From the NCBI GenBank assembly GCA_963835365.1, contig CAWIFH010000013.1, positions 73,707 through 137,706 on the forward strand: a stretch of 64,000 bases of DNA, in the 5' to 3' direction. Positions 1-64,000 of the stretch are shown here, in pieces; within the stretch, counting starts at the first letter, position 1; every line of letters begins with the position of its first letter. Origin of the DNA: an uncultured Cytophagales bacterium. GTDB taxonomy: Bacteria > Bacteroidota > Bacteroidia > Cytophagales > Cyclobacteriaceae. The notes under the pieces were generated by a model. It ran no database searches, was not told the DNA's origin, and was given only the letters and a program-made list of their open reading frames with translations. A program made the position numbers and the translations under genes.

Positions 1-229
1 CAAACTCTACCATGGTGGGCCTGGATTGGATAGTGAGCACCAGTCCCATGATAAAGGCCGTAATAGCCACCAGCGGGAAAGATTTATAGCCCACCCAGAA
101 GCATTGCCGCAAAAATTCGCCATACTCCTGGCGTGGTTTAAACAATTCTTTAAAAAAGCGCCTGGTAAAACCAGTGAGCTCCCCGATTTCATTGAGAAAC
201 GGGCTGTTAAGTTGGACTATTTGTCTCAC
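1..229 (-). CDS. mlaE: MlaE/YrbE family ABC permease, N-terminal part (runs off window)
   Basis: Not in ORF track; manual translation from GTG 229: ...FLRQCFWVGYKSFPLVAITAFIMGLVLTIQSRPTMVEF, typical MlaE TM1. Confidence 0.85.
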   Translation of the reverse strand, partial: MRQIVQLNSPFLNEIGELTGFTRRFFKELFKPRQEYGEFLRQCFWVGYKSFPLVAITAFIMGLVLTIQSRPTMVEF

Positions 230-251
230 CTGATGTTGAATTTTATAGGTA

Positions 252-317
252 TAAAAGTGTTTTTTTTTGCTTTACAAAGTGGTGATCATTGTCTACACAT
301 TTGATGATGCTCGTCAT
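252..317 (-). promoter_or_regulatory. Regulon A promoter of mlaE: tandem boxes plus -7 element
   Basis: GTGAtcattgTCTA 282-295; perfect ATGAtgctcgTCAT 304-317 (22 bp apart); -7-like CACTTTTA at 252-259 (minus), 30 nt from the proximal box. Confidence 0.65.
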
Positions 318-1068
318 GGCTGCTAAGGTCGTTAACCGCCTCACTATCATTTTAAAACCTAAAAAACTTTAGAACCTGTCTCCGGGACTGCCCTAAAATT
401 TTTATTTTGACCAATTGCGTGGGGGCGCCCAGCCTGCGGCTACCAGCCCAATTTTGCGCGAATCCTTTAGCTCCACTGCCCCAATGGAATGGCGGCAGCT
501 TTTTTCCGAACCATAGCGCTGGCTACGCGTCCCGGACTCCGCGTCCCAGCTATTCTTTTTAAGGAGAGCTGGGAGCGCCTGGCTTTGACTTCGCACAATC
601 CTTCCATGTGGGATACCGGCCTTTCGAAAGCAACAATAAATTCCGACAGCCGCTTAGGGACTTCTGGAAAAGCTGATTGTAGGCTTTTTAAAGGATTTAA
701 TGGTATCTCTTGCTATAAAGTCTGTAGGCCTTCCGGGAGCTCGAGGACATTGGCTCTTTATGAAAGTGCCTGGTTATATTTACCAGCTGGAATCTGGCGC
801 GCGTTTAGCGAAGCCTAAGGCGTGACTTTGGTGAGCCAAACCAGCATGAAACCTGGCCTTGTGCTTATTAAGTATATAAAATCATAAAGAACCAGGACAT
901 TTTTTTATACAAGGGGATGTTAAGAAAACCGTTCGGCTGTACATGCGTAACTTATTGATTATGAGTACAAACATCGATGTTTAAGCGGTAATAAAGTTTA
1001 ATGATTTCTCCTCTAAATGCTTTATGATTGGATAATTTCTGTTTAAATTAGAAGAAACACATTTTTTT

Positions 1069-2589
1069 ATGTCTCCTTACAAGTCAATTTCCTTAGAGAG
1101 CGAGGCAGGATTTAGGGTTATTTTTGAATGTGCTACGATTAGTATGCTGGTAGTTAACGAAAAAGGCAAGATTGAACTATCTAATTCTTGTGCGGAACAA
1201 CTCTTTGGGTATGGTCCGGCAGAGCTAAGCGGGCAGCCAATCGAAGTAATAATTCCTGAAAGCCTACACCTTCAACAGCAATCGCAGGGTAGTGACTATT
1301 TTGACACACCCAAAGCACTGCCGATGAGTATTAATCAGGAGTTATCTGCCCGAAAAAAAGATGGTACCATTTTTCCGGTGGAGATTTGCCTGGGTCATTT
1401 TGAACTGGAAGGTGCTAAACTGGTGGTTGCCTTTGTAAAAGATGTTACTTTGGAGCTGGCGGCAAAAAAAGTATTGGCCGATCGGGAAGCCTGGTTCAGA
1501 AATATGACTGAAAATATTCCTGTCATGATATGGGTGGCCGGGCCTGATAAGAAGTGTAATTATTTTAATAAAAGCTGGACTGCGTTTACAGGAAGAAGCA
1601 TGGAGCAGGAGCTGGATAGTGGCTGGGAAGAAAATATTCACCCCGAAGATCTGTTAAATGTCCACTCCACCTATGACAGGGTATTTGCATTGCACCAACC
1701 TTTTATAATTGAATACCGCCTGCGCCGCCATGACGGTCACTACCGTTGGTTGCAGCAGGTGGGGGACCCAACTTATTCGGCTGAAAATATTTTTAGTGGT
1801 TTTATCGGCTTCTGCTCCGATGTCCAGGAACAGCGAATGCAAAAAAAAGAGCTGGAGGAACTGGTACAAAAGCGGACGGCGGACATGTATCAGGCACTGA
1901 AGCGGGAGAAAGAAATGAATGAAATGAAATCTCGTTTCGTTTCTATGGCCTCGCACGAATTCCGAACTCCACTGACCATTGTTCTTTCCAGCACATCTTT
2001 GGTCGAACAAATGGCAGGAGCGGAAATAGATGAAAGGATAAGTAAACATCTGCGGAGGATAAAATCTTCTGTGAATTATCTTACCACTATCCTGAATGAT
2101 TTTTTATCGCTTGATAAGCTGGAACAGGGAAAAGTAGAAGTCCTGGAGGAGGAATTTGACATCGAAAAATTTCTGCATGAGGTGGTAGAAAACCTGAACC
2201 TTATGCAAAAGAGTAGTCAGCGGATTCGCCTTGTTCATAAGGGAAGTCCCCAGGTTGTTATAGACAGAAGTAAATTCCGCCATATTATAGAAAACCTTAT
2301 CTCCAATGCAATTAAATATTCTGCGGAGGATACCCATATTCAGGTTGATTCTGAAAATAGGGATGGCTTTTTAACCATTAGGGTAGAAGACCAGGGAATT
2401 GGCATACCAGAAGAACAGCAAAAGTTGATGTTTAATAAGTTTTTTCGGGCAAAAAATACCGTGAGCGTACAGGGGACAGGACTGGGGCTAACGATTGTAA
2501 AAAGTTATGTCGACCTGATGAACGGACACATACGCTTTGTAAGTAAAGAAGGGCAGGGTACTACCTTTATTGTTGAACTGCCTCAATAA
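1069..2589 (+). CDS. PAS-PAS sensor histidine kinase
   Basis: Two PAS/PAC domains, H-box ASHEFRTPL, N-box NLISNAIKYS, G-boxes DQGIG/GTGLGL. Confidence 0.95.
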   Translation: MSPYKSISLESEAGFRVIFECATISMLVVNEKGKIELSNSCAEQLFGYGPAELSGQPIEVIIPESLHLQQQSQGSDYFDTPKALPMSINQELSARKKDGTIFPVEICLGHFELEGAKLVVAFVKDVTLELAAKKVLADREAWFRNMTENIPVMIWVAGPDKKCNYFNKSWTAFTGRSMEQELDSGWEENIHPEDLLNVHSTYDRVFALHQPFIIEYRLRRHDGHYRWLQQVGDPTYSAENIFSGFIGFCSDVQEQRMQKKELEELVQKRTADMYQALKREKEMNEMKSRFVSMASHEFRTPLTIVLSSTSLVEQMAGAEIDERISKHLRRIKSSVNYLTTILNDFLSLDKLEQGKVEVLEEEFDIEKFLHEVVENLNLMQKSSQRIRLVHKGSPQVVIDRSKFRHIIENLISNAIKYSAEDTHIQVDSENRDGFLTIRVEDQGIGIPEEQQKLMFNKFFRAKNTVSVQGTGLGLTIVKSYVDLMNGHIRFVSKEGQGTTFIVELPQ

Positions 2590-2782
2590 GGAAGCCAGGC
2601 GGCTCGAGCCACCTTTTATTTTAGTAGAAATTTTCAGTAACTGGCTGCTTCTACCAACCATTTGATGCAAATTTATCCCCTCCCCGGGACCTTATCCTCC
2701 AGTTGCTTCAGCGCGGCAGAGGAAATCTTAGCCAAGCCTGTTAATGGTATACCTAAAGAGGAGCCATATCTCTCCTTTGATG

Positions 2783-2826
2783 ACGATGACCATCGTTGAT
2801 AGCCCCTGTGCCTACTTTTAAATTTA
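2783..2826 (+). promoter_or_regulatory. Regulon A box plus -7 element
   Basis: Palindrome ACGAtgaccaTCGT 2783-2796; TAAATTTA 2819-2826 ends 30 nt downstream. Confidence 0.55.
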
Positions 2827-3197
2827 CCCTAAATTCTCAACAAGAAGGAAAACAGCCTGCTCTTTAACCAAATGGCCTGCTTCCTTGAGATAGTTCAAGG
2901 AAGGCTGGTGATAACTGCTGATCGGTTGTCTGACTTTTATTTCCCCCGGAACTGCAATTGTGGCGGTTTTAGCAGCAAACTGGATCAATAACACCTACTG
3001 CCAGGGAGGCTGGTGACAGGAAAAATGGGAATGACGGCTTTCGGTCTTTTTATAATGCTGAAGCCGGTTTCTTTAACTCTAATTATAGGGGCCTTCATCC
3101 TGTTTACTGTTCTGCCTGACAGTGGGGAAAGAGGGTAAATATGTAAGTCGAAAACTGCCGGTAAGTTCACTTTTACCTAAGCTTAAAATACAGTAAA

Positions 3198-3623
3198 ATG
3201 AAAACATTTCTCAAAACCGTCGCTTCATTTTTGCTTCTTATCAATGGGGTGGGGGCCATATACGGTGGCTGGCATTTAATGAATCACCCCGATGGAAGCA
3301 GCCTTCAAATGCCCGTGTATGTCTTGCAATATTCTCCTTTTACCGATTATTTTATTCCCGGACTTATACTGTTTGTTGCCAATGGCTTGTTCAGCTTTTT
3401 TGTGTTGATAGCCCTGCTGTTTAAAATTCCAAAACACCCATGGCTGGTAATGATCCAGGGAGCCATTCTCACCGGATGGATTGTGGTCCAGTGTCTGATG
3501 CTCCAAAGTATTCACACTTTGCATGTTATCTTTGGTAGCATAGGGGCCGTTTTAATGATTTGTGGTTGGATGATTAACTCCCATAAGGTTGGGCAAATAA
3601 AAAAACATGAGCTGGTGTCCTGA
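3198..3623 (+). CDS. Hypothetical 4-TM membrane protein
   Basis: 141 aa, four hydrophobic segments, SPFTDYFIPGLILF motif, A-rich start context. Confidence 0.8.
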   Translation: MKTFLKTVASFLLLINGVGAIYGGWHLMNHPDGSSLQMPVYVLQYSPFTDYFIPGLILFVANGLFSFFVLIALLFKIPKHPWLVMIQGAILTGWIVVQCLMLQSIHTLHVIFGSIGAVLMICGWMINSHKVGQIKKHELVS

Positions 3624-3670
3624 AGACCGGTTATTCCCGCTGATTTTATTTTACCTGTATGCGATAACAA

Positions 3671-4498
3671 CTACGTGCGCAAATTAAAGATAAGTATGGG
3701 GGATTTTGGCTGATAAGCCATTTCTATAGTTATGCTTCTGGTCAATAAAGAATCTATAAAGGGGCGCCTGTAATGGGCCATAACCAATAATGTACCCGGG
3801 TTTTCGTTTAAAAATTCTTCTATGCCTTTAGAAAAAGATGCAGCGAATTTTAACTGGTGGGAGGTAAAAAGGAAAGGCATCTTTTGATTTACCAGCTCAA
3901 CCAGTCCCCGGTGCAGGATTTGTTCATAAAGCGAGTTGTGGGGCGCCACATGGATGGTATGTAGGTTTAAACCTATTTGCGTAGCGAGCCAGACCACTTC
4001 CTTCAGAACATCCAGGTCATCTTCTCTGTAGTCGACTGCATACACAACTTTATCCGTTTGATGATAGGCAGCCTGTTCTGGCACTGCCAGAACAGGCACA
4101 TCGGTACGCCGTATAAGTTCGGCCGTATTGCTGCCAAAAAAAGCCTTTTTTAGGCCACTGGCTCCTTTGGTTCCCATCACAATTAAATCGGCCCCTGTTT
4201 CTTCTGCCACTTCCATTATTGAATGAACCACATTGCCTTCCCTTAAGAACCCCTGGTACTTTACATTTTCAAAAGACTCCTTTTCTTCTAATGTCGCAAT
4301 CATTTCTTTCAGCTTTTTTTTTGCATCCTGCGTCATGTTTTGAATTGTCTCGTCCTTTCTTGCCGCAAAATCATAGGGTGTTTGATTCACGTGTAGCAAA
4401 AAGAGGTCGGCCTCAATCCTGCTACAAAGCCCTACAGCATAATGTATGGCATTATCTGCATTGGCCGAAAAATCAGTAGGAAGAAGAATCTTTTTCAT
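3671..4498 (-). CDS. Universal stress protein (tandem USP)
   Basis: MKKILLPTDFS start (ATG 4498), DLIVMGTKG..FFGSNT motif. Confidence 0.95.
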   Translation of the reverse strand: MKKILLPTDFSANADNAIHYAVGLCSRIEADLFLLHVNQTPYDFAARKDETIQNMTQDAKKKLKEMIATLEEKESFENVKYQGFLREGNVVHSIMEVAEETGADLIVMGTKGASGLKKAFFGSNTAELIRRTDVPVLAVPEQAAYHQTDKVVYAVDYREDDLDVLKEVVWLATQIGLNLHTIHVAPHNSLYEQILHRGLVELVNQKMPFLFTSHQLKFAASFSKGIEEFLNENPGTLLVMAHYRRPFIDSLLTRSITIEMAYQPKSPILIFNLRT

Positions 4499-4640
4499 AA
4501 AATTTATTTTATTGGCCAGCATTTTTTTGTAAAATTTCCGACACGACTGAAACTTGAATATAAAAGTTTTGATTTGTTAGGAGGCTTCAATCATTTATCC
4601 TTATGTTGATATAATATTGTAATTAATTGCCGGATTTTTA

Positions 4641-4706
4641 GTGATGTAGATTTTTGTTTCAGACGATGATGATCATTCTAACAGCCTTCGCAAGGCTGTA
4701 AATTGA
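4641..4706 (+). promoter_or_regulatory. Regulon A promoter of the kinase/REC-Crp operon (possible autoregulation)
   Basis: GTGAtgtagaTTTT 4641; ACGAtgatgaTCAT 4663-4676; TAAATTGA 4699-4706 ends 30 nt downstream. Confidence 0.55.
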
Positions 4707-4724
4707 TGCCAGTTTAACAGTTAT

Positions 4725-6669
4725 ATGAAGCTGTTCCTGGGCGACCATATTTGTATGAGCGATCAACTTTTTCATTGGAAGTTCCTCTTAGCGGGTTTTG
4801 GCCTGATGTCTCTGGTATTTATGATTGAAAAATACACGGGTTCATTAGTTGGCACAGTTGCTTATATTTTTATCGCTCTTGGTTTTCTGTGGTTGTTAAG
4901 AAAATCTCGTTATTTAGTTTTTTTCGGTGTTTTTGCTACACTTTTTATGGTGGCTCCTTTCCTTTTCTTTGTTAAATCAATGGAGCAAAATCCGGCCATT
5001 GTTATCAACAGGATCATATCTATGGCAGTGGTATGGTCGGCAGTATATTTTGTTTATCGTTTTAATAAACTGGATACTGAGCAAACGGATAACACCAACA
5101 GGCTTAATGCCCTCTTTGAAAATGCCAATGAAGGAATTCTTTTTGCCGATGAAAACGGCCTCATTATCAAGACAAATCCTTTTCTGGATAAAATGCTTGG
5201 GTATGCTGCCGGGGAATTGCTTAACCGGAATTTGCAACTGTTGATTCCGGACCATTATGCCATGAAGCATGTAGAACACATGAAAAATTATGTACAAAAG
5301 CCTGGTGGCAGGCATAAAGGAAGGGAGCTTTTGGGCCAGGAGTAAAGATGGCCATTCCTTTCCTGTAGAGATTAGTCTCAGCCATTTTTACGACCGGAAG
5401 AGGTTTACTGTTATCGCCTTTATGGTGGATGCGACTGAGAAAAAGCAAAACCAGGCTCTGATAGAAGCCAGCTTTAGCAATATTCAGCATTACAATCAAA
5501 AGCTGGAGGAACAGGTACAGCAAAGAACAAATGAACTTGAGCAGGCGAACCAGGAACTAAAAAAAGGCCAGTCTCTCTACAAAGCCATGGCCCAGAATTT
5601 TCCGGATGGCATTATCGGGGTGCTGGACAGGAACCTGAAATACCTGCTGGTGGATGGGAAAAACATTAGGCTGGTAGGATTAAATGAAGAAACAGTTATT
5701 GGTGACCGGATTTTTGACGATATTCATTCATTAATCTCAATACAAGCAGAAAAAGCCCTGAAAAAAGTATACCTCGGAGAAAATATTTCTTTTGATGTAG
5801 AATTGCAGGACAAAATTTACAATATAACATCTGTTCCTATTCCAGGAACGGGAAAAGAAATAGCTGAAATTCTTGTTGTAATTAAAAATATAAGTGAACA
5901 AAAAAAGCTTGAGAAAGAACTTGTTAAAACTCTTGAAAAGGAAAGAGAATTAAATTTTTTGAAAACAAGGTTTGTGACCATTGCCTCGCATGAATTCCGT
6001 ACCCCGCTCACAACTATTTTGTCTTCGGCCTATTTACTGGAACATTTTGGTGGGGAACAGCTTGAGAGGGAAAAAAAGAAACACCTGGGCCGTATTACAC
6101 TGGCTGTCCATGGAATGACGGAGCTATTAAATGACTTTCTTTTAGTGGGCAAACTTGAGGAAGAAAAAGTAAAGGCAACTTATAAAGAATTCCACCTGAT
6201 GCAGTTCATGAAGGATTTGTTGCAGGAACTTGAAATGGTAAAAAAAGAGGGACAAAAGTTAAACCTTTTTTTTGACGTTGTTCCAAGCCTCGTGTTGCTG
6301 GATCAACAATTGTTAAAAAGTATTTTGATGAATCTCCTTTCCAATGCAATAAAATATTCCCCGGTTGGAGAAAGAATTCAAATATCGGTAGAGAAACATA
6401 ATGATGAAATTATATTTGAAATACAGGATAAGGGCATTGGTATTCCCAAAGAAGAGCAGAAATATATTTTTAAACGTTTCTTTCGGGCACATAATACAAC
6501 CGATATCCAGGGTACAGGCCTGGGCCTGAATATCGCAAATAAATATGTAAAGCTGCTGAAGGGGAGCATTGCATTTACAAGCAGCTTAAATCAGGGCACC
6601 ACCTTTACGGTAAATGTTCCCCTTAAATTTAATAAGCAGAAAAAAATAACTAAAACGATTATTCCATGA
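4725..6669 (+). CDS. Membrane-anchored heme-PAS (FixL-like) sensor histidine kinase, split by a +1 frameshift near 5330
   Basis: ORFs 4725-5345 and 5290-6669 join if one T is removed from CTTTTGG (GRELWARSKDG); TM region, PAS with IPDHYAMKH, H-box ASHEFRTPL. Confidence 0.9.
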
Positions 6670-7724
6670 GTTACCACATTTTATTAATAGAGGATAATGC
6701 TCATATGGCAGAGAATATTTCCAGTATCCTGGAGCTGGCCCATTATCAGGTAACGAGTGCTCTCAATGGCAAAATAGGAGCGGAAATAGCCCAGCAAACC
6801 CTACCAGATCTTATTTTATGCGATATAATGATGCCTGAGCTTGATGGATACGGGGTGCTGCATATTCTTCAGGCAAACCCGGAGACCTCAAACATTCCTT
6901 TTATTTTCCTGACCGCCAAAGCGGATAAAAGTGATTTTAGAGCAGGGATGAACCTGGGAGCAGATGATTATATTACCAAACCTTTTGATGGAGTAGACCT
7001 GCTTAGAGTCGTGGAAATGCGCTTAAAGAAAGATGGGACCCTGCGCGCCAGGTATGGGAATAGTCCTTTCGACAAGGCTTCTTTTTTCAGCAAAACCAGG
7101 GAGCTGCATGATTTAAAGAAACTCTTTGAGAACCGGGTACACCGGATATTTAAAAAGAAGAGCTTTATTTTTATGGAAGGTCAGAATCCCAATGATGTCT
7201 TTTACATAGAAAAGGGTAGGGTAAAAACCTATAAAATGAATGATGATGGAAAGGAACTCATTACCGGAATACTTGGGGAAGGTGATTTTGTAGGCTACGT
7301 TTCCTTGCTGGAAGACAAGCCATATAACGAGAGTGCAGAGGTACTGGAAGAAACAGAGGTCTCAGTAATACCTAAATCTGAATTTTTGGCATTGATCTAT
7401 TCAAGCAAGGATGTTGCCAGAAAGTTTATCAAAATGCTAACGAATAATCTGGAGGAAATGGAAAGCAGAATGCTGGATATTGCTTACCAGTCTGTGCGAA
7501 AGCGCGTAGCCAGTGTACTGCTTAAAATCAACGAAAGGTTTTCTGAGGCCGGTAAGGCTCCTCTGATTACCATAGCAAGAAAGGATATATCAAGTATGGT
7601 AGGAACTGCCACCGAATCCCTTAATCGAACACTGGTGGATTTTAAGAATGAAGGCCTTATTGAAATTTCAGATAAGGGCCTTAAAATACTTAATAAACCA
7701 AAACTTGAGCGACTTCTGCATTAA
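6666..7724 (+). CDS. Response regulator fused to a Crp/Fnr cNMP-binding and HTH domain
   Basis: REC (ILLIEDN, DLILCDIMMP, DDYITKPF); Crp beta-roll (IFMEG..VFYIEKGRVK); HTH RKDISSMVGTATESLNR; overlaps kinase stop. Confidence 0.95.
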   Translation: MSYHILLIEDNAHMAENISSILELAHYQVTSALNGKIGAEIAQQTLPDLILCDIMMPELDGYGVLHILQANPETSNIPFIFLTAKADKSDFRAGMNLGADDYITKPFDGVDLLRVVEMRLKKDGTLRARYGNSPFDKASFFSKTRELHDLKKLFENRVHRIFKKKSFIFMEGQNPNDVFYIEKGRVKTYKMNDDGKELITGILGEGDFVGYVSLLEDKPYNESAEVLEETEVSVIPKSEFLALIYSSKDVARKFIKMLTNNLEEMESRMLDIAYQSVRKRVASVLLKINERFSEAGKAPLITIARKDISSMVGTATESLNRTLVDFKNEGLIEISDKGLKILNKPKLERLLH

Positions 7725-7845
7725 AAACCCTGGTCCACTGCCAGTAATGGTCGCCTGCCGCCACGCTCCATAAGTTGTCAGGAACTTCCGGGCTCCCCGC
7801 AACCAGAATTAGAGCAAATCAGGTGTAATTGGTTTTAACAGCCTG

Positions 7846-8676
7846 CTAGTGATAAGCACCCGGAATGGCTAGTAAAGGCACTTTTGTACGCAGCGTCATT
7901 TCCTGGGTGTTCCCTGTTTTAAATATCGTATTCCAGAAGCCGGCTTTGTGCGGAGACATCACCAACAAATCGGCCTGGAAATCATGCACTCCTTTTTCTA
8001 TGCCCCCTATAATATCATCATGTTCAATATGCTGATAGGAGTGTTTTACACTTTTAAAAATTAACTCAATCCCTGAAACCATTTCCGGCATATTTCTACC
8101 TGGTACAGCATAGGCTTCCTCTTTGGCCACCTGGAGGATTTGTAAGTGGGCGTTAAAAGCATAAACGAGTTTTTTTAATAAACCAAGATTAGTGTCCAGG
8201 ATCAGTTTTCTGCTGTCACAGGCAAAAAGAATATTTTTAATTTCATGAAATACAGCGTTTTCAGGAATTATCAGTACCGGAAAGTTCGCCTGCCTCAGAA
8301 TGTTGGTGGTGGTATTCCCAAGCAATTTATGCGTTAAAAAGCTGCCTCCCATACCCATTACAACCACATCAGCATGTTTATCCTGGACCAGTTTTTTCAA
8401 CCCGCCCATCATAAAAGAAGCGCTGCTTACACTTTCGGTCTTCATACCAAACGTCTCCTCAATTTCCTGTGCCATGCTTTGGAGCCGTTCCATATTTTCC
8501 TCTTTCAAACCTTCCAAATCCGGAATGGAAAATGGAATTCTGCTGCTAGGGTTGGGTAGATGGAAAGTGTTGAAAAGAATGAGCCGGGAATTAAAGTACT
8601 TTGCAAGTGCAGCAGCATAGGCAACAGCATTGTCGGCTGCTTCTGAATAGTCGGTCGTTGCAATAATCGTTTTCAT
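7846..8676 (-). CDS. Universal stress protein
   Basis: MKTIIATTDYS, DVVVMG..LLGNTT. Confidence 0.95.
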   Translation of the reverse strand: MKTIIATTDYSEAADNAVAYAAALAKYFNSRLILFNTFHLPNPSSRIPFSIPDLEGLKEENMERLQSMAQEIEETFGMKTESVSSASFMMGGLKKLVQDKHADVVVMGMGGSFLTHKLLGNTTTNILRQANFPVLIIPENAVFHEIKNILFACDSRKLILDTNLGLLKKLVYAFNAHLQILQVAKEEAYAVPGRNMPEMVSGIELIFKSVKHSYQHIEHDDIIGGIEKGVHDFQADLLVMSPHKAGFWNTIFKTGNTQEMTLRTKVPLLAIPGAYH

Positions 8677-8845
8677 GATATGATTTTAAAAAATTGATAA
8701 GTCTATTTATTTAGGGGCAGAGGTTTGTAAAACCAAGGCTCCTGCTTAGCCGCTAAAACCATAGCTGCAGGTTTCCAGTACCTCAAAGTCTATTTACATT
8801 TTTTTGCCATGTTCCTGAAGTTGCACAAAGAACATAGTATAGGGA

Positions 8846-8912
8846 ATGAGCAGGATCATTAAAAATACAGGACTTTAATCATGTTTTTTCCGTGCGTCCC
8901 TTTTTACCTTTA
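8846..8912. promoter_or_regulatory. Regulon A tandem boxes, probably bidirectional
   Basis: Perfect ATGAgcaggaTCAT 8846-8859; AGGActttaaTCAT 8869-8882; TACCTTTA 8905-8912 ends 30 nt downstream on +. Confidence 0.65.
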
Positions 8913-8990
8913 AAGGGAATTCAGGGGATGAGGGTGCTGACAAGGGTAAAAGAGGCCTGCCACATAAGAGGAACTTTCAGGCCAACCACT

Positions 8991-9566
8991 TCAATAACTA
9001 AGCACCTGCCTGGGAGGGTTTGCAAGCTGTTTGTTTTCAGGAAATCTGTTAAAAATTTTGGTGACTGCCTTTTCGATTAGCAGCTCGATATGCTCAGGTG
9101 AGGAACCAATATTGATGACGGAAACGGCCCAACCGCGCCATATTAATTTCTTGGTTTGGACATCCATTAGATCCAGAATTAAGGTTCCTTCTTTATACTG
9201 GGGCATACTTGTTTGCATACAAAACCAATAGGGGTCATTGTAAAATCCGGCTTGTTCCCGCATAACGGAGGCTTTTTCATCTACAATAATGTGATAATGG
9301 ACCATCAATTGTGGTTCAATGTCTGTGAAGATGTAGCCCCTGTTTGTTAGTTGTTGCATTACGGCCGTCTTAACCCGCTTGTCATTGAGCTCATTATAAT
9401 AAATAGGGTCTTTCCCGGCTTCTATATTTGTTTTCTGGGTCCAGTCAAAAGTGGAATAGTTCCAAAGGTCATAGTCCGGGTCATAATCGGTAAACACCTG
9501 TATTTTCGAGCTGCAACCTGTCATTAGGTAAAGAAATACAGGAATTAGGAAGATTAAATATTTCAT
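8991..9566 (-). CDS. DUF4136 family lipoprotein
   Basis: Lipobox MTGC; QYKEGTLILDLMD..LIWRGWA. Confidence 0.9.
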   Translation of the reverse strand: MKYLIFLIPVFLYLMTGCSSKIQVFTDYDPDYDLWNYSTFDWTQKTNIEAGKDPIYYNELNDKRVKTAVMQQLTNRGYIFTDIEPQLMVHYHIIVDEKASVMREQAGFYNDPYWFCMQTSMPQYKEGTLILDLMDVQTKKLIWRGWAVSVINIGSSPEHIELLIEKAVTKIFNRFPENKQLANPPRQVLSY

Positions 9567-9589
9567 GGCAATAGTATTGATTCCTGGTT

Positions 9590-9655
9590 TAAAAATAAAT
9601 GAAAGTGAGATGGAGGTAAATGACGGGGGTCCCTAAATACCAGGATTTTAATCAT
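9590..9655 (-). promoter_or_regulatory. Regulon A promoter of the DUF4136 gene
   Basis: ATGAcgggggTCCC 9620; AGGAttttaaTCAT 9642-9655; TATTTTTA (minus) 9590-9597, 30-nt rule. Confidence 0.65.
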
Positions 9656-9927
9656 CTGTATGTTCATTAAACCGCCCGGCTTGCAAGAGGTAAGGAGGGT
9701 TTATAGCGGTAGAAGAAGAGATGCCATGGAAGAAATTGTGATTTTACCACAACTGCCCTGCAATAAACAGCAGGTGCAAAGGCGCGGGAAGACAACAATT
9801 GGGCCCGTTTACCCACTTATTTGGTTCAATTATGAAGGGGAATAATTAGCGGAAACGCGGGATATAAATGGATTAGCATACGGTTTGGAACCGCAAAACA
9901 GTTTAAAAAAAAATTATTTGTGTCGAC

Positions 9928-11010
9928 ATGAAATTTCCTTTTCAATTGCTGCTAATGCTGTTCCTACTATCAGGCTGTAAAGATAAGCCGGAAAGCACCC
10001 AACCTGTAGTAGAAGACATTTCTGAATCGGTTTACGCTTCAGGAACTGTAAAGAGTAAGAACCAGTACCAGGTTTACCCCATGGTGAGTGGTACTGTTCA
10101 GCAAATAATGGTAACCGAGGGGGATGAAGTGCAGAAAGGCAGTCCGATTTTAAAAGTGGTGGATGATGCGGCTCGTTTAAATACCGAAAATGCCAGACTG
10201 GCGGCCGAATATGCTTTGGGTAGTACCCATGGAGAGAAACTCAGTGAACTCCAGGCTTCAATAGAGCTGGCCGAAAGTAAAAAGCACAATGATTCCCTGC
10301 TAATGGTAAGGCAGCGTAATCTCTGGAAAAGGGGCATTGGCACCCGGGTCGCGCTGGAGCAAAGCGTTTTAAATTATGAAAATGCCGCTACGGCATGGCA
10401 GTCAACAATTTTCCGTTATAATGATTTAAAAAAGCAACTGGATTTCACTGCCAGGCAATCGAAGAAGAATCTGCAGCTTAGCCAGCTGATGGCAGAGGAC
10501 TATACGGTTAAAAGTGAAACCAACGGGCGGGTATATAGTATCCTGAAAGAAAAAGGCGAGATGGTTAGCCCGCAAACTCCGGTGGCGCTTATTGGCGATG
10601 CCAATGAATATATCCTGGAGTTGCAGGTAGATGAATATGATATTGCCCGCATTAAGACAGGCCAAAGGGTATTGCTGAACCTGGACAGCTATAAAGGGCA
10701 GGTCTTCGAAGCCAGCATCAGCAAGATAAATCCGGCAATGAACGAAAGAACCAGGTCTTTTGTGGTAGAAGCCAGCTTTGTAAAACGGCCTCCGGTCCTC
10801 TTCCCCAATCTCAGCAGTGAGGCCAACATTATAATTCAGCTAAAAAAAAATGCCCTGACCATACCCAGGGATTACCTGCTCGACGACTCTTATGTACTGT
10901 TAGAAGACAATAGGAAAGTGCAGGTGAAAACCGGGCTCAAAGACTACCGGAAAGTAGAAATCGTGGAGGGCCTGAGCCAGGAGGACGTAATCGTAAAACA
11001 TGCGCCATGA
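9928..11010 (+). CDS. Efflux periplasmic adaptor (MFP/HlyD-like) lipoprotein
   Basis: Lipobox LSGC, lipoyl motifs VSGTVQQIMVTEGDEVQKG, coiled coil. Confidence 0.9.
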   Translation: MKFPFQLLLMLFLLSGCKDKPESTQPVVEDISESVYASGTVKSKNQYQVYPMVSGTVQQIMVTEGDEVQKGSPILKVVDDAARLNTENARLAAEYALGSTHGEKLSELQASIELAESKKHNDSLLMVRQRNLWKRGIGTRVALEQSVLNYENAATAWQSTIFRYNDLKKQLDFTARQSKKNLQLSQLMAEDYTVKSETNGRVYSILKEKGEMVSPQTPVALIGDANEYILELQVDEYDIARIKTGQRVLLNLDSYKGQVFEASISKINPAMNERTRSFVVEASFVKRPPVLFPNLSSEANIIIQLKKNALTIPRDYLLDDSYVLLEDNRKVQVKTGLKDYRKVEIVEGLSQEDVIVKHAP

Positions 11011-12266
11011 ATACTCAACTTATTGTAAGAATTGCCCGGTCGCTGCTGCTGGCCCGCTGGCGGCAAAGCCTGGTAGCGGCAGCAGGCGTAACCTTTAGTA
11101 TTGCCATGTTTATTACGTTGCTGGGTTTTATGAATGGGCTAAACGACCTCCTGGATGGCCTGATTCTTAACCGTACCCCCCATGTACGACTCTACAATGA
11201 AATAAGGCCCAGCACCAACCAGGCTGTTAACATGGCTGCTGGCTTCAAACAAGGCTACAATTTTATTCATTCTGTTAAGGCAGGCATTACAAGACAGGAA
11301 ATTTACAACAGTGGCCCGATCATGCAGGCAGTGGCAGAAGACCCCCGGGTACTAGGCGTAGCTCCTAAATTATCGGTTCAGGTATTTTTCAACGAAGGCA
11401 CCATTGATATCTCCGGGGTGATCAGCGGCATAGATGTAGAGGCGGAGAACAAGCTTTTTAACTTTAGAGACTATGTAACGGCCGGTTCTGCTATTGATGC
11501 CAAAAATGTTGCCAACAGTATTATCCTTGGCAAAGGCCTGGCCGAGATTTTGGTGGCCAATATAGGCGATGTGGTGCAGCTAACCACTGCGCAGGGGGAA
11601 CGCTTTTCGCTGAAGGTGGTAGGCTACTTTCAGTCTGGCATCCAGGAGATCGATAAGGCCCAGTGCTATGCTTCCCTTGCTACCGTGCAGAAGCTGCTGG
11701 GCAAACCGGGTAATTATATAACCGATATTCAAATAAAGCTGAAGGATATTGCGCTGGCCCCTGCGGTGGCCAGGGAGTATGGCGAGGTGTTTGAAGTCGA
11801 TGCGGAAGATATACAAACCGCCAATGCCCAGTTTGATACCGGCAGCTCTATCCGGTCGCTTATTTCATATGCTGTAGGAATTACCCTCCTTATAGTAGCG
11901 GGTTTTGGGATATTTAATATCCTGAATATGATGATTTATGAAAAAATGGATTCCATAGCTATTTTAAAGGCCACTGGTTTTTCGGGCAGCGATGTGAACA
12001 GGGTATTTCTGGTAATTGCCCTGAGCATTGGCCTTTTTGGTGGGCTCATAGGGCTGCTATTGGGTTTTATTTTCTCCACCATCATCGATAACATTCCCTT
12101 TGATACGGCTGCGCTGCCTACCATCGAAACGTACCCTATTAACTATAACCCGGTTTTTTATTTTATTGGTGGCTCCTTTTCCCTGATAACAACCTACCTG
12201 GCAGGTTTTTTTCCGGCCCGAAAAGCAAGCCAGGTAGATCCCGTAGAAATTATAAGAGGCAAATAG
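11007..12266 (+). CDS. MacB/LolE (FtsX-like) ABC permease
   Basis: TM1, periplasmic domain, IAILKATGFS, PARKASQVDPVEIIR. Confidence 0.92.
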   Translation: MNTQLIVRIARSLLLARWRQSLVAAAGVTFSIAMFITLLGFMNGLNDLLDGLILNRTPHVRLYNEIRPSTNQAVNMAAGFKQGYNFIHSVKAGITRQEIYNSGPIMQAVAEDPRVLGVAPKLSVQVFFNEGTIDISGVISGIDVEAENKLFNFRDYVTAGSAIDAKNVANSIILGKGLAEILVANIGDVVQLTTAQGERFSLKVVGYFQSGIQEIDKAQCYASLATVQKLLGKPGNYITDIQIKLKDIALAPAVAREYGEVFEVDAEDIQTANAQFDTGSSIRSLISYAVGITLLIVAGFGIFNILNMMIYEKMDSIAILKATGFSGSDVNRVFLVIALSIGLFGGLIGLLLGFIFSTIIDNIPFDTAALPTIETYPINYNPVFYFIGGSFSLITTYLAGFFPARKASQVDPVEIIRGK

Positions 12267-12267
12267 C

Positions 12268-12969
12268 ATGCAAAACAGTATACTGGAAGCAAGGCATATC
12301 AACAAAAGCTTTTATGAGCCCGTTAAGGTGCAGGTGCTCTCCGATATTACCTTTACCGTGGCCAAAGGAGAATTTGTGTCGGTAATTGGCAAATCAGGCT
12401 GCGGGAAATCTACGCTCTTGTATATCCTCTCCACCATGGATACCGATTATGAAGGGGATTTATTGATAGATGGGGAAACCATGACCGGGAAAAGCGATTC
12501 GATATTGGCCCGCATCCGCAATGAGAAAATTGGATTTGTTTTCCAGTTTCATTACCTGTTGAATGAGTTTACTGTGCTGGAGAATGTGATGCTGCCCGGC
12601 CTGAAGCTGGGCCGCTACAGTGAAGAGGAAGTGGAACACCGTGCCCTGGAGCGATTGAAAATGTTGGGGATCGATCGCCTGGCCACCAAAAAGTCGTATA
12701 AAGTATCCGGAGGTGAAAAACAGCGCGTAGCCATTGCCCGTGCCTTAATCAACGACCCGCACATTATTATGGGCGATGAGCCCACCGGCAACCTCGATAA
12801 AAAAAACAGCGAGCTGGTGTTCGATATCTTTAAACAGCTGGCCGAAGAACACCAGCAAACCCTTTTAATTGTTACACACGACCAGAGTTTTGCTGAAAAT
12901 ACAAGCCGCATCATCGAAATGGAAGATGGAAAAATCATCCCTTACCACATACAACCCGGAACAGTCTAA
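12268..12969 (+). CDS. ABC ATP-binding protein (LolD-like)
   Basis: Walker A GKSGCGKST, VSGGEKQRVAIARAL, DEPTGNLD. Confidence 0.95.
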   Translation: MQNSILEARHINKSFYEPVKVQVLSDITFTVAKGEFVSVIGKSGCGKSTLLYILSTMDTDYEGDLLIDGETMTGKSDSILARIRNEKIGFVFQFHYLLNEFTVLENVMLPGLKLGRYSEEEVEHRALERLKMLGIDRLATKKSYKVSGGEKQRVAIARALINDPHIIMGDEPTGNLDKKNSELVFDIFKQLAEEHQQTLLIVTHDQSFAENTSRIIEMEDGKIIPYHIQPGTV

Positions 12970-12985
12970 GTACAGTCGTTCTGCT

Positions 12986-14694
12986 TTAAACAGGCTTTTT
13001 TTGTATGTTCTTTAATACAACGAATTGGGCAGGCTTTAACTTTATCTTTATAAAGTGGTGGCTGCCGCTTTCATTTTTTAATACATGAACCTGCCCCGTA
13101 GCACCATAGCAAAAGTCGAAATAGCTTCCTTCGGGGTTTAAATTCCTGTTAACGGCAATATATTCTTCGTCTTCATTGCTGAGAGAATTGTTATAAACAA
13201 TGAGCATTTCCTCATCATACAATATTCTTGAAAAGGCGAGCATGCAATCATGCTGAACCGGCAAATGGAAATAAAGGCCATCATTGGAGTAGTGGCATAT
13301 GTACATGCGGCCGAACTTCAGTGGCGGACAGCTTTTTCTAATATTTGCAAGCCTGGCGATCTCCTGGTAAATCGTATTGTTTTTATTCAGGGTATTGGTC
13401 GAGGTATCTTCCAGGCCGAACATGGCCTCTCTGATATTCCAGTCGCCTTCTCCCTTTCCCTGGAAACCCTGTTCGGTTCCATAATAAATGCAGGGGGTGC
13501 CCAGGGCACAAAGCAAAAAACCAATGCCAGCAATAATCTGCGCTTCCGTGGCATTAGCTCCAAACCTTTTTTAACGCTTTGGCCCACCTGGTCGTGGTTA
13601 TCTATAAAAGTCACTAAAAACTCGCCGAACTCCCCCCGTAACAGGGCTCCCTTCCGCAGGGATTCATAGCGTTCAATTAATCTTTCAGGGGTTTCTTCTC
13701 CCAGAATAACCCTGGCCAGCACGTGGTAGAGCGGAAAATCCAGCACGGAATTTAAACCATGATAAATGGCCTTGTCTTCGACCTGGATCGAAGTTTTGGG
13801 GCCGATGTAATGGTTATACATTTCTTCCGGTGCCACCAGTTCACCAAAAAGAAAGAAGTTACGTTTGCCCAGTTTATAGGCATATTCCCTGATGTGAGAA
13901 CAAAACTGGCTGATGGTTTTTTCGCCCATATGTTTGACCGCATCGAGCCGGAAGCCGTCAACATCTGTTTCGCGTATCCAGTAGCAGTGGATTTTTGTTA
14001 AAATATCCTGCACATATAGGGCCTCGGGAGATTCATCGTTCTTAAATGTTTTTAAACTGAGAAAATCTCCCTCCCGGGTTTCCGGGTAATTGTCAAAGTT
14101 CCTTATCTGACCTTTTCGCCCATACAGTTCAGCATTCCTTAACTCAAGGGGCGCGGGCTTATTTTTATACCGCCAGTCGCCGAAAGGGAATACCATGCCA
14201 TTGTAGTAGTAATAATCTACATCGCCGGGATAACTCCAGTTGTCGCCGGAGTGGTGCAGGACAATATCCAGAAACACCCGTATTTCCATGGCATGGGCAG
14301 CATCGACCAGGGCGGCCAGGTCTTCCTTCGTCCCGAACGCAGGGGCAATTCTGGTATAGTCCTGAATGGCATAGCCATGGTAAGCTCCTTCATTATTTTC
14401 AAAAACCGGGCTTAGCCACAGGGCTGTGCAGCCCAGGTCCCTGATATAATCAAGGTGACTGGTAATACCTTTTATGGTTCCGCCGCAATTTTTCCGGAGT
14501 GCTTCAGGAGAGCCGAACCCTTTTGTTTTGCCTGCCTGCTTAAGAGGCCTGCGCTTATGGTCATCATGAAAGCGATCCACCATCAGAAAATAAATGAATT
14601 CCTCGCGCCACTCACGATAACAGTTTTTCCAGTAAACCTTTCCTGCTTTTGGCGACAGGTCCAGCTCATTTATCGACAGAATGGGTGATTTCAT
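12986..14694 (-). CDS. GH13 alpha-amylase family protein; one base missing in an A-run near 13570
   Basis: YHGYAIQDY, DGFRLDAVKHM, FIDNHD, PCIYYGTEQG; adding one A joins both ORFs. Confidence 0.88.
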
Positions 14695-14723
14695 GGCCTG
14701 TTTGGGGGGAAACTTTTCCGCTA

Positions 14724-14842
14724 CAAAGGTGAGTGAATTTACGATGGGAGAAGATGATGACTATGCCTGTTTTTGATGATTTAGATCGTCCTTGTCGGAT
14801 GCAATAAGTCATTGATTGCGCTATGCGCCTGCAGTACCTTTA
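14724..14842. promoter_or_regulatory. Divergent regulon A promoters with three boxes
   Basis: Boxes at 14754 (weak), 14776 ATGAtttagaTCGT and 14799 ATGCaataagTCAT; CACCTTTG (minus, 14724) and TACCTTTA (+, ends 14842), both 30 nt from the nearest box. Confidence 0.7.
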
Positions 14843-14867
14843 GAAAGTACTTTTTAACCTCATTGCC

Positions 14868-15170
14868 ATGATAAATTATATGACCATATCGGAAGCTCTC
14901 AGCGGGCTGAAAAAAAGAGGATATACAATTGATTTTAACCTGGTGCCGGCTGGTCTTCAGGCCGGCCTGCTGGCCAGCCCCCTGGCCCCGGATGAATTTG
15001 AAATTACCGAGGTCCATCGTTTTGAGGGCGAGTCGGATCCGGATGATGAAGCCGTAGTATATGCCATAGAATCAAGAACAGGAATGAAAGGAGTGCTGCT
15101 GAATGGGTACGGGATATCAGCAGATGAGGTGAGCAACCAGCTGGTAAAGAAGCTCTCCATCAGGCATTAA
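14868..15170 (+). CDS. Conserved Bacteroidota small protein (often labelled phosphoribosylpyrophosphate synthetase)
   Basis: L..RGYTIDFNL and HRFEGESDPDDEAVVYAIES motifs. Confidence 0.8.
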   Translation: MINYMTISEALSGLKKRGYTIDFNLVPAGLQAGLLASPLAPDEFEITEVHRFEGESDPDDEAVVYAIESRTGMKGVLLNGYGISADEVSNQLVKKLSIRH

Positions 15171-15193
15171 TTTTTTTTACTTCATGGATAGGA

Positions 15194-16079
15194 ATGAACC
15201 CCTGGCCCATAAAAAGGGTATCAGACCTTAGCAGGGAGCCAGATCCACTGCAAATGGAAACGGTTCCGGTTCCTGTTCCCCGGGAGCATGAAATACTGCT
15301 GCGGCTTGCCTGTTGTGGGGCATGCCACACAGAGCTTGATGAAATCGAAGGTCGTACACCTCCGCCGGTTTATCCTGTTGTTCCGGGGCACCAGGGATGG
15401 CGGCTATGCAGAATTTATGCGGGCGGATGAGCATTTTACCTACCGCATACCACCAGGCTTTTCCGATGCCGAAGCAGCGCCGCTCCTTTGTGCCGGCGCC
15501 ATTGGCTATCGCTCCCTTAGGCTGGCAGGGCTGGTGAATGGCCAATGCCTGGGATTTAGCGGTTTTGGTGCTTCCGCACCCCTGGTTTTGAAAATGGCCA
15601 GGCATCTTTATCCCGGCTCCCCAATCAAGGTTTATGCAAGGAGTCCTGAGGAGCAAATTTTTGACCGGGAGCTGGGTACCACCCGGGCTGGTGATATCAC
15701 GAAACATCCTCCCATGAAGGCACATGCCATTATTGATACCACGGCGGATTGGAGTATGGTAACAGGAGCGCTTTTGCAGCTTAGGACAGGGGGGCGGCTG
15801 GTGATTAATGCCATCCGAAAAGAATCAAAGAACCAGGAGGCTTTGGGGAAATCCGGTACCAAGAATCATTTGTGGATGGAAAAAGAAATTAAATCAGTCG
15901 CCAATATCACCCGACGGAATGTGGAAGAATTTCTGACCCTGACAGCAGAAGTACCAATCAAACCTGCTACGGAAACCTATGCTTTCGGGCAGGCAAATAA
16001 AGCCATCCTGGACTTAAAACAAAAACAGGTGAAAGGAGCAAAAGTGATTGTAATCCCAAATAAGGAATTTACAGATTAA
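15194..16079 (+). pseudogene. Zn-dependent alcohol dehydrogenase with an internal out-of-frame deletion
   Basis: CGACHTELDEIEG..PVVPGHQ joined directly to DGGYAE in another frame; structural-Zn Cys loop missing. Confidence 0.8.
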
Positions 16080-16561
16080 AAAACCTCCCGGATTTTGTAT
16101 TCATATGCTTTGTATGAAAAAGTATCATCTTTTTGTTTTCCCTCCATGACTTTATACAAAGGGCTATGGGTGGAAATGCCATATATTTTTGCTCCATAAA
16201 CAATAAAAGGCCCAATGCTGGTAGAAATAAAAAATGTTTTTTTATCGGTTACCACCACACAGCCCTCTTGTATGCTATAGTGATCTTTTTCAGTTAACGG
16301 CAGCAAACTGTAGAGCACCTGCATTTCTTCATTGGCAAAATTCAATTGACCGGCCAGGGCATTTACTTTGAATAATAGTTCGGCGTTGAAAGCTTGTTGC
16401 GAAAGATCGAATTCCCCTTCATTCACTTTTTCTTCACTCTGCAGCAATTCACGGATGTTTTGCTTTAAGTCATCAATTAATGTTTGAAGTTTTTGGATTG
16501 CCCCCTCCAGTATTTTCTTTTTAAATACAGAATGGGTAGTACTTATTAAATGTGTTCCCAT
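16076..16561 (-). CDS. Hypothetical protein with GreA/GreB-like architecture
   Basis: N-terminal coiled coil; IQEGCVVVTD..FFIS..ISTHSPLYKVMEGKQKDDTF. Confidence 0.7.
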   Translation of the reverse strand: MGTHLISTTHSVFKKKILEGAIQKLQTLIDDLKQNIRELLQSEEKVNEGEFDLSQQAFNAELLFKVNALAGQLNFANEEMQVLYSLLPLTEKDHYSIQEGCVVVTDKKTFFISTSIGPFIVYGAKIYGISTHSPLYKVMEGKQKDDTFSYKAYEYKIREVF

Positions 16562-16581
16562 GGCATAATCGTTTATTCATC

Positions 16582-16647
16582 TCAAAATAGAATTATTAAG
16601 TTTCTTTTAAGATGACAAAAATCTCGGCTAACGATGATTTTCATTGT
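16582..16647 (-). promoter_or_regulatory. Regulon A promoter
   Basis: ATGAcaaaaaTCTC 16612; ACGAtgatttTCAT 16631; TATTTTGA (minus) 16582, 30-nt rule. Confidence 0.5.
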
Positions 16648-17200
16648 AAGTTGTGCCTGTAGTCTCTTTGATGATTGCTGGTATGAAAGGGGAATTGTGC
16701 GGTCTTTGAAAAGAAAAAATAATTCTGATAGTCAGCCTGATGCTTTTAATAAGAGGGCCGATGAAGCCCTGCAGGAGCCGGCTTTAAAGAAGACCCTTTA
16801 AGAAAAATTTTTCAATTCGACAGCTGCACAAAAAGGCTGGCTGCAAACAGGTAGTTGTGCCTGTGGTAGGACTATATTTTTACTGAAACTATCCGGCAGC
16901 TGTATGCCGGGGGTATCCGCTGCGGTGGGAAAGCCGGGAATAAATTTTTGATACATGAACCTGTATCCTGCCGGACCACCCTGAATTACTCCTTGAGAAG
17001 ATGGCGTTTCTCTGGTGTCCGGAAATTTATCCCCATTTTACAAAAGCAGTAGCCGCGGAGGAAACCCATAGCTCATGTGGCTGTCTTGCCGACTGTTAGT
17101 GCTTGTTCCAGGTTTCTCTTTCGGGTAAAGCACGAAATAAAACCCTGGCGAGGTGGGTAAAAATACCCGGCAAGGTGACTTAGCTTGCCGAAAAATGAAC

Positions 17201-17236
17201 CTTGAAGCAGATAAGCTGCTTGAAGCAGATAAGCTG
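17201..17236. repeat. Perfect 18-bp tandem duplication
   Basis: CTTGAAGCAGATAAGCTG x2. Confidence 0.9.
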
Positions 17237-17292
17237 AAGGAGCCGGTATCTTACGAATTACTGGATTTCAAAACGTTCCGGGCGCGACATCC

Positions 17293-18048
17293 TTATTGCG
17301 CAACCCACCCACCATCGACCGGCATGGCATGACCGGTTATAAAAGAAGCGGCCTCTGAACACAGCCAAACGGCAGCCGCTGCAATCTCTTCCGGCCGGCC
17401 CATCCGGCCCACAGGCTCTCCGGCGGCCATCGCTTCCTCGCTCATATGGTTCTTCTCCAGGAAACGGTCGATCATCGGCGTTTTAATCACCCCCGGGCAA
17501 ACGGCATTGATCCTGATGCCGGATTTGGCATATTCCAGGGCGGCTGTTTTGGTTAGTCCCAGTATACCATGCTTGGAAGCGGTATAAGCTGCTATGTTGG
17601 GGAAGCCAATCAGGCCGGCAATAGAGGAGCAGTTCACAATTGCTCCTTTTCCCTGCCGCAGCATATGGGGTAGCTGGTACTTCATACAAAGCCAGACACC
17701 TTTCAGGTTGATGCCTAACACTTTGTCCCAGTTCTCTTCACTTACTTCATGAGTTATGGCTGATGCCCCCTCTATACCAGCATTATTGAAAGCATAATCC
17801 AGGCGGCCGAAAGTATCCACCGTCTGGGCAATCATGGCTTTTACCTCACTGTCGCTGGAAACATCACACTTAATATAAATAGCTTCGCCGCCTACCGCGC
17901 GGATTTCCCGCAGGGTTTCTTCGTTATCCACCCAGTCTACCACGACCACTTTAGCTCCCTGCCGGGCAAACAACACCGCCGTAGCCCGACCGATGCCGAA
18001 ACTGCCACCGGTCACGATGGCTACCTTGTCTTGAAACTGCTTTTCCAT
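17293..18048 (-). CDS. SDR family oxidoreductase
   Basis: TGGSFGIG, NNAG, YTASK, VDGG. Confidence 0.95.
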   Translation of the reverse strand: MEKQFQDKVAIVTGGSFGIGRATAVLFARQGAKVVVVDWVDNEETLREIRAVGGEAIYIKCDVSSDSEVKAMIAQTVDTFGRLDYAFNNAGIEGASAITHEVSEENWDKVLGINLKGVWLCMKYQLPHMLRQGKGAIVNCSSIAGLIGFPNIAAYTASKHGILGLTKTAALEYAKSGIRINAVCPGVIKTPMIDRFLEKNHMSEEAMAAGEPVGRMGRPEEIAAAAVWLCSEAASFITGHAMPVDGGWVAQ

Positions 18049-18234
18049 AAAATATTTGTCTTTAATTTATCCGGGATTCCTTAACAGATTATTGGCTTTC
18101 AGGCCAGCGTATCGGGCAGCTTTTGCCGGGATTTTCATCGAAAATATACGCTTAGAAAAATGATAAGCAGGAATCCTGACTTTATTTGAAATAGTGCTAT
18201 GTCATGAATTTATTGAAATAATGGTACTGCAGGA

Positions 18235-18300
18235 ATGATTGTAAACACCGATTCTGCAGACTTTTATCATTACTATTCCGTTGCTAAGCGTTTATCTTGC
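18235..18300 (+). promoter_or_regulatory. Regulon A tandem boxes plus -7 element
   Basis: ATGAttgtaaACAC 18235; CAGActtttaTCAT 18257-18270; TATCTTGC ends 18300. Confidence 0.55.
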
Positions 18301-18936
18301 TTAATGCAGCCTAAGTGGGGCAAAAAATGAAGGGTTTCACCTGTTTGGCGGAAGCATCCCATTGATTATGAGCCTATTTTTTGTGATTTTTATTTCTGAT
18401 ATTTTTAGGAAGATATACTTTTTTGTAACACGGAAATAATTTTGCAGAAATAAAGCTTCGACCGTTTTGCACCAGGAATACTTCAAAAATTATTAATAAT
18501 TATAGGCGCGGGTTCACCCTCCAAATATCGGGGGAAGGTCCCGCCCGTTGCTCCGCAGCGGAAGCAGCCTGCGAAGTCAGTACTAAAAAAACGTAAAGGA
18601 AGAGGTAGCTGAGGCGGATGGGGCGCTTATATCAGCCGCGCGCGGATATAAGCCAGTAGCTCCAGGGTTTTGCTTTAATTAATTTCCTAAGCCTGGAAGC
18701 CAAACTGTTTTTTATAAAGTGAAACCTTAACAGTAAAAACCAGCAGCGGGATCGTGGGAAAATGCGGTACAGGCAATGGTGTAACAGGATAAGTTGATTG
18801 AACAGCCTGGTGTGGTAGGCGATGTAAAACATCACTCTGGAAGACTTTGAACATTCATTTCCCCGGCTGAAAGGCTTATCTTTCTGTATCCAATCTTTTT
18901 AAGCAGAACAGGCAGCAGAAAGGCTTTTTTTAGGCT

Positions 18937-19611
18937 GTGGTTGAAAGGGCTGAAGAGAAAATTTTTAACAGTATGATGATGAGAAAAAAGAAATCTTCGG
19001 AGAACCTGAAGCTACTGACGGCGGTCCTGCTTGCTTATGTGGCAGCCATGCGGATTATTCGACCATGGTACCTGCGATGGGGCACCACTGATGCTGAACT
19101 GGTACAGCCGCTGCCAGGCGATGAGCTAATGGACCACGTGGCTTCCAACCACGCTATTAGCATTCATGCCCCGGCCACGGCCGTATGGCCATGGCTGGTG
19201 CAGATAGGGCAGAACCGGGCGGGCTTTTACAGCTATACCTTTCTGGAGAATCTGCTGGCAGCCGATATGCATAACAGTGACCGCATTAAGCCGGAATGGC
19301 AACAGCTAAAGGTAGGCGATAAGGTACGACTCGCCTCCAAAGCAGTATATGGCGACTTTCCGCTGCTTGAGGTGGCAGCGCTGGAAAAAAATCACTACCT
19401 GGTGCTGAAGGGCTGGGGAGCCTTTGTGCTGCAGCCTGTCGATGCGCACACCATCCGCCTGATTATTCGCTCACATGCCGGAAGGGAAGGGGCGTTTACC
19501 CGCATGGCGCGTTTGCTGCTGCTGGACCCTGTCCACTTTATCATGGAACGCGGCATGCTGCTGGGAATTAAGAAGAGGGTTGAGGGGGCAGAGAGTGTTC
19601 CTTCCCACTAA
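18937..19611 (+). CDS. Hypothetical SRPBCC-like protein (start uncertain, possibly near 18973)
   Basis: RWGTTDAE..LPGDEL..VWPWLVQIGQNRAGFYSY..HFIMERGMLLGIK. Confidence 0.85.
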   Translation: MVERAEEKIFNSMMMRKKKSSENLKLLTAVLLAYVAAMRIIRPWYLRWGTTDAELVQPLPGDELMDHVASNHAISIHAPATAVWPWLVQIGQNRAGFYSYTFLENLLAADMHNSDRIKPEWQQLKVGDKVRLASKAVYGDFPLLEVAALEKNHYLVLKGWGAFVLQPVDAHTIRLIIRSHAGREGAFTRMARLLLLDPVHFIMERGMLLGIKKRVEGAESVPSH

Positions 19612-19899
19612 AGCAGTTCAAAGGGCTTTTTTCTTTGTGTAAAAAGTATAAATGCTAAATGTGGGTTTTCTTAGCTATAGGCAACCAGAATGAAACAAAA
19701 GGCCTCCCTCATAAGGCTCATCTAGGGATAACACCATTTTCAGACGAGAGCCACCAACTATTTTTGGCATCATTACCGTATATGTTGGAATTATAACAGG
19801 AGCGGAAGGCAAGTGCGCTACTCAATTGACCCGCGAAACAGTAAAATGCCGAAGACCCCCATTGACGGCCCTGGCGTATGCCAGCAAAACAGAAAAGAG

Positions 19900-20145
19900 T
19901 CAGGAGGATTTATACAGATTTCTTCGTAAAATATGGTAATTAAAGCCATCGAAGCTGTAGTGTAGCCCGGCCTCCTGTAAAGCGTGGTCGATATCTACCT
20001 GCTTAAGAGATCCCCTGGGCTCGCGGATCTTCTGATGGGGAGCCGGCCGCAGCTTCAGCTGGCTGTTGAAAAGGTTGAGGTAGTTTCCCAGGTCTTCCAC
20101 AGTCTTCAAAGCGAGGTGATCGGCATACACAATAGGGTCCATCAT
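19900..20145 (-). CDS. Hypothetical small protein
   Basis: ATG 20145 preceded by a consensus TAAATTTG -7 element at 20170-20177. Confidence 0.55.
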   Translation of the reverse strand: MMDPIVYADHLALKTVEDLGNYLNLFNSQLKLRPAPHQKIREPRGSLKQVDIDHALQEAGLHYSFDGFNYHILRRNLYKSS

Positions 20146-20212
20146 AAAACATAAAAAGGGTGAAAAGTGCAAATTTAATAGTTTATCATTTTCTACTTAG
20201 GTGTTTAAGGAA

Positions 20213-20695
20213 TTACCAATGGGCCCCCGTATATGTCTTTTCAAACCGGCCACTTCTTTCCGCTATTTTGATGCGAAAAACCACAGGTTTTTGTGGCTTT
20301 TCTATTAGGTGCGGCTTTTCCGGAAGTTCCGGGTCCTCCTGGGGACCTGGCTGCACCGTTTCGCTGATGGCATAAGGACTCAAACGGTGTTGCAGAATCA
20401 GCCTGCCTTCTTCCTGTTCAGTAGGGTACCGGAGCTCTTCATAGGTTCCCCATACAATGACACTGCGCCAGTTGGATAAATTCTCCAACTGATCTACTTG
20501 AAAACATATCGATGGATTTTGTCGCATCATATGAATTTTTTTTCCTTCCTTGGAGTGAGCATAGATATTATTATTATGGTAGGCATAGCTTATAGGCACT
20601 ATATATACCTTACCTTCAGAATAGCATCCAATTCGGCCAGTTATCTGTGACTGGAGCACATGCACTATTTGTTCAGGGTTTAAGGATCCGAGCAT
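20213..20695 (-). CDS. Pyridoxamine 5'-phosphate oxidase-like FMN-binding protein
   Basis: GRIGC..YIVPISY..EGKKIHMMRQNPSICFQVD..WRSVIVWG. Confidence 0.92.
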   Translation of the reverse strand: MLGSLNPEQIVHVLQSQITGRIGCYSEGKVYIVPISYAYHNNNIYAHSKEGKKIHMMRQNPSICFQVDQLENLSNWRSVIVWGTYEELRYPTEQEEGRLILQHRLSPYAISETVQPGPQEDPELPEKPHLIEKPQKPVVFRIKIAERSGRFEKTYTGAHW

Positions 20696-20822
20696 GACCG
20701 TAGCGGTTAATTGTAAATTTATCTCATCAAAGGCAGGAGCTGTAAATTATAGTAGCTAAAAACTGGCGCTCCTGCTTTCCGGCAATGCCAACAGCTGCAT
20801 AAAAGCAAGAGAAGGCTAAGCG

Positions 20823-20852
20823 TTAGCCCTGAATTTCTCCATCCAGGGCTAA
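20823..20852 (-). terminator. Hairpin after the BON gene
   Basis: TTAGCCCTG...CAGGGCTAA. Confidence 0.5.
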
Positions 20853-20865
20853 TCCTCACTGGCAG

Positions 20866-21543
20866 TTATAAGAGGACAGGGAGAATGACCTCTATTCTAT
20901 TTTCTACTGCTGTAACACCAGGAGCCTTCCAGACACATCGTTCTGCTTCTTTTTTTTCTGCCCAGGAGCGCACCTGGCCGTGCAGGATTACCTGGTTGCC
21001 GGAAACATCCATAGTAATAGTGTTAGCATCTAAAGTCGCGTTCCTGTGGAATGCAGCATTAATCTCCCTTTTAAGTTGCTGTTGGTCAACTTTTTTGTCA
21101 GGCACTATAGTCATACGATTAATGACTCCTTTTATACCTTTTAAATTCTCTACCGATTTCTCTGCCAGGGTTTTCTGGTAGGACCAGTTAACTTCTCCTT
21201 CCAGGTATATCCAGCCATTTTCTACCTTTACCTTAAGGCGGTCTTCTTCTACGGCAGAGTTCCATTTGAGTGCCTGGGAGACGGCCTGGGCAATGTCTGA
21301 ATCGCTGTGGGTATGTACGCCAGGCAAAACCACCTGAATGTCCAGGGCGACTACCTTTACCCCTTTAACCCGTTTAGCGGCCTGTTCAGCAGCCAGCTTT
21401 TTGGTGTAGCTGTCTACCTGGCCCACAAGGGTAATGGTTCCGTCTTTTGCAGTTACGCCTATTTCTGTGGAGGCGGACTTCAGTACTGGCTCGTATTGGA
21501 GTTCATGCATAACGTCTTTTTGTAATTCTACATTAGTTTTCAT
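20866..21543 (-). CDS. Triple BON domain (OsmY-like) protein
   Basis: Three repeats of G.V.L.G.V....K..AE......GV..V.N. Confidence 0.95.
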   Translation of the reverse strand: MKTNVELQKDVMHELQYEPVLKSASTEIGVTAKDGTITLVGQVDSYTKKLAAEQAAKRVKGVKVVALDIQVVLPGVHTHSDSDIAQAVSQALKWNSAVEEDRLKVKVENGWIYLEGEVNWSYQKTLAEKSVENLKGIKGVINRMTIVPDKKVDQQQLKREINAAFHRNATLDANTITMDVSGNQVILHGQVRSWAEKKEAERCVWKAPGVTAVENRIEVILPVLL

Positions 21544-21665
21544 GATGCTAAAAGATTAAAAAGTAAAATAAGATAAATGTATGCCACCCGTTTACGACAG
21601 CTAACCATAAAATCGAATTTTTAAAGTAGCTGCCTTTTTTGTATTCCGGAAGCTGGCAGCTGCTT

Positions 21666-21731
21666 GCAAGGTGCTTGATTACAAGCTGTATTTCAATGAT
21701 TCCGGTTTAGCTGACTGGTGATTTTAATCAT
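21666..21731 (-). promoter_or_regulatory. Regulon A promoter of the BON gene
   Basis: ATGAttccggTTTA 21696; GTGAttttaaTCAT 21718; CACCTTGC (minus) 21666, 30-nt rule. Confidence 0.6.
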
Positions 21732-21955
21732 CAAACTTTTTGTTGGCAGCTAAGGGATAAGAATGGAAAAGGCGGGGTTCCCCGCCTTTTTCGGTATTCT
21801 TGGAATGCTTCAAATGAGCCTCCCGCTGACGTACCTTCATTAACAATATCCCTGAAGAGGGTCCCTTTTCTGACCAGTTCAAAAAATTAAAAATTCCGGA
21901 TAAAAAAATAGAATGCACCAGGTGTTCAGTTCCTTCTTCAGTTTATTTTCATCTA

Positions 21956-22021
21956 TAAAGATAAGGCTGATGTGCTGGCCGACCAGCGATGGAGATCCTC
22001 TTGTTTCAGGACTTTCATCAT
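21956..22021 (-). promoter_or_regulatory. Regulon A promoter with no clear gene
   Basis: GCGAtggagaTCCT 21986; AGGActttcaTCAT 22008; TATCTTTA (minus) 21956, 30-nt rule. Confidence 0.65.
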
Positions 22022-22126
22022 TTCGCCGGATGAATGGTTCCTTTTTCGACCTTAATTAAATTTTCCAGCTGCAGCCCGAAAGCAGGCATAAAAAGAAAGG
22101 CTCCCTCCTGTAGCGTTGGCTATGGT

Positions 22127-22585
22127 TTAGGAGACGTTGATTTGTTTCCTGGTTTTTTGCTGACTTATCTCTTTTTTAGGAATATGGATTCTCAGTACTC
22201 CATCTACGTATTTTGCATCAATTTTGTCAGCCACCGTATTGGACGGTAGCTGAAAGGAACGGCTGAAAGAATTATATACATACTCCTTTCTTGAATAGTC
22301 ATCTTCCTCCTCCTCTTTTTCATCTTCTTTTTCAGCACGAATGGTAAGCAGGTTATTATTCAAATCCACATGAAAATCCTGCCGCCTTAGGCCCGGTGCT
22401 GCCAGCTCAATTTGGTACTCCTTGTCAGTTTCTTTGATATTGGCAGAAGGAATGGTTACCCCTATTCGGCTGGGTAAGCGACTGCCCATGTCGCTAAACA
22501 TAGAATCAAAAATTGAACTTGGCCTGAACCAGTCAGAAAACAGGGTGGGCATTTCTCCATTTTTCTTTTTTAATGCAAGGCTCAT
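22127..22585 (-). CDS. Hsp20/alpha-crystallin small heat shock protein
   Basis: PSANIKET..ELAAPGL..SFSRSFQLP..AKYVDGVLRIHIPK. Confidence 0.97.
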   Translation of the reverse strand: MSLALKKKNGEMPTLFSDWFRPSSIFDSMFSDMGSRLPSRIGVTIPSANIKETDKEYQIELAAPGLRRQDFHVDLNNNLLTIRAEKEDEKEEEEDDYSRKEYVYNSFSRSFQLPSNTVADKIDAKYVDGVLRIHIPKKEISQQKTRKQINVS

Positions 22586-22624
22586 AATAACTTCCTTTAG
22601 ATGTGAAAAAATTTATTTATCAAA

Positions 22625-22690
22625 TAAAAGTACCAAAAAAGTGGGCTCGCAGCGATGATCCTGGTTTTGGAAAAAAAAGATTTTTATCAT
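22625..22690 (-). promoter_or_regulatory. Regulon A promoter of hsp20
   Basis: ATGAtcctggTTTT 22655; AAGAtttttaTCAT 22677; TACTTTTA (minus) 22625, 30-nt rule. Confidence 0.6.
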
Positions 22691-22975
22691 GAAACAATAA
22701 ACCGAAAGACACTTTCTGGATAGTCTTCACTCAATTGTTGATTCTGCCTTTTATTTCTTAGGGCCGGGAGCAGTGGGAGCATCTTTAAGTGGATATATTA
22801 ATGCTTCACCAAATTAAAAAGCAGAACCGCGGCGGCCAGGCGTCCCAGGCGGATTGCTTAAAAATTAGGGAGAAAAGTTAAAAGGGGGAACATGCGCGTT
22901 CAAATCCCTATCTGTTCAGCTTATTTGTTTAAGAAATTGTTTGCAGGCGCTTCTAAATTAACACAGCGAATATTC

Positions 22976-24148
22976 TCACTCTTTAATCAGGTTAAAGGCC
23001 CCTTTGGTTAAAAATTCCGTATCTTCATTAAAGTCCTGGCGGTTCAGGATTGGCACATAGCCGTTTTGAGAAGGTCCTGCCTGTACTTCTTTTTTTTCGA
23101 AGGTATAATTCTCCGGCGCAGTATTTTGTTTTTCCAGTACATAAGAAGTATTTTCTACCGCTACCACGGCTTCTTCCGGCAGGGAGAAGAGCGTGTCGGC
23201 CGAAACAAGAATCTCAGCTTCTACATACATGCCCGGCGTAAAGTAGTTCCTTTCCTCTTCTTCTTTTAAATGGGCATGAACCGAAACGGTTCTTTTTTCC
23301 TGCTCGATTGATTTATTGATTAAAGAGACCTCTGCCTCATATTGCTGCGCCGGATTATTTTGAAGGTGGAAGCGAACCGCCTGCCCGATATGAACCAGCG
23401 GAAGGTCCTGCTCAAAAATATTCAGCTCCAGGTGCAGGTTATCGATTCTGGTGATGGTAAGCGCTGGAACAGCCGGATTCAGAAACATCCCATTTACGGC
23501 ATGGACGGAAGTAACATATCCGCTGATGGGGGCCGTAACGGCAATAGTGGATTGGATGGAATGGGGGCTTATAGAAGCTGGATTTATGTGCATGAGGCTT
23601 AATTTCTTTTTTAAGGATTCAAAGCGCGCCAGCGTTACCTGGTAATCAGCTTCGGCTTTCAGGAAATTTTTCTGCGAGGCAATATTTTCCTTTATTAATT
23701 CTTTCTGGCGTTCATAATCTGATTTTAAATAGTTTAACTGCCCTTTTGCTTCCAAAAATTCCTGTTGCACCTGCACATAATCCGGGTTTTCCAGGGTAAA
23801 GAGAAGCTGCCCTTTTTTAACCGCCTGGCCAGGCAGCAGGCTGATTTCTTTAACATAACCACCAAAGTAGGCACTGATAAAAGCGCGGTTTTCGGGTGGT
23901 ACATCCAACATGCCGCTGGTTTTGAGCGCCTGGGAAAAGGAACGCCTTTGTATTTTTCCCAATTCCATCTGCGCTCCCTGAAACTGCGAAGCGCTAAGGC
24001 GAATAATTTCCTCTACTGCAGGGTTTGCTGCAAGCAGGGTTTGGGTTTCTTTGGCTGCAGGTTCAGAATTGCAGGCTACAAGGCTTAGCAGAAACCAGTG
24101 TCCGCAGATGAAAAAGCTGCCTTTTATTTTCCTGATAATATTTTTCAT
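22976..24148 (-). CDS. CusB/CzcB-like RND periplasmic adaptor lipoprotein
   Basis: Lipobox LVAC, ISAYFGGYVKEISLLPGQAVKKGQ, PGMYVEAEI. Confidence 0.92.
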   Translation of the reverse strand: MKNIIRKIKGSFFICGHWFLLSLVACNSEPAAKETQTLLAANPAVEEIIRLSASQFQGAQMELGKIQRRSFSQALKTSGMLDVPPENRAFISAYFGGYVKEISLLPGQAVKKGQLLFTLENPDYVQVQQEFLEAKGQLNYLKSDYERQKELIKENIASQKNFLKAEADYQVTLARFESLKKKLSLMHINPASISPHSIQSTIAVTAPISGYVTSVHAVNGMFLNPAVPALTITRIDNLHLELNIFEQDLPLVHIGQAVRFHLQNNPAQQYEAEVSLINKSIEQEKRTVSVHAHLKEEEERNYFTPGMYVEAEILVSADTLFSLPEEAVVAVENTSYVLEKQNTAPENYTFEKKEVQAGPSQNGYVPILNRQDFNEDTEFLTKGAFNLIKE

Positions 24149-24152
24149 GGCC

Positions 24153-28496
<4,344 letters not shown>

Positions 28497-28525
28497 GGGG
28501 CAGGCGTTAAAGTTTTATCCTGACC

Positions 28526-28582
28526 CAAAGGTAAAAGGGCATTCTAAAGCCAGGCCTAGGCTTTGCTTAAGATTTGCTTAAA
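28526..28582 (-). promoter_or_regulatory. Regulon C promoter of cusA: four repeats at 11-bp period plus -7 element
   Basis: CTAAAG 28544, CCTAGG 28555, CTTAAG 28566, CTTAAA 28577; TACCTTTG (minus) 28526-28533. Confidence 0.7.
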
Positions 28583-29953
28583 AACAATAGTAAAAGTTGT
28601 TCCCTGCCCTAATTCGCTTGCTACAGCCAGTTCGGCCTGTATGGCTGCTGCCGCCTTCTGGGCAATGGACAGGCCAAGACCGCTGCCACCAATGTGTTTA
28701 TGCTCCAGGGCACCGGAGCGAAATAAAGGCTGATAGAGCTGTCCCAGGTCTTCTTTTCTGATGCCAATTCCTTCATCCTTCACTGTACAGATAATCCGCT
28801 CGCCCTCCAGGCCAATGGAAATATATAAATGACTTTCGCAAGCGGAATATTTAATGGCATTCTGGATGATATTGTCCAGAACCAGGTTGGCATAATACCG
28901 GGGTACCTCCGCTTTTTCCGAACTGCAGCTTTGGACGTGGACCTTCATTTTCTTTTGCAGGATTTCTTTGCTGTATCTGGAAAGCACCTCATCTATCAGG
29001 CTTATAAGAGAGGCAGGCGGGTTGTTGCCTGCTCCCTGGCTGGCATCAAAGCGGGCCAGGAGCAGGAGCTGTTCCAGGAGCGCCGTCATCCGGTCTATTT
29101 CAGTGAGGCTGTATTTGATTTTTTGCTCGTATTCCGCCTGGGACCTGGGCCTGCGAATCAGCACTTCCAGTGTGCCCCTTAAAGAAGATAAAGGCGTCCG
29201 GAGTTCGTGGGAGGCATCGGAAGTAAACTGTCGTTCCCTTTGAATGGCCGTTTCTATCCGGCCTAGTAAACTGTTAATAGAAGAGGAAAGCGCATACAAC
29301 TCATCCTGATGAATAGGCAGCCTTACTCTTTCATTGAAGTTGTTTTTGGTGATTCGGTTGGTGGTTTCGGTAATGTTTTTAATGGGCAGAATGTTTTTAC
29401 CGGCTAAATAGCGCGAAACGAAAAACAGGGCAATCAGCAAGAGGGGATAGGAGAGGAGCAGCACATGCCGGAGGTTTTGGATAACCATTTTTACAGTTTC
29501 CTGCGACATGGCGGCCAGAATATAGCCCTGTATTTCTCCGTTTTTCTTGATGGGGACCTGAACCTGCCGAATTATGCGCGTATTTAAATTAGCATCAAAA
29601 GGGATTCCGGAAACTCTACTCTCTAAAAAAAGGAGTTCCTGCTCTTTAAGATTAGGCGTTTTATCCATAAACTGCCCGCTCTTATTAATTACCTGCACAA
29701 ATACCGGGTTTACCTCTGCTTCGCGATGCTCCCGTTCTTCCAGTTCTTCCTTATAAAGAAAGCTGATGTGCCCTTCCGGCGTAACATTAACTTCATTAAC
29801 ATGCTTGCTCGCCTCAAAGGTTAAATCATCGTCCAGATGGTGGTACAGGGTGCCTTTAACGATAAAAAATATCAGGCTGTATACCAGCGCCATCATAAGG
29901 GCGGTTGCCAGCAGGTAAAAAAGGGAAATCCGGTTTCTAAAGGTAAGATTCAT
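28556..29953 (-). CDS. HAMP sensor histidine kinase (CusS/CzcS-like)
   Basis: 2 TM, HAMP, FTSDASHELRTPL, GSGLGL. Confidence 0.95.
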   Translation of the reverse strand: MNLTFRNRISLFYLLATALMMALVYSLIFFIVKGTLYHHLDDDLTFEASKHVNEVNVTPEGHISFLYKEELEEREHREAEVNPVFVQVINKSGQFMDKTPNLKEQELLFLESRVSGIPFDANLNTRIIRQVQVPIKKNGEIQGYILAAMSQETVKMVIQNLRHVLLLSYPLLLIALFFVSRYLAGKNILPIKNITETTNRITKNNFNERVRLPIHQDELYALSSSINSLLGRIETAIQRERQFTSDASHELRTPLSSLRGTLEVLIRRPRSQAEYEQKIKYSLTEIDRMTALLEQLLLLARFDASQGAGNNPPASLISLIDEVLSRYSKEILQKKMKVHVQSCSSEKAEVPRYYANLVLDNIIQNAIKYSACESHLYISIGLEGERIICTVKDEGIGIRKEDLGQLYQPLFRSGALEHKHIGGSGLGLSIAQKAAAAIQAELAVASELGQGTTFTIVFKQILSKA

Positions 29954-30618
29954 AGGTCTTTGGCAATATAACCCACTCCCCGAATGGTTTGAATATAGTT
30001 TTCCTTGCCTGACAGGTTCAGCTTTTTCCTGAGGGCATTGATATACACATCGATTACCCCAGTATTATATTCAAAATGGATGTCCCACACACTTTCAATA
30101 ATACGGGTTCTGCGGCATACTTTTCCTTTATTCCGTATCAGGTATTCCAGCAGGGCAAATTCTTTTTGAGTTAACGGAACTTCCTGTCCATCTTTAAAAA
30201 CCTGGTGCCTTCCTACATCCAGGCTGATGTTGCCCAGCTGAAACTGCTCATGCTCCCCGCTTTTAGGCCGTAGCTGCACCCGGATTCTTTCCAGGAGCTC
30301 TTCGAAATGAAAGGGCTTTTTAATAAAATCATTGGCTCCTGCCTGCAGGCCGAAAACCGTTTCCTGTACAGTATCTTTGGCAGTGAGAAAAATGACGGGC
30401 GTTTCGGGGTAGGACTTCCGGAACTGCCGGCAAATTTCGATGCCACTCAGGCCGGGCACCATCCAGTCCAGCAGCAGCAGGTTATATGCACCGGATAAGG
30501 CCAGCTCTAACCCTTTCATTCCTTCCCCGGCAATATCTACGGCAAAAGACTCCTCTTCCAGCCCCTGCTGGAGAAAGTTGGCAATGCCGGGTTCGTCTTC
30601 CACTACCAGAATTCTCAT
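29950..30618 (-). CDS. OmpR-family response regulator (CusR/CzcR-like)
   Basis: MRILVVEDE (ATG 30618), LTQKEFALLEYL, IQTIRGVGY. Confidence 0.95.
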   Translation of the reverse strand: MRILVVEDEPGIANFLQQGLEEESFAVDIAGEGMKGLELALSGAYNLLLLDWMVPGLSGIEICRQFRKSYPETPVIFLTAKDTVQETVFGLQAGANDFIKKPFHFEELLERIRVQLRPKSGEHEQFQLGNISLDVGRHQVFKDGQEVPLTQKEFALLEYLIRNKGKVCRRTRIIESVWDIHFEYNTGVIDVYINALRKKLNLSGKENYIQTIRGVGYIAKDL

Positions 30619-30622
30619 AATA

Positions 30623-30679
30623 CAAAAATGATCCAAACAATTTATAAACTCGTTAAGCCTTTCTTAAAATTAGCTTAAA
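30623..30679 (-). promoter_or_regulatory. Regulon C autoregulatory promoter
   Basis: TTTATA 30641, GTTAAG 30652, CTTAAA 30663, CTTAAA 30674; CATTTTTG at 30623, same 18-nt offset as at cusA. Confidence 0.65.
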
Positions 30680-30836
30680 ATGTTTAGGAGCTTCCTTTGA
30701 AAATATAACAAAAAGAGAGGCACTACAGGTTCTAAAGCAATTAAATCCGTTTCCCGCACTGAATTTTGGCTTGGCCTTAGGAGAAGAACCTCCTTTCAGC
30801 CAGTATAAACAAAGATGCTTCTGGGCTTCAGGGGCT

Positions 30837-32168
30837 TTATTCCAGCACAAATTTAAGACCTGCCGAGACTGTATTTGCGGTAAAACCGATGTTCCGCTGG
30901 TACAGCAGGTACCGTAGGTCAATATTTTTCAGGCCGAAAGACCAGAGGTGGAGACGTGTAAAAATATCGGTATAGCTGATGCCAAAGCCATACTGGTTGG
31001 CATTGAACTGCGACAAATCATAATCAGAAGTATAAAAACCTTCGCTGGAAAGGTGCTGCTCGTAGGGCGCAAAATAGTCAGCGCCCGTTTGGTTGTAGAA
31101 GCGGTAGGAGGGATAAAGGGTAAAGCGGTCGCTTATTTTTACAGGTACTTCTATTTTAGCCGTGTGGGAGCCAATGCCCCAGTCATCGAAATAGTAGCGG
31201 TAAAAAGTGCGCACCACCACCCGGGCATTTGCAAAATAGTTGAGCCTACCACCCAGGGCTACCTTAAAGCGGGTTTCAGGAAGCCTTTCAATATTGTCGG
31301 CTAGCTGAAAATCGCCGATAAAGACATCTTCCACATCCTGGAAATATACCCGTTGAAAAGGAGTGGAGAGGAGGCCCTGCTGCTGAACCAGGTCCAATTC
31401 CAGGGAAGTCTGCAAATTTTCAGAAAGGATTTGAGAAAATCCCAGGCCTATGGAGAATGAATTGCGGCTTTTATTATCGAATGGGGTAAAAGAAGGGCTG
31501 TAATCTGCATTTTCGCTAAGCGCATAGCGCTTGAACAGGCTATTTTGTAAGCCGTTTCCTCCCGGTGCAAAGGGGCGAAGCTCTATAGGATAAATCGTAC
31601 TCCAGGTATCCAGGAACACATTGGCCTTTACACTTAATTCGGTATTTTTTTCATTGAACAGCCAGGCATAAGCCCCTCCTAAGCCCATAGAAAGGTAGTC
31701 GTATTCGGTGGCTACCGATGCATTGGCCGACCAGATTCTGTTCCTGTCGTCGGAGCTGTGGGTGTAGGTACCATTCAGGTTCCACCACACATCGCTGGAG
31801 GAGGCTCCGGAAGAGGCCTGAAACGCATCGGCTGTAGCCTGGCCATCAAAGGGATTGATGTTGCTGGACGAAGCAGAGCTGTAGGCCGAAATTCCGGTGT
31901 TGATGGATAAAACATCGTCTTCATTTAAAGGAACCGATACTACCAGGGTAGGTGAAAAATCGCTGAGCTTTTCTGTGCCTCTGCCTCCCGTTACAGCGGC
32001 ATGGCTCCCATCCTGCGTATAATAGCTGCTGAGGATATCTATTTCGGCACTTTCCAGTACCCGCTTTTTGTAAACCTTCGTGGAATCCTGGGCCTGGACC
32101 TGCAGCACAGTAAAGCTTAGAAGGAAAAGGCTAAAGAAAAATTTTGCCGGCCTATTAATTACATCCAC
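30837..32168 (-). CDS. DUF3570 outer-membrane beta-barrel, predicted ApbE flavinylation substrate
   Basis: SYYTQDG.HAAVTGG.GTE; flavinylation-like SSGAS; YRYYFDDWG; C-terminal GLKFVLE; GTG start 32168 inferred. Confidence 0.88.
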   Translation of the reverse strand: MDVINRPAKFFFSLFLLSFTVLQVQAQDSTKVYKKRVLESAEIDILSSYYTQDGSHAAVTGGRGTEKLSDFSPTLVVSVPLNEDDVLSINTGISAYSSASSSNINPFDGQATADAFQASSGASSSDVWWNLNGTYTHSSDDRNRIWSANASVATEYDYLSMGLGGAYAWLFNEKNTELSVKANVFLDTWSTIYPIELRPFAPGGNGLQNSLFKRYALSENADYSPSFTPFDNKSRNSFSIGLGFSQILSENLQTSLELDLVQQQGLLSTPFQRVYFQDVEDVFIGDFQLADNIERLPETRFKVALGGRLNYFANARVVVRTFYRYYFDDWGIGSHTAKIEVPVKISDRFTLYPSYRFYNQTGADYFAPYEQHLSSEGFYTSDYDLSQFNANQYGFGISYTDIFTRLHLWSFGLKNIDLRYLLYQRNIGFTANTVSAGLKFVLE

Positions 32169-32364
32169 AACCACCTCCTGTTTTTCCGCCGTTAGCCCCT
32201 GCCGCAGCTTCGCGGTAGGAATGAAAAGTAGTTTCAAAGCCTTCTGAAGGCCGGGAGTTAAGCGCCATATCGGGGTCGTTAATGTTCACTTTTTCATATT
32301 CTTTAACTGCTACACAGGAGCTAAAGCAAAGGCATGAGAAAATAAATAAAACAAGTTTTTTCAT
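32155..32364 (-). CDS. DUF4266 lipoprotein
   Basis: Lipobox FSSC, YREAAAGANGGKTGGGCGCN. Confidence 0.92.
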   Translation of the reverse strand: MKKLVLFIFSCLCFSSCVAVKEYEKVNINDPDMALNSRPSEGFETTFHSYREAAAGANGGKTGGGCGCN

Positions 32365-33350
32365 GGTACATTTTCTATTTGAATGTTTCTGGAGGTATGG
32401 ACCTTGCCTTGCTCATCAATCAGGATGCATTCAATGTTGGGCAGCTGGTTAATCCGGTCAATCCCTGCCTCCAGTCCCATAACAAAAATGGAAGTAGCCA
32501 GCGCATCGGCCAGCTCGGCTTTGGGCGCAAAAACGGTGGCACTGATTATCCCGCTCGAGGGATAGCCCGTACGAGGATCGATAATATGCGTATAGCGCTT
32601 GCCATTGAATAGTACATACTTTTCATAATTGCCGGAGGTAACCACCGCACCGTTGCTAATAGGCATAAGGGCAAACACTTTATTTTTGTTTAAAGGATTG
32701 ACAATGGCCACTTTCCAGGCCTGCCCATTGGGCTGCGTTCCCCAGGTATTCATATCGCCGGAGGCATTGATAATCCCAGCCGGGGCCCCCCGGGCTTGCA
32801 GGAGTGCTTTGGCCTGGTCGGCGGCATAGCCTTTGCCAATTGCACCAAAACCGATTTTCATACCGCCGACGGGGAGGTAAACGCTGGTGTCTTTTGGATT
32901 TAGGACGATATGCTGATATCCTACTTTGGCTACCGCGGCTTTCACCTCCTCCTCGGCGGGCATTTGCCTCATGCTGCCATCAAACTTCCAGATAGGATCC
33001 ATCGAGGCATAGCTGATATCAAAAGCGCCGTCTGTTAGTGTGGAAATTCCTTTAGACCGTTCTATCAAGCGGTACAATTCCAGATCTACCTTTACCGGCT
33101 GGATGCCTGCATTTCGGTTAATAGCCGAAGTTTGGGAAGTAGGGTCCCAGGAGGAAATCAACTTTTCGATTCGTTGTATTTCGCCAATGGCCTGCCCAAT
33201 ATAAGCATTGGCTTTATTAGAGTCTGGCGCTACCACAGTAAAATCGAAGCGGCTCCCCATTAGTTTCAGCGTTTGCTGCCCTATTTGCTGCGCCTGCCCT
33301 GCGGTTTCCAAAAACAGCAGGGCCCATCCGATTAGGAAAAGCTTTTTCAA
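32361..33350 (-). CDS. apbE: FAD:protein FMN transferase
   Basis: LMGSRF, TDGAFDIS, GFGAIGKGYAAD, VTSGNYE, HIIDPRTGYP, ADALAT. Confidence 0.96.
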   Translation of the reverse strand: MKKLFLIGWALLFLETAGQAQQIGQQTLKLMGSRFDFTVVAPDSNKANAYIGQAIGEIQRIEKLISSWDPTSQTSAINRNAGIQPVKVDLELYRLIERSKGISTLTDGAFDISYASMDPIWKFDGSMRQMPAEEEVKAAVAKVGYQHIVLNPKDTSVYLPVGGMKIGFGAIGKGYAADQAKALLQARGAPAGIINASGDMNTWGTQPNGQAWKVAIVNPLNKNKVFALMPISNGAVVTSGNYEKYVLFNGKRYTHIIDPRTGYPSSGIISATVFAPKAELADALATSIFVMGLEAGIDRINQLPNIECILIDEQGKVHTSRNIQIENVP

Positions 33351-33356
33351 AGTGGT

Positions 33357-33791
33357 TTAGAATGCGTTTAAGAGGTTAATATATTCCCGGGGGCTTACTT
33401 TTTTATAGCCGGTTTCCCCTAAAACTTTTCCTTCCTTATCCAGCACCACCACCAGGGGAAAATAGCCTCCGGTATTATATTTTTCGGCCAGCGCCTTGTT
33501 GTGCGCCTCCTGCTCGGGAGGTAAAGCATTTTGTTTTTTGCGGGGAAAGTCGGCTTTCAGCAGTACATAATGGTCTTTGGCGTAGTTCCTGAACTCTTCG
33601 GTGCTGAATACCTCCCGCTCCAGTTTAATACAGGGAGCACACCAGTCGGAACCCTGGAATACCAGCACAATGGGCTTATCTTCTTTAGCCGCCAGGGCTT
33701 TTGCTTCTGCAAAATTAGTTTTCCACTCCTGGGCCTGAAGGGAAGGGATAAAACATAAGAATAGAAAGCTTAACACTAGGAGTGTTCTCAT
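33357..33791 (-). CDS. Exported thioredoxin-family protein
   Basis: Signal peptide; FQGSDWCAPC; ATG 33791. Confidence 0.92.
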   Translation of the reverse strand: MRTLLVLSFLFLCFIPSLQAQEWKTNFAEAKALAAKEDKPIVLVFQGSDWCAPCIKLEREVFSTEEFRNYAKDHYVLLKADFPRKKQNALPPEQEAHNKALAEKYNTGGYFPLVVVLDKEGKVLGETGYKKVSPREYINLLNAF

Positions 33792-33909
33792 TTTAATTTC
33801 AGGTTTATGTGTCCGATGTGGAAATCCCAACAGAAAAGTTGCCTCCTGCTGAGCAGGAAGATTTCCTCTTCCTTAAGACCTTTACTTAAGAAATAGTTTC
33901 TCTTTACCT

Positions 33910-33966
33910 GCAAAAACGACAAGGAAGCTTACAATCGTCTAACGCAAATCTTAAGGTTTGCTTAAA
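33910..33966 (-). promoter_or_regulatory. Regulon C promoter of the trx-apbE operon
   Basis: CTTACA 33928, CTAACG 33939, CTTAAG 33950, CTTAAA 33961 (11-bp period); extra CTTAAG at 33872 and 33885. Confidence 0.65.
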
Positions 33967-34183
33967 ATTCAGCAACACCTCACGTAAAGGAAGTTTTTCC
34001 TGTTCACAAAATAGGAATTTCTCTTTTCCAGCTCTTCATTAACTAAAGCATCCTGGTAGGTGGGGGAGAAGCGAAGGAACTTTAGCTTGGAGCTGAGGAC
34101 CCAAAGAAGTTTGTGTCGGTGAGCGGGCTAAGGAGCTAATGGAAAAGAGCAGGTGTCGCCGACGATTAGAATTTTCCGCGCGT

Positions 34184-34227
34184 GTGACATTTATCACTGA
34201 AGTTTAAGAGTAAAAAGCGGAGCTTTA
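34184..34227 (+). promoter_or_regulatory. Regulon B box plus -7-like element
   Basis: GTGAcatttaTCAC 34184-34197; GAGCTTTA ends 34227 (30-nt rule). Confidence 0.6.
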
Positions 34228-34252
34228 GGTGATTAATTTATTATGGGAAGTG

Positions 34253-34720
34253 ATGAAAAAGTTAATGTTATTTTGGATGGCGCTTATGCTGGTAGTTGTT
34301 TCGCTGCCAACCAGCGCCCAGGAGCAGAGGCAGGCCCGGGCGCAAAGCCGGCTGCAGGAACACCTGGTTTTTAAAGATGGGCACATGTATCAGTTGAGGA
34401 ATCAGGAGTGGAAACAGTTGCACGAACCACTCAGGCTGCAAAATGGCACCATGGTAAACCCAAATGGCACTTACCGGCTTGCCAACGGAAAGCAAAGGAA
34501 GTTGCGCGACGGCCAGTGCCTGGATAGGGAAGGCAGGCGTTTCAGAACAGAAGCCCGCCTGATGGCCAGAATGGAGAAAAGGAATCAAGCGCGCATGAAG
34601 CGGGAGAATAGACCCGAAAGAATGAAAAGAGGCGAGGGACCGGCAAAGATGAAGCAGGGAAACCGACCCGAAAGAATGAAAGGAGCAAACCGGCCTGAAA
34701 GGAATCGGCGAAACTGGTAG
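34253..34720 (+). CDS. Secreted DUF6799-like protein with basic C-terminal repeats
   Basis: MKK signal peptide; LQNGTMVNPNGT..LRDGQCLD; NRPERMK repeats. Confidence 0.75.
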   Translation: MKKLMLFWMALMLVVVSLPTSAQEQRQARAQSRLQEHLVFKDGHMYQLRNQEWKQLHEPLRLQNGTMVNPNGTYRLANGKQRKLRDGQCLDREGRRFRTEARLMARMEKRNQARMKRENRPERMKRGEGPAKMKQGNRPERMKGANRPERNRRNW

Positions 34721-35063
34721 TTTTCTGAAATAAAACGGTACCCGGGTGCACAAGAAAACATGCGGGTGCCGCTTTCTTGTGTTTCTTTTCTCAGGGAGGA
34801 AATAGTTGAATATATTTGTTAGCTGGTATTTTTGCAGGTTGGGCCGCAAGCGAAACAGGAGAAGGTTCACTTTACCCATTTGCTTAACTATTAATTATAC
34901 CAGCATGAAAATAGGAGAAAGTATCATTTTTAATATGTCTGGCTTAAGACGGAATGCTTTTTGCTATAAAAAAATGGTTGTGTAATATTATTTTTACCCA
35001 ACTTCCGTTAAAAAAATAAATAAGAAAACAGCGCCCGCCCGGTGTTCGGCCTGGCTTGTTGTA

Positions 35064-35456
35064 ATGCTAAACTTTAAATCTGCCATAGCGAACCTTTTTC
35101 TCATGGGCTATTTAATAGCCCTGCTGGTGCCTGCCCTGCCTGCCGAAGGCCTGGCGCAGCTTACCGGCGGAAAGCTTAAAAAGGAATGCAAAAGAAGCTA
35201 TGCAGTGTCGGCAAAAACATCTCATAAGCCTTTACAGCTTTATTTTACGGCTGCTGAAGATCGGGTAGCCGCTGTCCCTCAGGCAGCACAGCCTTTTCTT
35301 TGCGGCTCGCCCACGACCCTGGTGCCGCCGGCTTTGGCGCATGCCTTTGCCCCTGCTGAACAGCAGGAAATAGCCTTTGTATTTTTTACCCATTCCTTAT
35401 ATACCCTGCTGTTTCAGGAGTTAGATCCTGACCCTCCAAGAGCTTCTTTCTGTTAA
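35064..35456 (+). CDS. Hypothetical exported protein
   Basis: Signal-like N-terminus, C-terminal DPDPPR. Confidence 0.55.
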   Translation: MLNFKSAIANLFLMGYLIALLVPALPAEGLAQLTGGKLKKECKRSYAVSAKTSHKPLQLYFTAAEDRVAAVPQAAQPFLCGSPTTLVPPALAHAFAPAEQQEIAFVFFTHSLYTLLFQELDPDPPRASFC

Positions 35457-35530
35457 AAATTGTTTGCTGGCTTCTGCCGGGCAGTTTGTTATTGCCTGCA
35501 GCGGAGCCATACCTATAAACAGAAAGAAAA

Positions 35531-35959
35531 ATGACAAATCAATTTATTAGCAGGTTTAGCATAACCCTGTTCCGGATAATGCTAAGCCTTATCTTTATAG
35601 TGGCAGGTGCCAATCACCTGCTCCGGACCGCCTTTGTATACCAAAAGCTACAGCAGGCGCCTTTCGCGGAAACAGCCCATGTATTTGGTGACCCGCATTA
35701 CCTGATTTTAATCTCGGGTGGGGCAATGCTTATGGGCGGCATTTCCCTGGCAGCAGGCTTTCTAACCCGCCTGGCGGCTATTGGCCTGCTGGCCAGCCTG
35801 CTTCCCATAACTCTTATTGTGCAAACGGGAAGCCTGGCTACGCTTGGCCCCCTGTTCAAGAACATCGCCATAGCTGGCGGCCTGCTTTTCTTTATGGTGC
35901 ACCCGGCAGCCGGCTATACATTGCAGGCCGGCCTGCGCTACGCTGTTCGTAAATGTTAA
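35531..35959 (+). CDS. DoxX family membrane protein
   Basis: FRIMLSLIFIVAG..GFLTRLAA..FKNIAIAGGLL. Confidence 0.9.
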   Translation: MTNQFISRFSITLFRIMLSLIFIVAGANHLLRTAFVYQKLQQAPFAETAHVFGDPHYLILISGGAMLMGGISLAAGFLTRLAAIGLLASLLPITLIVQTGSLATLGPLFKNIAIAGGLLFFMVHPAAGYTLQAGLRYAVRKC

Positions 35960-35977
35960 CCTTAAATAATTAAAAAC

Positions 35978-36445
35978 ATGAAAATAAATATTAAAACAGC
36001 CCTGCTTATCCTGGGCTTAGTTACGGTTTGTGTGGCCGCTACCGGCTTTTTGTTTCAGCAAAATAAAACAGTCGCTGAAACGACTCAGCAGGCGGAAAGT
36101 GCGGAATCAAAGGACAATTTCGCTATCCTGTTGCGCAAGGGCAACCATTTGAGAGTGGCTGTTCGCACCGCCAGGGAAATACAGGAGAACCCCCGCTTTC
36201 GGATGGGCCGCTTTGAGATTATTGTTTGTGGCAGGGAAATAGAACAGCTACAGCAGAACGGGCCGCTGAAGGCCACACTGGAGGAAGCCTCCCGCCTGGG
36301 CGTGCAGGTACAGGCCTGCGGTATTTCCCTGGAAAAATTTGGTGTAAAAGCCGACTTACTGGCTCCGGAAGTAAGCGTGGTGCCCAATGGACTGATGCAC
36401 GCATTTGAGCTGGAAAAAGATGGTTATTTAATGATTGAACTATAA
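35978..36445 (+). CDS. Exported DsrE/F-like protein
   Basis: FEIIVCG..GVQVQACGISL..VVPNG. Confidence 0.85.
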   Translation: MKINIKTALLILGLVTVCVAATGFLFQQNKTVAETTQQAESAESKDNFAILLRKGNHLRVAVRTAREIQENPRFRMGRFEIIVCGREIEQLQQNGPLKATLEEASRLGVQVQACGISLEKFGVKADLLAPEVSVVPNGLMHAFELEKDGYLMIEL

Positions 36446-36457
36446 ATAATAAAAAGA

Positions 36458-37054
36458 ATGAATAAGCAAATGAAAAAAAAATTAATAGAATATAGTGTTT
36501 TTGGCGGCTTGTTTCTCACCCTATTCTTAACAGGCTTACATACCGAAGTATTTGGTTTTATTCAGCGGGGCGTGCTGGAAACCGGCATTATGAACCCGGA
36601 TACGGAAAAAAAAGCAGCCAGTGCCAAAGTGGCTGCCAATCCGAAAGCAGATTTTAGCCTGCGGCTGGTAAACGCCAAGGGAGAAAAAGTTAGCATGGAG
36701 CAATTCAGGGGGAAGGTGATTTTCATCAATCTTTGGGCTACCTGGTGCCCCCCCTGTGTGGCAGAAATGCCCGGTATTAATGCTCTTTATAATGAGGTAA
36801 ATGAAGAAGAGGTAGTATTTCTGATGCTGTCCGTTGACCAGGATTTTGAAAAAGCCAAACGCTTTAAAGAAAAAAAAGGCTTTGATTTTGAAGTATACCA
36901 GGCCGATGGTGGTATTCCCCAAATGTACTACAGCCAGAGTATTCCTACCACCTTCATTATTAATGCCAAAGGCGAGCTGGCCCTAACCCATACCGGTATG
37001 GCAGATTATAATACGCCGGAGTTTAAGAAATTCCTGCGGGCCCAACAGCAATAA
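36458..37054 (+). CDS. TlpA family thiol-disulfide oxidoreductase
   Basis: N-terminal TM; INLWATWCPPC; IPTTFII. Confidence 0.93.
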   Translation: MNKQMKKKLIEYSVFGGLFLTLFLTGLHTEVFGFIQRGVLETGIMNPDTEKKAASAKVAANPKADFSLRLVNAKGEKVSMEQFRGKVIFINLWATWCPPCVAEMPGINALYNEVNEEEVVFLMLSVDQDFEKAKRFKEKKGFDFEVYQADGGIPQMYYSQSIPTTFIINAKGELALTHTGMADYNTPEFKKFLRAQQQ

Positions 37055-37068
37055 TTCACCATTTTCCG

Positions 37069-37100
37069 GCAGGAGGGGGGAGTAACCCTCTCCTGCTTTT
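37069..37100 (+). terminator. Intrinsic terminator-like hairpin
   Basis: GCAGGAGGGG...CCCTCTCCTGC followed by TTTT. Confidence 0.6.
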
Positions 37101-37181
37101 AACAGAACAGGCTGCAATTTTTGGGTTATCCGGGAGAGATAATCCTCCCCTTGCGCCTGGATCCTTAAAAAAATTTAATCC

Positions 37182-39312
37182 ATGAAATTAAAAAAGCTCT
37201 TTTTGTTCCTTAATATGCTGCTGTTTGCAATGCCTCTTTTTGCCCAAATGCAGCAGGCACCGGCATGGAAGGTATCCATTAGCAAGCCAAACGTAAAAGA
37301 AACCGTACTCAGCTTCAAAGCTGCGGTGCCATCGGGCTGGTATATGTATGCCAATGACTTTGACCCTGATTTGGGCCCTATGCTGACGGAATTCCGCTTT
37401 GAGGAAAACGAAACATATGAATTGGCCGGGGAGCTTCAGCCGGTTGGGCAGCATAAAAAATATGATTCACTCTGGCAGGGGGAAATTACCTATTTTACAG
37501 ATACGGCCGAATTCCGGCAGCGGGTGCGGCTGCTGAAGGAGAAGCCTGTTTTCAGCGGAACCATCAGCTACCAGGTTTGCTCGGATGAGAGCGGGCAGTG
37601 CATTCCCTTTGAGTCGGACTTTAACTTCCGGCAGGGAGGGCCGATTATGCAGGAAGCAAAGGCGGCAGGAAAGCAGGAGCGGAGGCAGGCCAAAGAAAGC
37701 CGGAAAGGCGAAAAGGCAGCGTTCCAGCCTACTGTCTTAAACGAGGGGTCCGGTGGGGCAGAAAGCGTGCCGCTGCTGACGCTGGAGCCTTTTGAAGGTT
37801 CTTTTGCAGCCCAAAAGCCCCAGGAAGGCAGCTGGAGCAGCTGGCTTGGCTTTTTCCTGCTTTCGTTCGGGGCCGGCCTTACGGCCCTGCTTACTCCCTG
37901 TGTGTTTCCGATGATTCCCATGACGGTAACTTACTTTACCCGCACTTCCGGCAGACCGGCAAAAAAGGCATTGTGCAGGCGCTCATTTACGGTATTTCCA
38001 TTATGGTGATTTACACCCTAATCGGTACCGTATTTGCCCTGATTTTCGGGGCCGAATTTGCCAACTGGCTCAGCACCCACTGGATTCCCAACCTGTTTTT
38101 CTTTGTCATCTTTATCGTTTTCGCCCTTTCTTTCTTTCGGCTGTTCGAGATTACCCTGCCCAGCAATTTTGTGAATAGCATCGACCGCCAGGCCGATAAA
38201 GGAGGCTATGTGGGCATTTTCTTCATGGCTTTTACCCTGGTGCTGGTAGGCTTTAGCTGTACCGGCCCTATTGTAGGCACTATATTGATTGGGGCCGCCA
38301 ATGGCGAAGCCATTACGCCGGTAGTAGGCATGCTGGGTTTTTCTGCTGGCTTTTGCGCTTCCTTTTACCCTTTTTGCCATTTTTCCGGGCTGGTTGAGTT
38401 CCCTGCCCAAAAGCGGGGGCTGGCTGAATACGGTAAAAGTGGTGCTGGGCTTTTTAGAGCTGGCGCTGGCCTTAAAGTTCCTGAGCATAGCCGACCAGGT
38501 ATACCACTGGGGCCTGCTCGACCGTGAAATTTACCTGGCCCTCTGGATTGTGATCTTTAGCCTGATGGGCTTTTACCTGCTGGGCAAAATCCGGCTGCCA
38601 AACGACAGCCCGATCGAAAAAATATCCGTTGGCCGGCTGCTGATGGCTGTGGCTACCTTTGGCTTTGTGGTATACCTTATTCCCGGCCTGGTGGGCGCTC
38701 CGCTAAAAGCCCTGGCGGGTTACCTGCCGCCTATGAGCACCCACGATTTTAACCTGGTAGCCATGCTAAAGCAGGAAGAGGAAGACCAGATTGCCGGCCG
38801 ACTGCGAAGAGCCCAAGTATGCCGAAATGCTGCACCTGCCGCATGGCTATCAGGGCTATTTCGATTATGAACAGGCACTGGCCTGCGCTCGAAAGCACAA
38901 AATAAGCCGCTCTTTATCGATTTTACCGGCCATGGCTGTGTAAACTGCCGCGAAATGGAGGCCAATGTTTGGAGCGATCCGGCAGTGCTGAAGCCGCCTG
39001 AGCGAAGATTATGTGGTGGTGGCTTTGTATGTGGATGAAAAATCGGAAGTGCCGCAGGACGAATGGTACATTAGTGCTTACGATGGAAAGCTGAAGAAAA
39101 CCATTGGCAAGCAGAACCTGGATTTCATGATCCAGAAATTAAATGCCAATGCACAACCCTATTATACCCTGGTAAGCCCCGAAGGAAAATTGTTGTGCCG
39201 AACCCAAGGCTTACGATCTTGAAGTTCAGAATTTTGTCGACTTCCTGGATGAAGCGGCAAAAAGCAGTTTAAGCGGACATACCAGGATATGCAGCCAGGC
39301 TTGCAGCAATGA
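37182..39312 (+). CDS. dsbD: DsbD family protein-disulfide reductase with several frameshifts
   Basis: QVC..QCIP, LTPCVFPMIP, FSCTGPI, LPKSGGWL, IDFTGHGCVNCREME spread across frames. Confidence 0.88.
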
Positions 39313-39582
39313 TATTTCACCACATGTGATGTGCAGGTCCTTTTTTTTGGTATGAACCTGCTTCGGGCAGGCTGTATACTGATGGTAGCCGGCTGTATGG
39401 TTGCTTTAGGGCAATGCTGCCCTTTTAAAAAAGCTACAAAGGAGAAGAGGGGCTTTATCTCCAGCTTTCCTGTCAGGCCCAGTAAAAAGGAAAGAGGAAC
39501 GTGTTCTTCTTTAAAGGCTGTTTTAAATTTTTAAATTTAAAACAGCCATGCCTGCGGGGGAAATTTAAGCTTTGTGGGTTGT

Positions 39583-41001
39583 TTAGTGACTTTCCCTGAG
39601 GGTAAAGTTGTAGTTCAGTATCAGGTTGAAAACGGCCATGTTTACCTTGTTAATTACCCAGTTGGCATCGTCGTAGGCAGTTTGTTCTCCAATTTTATAA
39701 GCGATTAAAAACACTGCGTCCAGGTTTTTTAATGCCGCTGCCTGTGGAGTATACAAAAGGTCGAGGTTTACCTGGTAATAAGAGGGTTGCGCATATTTGT
39801 TAAGCCTTCGATTGCTTGCCTCTGGATGTTTGTAGTAACCGGCACCTGCTTCCATTAGCCAACTTTTCCCGTTTTTTAGCCGGGCCTGCAGCAAAAAGGC
39901 GTGGGTATCGCCAAAACCTTCCTGCCGTTCCCGCTTCTGAAAGGTAAATAAGGCATCGCGGCCCCATTCGCGCGGGAAAAGTAATTGTCCGGCTCCGAAA
40001 ATACGGGTATAGGCAAAGGAAAGTTCCAGCGGGGGGCGTTCATAGCTGGTTTTAAAGCCCACCATATGGGTTCGCATGTCTTCCGGAAAGTAACTTAAAG
40101 TAGGGTCATCATTGCCTCCCCGGCCCAGGGCCTGCTGGTAAATATACTGGATTTCGGTGCTGAACTTACCGCCTTCTTCCGCCAGGGAGTAGTTCCAGCG
40201 GGCATCGGTATAAAAAGTGTTGGAAACATTCAGGAAGGCATAGTTCCAGGTTCTGAGGCTGAATGCGGAAGCCGGCTGCCAACTAATATTACCTACTGCC
40301 AGGCCGGGAGAACTGATGTTTCCCAGGTAATTGCCAGGCCCATAGGGTCCAGCGCCCTGCGGATACTGGCCAACGGAATTCTCTACCTTATACCAACGGG
40401 AGGTAGAGCGGGGGGCTATGGCATTGAAGTACCCCAAGCCGAACTTCCATTTAGAAAGGCCTTTATGCTGATACCATAGCCCCTGAAGGAGGGTCGGAAT
40501 CATACGGCCATCCTGCGGATTAAGCATAGGCGATTTGAATAGCATGCGCCCAAGGGTTACTTCCTGTTGGGGGTGTTCCCATTTTACATAGGCTTCGCCC
40601 AGCAGGGCAATGAAATCCTGGGAAGGGTTTGTGACATCAAACAGGCCCAGTTCGTAGCGACTAAGCTTATTGGTATAAGGGTCTGTTTTTTCCAACTCTG
40701 ATAAGCCTAAATTCAGCGAAGAATACCCAGCCAGTCTGATAGATAAGCCTTTGTACTTACCGCTAGTCAGTAACAGCCTGCCGCCTAAGGCAGCTGCACT
40801 AAAATCTTTTAAGCTGTCCTGGTTAATGGTGCCCATCCAGTAGTTGCGCAGCTGCCCTTTAAGGGTGGTCTCTTTCCAGAGTTGGCTCAGTTTTGCCTGT
40901 TTCTGGGCAATTGCTGCAGGAGCCAGCAAAGCCAGGGTAAAAAGTGTGCCTAAAAGGAGTTTTAAAATTCGTGTCATGAATCTGTTGGCTGTGTAAAGCA
41001 T
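39583..41001 (-). CDS. OprD-like outer membrane porin (start 41001 or 40977)
   Basis: Signal peptide; PQDGRMIP, FPREWGRD; amphipathic C-terminal strand LILNYNF. Confidence 0.8.
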   Translation of the reverse strand: MLYTANRFMTRILKLLLGTLFTLALLAPAAIAQKQAKLSQLWKETTLKGQLRNYWMGTINQDSLKDFSAAALGGRLLLTSGKYKGLSIRLAGYSSLNLGLSELEKTDPYTNKLSRYELGLFDVTNPSQDFIALLGEAYVKWEHPQQEVTLGRMLFKSPMLNPQDGRMIPTLLQGLWYQHKGLSKWKFGLGYFNAIAPRSTSRWYKVENSVGQYPQGAGPYGPGNYLGNISSPGLAVGNISWQPASAFSLRTWNYAFLNVSNTFYTDARWNYSLAEEGGKFSTEIQYIYQQALGRGGNDDPTLSYFPEDMRTHMVGFKTSYERPPLELSFAYTRIFGAGQLLFPREWGRDALFTFQKRERQEGFGDTHAFLLQARLKNGKSWLMEAGAGYYKHPEASNRRLNKYAQPSYYQVNLDLLYTPQAAALKNLDAVFLIAYKIGEQTAYDDANWVINKVNMAVFNLILNYNFTLRESH

Positions 41002-41034
41002 TTTTTCTTTCAAGAGAAATTCGGCAAAATAGCC

Positions 41035-41162
41035 CTAATGTTAAGTAAATCCGGTTTTGAGGGGTAAAGAAACCAAGCAGGGGCACGAGCGGGACAATTG
41101 CGCCAGCAACTGGACTGGAAGTAAGGTGCTTAGCCTTCAATTTAGCTTTGACTTAGCACTAG
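41035..41162. mobile_element. 128-bp MITE-like element, copy 1
   Basis: CTAATGTTAAGT...TTGACTTAGCACTAG terminal inverted repeats; aligns with copy 2 over its full length. Confidence 0.8.
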
Positions 41163-41256
41163 CCTTGACTTCGCCCTATCATTCCATGACGGATACCAAC
41201 CTTTCGAAATCAAAAATAAATTCAGACAGCCGCTAACAGATTTTACCTACTGGCTT

Positions 41257-42330
41257 TTAATTTCTGCGGGCCTGTGCACCGCTGGCTTTCAGGCTGTCGT
41301 AATAAGCTTTTATTGGCTGAAAAGGTCCGAACTGGTGCTGTTCCTGCGGAAAAGGGTCGGCATAAGGTCCATAGGGTGAATCAATGGGTTTCTTGGTCAG
41401 GTCCGGGTAGTCTTTTTCCACGCCTGGCTTAACTGGCCGGGTGTGAGAGTTGATGTATCCGGCAACATCATAAGCTTCTTCATCGGTAAGCTGGGCGGTT
41501 TCGTAGGTAGCCCCAAACGGCATATTGCCTTTAATAAAGCGGGCGGCGGTAATTACCCGGTTCATGCCGGCCCCGTGGTTATAGCTGTTGGGGCCCCACA
41601 GCGGCGGGTACAAATAGGTTTTCCCACCGGGAGCTTGCTGCCCTTTTCCTTCGTTGCCATGGCAAAGCTGGCACTTTTCTGTGTAGAGCTGTTTGCCTTT
41701 CACCATATCTACTTTCCGCCCCGGCACTTCCAAAGCAACAAATCCCTGGAATTTACCAGCTGTTTCGGGCGGGACGCCTTCTCCTAACCACTGCATATAG
41801 GCCAGCATCGCCTTCATTTCTTTGCTGTCATCGGCTAAGGCTTTGCCATTCATGCTTCGTTCCATGCAGCCATTAATTCGATCTTCCAGACTGGCTTCTC
41901 TTCCTTCCCGCCCCCGAAAGGTAGGAAAGCGGTTTACCACGCCCACATAAGGGGCCGCAAACGGCTGGGTGCCGGAGGCGATGTGACAATTTTTACAGGT
42001 CAGGCCGTTGCCTACCAGCGCCCGGCCCTTTAAGGCTTCTTTACCCAGCAGCTGGCTGGTTTCCGATATCAGCTGATGCCCGTAGGCGACCAGCTCTCCT
42101 TCCGGCCCTGCTGGCAAATCGGTTTGCAAACTCTTCGGAAGCCAGCCAGCCTCTTTGACGGGGGCCTCTGTTACGGGAACTGTTCCCTGAACCGCCGGAG
42201 CGGAACTCATAGCTTTGGAGCGAAACCAGTCGGGTCTGGCCAGCATGCTTACAATAACACCAATAAAGACAATCAGCACCACTATAAGGGCCAGCAGACT
42301 GTAAATAAGCCTGAAAAAGTCTTTTATCAT
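41257..42330 (-). CDS. tsdA: Diheme cytochrome c thiosulfate dehydrogenase/tetrathionate reductase
   Basis: CKNCH and CQLCH; RINGCMERSMNG (active-site Cys); PPLWGPNSYNHGAGM; N-terminal TM. Confidence 0.85.
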   Translation of the reverse strand: MIKDFFRLIYSLLALIVVLIVFIGVIVSMLARPDWFRSKAMSSAPAVQGTVPVTEAPVKEAGWLPKSLQTDLPAGPEGELVAYGHQLISETSQLLGKEALKGRALVGNGLTCKNCHIASGTQPFAAPYVGVVNRFPTFRGREGREASLEDRINGCMERSMNGKALADDSKEMKAMLAYMQWLGEGVPPETAGKFQGFVALEVPGRKVDMVKGKQLYTEKCQLCHGNEGKGQQAPGGKTYLYPPLWGPNSYNHGAGMNRVITAARFIKGNMPFGATYETAQLTDEEAYDVAGYINSHTRPVKPGVEKDYPDLTKKPIDSPYGPYADPFPQEQHQFGPFQPIKAYYDSLKASGAQARRN

Positions 42331-42377
42331 GGAAGTAAAATTTAAAGAATATTTTCACCGGAAAAGAGAAAAGCCTC

Positions 42378-42505
42378 CTAGTGTTAAGTCAAGCCAGTTT
42401 TGAGGAATAAAGAAAACAAGCAGGGGCACGAGCGGGATTTTCGCGCCAGCAACTGAACTGGAAGTAAGGCGCTTACTTTTCAATTTAGCCTTTACTTAGC
42501 ACTAA
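42378..42505. mobile_element. 128-bp MITE-like element, copy 2
   Basis: CTAGTGTTAAGTCAA...ACTTAGCACTAA; its end overlaps the TAG stop of the yeeE gene. Confidence 0.8.
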
Positions 42506-42918
42506 TGAGGCAATCTGTTTCGTAAAAGTCCATAGGTAAACGTACCCAACAGGGCACTTGCCAGCACCACCAGAATAACTCCATAGCCATTGCCCAGGAG
42601 CGTGTAAATAGGACCTGGACAGGCCCCTGCCATGGCCCAGCCTAAGCCAAATATGGTTCCGCCAATCAGGTAGCGCGGAATGCTCCTGTTCTTGGGGCTA
42701 AAGGTAATAGGAGTTCCTTCGGTGCTTTTTACTTTGTACTTTTTAATGAGGGCCACACTAATAATGCCTAAAGTTACAGCCGAACCAATAATGCCGTACA
42801 TATGGAAGGCATCGAAGCGGAACATTTCGTAAATCCGGTACCAGGAAATGGCCTGCGATTTGGTCATGATAATGCCAAACAAGGTGCCAATGGATAAATA
42901 ACTGATATATTTCATCAT
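42502..42918 (-). CDS. YeeE/YedE sulfur-compound transporter subunit
   Basis: GGTIFGLGWAMAGACPGP. Confidence 0.93.
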   Translation of the reverse strand: MMKYISYLSIGTLFGIIMTKSQAISWYRIYEMFRFDAFHMYGIIGSAVTLGIISVALIKKYKVKSTEGTPITFSPKNRSIPRYLIGGTIFGLGWAMAGACPGPIYTLLGNGYGVILVVLASALLGTFTYGLLRNRLPH

Positions 42919-42925
42919 TTAAAGG

Positions 42926-43501
42926 TTAAAGGGTCAGGATTAGCGGTAAAAGAAAATAAGTCATAACCAGGCCTCCGATAAAGAAGCCGATGACGGCAAT
43001 CAGAGAAGGCAGCTGCAAATTGCTCAGGCCGCTGATGGCATGGCCGGAAGTACATCCGCCTGCATAGCGGGCACCGAAACCAATCAGGAAGCCGCCAACC
43101 ACCAGCATGATAAACCCACGCAGGGTAAACAGGCCTTCCCAGCTGAATATCTCTTCGGGCAGGTAATTATCTCCCGGCTTCTGAATGCCCAGTTCCTGCA
43201 GTTTGGCTACCGTGTCGGGGGCCAGGGGAATAGGGGCTGGCTGCTGCAGCCAGGTAGAGGCAATAAAACCGCCGATAATCGCCCCGGCAACAAACACCAG
43301 GTTCCAGCTTTGCTTTTTCCAGTCAAAATCGAAGAACTCACTGAACCTGCCACCACCGCCTATGGCGCAGGTGGTTCTTAAAGTATCCGATACTCCAAAG
43401 CTCTTTCCCACAAACAACAACAAGGCCATTACTAAAGCAATCAGTGGTCCTGCTACATACCATGGCCAGGCTTGGCTCAACATCTCTATCATGTTATTCA
43501 A
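42926..43501 (-). CDS. YeeE/YedE sulfur-compound transporter subunit
   Basis: WPWYVAGP; [18 protein letters not shown]. Confidence 0.93.
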
Positions 43502-43512
43502 TTAGTTACTGT

Positions 43513-44343
43513 TTAAATTTTAAAGGTTAATACCGGGTAGTACAAATGGTTGACCAGCGAAGAGGAAACATGCTTTTGAAACAGCTTGGCCATGCTGTCT
43601 TTTTCCACCCCGATGCTAATCATGTCTATGCCGGTATCCTGGGCAAAATGCAGAATGCCCTGTTCCACGTCTTTGTCACAATAAATGTGGGTTTCCACCT
43701 TGGCCAGGTCATTTACTTTGGCAAATCTTTCCATGCGCTCCTTCAGCTCCCGGCTGGTTTTGAAGTCGCGGGGCGTATTGACCCTGAGCAAATGAATGGT
43801 CGCGCCGAATGCCTGCTGCAGGGTTTTGATAAAGCCGATTTGTTTGGGCGCATCTTCATTAAAGCTGGAGGCCAGCATAATATCTTTTATTTCCAGCTCG
43901 GAGCGGTCGCACTTTAGCGAGAGTACCGGCACGGAGGACTTGCGTACCACCTGTTCGGTAACCGAGTCGGCTATGAGTTCGCGCAAACCGCTGAGGCCGT
44001 GCGTGCCCATTACTACCAGGTCTATGTTTTCCTGTTTAACACAATGGAGTATCTGGTCGGGGAGGTTCCCGGCTTTCACTATAGGCACAACTTCTGCATG
44101 GTGCCTGGCCACCCAGCCTGCCATGGTGGTACGGCTTCTTTCCTGTTCCTTTTTTACTGCTTCCAGGTCAAAGTCTTCCGATTCCAGCAGCTCACCTTCC
44201 TTGCTGAAAACAGCATCGGCAGCGGTGGGAACGACCTGTAAGGCATAAATTTCGGCCCCGCTCTGCCTGGCCAGCTTTTGTGCCAGGCTCAGGGCATAGC
44301 CGGATAAATCGGAACAGTCGGTTGGCACTAATATCTTTTTCAT
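43513..44343 (-). CDS. Universal stress protein
   Basis: MKKILVPTDCS, DLVVMGTHG. Confidence 0.95.
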   Translation of the reverse strand: MKKILVPTDCSDLSGYALSLAQKLARQSGAEIYALQVVPTAADAVFSKEGELLESEDFDLEAVKKEQERSRTTMAGWVARHHAEVVPIVKAGNLPDQILHCVKQENIDLVVMGTHGLSGLRELIADSVTEQVVRKSSVPVLSLKCDRSELEIKDIMLASSFNEDAPKQIGFIKTLQQAFGATIHLLRVNTPRDFKTSRELKERMERFAKVNDLAKVETHIYCDKDVEQGILHFAQDTGIDMISIGVEKDSMAKLFQKHVSSSLVNHLYYPVLTFKI

Positions 44344-44395
44344 GACTCAGGGATGAACAGTCTAAGATGCTTTTTATATTTTTCTTATTTCTCTA

Positions 44396-44439
44396 CAAAG
44401 ATGGCCTCCCGGCTCTTCCTTTGCAGTGACATTTGTCAC
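44396..44439 (-). promoter_or_regulatory. Regulon B promoter of usp-yeeE-yeeE-tsdA-porin
   Basis: GTGACatttGTCAC 44426-44439; CATCTTTG (minus) 44396, 30 nt. Confidence 0.75.
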
Positions 44440-44531
44440 ATATGGGTGTAGATTTTTGACGAACGAATGTATTTTATAAAAGCGATAATCCATTATGTAT
44501 ACCAGGTCCCATACATATCCTCCTTGTTTAG

Positions 44532-44572
44532 AAAATCCCTGGGAGCCAGGAAGCTTGACTCCCAGGGATTTT
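44532..44572. terminator. Bidirectional terminator hairpin
   Basis: AAAATCCCTGGGAG...CTCCCAGGGATTTT. Confidence 0.7.
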
Positions 44573-45145
44573 ATGCACCGCCCGCAGGCTAATATCCATG
44601 CCTTTCAGGAAGCTTTGTGGCAAGAATTTATTCTGCCTGCTACATGATAGTTAAGAAGGAAGGGGCGTATGCAGTTGTGCTGTTTGTTTAACAGGGGGGA
44701 AGGTGCCTTTTGCCTGCCTCGTATTAGCGCCAAGATTTGTTTTTATATTCCAGGAATACTTCTTATTCTTACCCTCCTGTAATAAGGAGAGTGATACCCA
44801 ATGTCCATGCCAGGGCCAAGGACATTAAATCTGGGAAAATATGGTTATTGAGGGGGCATGAAATAAAGGCATGGAGGTCAGCTTCTCTTCTTTCAAAAAT
44901 AACATGATTTTTTTCTTTCTGCGTCCGAACATGTAGCCGGGCCGCAGCCGTAAACCAGCTGCCGATTAGCAGAAGAAGGGGTACAAAGCAGTGTTTCCTA
45001 TAGTCAGCTCTAAATAAAAAAAATCAGTCATTGGCACGATGCATTGCTGTGCTTTTTTGGATGTGAGTAGAATCAGAAATAGCAGAAGCTGGCCTGCCAT
45101 TTCTGATTTTATGTAAGTCGCTCACTCCAAAGCGGGGGCGTTTGC

Positions 45146-46555
45146 TTATTTTATGGTAGATGAACAAGTATAAGCCGTTTTAGGGGCATCTGTTTCGGCA
45201 ATAGCTTTAAAGCCTCCGGCGATGTCGATGACCTTTTCCCAGCCACGGGATTTCAGAATAGAGGCTGCAATCATGGAGCGATAGCCCCCGGCGCAGTGCA
45301 GGTAAATGGGCTCATCTTTCGGAAAGCTGGCCAGGTGCTCGTTAATAAAATCCAGGGGAGTGTTGAGGGCGCCTTCCACATGCTCGGCCTTGTATTCACC
45401 TTCGCCGCGCACATCAAAAACGGGCAATTTGTCCTGTTTCGTGCGGCTGGCAAATTCCCCGGCGGTTATGGAGCTAATAAAATCCGTTTTTTTGCCGGCC
45501 CTTTCCCAGCATTCGATGCTGCCTTCCAGGTAGCCCAGTACCTGCTCGTAACCTATACGCGCCAGCCGGGTAACCGCCTCTTCTTCCCGGCCTGGTTCTG
45601 TAACCAACAATAGGGGCTGGCCTTCCGGTATTAAGGCGCCTACCCAGGGAGCAAACTGCCCGTCGAGACCAATATTTATTGCGTTAGGGATAAAGCCCCG
45701 GGCAAAATCCTGCGGGGGCCGGGTGTCCAGCACCAGGGCCTCATTTTCATTGGCAGTCAATTCAAAGGCTTCTGCCGATAAAGCGGCTTTTCCCCGTTTA
45801 AGAACCTTTTCAAATTGTTCATATCCTTCTTTGTTCAGGCGAACATTCATAGGGAAGTAGGCCGGTGGCCGGGTCAAACCTTCCGTTACCTCCCGGATAA
45901 ACTCAGCCTTCGTCATATCAGCCCGCAGGGCGTAATTTGTTTTTTTCTGCTCACCCATGGTTGACAGGGTTTCCTGGCTCATATTCTTGCCGCAGGCAGA
46001 GCCGGCACCGTGTCCGGGATATACCATTAGCTCGTCGGGCAGGGGCATAAGCTGTGTGCGCAGGCTCTCAAAAAGAGTACCCGCCAGCTCTTCCTGTGTC
46101 ATGCCGGCGGCTTTCTGGGCCAGGTCGGGGCGACCCACATCACCAATAAAAAGCGTATCTCCGGTAAAAAGGGCGCGTTCCGTTCCTGCTTCATCTAGTA
46201 AAAGAAAGCAGGAGGATTCCATGGTATGCCCCGGGGTATGGAGTAGCTTTATCTGGATATTGCCAAGGCTAAAGGTTTCTCCGTCTTTTGCGACGATGGC
46301 TTCAAAGGAGGGCTTTGCCGTAGGACCGTATACAATAGCGGCCCTGCTGGCTTTGGCCAGGTCTACATGGCCGGAAACAAAGTCGGCATGGAAATGGGTT
46401 TCAAATACGTATTTAATTTGAGCACCCCTTTTTTCTGCTTGGTTAAGGTAGGGCTTTATTTCGCGCAGCGGGTCAACAATGGCAGCTTCGCCTGCTGATT
46501 CGATGTAGTAGGCTCCCTGAGCCAGACATCCAGTGTAAATTTGTTCGATGTACAT
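45146..46555 (-). CDS. Persulfide dioxygenase-rhodanese fusion (MBL fold, CstB-like)
   Basis: ETHFHADF, HTPGHT, GDVGRPDL, HGAGSACGK, HCAGGYRS. Confidence 0.93.
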   Translation of the reverse strand: MYIEQIYTGCLAQGAYYIESAGEAAIVDPLREIKPYLNQAEKRGAQIKYVFETHFHADFVSGHVDLAKASRAAIVYGPTAKPSFEAIVAKDGETFSLGNIQIKLLHTPGHTMESSCFLLLDEAGTERALFTGDTLFIGDVGRPDLAQKAAGMTQEELAGTLFESLRTQLMPLPDELMVYPGHGAGSACGKNMSQETLSTMGEQKKTNYALRADMTKAEFIREVTEGLTRPPAYFPMNVRLNKEGYEQFEKVLKRGKAALSAEAFELTANENEALVLDTRPPQDFARGFIPNAINIGLDGQFAPWVGALIPEGQPLLLVTEPGREEEAVTRLARIGYEQVLGYLEGSIECWERAGKKTDFISSITAGEFASRTKQDKLPVFDVRGEGEYKAEHVEGALNTPLDFINEHLASFPKDEPIYLHCAGGYRSMIAASILKSRGWEKVIDIAGGFKAIAETDAPKTAYTCSSTIK

Positions 46556-46590
46556 GATTTTTGTGGTTTAAGGGTGGATGTTTTTTTATA

Positions 46591-46634
46591 TAAAAATCAA
46601 CTATCCGGGCGGGTTTCTCTATGACTTTTGTCAC
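46591..46634 (-). promoter_or_regulatory. Regulon B promoter
   Basis: ATGACttttGTCAC 46621-46634; GATTTTTA (minus) 46591, 30 nt. Confidence 0.7.
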
Positions 46635-46899
46635 ACAAGGCATTTGTCTACCTAACATTTTTAAAAAAACTGCCTGCCGTTATTCAGGGCAGGCAGCTTA
46701 CGCTTTATTTGTTTTTTTCTTTCGGAAAGCCATCAAACAGTTTCCACCTATATTTTCCTACTGGCTACTGTTCCATGGGCTGGAGGTGAGAACACAGCTT
46801 CGCCCGCCACCGATAAAATGGAAAAGGGAGCGGATTCATCCGCCAGGTCAACGGCCAGGTTTGCTTGTACCAGCTGGTTGTCCTACTTTCGGAGGAGGC

Positions 46900-47244
46900 T
46901 CACAACACTGTTTGATAGGGCCATCGGCTAATGCCACCGTTGAGGTTGTACACCTTGGAAAAGCCTTTATCTGCCATATAATCGCACGCCTGGCCACTTC
47001 TGGCTCCGCTGCGGCAGTAGACGAGGTAGGTTTTATCTTTATCTAATTTTTGCACCTCCTCAGCGAAGTTGCGGCCTGTTACCTCTATATTAACGGCTCC
47101 CGGAATTTTGCTCTGCCTTACCTCTGCCGGTGTCCTTACATCCAGCAGGACGGCAGCAGGGTTTTCTTCCCGCATCTTGTTAAATTCTGCGGCGGTGATA
47201 TTTTTGTATTTCATGGCCCTGTTTCGTTTCAAAAGGTTGAACAT
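46900..47244 (-). CDS. Single-domain rhodanese
   Basis: LLDVRTPAE, YCRSGARS, NLNGGISRW. Confidence 0.93.
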   Translation of the reverse strand: MFNLLKRNRAMKYKNITAAEFNKMREENPAAVLLDVRTPAEVRQSKIPGAVNIEVTGRNFAEEVQKLDKDKTYLVYCRSGARSGQACDYMADKGFSKVYNLNGGISRWPYQTVL

Positions 47245-47266
47245 TTTTTCTTCCTGTTTATGATTT

Positions 47267-48607
47267 TTATTTTTTTTTCAGCTCAGTAACGGCCTCGCTC
47301 ATATCCAGTACTTCAACAGGCAGCCTGGCTTCCAGTATACTGCTTCCTGCTGCCGAACGATATCCTCCGGCACAATGCACCACCACAGGTTTATCGGTAG
47401 GAATTTCACTGGCACGCTCTCTCAGTTCCGGTAAAGGAATGGAAGTGGCCCCTTCAAAGAATTTTTCTGCTTTGGTTTCACTGGTATTGCGGATATCCAC
47501 GAGGGTGAAATCTTGCTGGTGTTCTCTGAAATTTTCTTCGTTAAAACTTTTGCTGGTTTCCCCTCCCGGCTTGTCATACACAAATGCGCCTGCTATAAGC
47601 TTTTCATAGCCTATTTTGGCCGCTTTTTCAATTAGTAGGTGCAGCTCTTTTTCCGAGCCTGCCACCAGGTAGAATTTTTCATCGGGCCCTACAATACTTC
47701 CAAGCCAGGTTTCAAATTTAGTACCCTCCTGAATGTTGATTGCCCCCTTAATATGGCCCTGCTTAAACTGCTGCTGTGGTCGTCCGTCTACCACCACATT
47801 GCCTTGTTCGGGCACATCGTTCTTTTCCAGCCATTTTACCTCTTTTAAAGAAGGGGTATAAGCCGGGGCTCCTTTTTTATTCAGGGCCACGTCGTAGCCA
47901 AAATACTTAGGAATGAAGGGCTGGTCTTCCAGGAGCACCTCCACAAATTTATCTTCGGTCATTGGCTGGAGGGCATAATTGCCAGTTTTTTCCGCACCAA
48001 TGGAGCTGCTTTGCGCATCGCTCAGGGCTTTTCCGCAGAGAGAGCCTGAACCATGTGCGGGATACACAATGACATCATCATTGAGCTTCATGAGCTTTTC
48101 GCGGGTGCTGTGGTACATCTGGCGGGCCAGTTCCTCCCGTTTGGCAGTCAGGTTGCCGGCTTTTTCCCGCAGGTCAGGCCGGCCAACATCGCCAATGAAC
48201 AAAGTATCGCCGGTAAATACGGCTTTATCTTTTCCTCCTTCTTCTGCAACAATGCTAATGCTATCCGGAGAGTGGCCGGGGGTATTCATTGCTTTTAATT
48301 TTACTTCACCCAGCTCAATTACCTCCCCTTCATCATATGCCTGGTGGGGGTAATCGGCACCTACCATTTTGCTTACATAAATGGTGGCTCCGGTAGTTTC
48401 ATGAATCTCCAGGTGGGAGCTTACAAAATCGGCATGCGGGTGTGTTTCGATTACCCCAACAATTCTGGCATCATTTGCAAGCGCGTATTCATAGTAAGGT
48501 TTCGGATTACGTGCAGGATCTATTAGTACAATTTCTTTCTTTTCTTCGCTCAGGATGGCATAGGCGAAATGGGCCAGTCCCTTGTCTTCAAATTGTTGAA
48601 TTTTCAT
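47267..48607 (-). CDS. Second persulfide dioxygenase-rhodanese fusion
   Basis: ETHPHADF, TPGHS, GDVGRPDL, HGSGSLCGK, HCAGGYRS. Confidence 0.93.
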   Translation of the reverse strand: MKIQQFEDKGLAHFAYAILSEEKKEIVLIDPARNPKPYYEYALANDARIVGVIETHPHADFVSSHLEIHETTGATIYVSKMVGADYPHQAYDEGEVIELGEVKLKAMNTPGHSPDSISIVAEEGGKDKAVFTGDTLFIGDVGRPDLREKAGNLTAKREELARQMYHSTREKLMKLNDDVIVYPAHGSGSLCGKALSDAQSSSIGAEKTGNYALQPMTEDKFVEVLLEDQPFIPKYFGYDVALNKKGAPAYTPSLKEVKWLEKNDVPEQGNVVVDGRPQQQFKQGHIKGAINIQEGTKFETWLGSIVGPDEKFYLVAGSEKELHLLIEKAAKIGYEKLIAGAFVYDKPGGETSKSFNEENFREHQQDFTLVDIRNTSETKAEKFFEGATSIPLPELRERASEIPTDKPVVVHCAGGYRSAAGSSILEARLPVEVLDMSEAVTELKKK

Positions 48608-48659
48608 ATTTGTTTGTTTTATGTTTTAAGTAGTAATCAGTTCTTTTTTAATCTTAACA

Positions 48660-48703
48660 CAAAGGTAATAAGCAGTGTAGGCAAAGTCTGTGACTGATGT
48701 CAC
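48660..48703 (-). promoter_or_regulatory. Regulon B promoter
   Basis: GTGACtgatGTCAC 48690-48703; consensus TACCTTTG (minus) 48660, 30 nt. Confidence 0.8.
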
Positions 48704-48712
48704 AATAGGCAA

Positions 48713-49519
48713 CTATAAAACCAGCTCTTTGGTAAGAATAAACAACCCCATCAGGAGTACAAACCAGCCAAAGCCCTTTTTCAGTCTGCGGCCATCTATT
48801 TTCGTAGAAAGCCAGCTCCCAATAAAAATCCCGGCAAGTGATAACAGGCCGAAAAGAGACAGAAACCACCAGTCGATACTTCGGTTGGCCACATCACCTA
48901 AAAACCCTATGAGAGAGTTGGCAGAAATAATTAGTAAAGAAGTTCCAATGGCCAGCTTCATTGGCGTTTTTGCCAATATAACCAGTGCGGGTACTATCAA
49001 AAAACCGCCACCCGCTCCAACAATTCCAGTTACTACTCCCACCACGCTTCCCTGTAAGGCCAGCGGTAGGTAGCGAAAATCAGGTTCAGTAGCCCCACCT
49101 TCACTGCTGTCCTTCTTTTTACTCCGAATCATAGACCAGGAGGCGGCCATCATTATAAGGGCAAAAAAGGTCATAATGGCGATGTTCTTTGTTAGTACTA
49201 GCTCGCCTACACTCAGCACCGGGTTGGGGATGGCTGGTATCAGGTACTTGCGGGTAAGGAAAACAGCCAGAAAGGAAGGTATTCCATAAAAGATAGCTGC
49301 CCGGTAAGCCACCAGCCCCTTCTTCATAAAGCCAATGCTTCCGGCCATAGAGGTAGTGCCAACTACAAAAAGAGAATAAGCAGTTGCCAGCACGGGGTTA
49401 ATGCCAAAGAGATACACCATTATTGGAACTGTTAGAATTGAGCCTCCTCCGCCTGTGAGGCCTAAGGAAATTCCCACAAGGGCTGCGCCTATATATCCTA
49501 GAATTATTGAAATGTCCAT
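48713..49519 (-). CDS. TauE/SafE sulfite exporter
   Basis: GLTGGGGSILTVP and GIVGAGGGFLIVP repeats. Confidence 0.95.
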   Translation of the reverse strand: MDISIILGYIGAALVGISLGLTGGGGSILTVPIMVYLFGINPVLATAYSLFVVGTTSMAGSIGFMKKGLVAYRAAIFYGIPSFLAVFLTRKYLIPAIPNPVLSVGELVLTKNIAIMTFFALIMMAASWSMIRSKKKDSSEGGATEPDFRYLPLALQGSVVGVVTGIVGAGGGFLIVPALVILAKTPMKLAIGTSLLIISANSLIGFLGDVANRSIDWWFLSLFGLLSLAGIFIGSWLSTKIDGRRLKKGFGWFVLLMGLFILTKELVL

Positions 49520-49539
49520 ATTTAATTTTTTTATGGGGA

Positions 49540-49583
49540 CAAAAGTAAGGGGCAGAATAGGCCCTGTCAGTGACCTTTGTTAC
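49540..49583 (-). promoter_or_regulatory. Regulon B promoter of the TauE gene
   Basis: GTGACctttGTTAC 49570-49583; consensus TACTTTTG (minus) 49540, 30 nt. Confidence 0.8.
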
Positions 49584-49797
49584 ACAACCCGATTACCAGT
49601 TGAAAGTCCTGATTTTTTTTCAAGGGGGGACAGGTAGAAAGGAAAAACAGGATAAGTCCTTTTCAAAAAGGAAAGAGCTGTCGACCCTTCTTTTCTGCCT
49701 GCACAGGTGCTTTCCTGTGTAACAAATAGCACTGACTTTGAGTAGCTGTGGATTGGACTTTGAGGTGTGAAACTAAAATAACTGCAATAGCCCCAAT

Positions 49798-49839
49798 TAA
49801 TTCCCGATAGGAAGATTGTTAACTTCTTATCGGGAATTA
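49798..49839. other. 17-bp stem-loop in an ORF-free gap
   Basis: TAATTCCCGATAGGAAG / CTTCTTATCGGGAATTA, one G-U pair on +. Confidence 0.75.
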
Positions 49840-50102
49840 CTTAACAGCAAATGCATAAGCCTTTTTTTTACTGGAACTATTAAGAGGCAAAGACATTGGA
49901 ACTTGAAGCGGGAACCATGAGGGAACCGTTAGGCAGATAAGCCAATACCGGGGTTAAAACCGATAGCCTAAATCAAGGAGGAGGATAGCTAAAGAAGTGT
50001 TTATGGCCCTGTTGGGCTTTTCCAGTTGAAATAAGGAAGCTTGTTATTTTACAGGAATATTTCGCTGCACAGCTTTCAGGAGGGCCTGCCCGTTCCAGGC
50101 TT

Positions 50103-51155
50103 TTAACTGAAATGGACATTAATTTCTTCCAGGGCAGCAGTGCCGGGGCAGAGTTCTTTTTCGCCAAGCTGGTTGAGTGGCCTGCTACAGGTTTGCAGGC
50201 TGGCGTGGAGGTCCTGGCTTTCGGGCTTCAGGTAAAGCAGGCCGGTCAGAATTTCCCCGCGGGTATGGGCCAGTTGCAGGGCATTTACCACCGAAATACG
50301 GTTGCCCGGGTCCCAGTGAGGAGCCAGCTTGTGCAGCAGCAGCCTGCTGCCATCGTGCATACTTACCAGTGCATCTGTTCCTTTTTCGTAAGAAACAGTA
50401 ATTTCCTCCATCTGTGGTACAAAATCCATGGTAGCCGTAGCTTCTATATGCTCCCGTACATAATCGTAAGATTTGGTAGACCCTTTGTTGTTGTTGAACG
50501 TAACACAGGGCGATACTACATTGATGAAGGCCATGCCCTGGTGCCGGATAGCCGCCTTGAGCAAGGGCACCAGTTGCTGCTTATCGCCGCTGAAGCTCTG
50601 GGCTACAAAACTGGCCCCAAGCTCCACGGCCAGGCTTGCCAGCTCAATAGGCTCAAAGGTATTTACCACACCTGCTTTGCTGGTTGAACCGACATCGGCT
50701 GTGGCCGAATCCTGCCCCTTGGTAAGACCGTAGCAGCCGTTGTTCATGACCACATAAACCATTTTAAGGTTCCGCCGGATAACATGCACAAACTGCCCCA
50801 GTCCAATAGAGGCAGTATCACCATCGCCGGAAACACCAAAGTAAACCAGGTCCCGGTTGGCCAGGGCCGCACCTGTGGCCACGGAAGGCATGCGGCCGTG
50901 TACGGAATTAAAGCCATGAGAATTTCCAAGAAAATAAGTAGGGGTCTTGGAGGAGCAGCCAATGCCCGAAAGCTTGGCCACTTTATGAGGCTCGATGGAC
51001 AGCTCAAAGCAGGCCTGCACAATGGCAGCGCTGATGCTGTCGTGCCCGCAGCCGGCGCAAAGTGTGGAAAGGGCGCCTTCATACTCTTTTTGGGTATAGC
51101 CTAGGGTATTGCGGGGCAGTTTAGGATGCCTGAACAGGGGGCGCAGGTAGCTCAT
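50103..51155 (-). CDS. 2-oxoacid:acceptor oxidoreductase beta subunit
   Basis: LCAGCGH, SGIGCSSK, VHGR, SGDGD..MNNGCYGLTKGQ, SPCVTFN. Confidence 0.95.
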   Translation of the reverse strand: MSYLRPLFRHPKLPRNTLGYTQKEYEGALSTLCAGCGHDSISAAIVQACFELSIEPHKVAKLSGIGCSSKTPTYFLGNSHGFNSVHGRMPSVATGAALANRDLVYFGVSGDGDTASIGLGQFVHVIRRNLKMVYVVMNNGCYGLTKGQDSATADVGSTSKAGVVNTFEPIELASLAVELGASFVAQSFSGDKQQLVPLLKAAIRHQGMAFINVVSPCVTFNNNKGSTKSYDYVREHIEATATMDFVPQMEEITVSYEKGTDALVSMHDGSRLLLHKLAPHWDPGNRISVVNALQLAHTRGEILTGLLYLKPESQDLHASLQTCSRPLNQLGEKELCPGTAALEEINVHFS

Positions 51156-52983
51156 GTTGATTTGCTTGGATGTGTGACCAATAATGCTTTATCTGGCTTA
51201 CAATGGTATCGGCCGTTATGGGCATGCCATCGTAATTCAGGATTGAAATCAGCTTTTGGGGCTGCAGCTGCATTTCCAGCAGTAAAAGGGCGCGCAGCTG
51301 CGCATCGCGGTTCTGCTCTATGATAAATAGGGTCTGGTGCTCATGGATAAATTGCTCTACGGCCTTACTAAGAGGAAAGGCTTTCAGCCGGAGGGCATCG
51401 GTTTTAATTCCCTGCTGCCGCAGGAGGTCCCGGGCCTCTTCGGCCGAGTAGGTAGAGGTGCCGAAAAACAGCATGCCTAGCTCACTTTCCTTTTCCTGCT
51501 GGTACAGCTGCGGGGAGGGGACCAGCTTTTTAGCAGTTTCCCACTTCAGCAGCAGGCGGTCCATATTGCGTTTGTAAGCAGCGCCGTCTTCCGTATAGGC
51601 GGCGTACTCATCGCGGGAGGTGCCGCGGGTGAAAAAAGCTCCTTTGGTAGGGTGGGTGCCCGGATAGGTGCGGTATGGAATGCCGTCGCCGTCTACATCC
51701 AGGTAACGGCCAAAGCGGCCCATCTCTTCCAGCTCAGCTGCCTTTAGTACTTTTCCTCGCTGGTAGCCCCTGGCTTCCTCCCATTCGAAAGGTTCGCTCA
51801 GGTGGTCGTTCATGCCCAGGTCCAGGTCGGTCATAACCATTACCGGCGTTTGCAGCTGTTCGGCCAGGTCGAAGCTCAGGGCTGTCAGCTCAAAGCATTC
51901 GCTGGGCGTGGCCGGAAAAAGGAGCAGGTGTTTGGTGTCGCCATGGGAGGCATGGGCAGCCAGCAGCAGGTCCGACTGTTGGGTACGGGTGGGCATGCCG
52001 GTGCTTGGTCCGGCCCGCTGCACATCAATGAGTACGGCAGGCACCTCGGCAAAATAGGCCAGGCCTAAAAACTCCTGCATTAAGGAAAGGCCCGGTCCGC
52101 TGGTGGCGGTAAATGCGCGGGCGCCGTTCCAGTTGGCGCCAATTACCATGCCCATGGCAGCCAGTTCATCTTCGGCCTGCACAATAGCATACTTCTTTTC
52201 TCTGGTTTCAGGATCAGTTCGCCAGGCGGAGGCATAGTGGTCAAACGCTTCGGCCACGGAGGTGGAGGGGGTAATCGGGTACCAGGCCATGATGGTGGCT
52301 CCCCCCCACACCGCACCCAGGCCGCAGGCCGTGTTGCCATCTACCAGAATTCTTTTTCCAATAAGGTTGCGCCGCTCCAGGCGAAAGGGCAGGGGGTAAT
52401 CGAAATGTTCCTGCACATACTGCATGCCCATTTTCAGGGAGCGGATATTGGGGCTAATCAGGTGTTCCTTTCCCGCAAACTGTTCCTTCAGCAACTGTGC
52501 CAGCACCTCAAACTCAATCTCCAGGAGCTGTGCAAGGGCTCCTACATAAATAATGTTCTTAAACAGTTGTCGCTGTCGGGGGTCGGTAAATTCGCTGTTA
52601 CACATCTCCATGAGCGGGATGCCCAGGTAGTGCACATCGGGCCGGAGGCTGGTCTCGGGCAGGCGTTTGGTGCTATCGTAGAGAAAATAGCCGCCGGCAT
52701 TAAGCTGCTGCACATCCGTGGCCATGCTCTGGGGGTTTACACAAACCAGCAGGTCAATGCCCTCCCGCCGGCCCAGATAGCCCCTTTCGCTTACCCGCAC
52801 CTCGTACCAGGTGGGCAGGCCCTGGATGTTGGAGGGGAAAATGTTTTTGGGTGTCACCGGAATGCCCATCCGGAAAATGGCTTTGGCAAATAAAAAGTTG
52901 GCGCTGGCCGAGCCGGTGCCGTTGACGTTTGCAAAACGCACAACAAAGTCATTTACTTTAGTGAGTGGTGCTGCTCGATTCAT
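51121..52983 (-). CDS. 2-oxoacid:acceptor oxidoreductase alpha(gamma) subunit
   Basis: ANVNGTGSAS, WYPITPSTS, QAEDE, TATSGPG, QRAGPSTGMPT; ATG 52983. Confidence 0.95.
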   Translation of the reverse strand: MNRAAPLTKVNDFVVRFANVNGTGSASANFLFAKAIFRMGIPVTPKNIFPSNIQGLPTWYEVRVSERGYLGRREGIDLLVCVNPQSMATDVQQLNAGGYFLYDSTKRLPETSLRPDVHYLGIPLMEMCNSEFTDPRQRQLFKNIIYVGALAQLLEIEFEVLAQLLKEQFAGKEHLISPNIRSLKMGMQYVQEHFDYPLPFRLERRNLIGKRILVDGNTACGLGAVWGGATIMAWYPITPSTSVAEAFDHYASAWRTDPETREKKYAIVQAEDELAAMGMVIGANWNGARAFTATSGPGLSLMQEFLGLAYFAEVPAVLIDVQRAGPSTGMPTRTQQSDLLLAAHASHGDTKHLLLFPATPSECFELTALSFDLAEQLQTPVMVMTDLDLGMNDHLSEPFEWEEARGYQRGKVLKAAELEEMGRFGRYLDVDGDGIPYRTYPGTHPTKGAFFTRGTSRDEYAAYTEDGAAYKRNMDRLLLKWETAKKLVPSPQLYQQEKESELGMLFFGTSTYSAEEARDLLRQQGIKTDALRLKAFPLSKAVEQFIHEHQTLFIIEQNRDAQLRALLLLEMQLQPQKLISILNYDGMPITADTIVSQIKHYWSHIQANQHELPAPPVQAS

Positions 52984-54757
52984 GCGTTCCGGCTTTGGTG
53001 GGGTTGTAGAAAAATTTTTGCATATCCCAGGCAGCAGTGGGGCAGCGTTCGGCGCAGAGGCCGCAGTGCAGGCAAACATCCTCATCTTTTACCATTACCC
53101 GCCCGGTAGTCAGCGGGGCCGACACCAGCAGGTCCTGTTGCAGGTTTTCGGCCGGCACCAGCAGCCGCTGCCGCAGTTCCTCCTCGGGGGCATTGGGAGT
53201 AAAAGTAATGCAGGAAGTAGGGCAAACGTCCATGCAGGCATCGCATTCAATGCAACGGTTTTCGCTGAAAACGGTTTGCACATCACAGTTCAGGCAACGC
53301 TGTGCTTCCTTAAATGCGGTGGTGGCATCGAAACCCAGCTCTACCTCCTGCTTAATATTTTGAAGCGTAAGCGATTTGGTAGCCTGCGGAACAATGAACC
53401 GCTGGTCCGGCGCCACCGCGCTGTCATAGCTCCATTCATGAATGCCCATTTTCTGGCTGAGCAGGTTGTTGATGGGATCAGGACGCTCCAGCAGGGATTT
53501 GCCCTGGCAGAAAAGGTCGATGGAAATGGCTGCCTGGTGGCCATGGGCTACCGCCGTAATGATGTTTTCGGGGCCGAAGGCAGCATCGCCTCCAAAAAAT
53601 ACCCTGGAGAGGGTCGACTGGAAGGTGACTTTGTCTATAAGGGGCATGTGCCACTGGTCAAAAGCCAGGCCCAAATCCCGTTCTATCCAGGGAAAGCTGT
53701 TTTCCTGGCCAATGGCCAGTAATACCTCATCGGCTTCAATAAAAACATCGGGCTCGCCGGTGGGGAGCAGCTGGCGCTTCCCCTTAGCATCATATACAGC
53801 TTTTACTTTTTCAAATTTCATGCCTATGAGCCTGCCCGCTTTTACTTCAAAGCTCAGGGGCACGTGGTTGTCGAAAATCTCTATATCTTCATGCAAGGCA
53901 TCTTCTTTTTCCCAGGGCGATGCCTTCATGCTGGCAAAGGGGCTGCGTACCACCACCTTTACTGCTTCGCCTCCCAGGCGGCGGGCGGTGCGGCAGCAGT
54001 CCATGGCCGTATTGCCGCCGCCGAGTACAATTACCTTTTTGCCGATGGAGTGAATATGTTCAAAGGCGACGGAGGCCAGCCATTCAATGCCTACATGAAT
54101 AAAGGCAGCGCCTTCCTGCCTTCCGGCCAGCTGGGGCAGGTCCCGGCCCCGTGGAGCGCCGGTGCCTATAAAGACCGCATCATAACCCATTTCCAGTACT
54201 TCCTTCAGACTGCTAACATAATGCATAAAATGGGTATGAATGCCCATATCTAGGATGTAATCCACTTCCTCCCTGAGCACGCTTTCGGGCAGGCGAAAGG
54301 CAGGGATCTGGCTGCGCATCATGCCGCCGCCCAGAATTTGCTCGTCGTAAAGATGAATGGTATAGCCCAGGGGAGCCAGGTCGCGCGCAACCGTCAGGGA
54401 GGCAGGCCCTGCGCCAACAAGGGCAATTTTTTTTCCGTTGGAGACAAAGGGGGCCTGGGGCATTAGCGACCGTACCTCGCCTTTCTGGTCGGCAGCCACC
54501 CGCTTGAGCCGGCAGATAGCCACAGGCTCTTCTTCTACCCGCACCCGCCTGCAGGCAGGCTCGCAGGGGCGGTCGCAGGTGCGGCCCAGTATGCCGGGGA
54601 ACACGTTCGACTCCCAGTTGACCATATAGGCCTCGGTATATTTTTGGGCGGCAATCAGGCGAATATATTCCGGTACGGGCGTATGCGCAGGGCAGGCAAA
54701 CTGGCAGTCGACCACTTTGTGGTAATATTCAGGATTGTGGGTGTTGGTAGGTTCCAT
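52958..54757 (-). CDS. GltD/SudA-like FAD/NAD(P) oxidoreductase with a C-terminal 2x[4Fe-4S] domain
   Basis: CQFACPAH, CDRPCEPAC, GAGPAS, GGGNTAMD, CIECDACMDVCP, CLHCGLCAERCP. Confidence 0.93.
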   Translation of the reverse strand: MEPTNTHNPEYYHKVVDCQFACPAHTPVPEYIRLIAAQKYTEAYMVNWESNVFPGILGRTCDRPCEPACRRVRVEEEPVAICRLKRVAADQKGEVRSLMPQAPFVSNGKKIALVGAGPASLTVARDLAPLGYTIHLYDEQILGGGMMRSQIPAFRLPESVLREEVDYILDMGIHTHFMHYVSSLKEVLEMGYDAVFIGTGAPRGRDLPQLAGRQEGAAFIHVGIEWLASVAFEHIHSIGKKVIVLGGGNTAMDCCRTARRLGGEAVKVVVRSPFASMKASPWEKEDALHEDIEIFDNHVPLSFEVKAGRLIGMKFEKVKAVYDAKGKRQLLPTGEPDVFIEADEVLLAIGQENSFPWIERDLGLAFDQWHMPLIDKVTFQSTLSRVFFGGDAAFGPENIITAVAHGHQAAISIDLFCQGKSLLERPDPINNLLSQKMGIHEWSYDSAVAPDQRFIVPQATKSLTLQNIKQEVELGFDATTAFKEAQRCLNCDVQTVFSENRCIECDACMDVCPTSCITFTPNAPEEELRQRLLVPAENLQQDLLVSAPLTTGRVMVKDEDVCLHCGLCAERCPTAAWDMQKFFYNPTKAGTHESSSTTH

Positions 54758-55006
54758 GGGGCAGCTGAAAAAGTTGAAATACAGACGGTGCTTATGGTTT
54801 CCCGGAGATAGTATTTATTACTATATAAATTAAATAAAGCCGCTCATAATTCCTATTGCCTGAAGGAATATCTTAAAAGCGGAAACAGCCAGCCTGCAAG
54901 CTGCTCCGGCTGGAACGGCTCTGCCTGACCAGGGGGGGCTATTTTCACTCTTTATTTTTACCGCTCAAAGGCTTTTGCTTTGGCGGATGAAATGTAAGCC
55001 TTGTTC

Positions 55007-55069
55007 ATGAATGTTTTCAGATAAGATGATGTGGATCATGGGTTATAGGTAACCAGCCTGTTATATTAT
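55007..55069 (+). promoter_or_regulatory. Regulon A-type box upstream of the T9SS gene
   Basis: ATGAatgtttTCAG 55007; perfect ATGAtgtggaTCAT 55026-55039; weak TATATTAT ends 55069. Confidence 0.5.
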
Positions 55070-55112
55070 GTGTAATTGTTGGCGCCTTCGCTTTAACCCT
55101 ATTTTTTATGCC

Positions 55113-58100
55113 ATGGAAAAGAATTTTTACTGTCGTTTAAGCCACTTTTTCCTGCTAAAGATTGCCTTTTTTCTGCTCTTTAGCCTGGCTGGCTTGTCTA
55201 ATGCTTTTGCCCAGTTAAGCGGCACCTATACCATTGGTGGGGCCGATGTCAGGATATCAGGTCATGCCGGGTTTTCTACCTTTAGTGCTGCTTTAGGCGC
55301 CCTGGAAAAACAGGGAATCAGCGGACCGGTAACTTTTAAAGTCAGTGCCGGCACCTATGAAGAACAAATCAATATAAGCCTGCCGCCGGGTTCGGGGGGG
55401 CACACCCTCACCATTGAGGGGGATGCTTCGGATAGGAGCAGGGTCATTCTGCAGGCCCCGGGCCCGGAAAGTGAATACACCCTGCGGATAAGGCAGGGAA
55501 CAGAAGGTGTCCGCCTCAAAAACTTGACCATTAAAGGAAGCCGGGAGCTGGTGGTGGTAGAAGGAGGTACGGCCGGCTTTATTATGGAAAACAACCTGCT
55601 GATAGGGGAAAAGGGTGCCCTGGTAAGTGCCCGCTCGCAAAGCCGGCAAAGGGCCAGCCACCAACACCAGTACCTGAATAATATTTTTGTGGGTGGAAGT
55701 ACAGGGCTGCTTAAAATCAGGGAATCAGATGCTTATGCTGCAGCTGTGCAGGAGGAAGGTTTGCTGGTAATCGGGAATGAATTCAGGGGGCAAAGCAGCG
55801 CAGGCATTTCCATAACTAACCAGACAGGCTATACAATAAAAGATAATACGATATCCGCAGGCTCCATTGGTTTATTTGCTGAAGCCAGCCCAAATGGCAA
55901 GGAGGTAATTGGGAACATCATTGTGGTGGAAGAAGGAGAATTTGCCCTGTATTTTTCGGGAGGTGTTCCTGAAATTATTATGAATAACCAAATATTTATA
56001 AGTATTTATGAATACGGTGGAGTGGCCCTTTATGTAGAGGGGAGCTACGAAAGCTCTGATGAAAAGATGCTGATAGCCAACAACCTGATAAAAGTATCTT
56101 ATAAGCACCTTTTTAATGATTTTAGTTGGGGAGGAATGTTACTCAATTCTGTGAATGCAGACATCTATCATAATTCCATTCAGCTGGCGCCTGCCTATAA
56201 CACAAAAGGCTATGTGGGCGGCTGGTCGGGCGGAACCTTCCGGGTATTCAATAATAACTTTGCTAATCTTTCAGGGGCCAATGTGGTAAGCGCTAATGCA
56301 ACAGAAATGGATTACAATAACCTCTACAGCCCTGGCTTTGATTTGGCTGCATGGCAGGCCCAGACAGGTTTTGATGATCATTCTATTTCCGTACGGCCGA
56401 ATGGACATACGCTCCACCCGGCACTGGCCGCAGCCGGAACTTACCTGGAAGCGGTGCCTGCTGATTTGCATGGGATTCCCCGCCCCAATCCACCCAGCAT
56501 TGGGGCTATTGAGCTGGATAAAAGGAGCCAGTATACGATTGGGGGTGAAGACGGTGATTTTGCCAGCTTTACAGAGGCGCTGCAGTTCCTGGAGTTTAAT
56601 TATGGTGTGGACAGTATCTTATTCAAGGTGAGCCCGGGCACTTACAGGGAACAGCTGACGCTTACCAAAAACAACTTTCCGCATATTACTTTCGAAGGGG
56701 CAGGTGGGGATAGTACGGAAGTGGTACTGGAATACCCCGAGGGCTATGCCCTCCGGATTAGCAGCGCCAGCAATTATACCTTCCGGTACATGACCATTAA
56801 AGGGAAAGGGGCTGTTTTTATCGAGGCCATCAACGACCAGCCTGCAAACGACCTAAGTTTTGAAAACAACCTCCTGGAATCTACCGGCGAGCTTGCAGCT
56901 GTTGCAACCCACTCCACTGCCAAAGAAGGTAACAGCCACGCTTCCGTCAACATGCTGGCCTTAAACAACAACCTGATTAGGGGTAAAGGCTGGGGATTAT
57001 ATAAAGAAGGCAGCCTTATTCATTTCACTTCCCACAACGTACGCCAATTATCTGATGCGGGATTGGCGCTAAGTGGTAACCAGATTATTGCTGACATTGG
57101 AGGAATTTTTGTTTCCAATACAAAAGGCATTAAACTGGAAAATAACCAGCTGCTGGTAGGAGGGGCTGTTGCTTCTGTTAGTCCCAAAGGGATTCATCTA
57201 TTCAGTATAGTTGATTTAAAGAAAGTCAATGGCAATGAGGTGGAAGTAAGAGGAGAGCGGGCCAGTGGATTAGAAATTTATGGAGGAGCTACTTCTTATT
57301 TAGGTCCAGCTGCTCCTGAACAATTTACCCATAACCGCATCCTGCTTCCGCAAGGAGGAACAGGGGTTGCTTTCGAATTTATTTCCAGCGGGAATAATGA
57401 TTTAATAGCCAATAATATGGTTTCTGTAAAAGGAGATAAAGGCAGTGTGGGGTTCCTAATGAGGGAATTTGAATTTAAGGGAGATTTCGTCTTTAATAGT
57501 ATACATGTTTATGGGGAGGATGCGCAAAGCAAAGCCTTCAGCTTTGGGGCCTGGGACAATCAGCTTCATCTGACCAATAACATTTTTGCTAATTCCGCAG
57601 ATGGCCTGGCTGTTCATGGGTTGGATATTGGCAGCTCAGAAGTTCCCTTTTTTACCTCCTCCGATTTCAACAACCTCTACGCCAGTGGAGATACGCTGGT
57701 AGATTGGAATGGAAGTATAGCAACTAATTTAGTCGAATGGCAGGCCCTTTCCGGTCTGGATAGGCATTCGGTTTCTGTAGTCCCGCAGTTTGTTTCCAAT
57801 GAAGAACTGGTACCTGCCAACAGCCTTCTGGACGGAGCAGGCATAGCTGTGGAAGCAGTACCTACAGATTTCTACGGCCGGCCCAGAAGTACGCCTCCAG
57901 ATATAGGAGCGGTGGAGTTTGAGCCTGAAGGTACTCCTCAGCCCGATCCTACGGCTGGATTTGTAACCGGGGGCGGCTGGTTCTATTCTCCTGCCGGTGC
58001 CCTAGCTTCGCAGCCATTCATGGCAGGAAGGGCTGTTTTTATTTTCCGGGCCAGGCAGCAGGCAGGAGAAGCGCAGCCTACAGGCTTTGCCATGCTCTAT

Positions 58101-58697
58101 ATTCCGGAGGCACACTTCCGCTTTTCGTCCTATTATGCCTGGGAATGGCTGGCTGTAGATGAGCACTCTGCTATTTTGCAGGGCAGAGGAGAACTTAACC
58201 GGGAGGAAGGTTACCAGTTCCTGCTTTCTGTGGTGGACAATGGCAGCGGTTTGCGTACACCGGAAGATACCTATCGCATCCTTATCCGGAACAGCCAGGG
58301 CGTGGTGGTATATGATAATCAGGCAGGGCTGGAAAAGTACGGCCAGGCAACCATGGCGATAGGGGGAGGAAACATCCTTATCAGGGAAGAAAAAGAAGCA
58401 GGCAGGAGCGGCCTGGCTTTGGAAAGTCCGGCCTCCATGGAAGACCTTAAAGCGTACCCTACCCAGCTGGAGAATGAAGGGCTGAAGCTGGCGGTTCCTG
58501 CCATGGAAGGGGTAGAACGCCTGCAGCTCCGGGTGCTGGATATGCAGGGGAGGCAGGTGGCGGAAACCACCCTTTCCATCCATGGCATGGCCGGCAACTA
58601 TCACTGGCCGCTGACCAGCCAAAGCTGGCCGAAGGGCATCTACCTCCTCGTTGTGGAGGCAGAAGGGAAGCGATTCCGGCAAAAGCTGGTAAAGTAA
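55113..58697 (+). CDS. T9SS-secreted protein with two parallel beta-helix modules
   Basis: Signal peptide; YTIGG..F..F..AL..L...FKVS.GTY.EQ module x2, each ending P.IGA.E; TGGGW domain; CTD YP..LDMQGRQV..KGIYLL..QKLVK. Confidence 0.9.
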   Translation: MEKNFYCRLSHFFLLKIAFFLLFSLAGLSNAFAQLSGTYTIGGADVRISGHAGFSTFSAALGALEKQGISGPVTFKVSAGTYEEQINISLPPGSGGHTLTIEGDASDRSRVILQAPGPESEYTLRIRQGTEGVRLKNLTIKGSRELVVVEGGTAGFIMENNLLIGEKGALVSARSQSRQRASHQHQYLNNIFVGGSTGLLKIRESDAYAAAVQEEGLLVIGNEFRGQSSAGISITNQTGYTIKDNTISAGSIGLFAEASPNGKEVIGNIIVVEEGEFALYFSGGVPEIIMNNQIFISIYEYGGVALYVEGSYESSDEKMLIANNLIKVSYKHLFNDFSWGGMLLNSVNADIYHNSIQLAPAYNTKGYVGGWSGGTFRVFNNNFANLSGANVVSANATEMDYNNLYSPGFDLAAWQAQTGFDDHSISVRPNGHTLHPALAAAGTYLEAVPADLHGIPRPNPPSIGAIELDKRSQYTIGGEDGDFASFTEALQFLEFNYGVDSILFKVSPGTYREQLTLTKNNFPHITFEGAGGDSTEVVLEYPEGYALRISSASNYTFRYMTIKGKGAVFIEAINDQPANDLSFENNLLESTGELAAVATHSTAKEGNSHASVNMLALNNNLIRGKGWGLYKEGSLIHFTSHNVRQLSDAGLALSGNQIIADIGGIFVSNTKGIKLENNQLLVGGAVASVSPKGIHLFSIVDLKKVNGNEVEVRGERASGLEIYGGATSYLGPAAPEQFTHNRILLPQGGTGVAFEFISSGNNDLIANNMVSVKGDKGSVGFLMREFEFKGDFVFNSIHVYGEDAQSKAFSFGAWDNQLHLTNNIFANSADGLAVHGLDIGSSEVPFFTSSDFNNLYASGDTLVDWNGSIATNLVEWQALSGLDRHSVSVVPQFVSNEELVPANSLLDGAGIAVEAVPTDFYGRPRSTPPDIGAVEFEPEGTPQPDPTAGFVTGGGWFYSPAGALASQPFMAGRAVFIFRARQQAGEAQPTGFAMLYIPEAHFRFSSYYAWEWLAVDEHSAILQGRGELNREEGYQFLLSVVDNGSGLRTPEDTYRILIRNSQGVVVYDNQAGLEKYGQATMAIGGGNILIREEKEAGRSGLALESPASMEDLKAYPTQLENEGLKLAVPAMEGVERLQLRVLDMQGRQVAETTLSIHGMAGNYHWPLTSQSWPKGIYLLVVEAEGKRFRQKLVK

Positions 58698-58702
58698 GCA
58701 GG

Positions 58703-58738
58703 AAAAAGCCCTTTCTGAAAAACCGGAAAGGACTTTTT
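58703..58738 (+). terminator. Intrinsic terminator
   Basis: AAAAAGCCCTTTCTG...CCGGAAAGGACTTTTT just after the stop. Confidence 0.7.
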
Positions 58739-59543
58739 GTGTATGAAGCAGTTTTTTACCTGACAAGGGCATACTATCAGACAATTATAGCCTGCTTGCT
58801 CCTGAAGACAGGTAATTTGGTGACCAGACTATCTATTAAATAAGCCAGGAAAGTCTCCATGTTAAAGCAGAAGGAAGCGGGTTTATCCAGGCCTAATCTA
58901 AATACCGAGCAGGCTTTAGTCTGCAACCCAATTTTATATTTATTTACCGGCACTTTCTTGTAGTCTTTCAGTCCTTCACAAACGGATAGTGTATAGACAA
59001 TTACTACTACAGCCATCATCAACCTGCTTCTGTTTTCGCCATCCAGGTTTATTTCTTCCAGCTTAAATCCATTGCTCTTTAGGTGCTTAAATCGGACCAC
59101 CGACGCGGCAGGTTTCTTTAGAAAGGAAAACCACTCTTCACCAATGTATCGCCGGGCGACCCCGTCTCTGTCAGCAATCAATATCTTTCCTTGAAAGTTA
59201 TAATGCTTCATCGCTTTTCCAAATAGCTGCTTTCGCTCTTCTATGCTGCTGGTGCCCTTCTTTTGCTGGTCTTGCCAATAAATAGGAATGGCTATCCCTG
59301 ATACACCACACATAAGGTAAGAAAATGAAACTGCCTGCCTCCTTTCTCCCAACTGGTGCCGTCTAAAAGCAGGTAATCACTCTTTAGCCCTAACAAGCGA
59401 AAGACAAATTGCAGCAACTCGATCCATAAGTTGCCGTAGGAAAAGTCATCGAAGATACGGATCAGCCGCTTGTAATGTGAGTTTGGCTGCGTATTGGTTT
59501 TACCAGTAATAGAACCGACAGCTCCTTTGATCTTATTCAGACA

Positions 59544-59732
59544 TAAGTAGTGGGACAAATTTAATTTAAGCTTAATAGCCAGCCTTGTCATCCTGAGGAA
59601 CGAAGCGGTCCGCCGCTGCGGGATCTTTTCCTGCATGAAGCTCATTAAGAGCCATCTTATTGGAAAGATCCCTCCTGCGTTGGGATGACAATGAAAACTT
59701 TTTTCTTCAAAATAATTCTGTCCCACTACTTA
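59544..59732. mobile_element. MITE with about 24-bp TIRs inserted in the transposase
   Basis: TAAGTAGTGGGACAAATTTAATTT vs reverse-complemented right end TAAGTAGTGGGACAGAATTATTTT; transposase text resumes on both sides. Confidence 0.75.
59585..59691. repeat. REP-like inverted-repeat element inside the MITE
   Basis: TTGTCATCCTGAGGAACGAAG..GGATCTTT / AAAGATCCCTCCTGCGTTGGGATGACAA. Confidence 0.75.
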
Positions 59733-59982
59733 GTTTATTTTAATAGAATGCACTGAACTAATATCAGGATATTTTTAACACACGTTTTATCTCTCTTCGG
59801 TAACTCTTTCGTAACATTAACTAACAGCGATTCTTCCATCTCCAACCTTGCTTGTGTGGTACCTTTCAAGGTTGATGGTTGAATCGCTGTTTTCATTCCA
59901 TTTTGCTACTTTGTCCAGTCGTATGGCCTAATCTACTAAAAGATAATAGGTGCCGACCATCTGCTTTGTCCCGGTTGAATGC

Positions 59983-60693
59983 CTATAATTTCTTAGCCTC
60001 CTCGTACATTTTTTTCAGGTCCTGATTATCCGGAAGTATCGCTATAGCTTTTTCGAGGGACTTCATGGCATTTACTTTGTCTTTCTTATTCATATACAAA
60101 TCTGCCAGGCCCCAGTAGCCTTCTAGGGAGTTGGGATATAGAGCAACGAAATCGTTGGCCAGTTTTATGCCATCATCATAGCGTTTCAAATCCCGTAGCA
60201 TTATGATGGCCGACAGCAGATGATTTTTTACGTTTACCTCGGTTTTTTCATGCATAAGCGGAGAACTAACCATGCTGGTCAATTTCCATTTTCCATCGAT
60301 TTTTCGCAGGTTCCGTGTTTCATATGACTTACTATCTCCCTCGGGAGTTTGCCAGTTCTGTACGTAAGTCACAAAGGCATAATCCCCATTCTGGTTAATG
60401 TTATAATCAGAATTGATCAGGTCAGCTTTGAGAGGCTCTGGGTTAGCTTCTATTTCTTTCTTCATTCTATGGCTTAAAGAATCCCAGTTATTATATTTCA
60501 TTCCGTTACTGGTTACCAGAAATAAAACATCTCCTTTCTGATGCCAGAAGCTGGCCCAGTCATCGTGGTTCCTGCTCATGTAGGCTTGGGTTTCCCCCCA
60601 AAGAGTTTCCTTGATGGCGGTTTCTGCTGCTGCTTGGGCAAAAAGGGTTATAGTGCCGAACAGCAAAAAGGCAGTGGTGAAAAAATTTTTCAT
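59983..60693 (-). CDS. Exported NTF2/SnoaL-like plus TPR protein
   Basis: Signal peptide; RNLRKIDGKWKL; TPR YWGLADLY..AMKSLEKAIAILPDN. Confidence 0.8.
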   Translation of the reverse strand: MKNFFTTAFLLFGTITLFAQAAAETAIKETLWGETQAYMSRNHDDWASFWHQKGDVLFLVTSNGMKYNNWDSLSHRMKKEIEANPEPLKADLINSDYNINQNGDYAFVTYVQNWQTPEGDSKSYETRNLRKIDGKWKLTSMVSSPLMHEKTEVNVKNHLLSAIIMLRDLKRYDDGIKLANDFVALYPNSLEGYWGLADLYMNKKDKVNAMKSLEKAIAILPDNQDLKKMYEEAKKL

Positions 60694-61028
60694 ATTGTTG
60701 ATTTAAAAAGTGAATATGTATTGTTGCTGAAAAAAAAGAGTTGCGGATTATTGGTGAATTAATCTGAATAAAGCAGTTCTCCCTAATAATTTTTAGCAAT
60801 GTTTACGCCTTAAAGTATTTAGTATTGCACCAGATTACCTGCCAAGCATTTTGGTAGGTATTAACAATTAGCCTATTAGGATCATGCCAACTGCGAAATA
60901 CGCAAAAAGCGAAGTAGCTGACAGCTATTTTTATTTCTGCTGACAATGCATTAACACTGCTTCTACAATTAAAAAAAGCCATTCTGAAGTGTCCTGACCT
61001 GGGTGAAGCCAGATAGGCAATCTGCTGA

Positions 61029-61721
61029 TCAGGTGTATACCATTTTTCCACCCATCAGATCAGCTAACATGACTTTGAAATTCTCCTTTTTATTGAGATG
61101 AGGAAAATTTTCAGTTGGTTCAGGCACTTTCAGAAAATCACATAAAGGTTTCCACCCCTCACTTACATCATAAATCAGTAGCTTTTCAGGTGGTACAAAG
61201 GCTATCACATCTGCTATATGCTGATTGAAAATTTTTTCTGCAAAGGCTTTTTCTTTGAAACGGCCCTGAAACTGCTTGCGCCACAAAGTCCTCTTAACAA
61301 ATTTTATGCATCTGATAACCTTCCTAAGCCGGGGGTTAAATAGCTGCCTAAACAACATCTTTATCTTCTCTGGTATATTCTGCGGACCTGCCGTCCATAC
61401 AGTTGAAAATGCACTGCTGTACCATTTCTCAAAAGGTCTGATGGTTAAAATTACCAGGGCATCAGGATACTGTTTCATGTGCTCCTTATAGAAAGGATAT
61501 CCGGGAAAATCTACTGTTGCCTGGTAGCCATCATATAATTTATTCCAATCGGTGGTGCCGGTTTTTTCAAGACTCAACCATAAAGAAAGCTTATCGGGGT
61601 CTACCAGTAATTCTTTCATATGATAACACTTGTTGAACCCCAGTAATTCAAGGGAATTCTTCAAGGAAGTGGTTCCGGTTCTTGGAAAACCAGCGCCAAT
61701 GATTTGGATTGTATTTTTCAT
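61029..61721 (-). CDS. Sulfotransferase family (P-loop) protein
   Basis: IIGAGFPRTGTTSLK, CYHM, VDFP, GWKPLCDFL, FPHLN. Confidence 0.92.
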   Translation of the reverse strand: MKNTIQIIGAGFPRTGTTSLKNSLELLGFNKCYHMKELLVDPDKLSLWLSLEKTGTTDWNKLYDGYQATVDFPGYPFYKEHMKQYPDALVILTIRPFEKWYSSAFSTVWTAGPQNIPEKIKMLFRQLFNPRLRKVIRCIKFVKRTLWRKQFQGRFKEKAFAEKIFNQHIADVIAFVPPEKLLIYDVSEGWKPLCDFLKVPEPTENFPHLNKKENFKVMLADLMGGKMVYT

Positions 61722-61867
61722 TATTTGAATATTTACATCATTATTCGAAGGGTTTAATGAGATGTTATTGTGCTGAAAATCAGCTAAATAAATATATAAA
61801 AAATAAAATTCAATTTAGTAATAATCCAATTATTTATTATGTAGCTTTATTTATAATATCTGGCAAA

Positions 61868-63442
61868 ATGAAAACGCTTAATTTTTTATTGATGCTCCTG
61901 CTCTCAACAGGAGTTCTTATTTCTTTCAATGGTAGAGCTGCCGCCCAGCAGGGGCCGCCGGTAAAAAAAGAAAGGAATATGTTTGGGCATTATATTCCCC
62001 GGGGATTATCAATTACCTCAGAGGGGCTTATGCCTGGGTACGTGATGTTTAATGTTCCAAACTCTGCTTCCATTTTTCTGATCAATCGTAAGGGTGAAGT
62101 GGTACACGAATGGAAAGGGAACTATGGAGCTATGGCTGTATCTCCTTATTTGATGGGGGATGGTTCAGTTATTCAAATGACAAAAGATCCGGATTTTCCC
62201 ATCTTTGCGGGTGGAGGAGAAAGTGGCCGGCTCCAAAAGATAAGCTGGAATGGTGAAATTCTTTGGGATTTTGAATATGCAAGTGAAGAATATCATGCTC
62301 ATCATGATCTGGCGGTGATGCCCAACGGTAATATTCTCGCCATTGCGTGGGAGGCAATCTCTGCAGCGGAAGCACTGCAAAAGGGTAGAAAGCCTGAATT
62401 GATTCCCAAAGCAGGTGTATGGCCCGATAAAATCGTAGAGATTGAACCACAGGGAAAAAACGGTGGTAAAGTTGTTTGGGAATGGCACATGTGGGACCAT
62501 TTAGTGCAGGATCATGATCCGGAAAAGGCTAATTTCGGCGATCCTGCAGAGCACCCTGAACTGCTTGATATTAATTTAGGCGAAGCATTACCGGCTCCCA
62601 TTTCACAGGATAGTTTGAACAAGCAGCATGCATTGGGCATGGCCTGGCGGAATCAGACGCTTGATAACCGGGGGTCTGATTTATTTCATACCAATGCCAT
62701 TAATTACAATGCAGAGCTCGATCAGATTGCTTTTAGCTCTCCTACGCTAAATGAGATTTTTATTGTAGATCATAGCACAACTTCCCTGGAAGCAGCTGGT
62801 CACAAAGGCGGTAAAAGAGGGAAGGGCGGTGATTTTTTATATAGATGGGGTAATCCGCAAAATTACAGACAAGGAGATTCTACTAGTCAGCAGTTATTTG
62901 GACAGCACGATATTCGCTGGATTGATAAAGGCTTGCCAGGCGCAGGTAATTTAACGCTATTCAATAACGATATTCCCGGCAGGCGCGATAGCTTGAATTA
63001 TTCAGCCATTCTTGAAATAATACCTTCAGTAGATAAAGAGGGTAATTACATGCTCATGGAGAATCAACGTTTTGGCCCCGAAGCTCCAGCCTGGCAATAC
63101 ATAGCACCCGATACTATATCATTCTTTGCAAGTTTTGTTTCAGGTGCTCATCGCATGCAGAACGGCAATACTTTTATCAATGAAGGTCCGAGAGGCAGAT
63201 TTATGGAGGTGACGCCAGCAGGAAAGACTGTATGGGAATATCTAAATCCCTATCGGGGAGATGCCAGGAAGCTTAATGGCGACCCAATTCCAGCCATGCC
63301 CATTACCTATATGTTATTTCGTTCTACATTTATCGCTGCAGATCATCCGGCACTTGCAGGCCGTAAATTAGTGCCACTAAACCCTCAGCCAAACCCTTTT
63401 AAACTGCCACCCAAACCAGCCAGAGCGACTGTAATAAAGTAG
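61868..63442 (+). CDS. Aryl-sulfate sulfotransferase (ASST) beta-propeller
   Basis: Signal peptide from ATG 61868; HHD, FHTNAI, RWGNP, GQHD, NGNTFINEG. Confidence 0.9.
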   Translation: MKTLNFLLMLLLSTGVLISFNGRAAAQQGPPVKKERNMFGHYIPRGLSITSEGLMPGYVMFNVPNSASIFLINRKGEVVHEWKGNYGAMAVSPYLMGDGSVIQMTKDPDFPIFAGGGESGRLQKISWNGEILWDFEYASEEYHAHHDLAVMPNGNILAIAWEAISAAEALQKGRKPELIPKAGVWPDKIVEIEPQGKNGGKVVWEWHMWDHLVQDHDPEKANFGDPAEHPELLDINLGEALPAPISQDSLNKQHALGMAWRNQTLDNRGSDLFHTNAINYNAELDQIAFSSPTLNEIFIVDHSTTSLEAAGHKGGKRGKGGDFLYRWGNPQNYRQGDSTSQQLFGQHDIRWIDKGLPGAGNLTLFNNDIPGRRDSLNYSAILEIIPSVDKEGNYMLMENQRFGPEAPAWQYIAPDTISFFASFVSGAHRMQNGNTFINEGPRGRFMEVTPAGKTVWEYLNPYRGDARKLNGDPIPAMPITYMLFRSTFIAADHPALAGRKLVPLNPQPNPFKLPPKPARATVIK

Positions 63443-63506
63443 CTTGAACATGTGGCATTTACTGTTTAACAGAAACTCATTGGTGCGTATGAGTACAAAA
63501 AATAAA

Positions 63507-64000
63507 CTATTTGTGTATTTTATGAACACTTGCCGCTTTCGCAGCGATCAATTGCTGTGCGATAAAAAAAATGGAAAGTATGAGGAGAATAACTGCCGCC
63601 AGAAAGAATTTCTCACTAATGGATAAAACCTTTGCTACAGGCAACATGATGATAGGTGATAAAAACTGACCTAAAAACCAAAAAGTGGTAAGTCTGCCAA
63701 TTGCCTTTCCTCGATTTGCTGGTGTGGCTAGGTTCATTACCCATATGTTTGTATTTGGTATCATAATTCCCATGCCCAGGCCAGCCAGCATCATTGCCAG
63801 TATAACAAGCAGGTAAGAAGGAAAAAAGGCCAAAAGGAAAAACCCTGATGCCATCAACAGGTAGCCCAATGAAAAGATACCATAGAAGCTATAACTGTTT
63901 TTTAATTTGGAATACGAAAAAGCGGAGACAGCTGAAAAGGCCGTACTCACTGCAATAGCGGCTCCTATCAAAACATTTTTCTCTACACCAATTGCGTTTA
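63507..64000 (-). CDS. MFS transporter, C-terminal part
   Basis: TM helices, RGKAIG..FLGQFLSP. Confidence 0.85.
   Translation of the reverse strand, partial: NAIGVEKNVLIGAAIAVSTAFSAVSAFSYSKLKNSYSFYGIFSLGYLLMASGFFLLAFFPSYLLVILAMMLAGLGMGIMIPNTNIWVMNLATPANRGKAIGRLTTFWFLGQFLSPIIMLPVAKVLSISEKFFLAAVILLILSIFFIAQQLIAAKAASVHKIHK

Follow-up and report, generated by a model that had tools for sequence, protein, structure and literature searches.

The window, a stretch of 64,000 nucleotides, contains 14 promoters of one fixed layout. We put at about 0.7 the probability that Crp/Fnr-family dimers at -41.5 and -63.5 activate these promoters when oxygen is low, with a REC-Crp protein under a FixL-like haem kinase as the likeliest reader in the window island. 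In the direction of transcription, each promoter comprises a distal 14-mer, 8 nt (9 nt in three cases), a proximal 14-mer, 22 nt, and a YAnnTT element. The initial annotation gave the operator as ATGA-N6-TCAT. All the boxes it listed carry TGA/TCA half-sites, and a Crp/Fnr-type palindrome with a TGA-N6-TCA core is confirmed by the consensus of 119 foreign sites and a symmetric matrix; the general box is, however, broader (HTGAY-N4-RTCAT), and the perfect form occurs only three times in the 64 kb, at 304, 8846 and 55026. Plain counting of ATGA-N6-TCAT was discarded as evidence, since the excess of one-mismatch matches (48 vs. 22 by chance in 64 kb) is inflated by start codons. The foreign distal boxes (n=119) begin with A in 45%, C in 30%, T in 15% and G in 9%, and the last proximal base is T in 82% of the foreign-site consensus. 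The 30-nt spacing proposed between proximal box and -7 element corresponds to the 22-nt gap plus the 8-nt element, and YAnnTT stands at exactly this gap in 12 of 13 oriented training promoters (the exception being 4641 on the minus strand), as it does at the single box at 2783. Strict TAnnTTT(G/A) fits 6 of these 14, and CAnnTTT(G/A) two more. Mean half-site information across the 13 promoters is 6.2 bits (distal outer), 3.6 (distal inner), 0.1 (proximal inner) and 6.3 (proximal outer); with so little in its inner half, the proximal box is mostly a half-site.

Near the window start, a minus-strand pair (282..317; proximal 282-295, distal 304-317, -7 element 252-259) precedes a gene for an MlaE-like ABC permease, which continues past the window edge. 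HK1, a PAS-PAS histidine kinase (1069..2589, plus), is followed by the weakest case, a single plus-strand box at 2783-2796 (2783..2826) with no distal box, a -7-like element at 2819-2826 and the next ORF (3198) about 370 nt away; the tandem model did not recover it in the window scan. A divergently shared pair (4641-4654 and 4663-4676, within 4641..4706) serves a universal stress protein gene (3671..4498, minus), on which side the -7 element is poor, and has a plus-strand -7 element at 4699-4706 facing HK2, a membrane PAS histidine kinase gene (4725..6669, plus). The regulator gene (6666..7724, plus) and a second universal stress protein target (7846..8676, minus) come next, then another divergently shared pair (8846-8859 and 8869-8882, 23 apart; 8816..8912) with -7 elements at 8816-8823 (minus) and 8905-8912 (plus). 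Beyond a DUF4136 lipoprotein-like target (8991..9566, minus) stands the minus-strand pair 9620-9633/9642-9655 (9590..9655; -7 element 9590-9597). Three boxes at 14754, 14776 and 14799 (14724..14842) form two divergent promoters that share the middle box as distal box, with -7 elements at 14724-14731 (minus, alpha-amylase-like gene) and 14835-14842 (plus, 100-aa ORF). The predominant pair spacing of 22-23 bp in the initial annotation stands, apart from 16612/16631: these boxes are 19 apart, and the proximal box (16612-16625, minus; 16582..16647; -7 element 16582-16589; upstream of a 161-aa ORF) has an alternative 22-bp register at 16634. A minus-strand pair at 18235/18257 (18205..18270; -7 element 18205-18212) precedes a short-chain dehydrogenase gene, and a weaker plus-strand pair absent from the earlier listing (distal 18819, proximal 18841; 18819..18884; -7 element 18877-18884) precedes the ORF 18937-19611. 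The remaining features are all on the minus strand: pyridoxamine-oxidase-like (20213-20695) and BON-domain (20866-21543) targets (20213..21543), pairs at 21696/21718 (21666..21731; -7 element 21666-21673) and 21986/22008 (21956..22021; -7 element 21956-21963; no ORF of at least 80 aa directly downstream), an Hsp20 target (22127..22585), and a pair at 22655/22677 (22625..22690; -7 element 22625-22632).

Both the fixed geometry and the phasing of the pairs recur outside the sites on which they were recognized. In held-out intergenic DNA of the same genome, 14 pairs fall at spacing 22 and 4 at 23, against 0-2 at each of the other 29 spacings, and the -7 element lies at gap 22 in 7 of 33 held-out pairs vs. 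0-1 at the other 29 gaps. Across 80 foreign REC-Crp loci, 115 pairs have spacing 22 and 30 have spacing 23 (0-11 at others); among 144 such pairs, both strands counted, 66 have the -7 element at gap 22 and 15 at gap 23 (0-4 elsewhere). A model trained on foreign sites, scanned over 16 intergenic segments (6228 bp) of positions 1-23000, recovers 14 promoters at a score of at least 16 and none in each of 100 dinucleotide shuffles, as the proposed enrichment over shuffled sequence had predicted; this test is not fully independent because the foreign sites were initially chosen with a model from the present genome. A strict two-box pattern gives 81 matches in 35 of 401 genomes (34 of 400 in the phylum), and its reversed control none. 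The held-out and foreign-locus peaks, the reversed pattern and the shuffles together rule out chance or an AT-rich artefact. Single boxes are common at the same position: of 70 foreign strong proximal boxes, only 41 have a distal partner, as do 10 of 31 in the own genome.

The assignment of the targets to a low-oxygen gene set is upheld by the window, genome and foreign targets, and by outside expression data from Flavobacterium psychrophilum. To the USP, Hsp20, BON and PNPOx-like genes of the window, the rest of the genome adds ccoS, nirK, pta and HPF-like genes, while 110 foreign targets include USP-like (26), ccoN (5) and hemN (3) genes, the latter two labels being our reading of the sequences. 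In F. psychrophilum, the -7 box lies at -12..-5 of the start site (PMC9723704). The ccoI promoter, chosen by name from the TSS table of that study, has a perfect box at -48..-35, apparently no distal box, and a log2 fold change of +4.94 under oxygen limitation. When 17 exact 12-mer cores were matched to the table blind to expression, 5 gave 6 further 5' ends and, besides one repeated term, 11 had no match. The three motif-picked promoters with a 22-nt gap are all induced by oxygen limitation (log2 +6.54, +4.12, +1.87), and all three whose box overlies the core promoter are lower (-1.24, -0.67, about -0.7), so that box position foretold the direction of the response in 6 of 6 blind cases. The box is at -48..-35 of the mapped start, hence centred at -41.5, in three of the four 22-nt-gap promoters including ccoI; in the fourth the gap is identical and the called start lies 3 nt earlier. 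The analysis covered 30 of the roughly 526 rows of the oxygen-limitation gene list. Two F. psychrophilum genes depart from the rule, cat2 (imperfect box at -34..-21, yet induced by +1.38) and uspA (+1.08), which shows no box. Because the table spans only -50..+10, these data address the -41.5 box and not the pair; low-oxygen induction is thus seen for the single-box reading, in a species other than that of the window and with three annotated Crp/Fnr genes, all of stand-alone size.

The activating class II site of FNR is centred at -41.5. Since F. psychrophilum boxes at -41.5 go with induction and core-promoter boxes with decrease, the window promoters likely represent a class II regulon of FNR/FixK type that has an additional box at -63.5. 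By extension from F. psychrophilum, a box at -48..-35, 22 nt before the -7 element, would make a window promoter inducible by oxygen limitation; it may take the place of the -33 element, as in class II FNR promoters, next to the sigma-A polymerase, and TTTG is not enriched in the spacer. Like FNR, FnrN and FixK sites of class II (consensus TTGA-N6-TCAA; TTGANCNNGATCAANG; PMC4999443, in the part available), the boxes have a TGAY-N4-RTCA core whose centre precedes the first base of the -10/-7 element by 29 nt, an upstream box activates and one over the core promoter represses, and cco, hem, nir and USP genes are targets. Unlike them, they lack the outer T/A of TTGAT-N4-ATCAA, having A or C instead, they serve a Bacteroidota -7 promoter, many have a second phased box at -63.5, and one candidate reader is a phospho-receiver fusion.

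The tandem arrangement invites comparison with DevR/DosR of Mycobacterium tuberculosis, whose cargo comprises USP, Hsp20 and similar proteins, as in the window, and whose sensors are of the GAF type. The accessible text of PMC3177182 describes phased primary and secondary boxes at -42.5 and -63.5 of tgs1, needed for induction, and DevR as a NarL-family protein with an 18-20 bp box. By analogy, the in-phase boxes near -42 and -63 (22-bp peak here) resemble that promoter, whereas the window regulator has Crp domains (Pfam) in place of a NarL-family DNA-binding domain; the likeness would be one of convergent design between unrelated proteins. A first dimer, loaded by the strong distal box, may assist binding of a second at the weak proximal half-site, and 22 bp, or about 2.1 turns, would place both on the same DNA face, giving a sharp switch. 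A dormancy role is suggested by gene content.

We also considered whether the island element is instead a single inverted repeat of 36 bp (ATGAY-N26-RTCAT), to which a preformed tetramer or a non-Crp protein binds. The strong window outer halves (6.2 and 6.3 bits) and the proximal inner half at 0.1 would fit, but the distal inner half still holds 3.6 bits, both inner halves persist in clade orthologues (4.5 and 3.7 bits), the three-box divergent promoters share a common middle box (14776), and boxes of 14 bp function singly at the same position; of the explanations considered, we give this the least credence. Only a little more credible, and still very improbable, is a general stress regulon in which Crp/Fnr proteins read the sites and the main island signal is NO, CO, redox or stationary phase rather than oxygen. 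USP, Hsp20, BON, amylase and phosphorylase genes are general-stress genes too, the HK2 PAS deviates from the FixL consensus, the first PAS of HK1 has Gln in place of the His of its FixL-like neighbours, and stationary phase and iron depletion likewise raise one F. psychrophilum target. The same layout nevertheless precedes ccoS, FixH-like, nirK and hemN genes, and at all four F. psychrophilum promoters no other displayed comparison shows as large an increase as oxygen limitation.

A rather unlikely reading keeps the promoters and the oxygen signal and gives the main reader as the Cys-rich FNR-like protein C5:337766 or the REC-Crp C21:125107, with one box common to the family. The genome encodes three REC-Crp proteins and this FNR-like protein (Cys-rich N-terminus; score 108.5 vs. 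the Fnr cut-off of 228), all with similar recognition helices sharing T/S-E-x-x-x-R. An exclusive link of the layout to REC-Crp is ruled out, since of 13 relatives in which only stand-alone Crp/Fnr proteins were found, 8 have tandem sites, some directly adjoining genes for Cys-rich regulators. G011 has two pattern matches with no Crp match at 1e-20. The C21 kinase is intact, a canonical double-FixL protein with textbook FixL PAS motifs beside its REC-Crp, and overlap between FnrN and FixK is a known problem in the available part of PMC4999443. Against this, island sites begin with A in 20 of 23 cases vs. C in 6 of 11 sites near FNR and cbb3 genes, both inner half-sites are intact in 0 of 23 island sites vs. 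7 of 11 on other contigs, and 24 of 46 own-genome sites cluster within C13:44-118 kb, around the local REC-Crp gene. The difference tracks the regulator's clade in foreign loci, with both inner halves intact in 14 of 42 clade sites vs. 56 of 77 others (Fisher 4e-5, kin not independent). A clean split of CTGA for FNR and ATGA for REC-Crp holds in this genome and fails across relatives (FNR-adjacent sites of G009 start ATGA).

The local REC-Crp is the likeliest reader of the weak-inner-half subtype, with two paralogues and the FNR-like protein as competitors; the latter would read CTGA-type pairs at cbb3 oxidase genes. The local protein falls in a 16-member clade (SH-aLRT 100) of a quick tree that omits L056 and L080 and places the FNR, C5 and C13:43k proteins on long, unreliable branches. 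Within this clade all 15 foreign members have a site no more than 10 kb away, compared with 42 of 65 other loci. The regulator, 3' of the kinase gene, is a 352-aa REC-cNMP-HTH_Crp_2 protein (Pfam) with an Asp53 phospho-acceptor motif and the helix GTATESLNR; its single Cys is in the receiver domain, and the four-cysteine Fe-S cluster of FNR is absent. As in FixL-FixJ-FixK of alphaproteobacteria, a FixL-type PAS kinase adjoins the gene and the Crp/Fnr output domain has no Fe-S cysteine cluster (PMC4999443, in part). Unlike that system, there is no separate REC-LuxR FixJ and the receiver is fused to the FixK-like domain; the cascade would therefore be one step shorter. A deoxy haem-PAS kinase would phosphorylate Asp53, merging the FixJ and FixK steps, and the box before HK2 is predicted to add positive feedback.

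The HK2 PAS retains the FixL-type haem-ligand His, and its best PDB matches include the DosP and FixL haem-PAS domains (E 3e-4, sequence level). The assembled HK2 gene carries a frameshift: a T run near 5330 divides it into two overlapping frames, and the two pieces line up end to end on single orthologues of 650-655 aa. If true, the frameshift would leave the local sensor dead. Among 82 loci, no kinase was seen in 10, and a loose regex for the FixL-like P-x5/6-H PAS motif, which replaced a stricter one that found 0, matches in 59 of 72 kinase-bearing loci and not in 13, including L005, L007, L013 and L014 of the window's clade.

Aerobic Bacteroidota play a major part in polymer degradation, and many of them are denitrifiers and N2O reducers. 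The literature searched describes neither this operator nor any oxygen-responsive operator for them; the text of Matsui 2013 (PMC3590769), figures and supplements aside, names Bacteroidetes and, in the part available, gives no motif. A fixed-geometry motif makes low-oxygen regulons readable in genome sequences at near-zero background, hints at functions for many unknown genes, supplies short promoters that would be hypoxia-inducible, and already accounts for an existing F. psychrophilum dataset. The FNR box, class II position and FixL are familiar parts, which limits the surprise. The kinase-to-REC-Crp shortcut with a phased tandem, if true, would mean that the DosR design was reached a second time, independently. 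Tentatively, at somewhat less than even odds, we propose a grammar of Bacteroidota's own, in which all family activators dock at -41.5 of the -7 promoter, promoters are sorted among paralogues (FNR-like, REC-Crp, others) by their outer base and by whether a -63.5 partner is present, and one REC-Crp clade evolved a DosR-like cooperative switch, with strong distal box and half-site proximal box, run directly by a haem oxygen-sensing kinase. If so, this would be a convergent dormancy switch and a regulon readable from sequence phylum-wide, including cbb3, nitrite-reductase and stress genes.

CRP itself is recognized by the Gly-Glu and Arg of its cAMP pocket and by an Arg before the Glu of its recognition helix. 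In alignment, 6666-7724 departs from CRP, its pocket reading G-Y and P-Y-N and its helix T-E, and it scores 83.9 bits against the CRP model (cut-off 266). The available text of PMC8510549 describes the MalR/BT4338-type Crp of Bacteroides as a carbon-source regulator with a predicted motif; that role, and the absence of an HTGAY-N4-RTCAT box from that text, set it apart from the window regulator. Both are Crp/Fnr family members in Bacteroidota, and the same text assigned Flavobacteriales and Saprospiraceae homologues to the MalR/BT4338 type.

Promoters in the window share a common layout, which along transcription comprises a distal 14-mer, 8 or 9 nt, a proximal 14-mer, 22 nt and the -7 element YAnnTT. 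TGA/TCA half-sites are present at every box position proposed in the initial annotation, and the fixed promoter geometry it described is recovered in 12 of 13 training promoters, which carry a -7-like element at a gap of exactly 22 nt from the proximal box. Its ATGA-N6-TCAT operator holds in part: all sites have the TGA/TCA halves, but just three perfect copies occur in the 64 kb. From distal outer to proximal outer, mean half-site scores are 6.2, 3.6, 0.1 and 6.3 bits. Divergent promoters are served by several box pairs; one middle box, at 14776, belongs to two promoters. Two strong promoters, at window 8905-8912 (+), facing the DUF4136 gene antisense, and 21956-21963 (-), lack an ORF of at least 80 aa directly downstream and are candidate sources of small RNAs or small proteins. 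One of the perfect boxes, at 55026 (window 55007-55069), has a TAnnTT element 22 nt away and a partner box 19 apart; it is flanked by the gene of a large secreted protein and by an oxidoreductase/2-oxoacid:ferredoxin oxidoreductase operon.

A matrix built from the window alone was used to scan intergenic DNA in the rest of the genome. Box pairs occur there at spacings of 22 (14 pairs) and 23 (four), with 0-2 at other spacings, and the -7 element lies at gap 22 in 7/33 pairs, with 0-1 at other gaps. The layout recurs in 80 loci around REC-Crp homologues in other genomes, spanning Cytophagales, Saprospiraceae, Flavobacteriales and unclassified Bacteroidota: 115 pairs have spacing 22, 30 have spacing 23 and other spacings have 0-11, while the -7 element is found at gap 22 in 66/144 pairs and at gap 23 in 15/144 (both strands counted). 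The 119 foreign sites give the consensus HTGAY-AAAW-RTCAT (distal), HTGAY-N4-RTCAT (proximal) and TAnnTTTG (-7); a spacer TTTG is absent from it. Enrichment over shuffled sequence, which the initial annotation set as a test, was seen with a model of 100 foreign sites: it detects 14 promoters in window 1-23000, against zero across 100 shuffles. This test is not fully independent, as the own-genome matrix had served to choose the foreign sites at the outset. Genome-wide, this model finds 46 sites, 39 of them intergenic and 24 within C13:44-118 kb, the island around the local REC-Crp gene.

Exact patterns, which miss many sites and count kin genomes that are not independent, gave 41 ATGA-type matches in 20 of 40 relatives (reversed control, 4) and 32 CTGA-type matches in 16 (control, 2). 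A strict two-full-box pattern matched 81 times in 35/401 genomes (control, 0), with 30/99 among the foreign genomes that share the window's class, order or family versus 4/301 from the remaining phylum. Strong proximal boxes at gap 22 have a distal partner in 41/70 foreign and 10/31 own-genome cases. Since single boxes at gap 22 are common, and sites also occur where the only Crp is stand-alone, the position belongs to the family as a whole; the tandem is frequent, not universal. The feature is real, widespread and made of familiar components.

At class II promoters, FNR and CRP sit centred at -41.5. In Flavobacterium psychrophilum, the sigma-A -7 box is placed at -12 to -5 in the TSS data of Guerin et al. 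(PMC9723704), so that a box 22 nt upstream occupies -48 to -35, centred at -41.5, with a distal box at -63.5. The TSS table of PMC9723704 lists a perfect box at -48 to -35 in the ccoI promoter, and ccoI rises by 4.94 log2 after oxygen deprivation; for the Crp/Fnr gene transcribed divergently, this box lies at -35 to -22 and expression changes by -1.18 (adjusted P 0.075). A search of the table with 17 exact 12-mer cores, made without regard to expression, returned six more 5' ends. The three with a 22-nt gap precede a peroxiredoxin (+6.54), cytochrome c551/552 (+4.12) and a hypothetical gene (+1.87), and the three with the box over the core promoter change by -1.24, -0.67 and, from the expression columns, about -0.7. 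Counter-cases are cat2, with an imperfect box at -34 to -21 yet +1.38, and uspA (+1.08) and hemA, for which no box was seen in the table. Coverage of the table stops at -50, so that the proximal box alone is tested, and no distal box of ccoI was seen in the overlapping divergent promoter sequence. The position of the proximal box and its oxygen response are shown for this one relative, and we put the probability that a Crp/Fnr operator lies at -41.5 and responds to low oxygen at about 0.9.

Window targets comprise two USP genes, Hsp20, BON, pyridoxamine-oxidase-like, DUF4136, SDR and amylase-like genes and the kinase HK2. Elsewhere in the genome they include further USP genes, ccoS, copper nitrite reductase, pta, proline dehydrogenase and an HPF-like gene whose match is below the cut-off. 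The largest clusters among 110 foreign targets, some of which we labelled from their sequences, are USP-like (26), the regulator's own gene (8), Hsp20 (6), kinases (5), ccoN (5), CBS (4) and hemN (3).

The local REC-Crp (window 6666-7724, +) is a REC-cNMP-HTH_Crp protein with Asp53 and one cysteine, in which cAMP pocket residues were not found. Its gene directly follows HK2 (4725-6669, +), a membrane PAS histidine kinase whose PAS domain keeps the FixL-type His and weakly matches DosP and FixL structures; a FixL-like PAS motif occurs in 59/72 kinase-bearing loci. The best structure match of this domain is PDB 10jx/10jy (E 3.3e-6), a recent 'multi-sensor histidine kinase' domain, with the His in common. 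HK2 is split by a frameshift at a T run (window 5290-5345), and an assembly error is likely, since both pieces tile single orthologues and CusA-like (24153-28496), amylase-like (12986-14694) and DsbD-like (37182-38870) genes are similarly split. Such splits fit an error-prone assembly (71% completeness).

Other readers must be weighed, since the genome encodes two further REC-Crp proteins and a Cys-rich FNR-like protein. The proposed co-occurrence with REC-Crp is seen in 18/21 relatives with a REC-Crp-length match, but the pattern is also present in 8/13 with stand-alone Crp only and 1/6 with neither. In favour of the local protein is a site subtype in the island, and its clade (16 rows, SH-aLRT 100, helix TESLNR-like) shows a like trend; cultured, harmless carriers of this clade include Parachryseolinea silvisoli and Echinicola salinicaeni. 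The first base is A in 20/23 island sites and C in 6/11 on other contigs, and both inner halves are intact in 0/23 versus 7/11, some of the 23 entries being two orientations of one pair. Both inner halves are intact in 14/42 sites of the clade versus 56/77 in others, and 15/15 clade loci have a site versus 42/65. These data lead us to favour, with some reserve, the local REC-Crp as main reader. In one relative (L096:12145-15541, G005), tandem boxes surround Hsp20 and a PAS kinase adjoins a stand-alone Crp that lacks cysteines, possibly an unfused version of the module; another (G011) has tandem sites at L103:3704 and L102:7032, yet the query used detected no Crp/Fnr domain in it at 1e-20. The first 50 kb of another own contig (G000:C5:1-50000, L002; GC 0.37-0.39 versus about 0.45 in the remainder) carries a PAS kinase and a REC-Crp of its own, together with hemN, ccoN and eight single boxes without a distal partner, and is either an island gained by transfer or an assembly chimera.

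Most likely, low oxygen would activate the haem-PAS kinase, which would phosphorylate REC-Crp. Two dimers probably bind cooperatively, the first, on the strong distal box, helping the second to occupy the weak proximal site; there the second would replace the -33 element and recruit sigma-A polymerase. The FNR/FixK class II regulon, as described in PMC4999443, works alike, but the box here fails its outer-base consensus, and the local REC-Crp is neither FNR nor CRP. The arrangement resembles FixL-FixJ-FixK, but with FixJ and FixK merged. The tandem matches the phased DevR boxes placed at -42.5 and -63.5 in PMC3177182, although the proteins are unrelated. Homologues in Flavobacteriales and Saprospiraceae are treated as MalR-like in PMC8510549. 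In agreement with the initial annotation, which put the operator forward as possibly undescribed, we found no paper describing the box in a mostly open-access literature, RegPrecise being outside its scope; neither passages of the text nor supplementary files 3, 4 and 6 of PMC9723704 yielded a description, which its SI Appendix could hold.

A third box type, GTGAC-N4-(G/A)TCAC, occurs singly, again at a 22-nt gap, upstream of USP/YeeE-like and metallo-beta-lactamase/rhodanese genes, at window 44426-44439 (-), 48690-48703 (-) and 34184-34197 (+), and at G000:C13:39842 and 66849 (both -). The helix of a stand-alone Crp (C13:43310-43951), GTSREVISR, contains an Arg-Glu pair that we take to mark a CRP-type reader of GTGA, so this protein may run a separate sulfur-related regulon. 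The USP genes at G000:C13:38917-39747 and window 43513-44343 begin with an identical stretch of 40 residues and have the GTGAC box in common, and represent a recent duplication.
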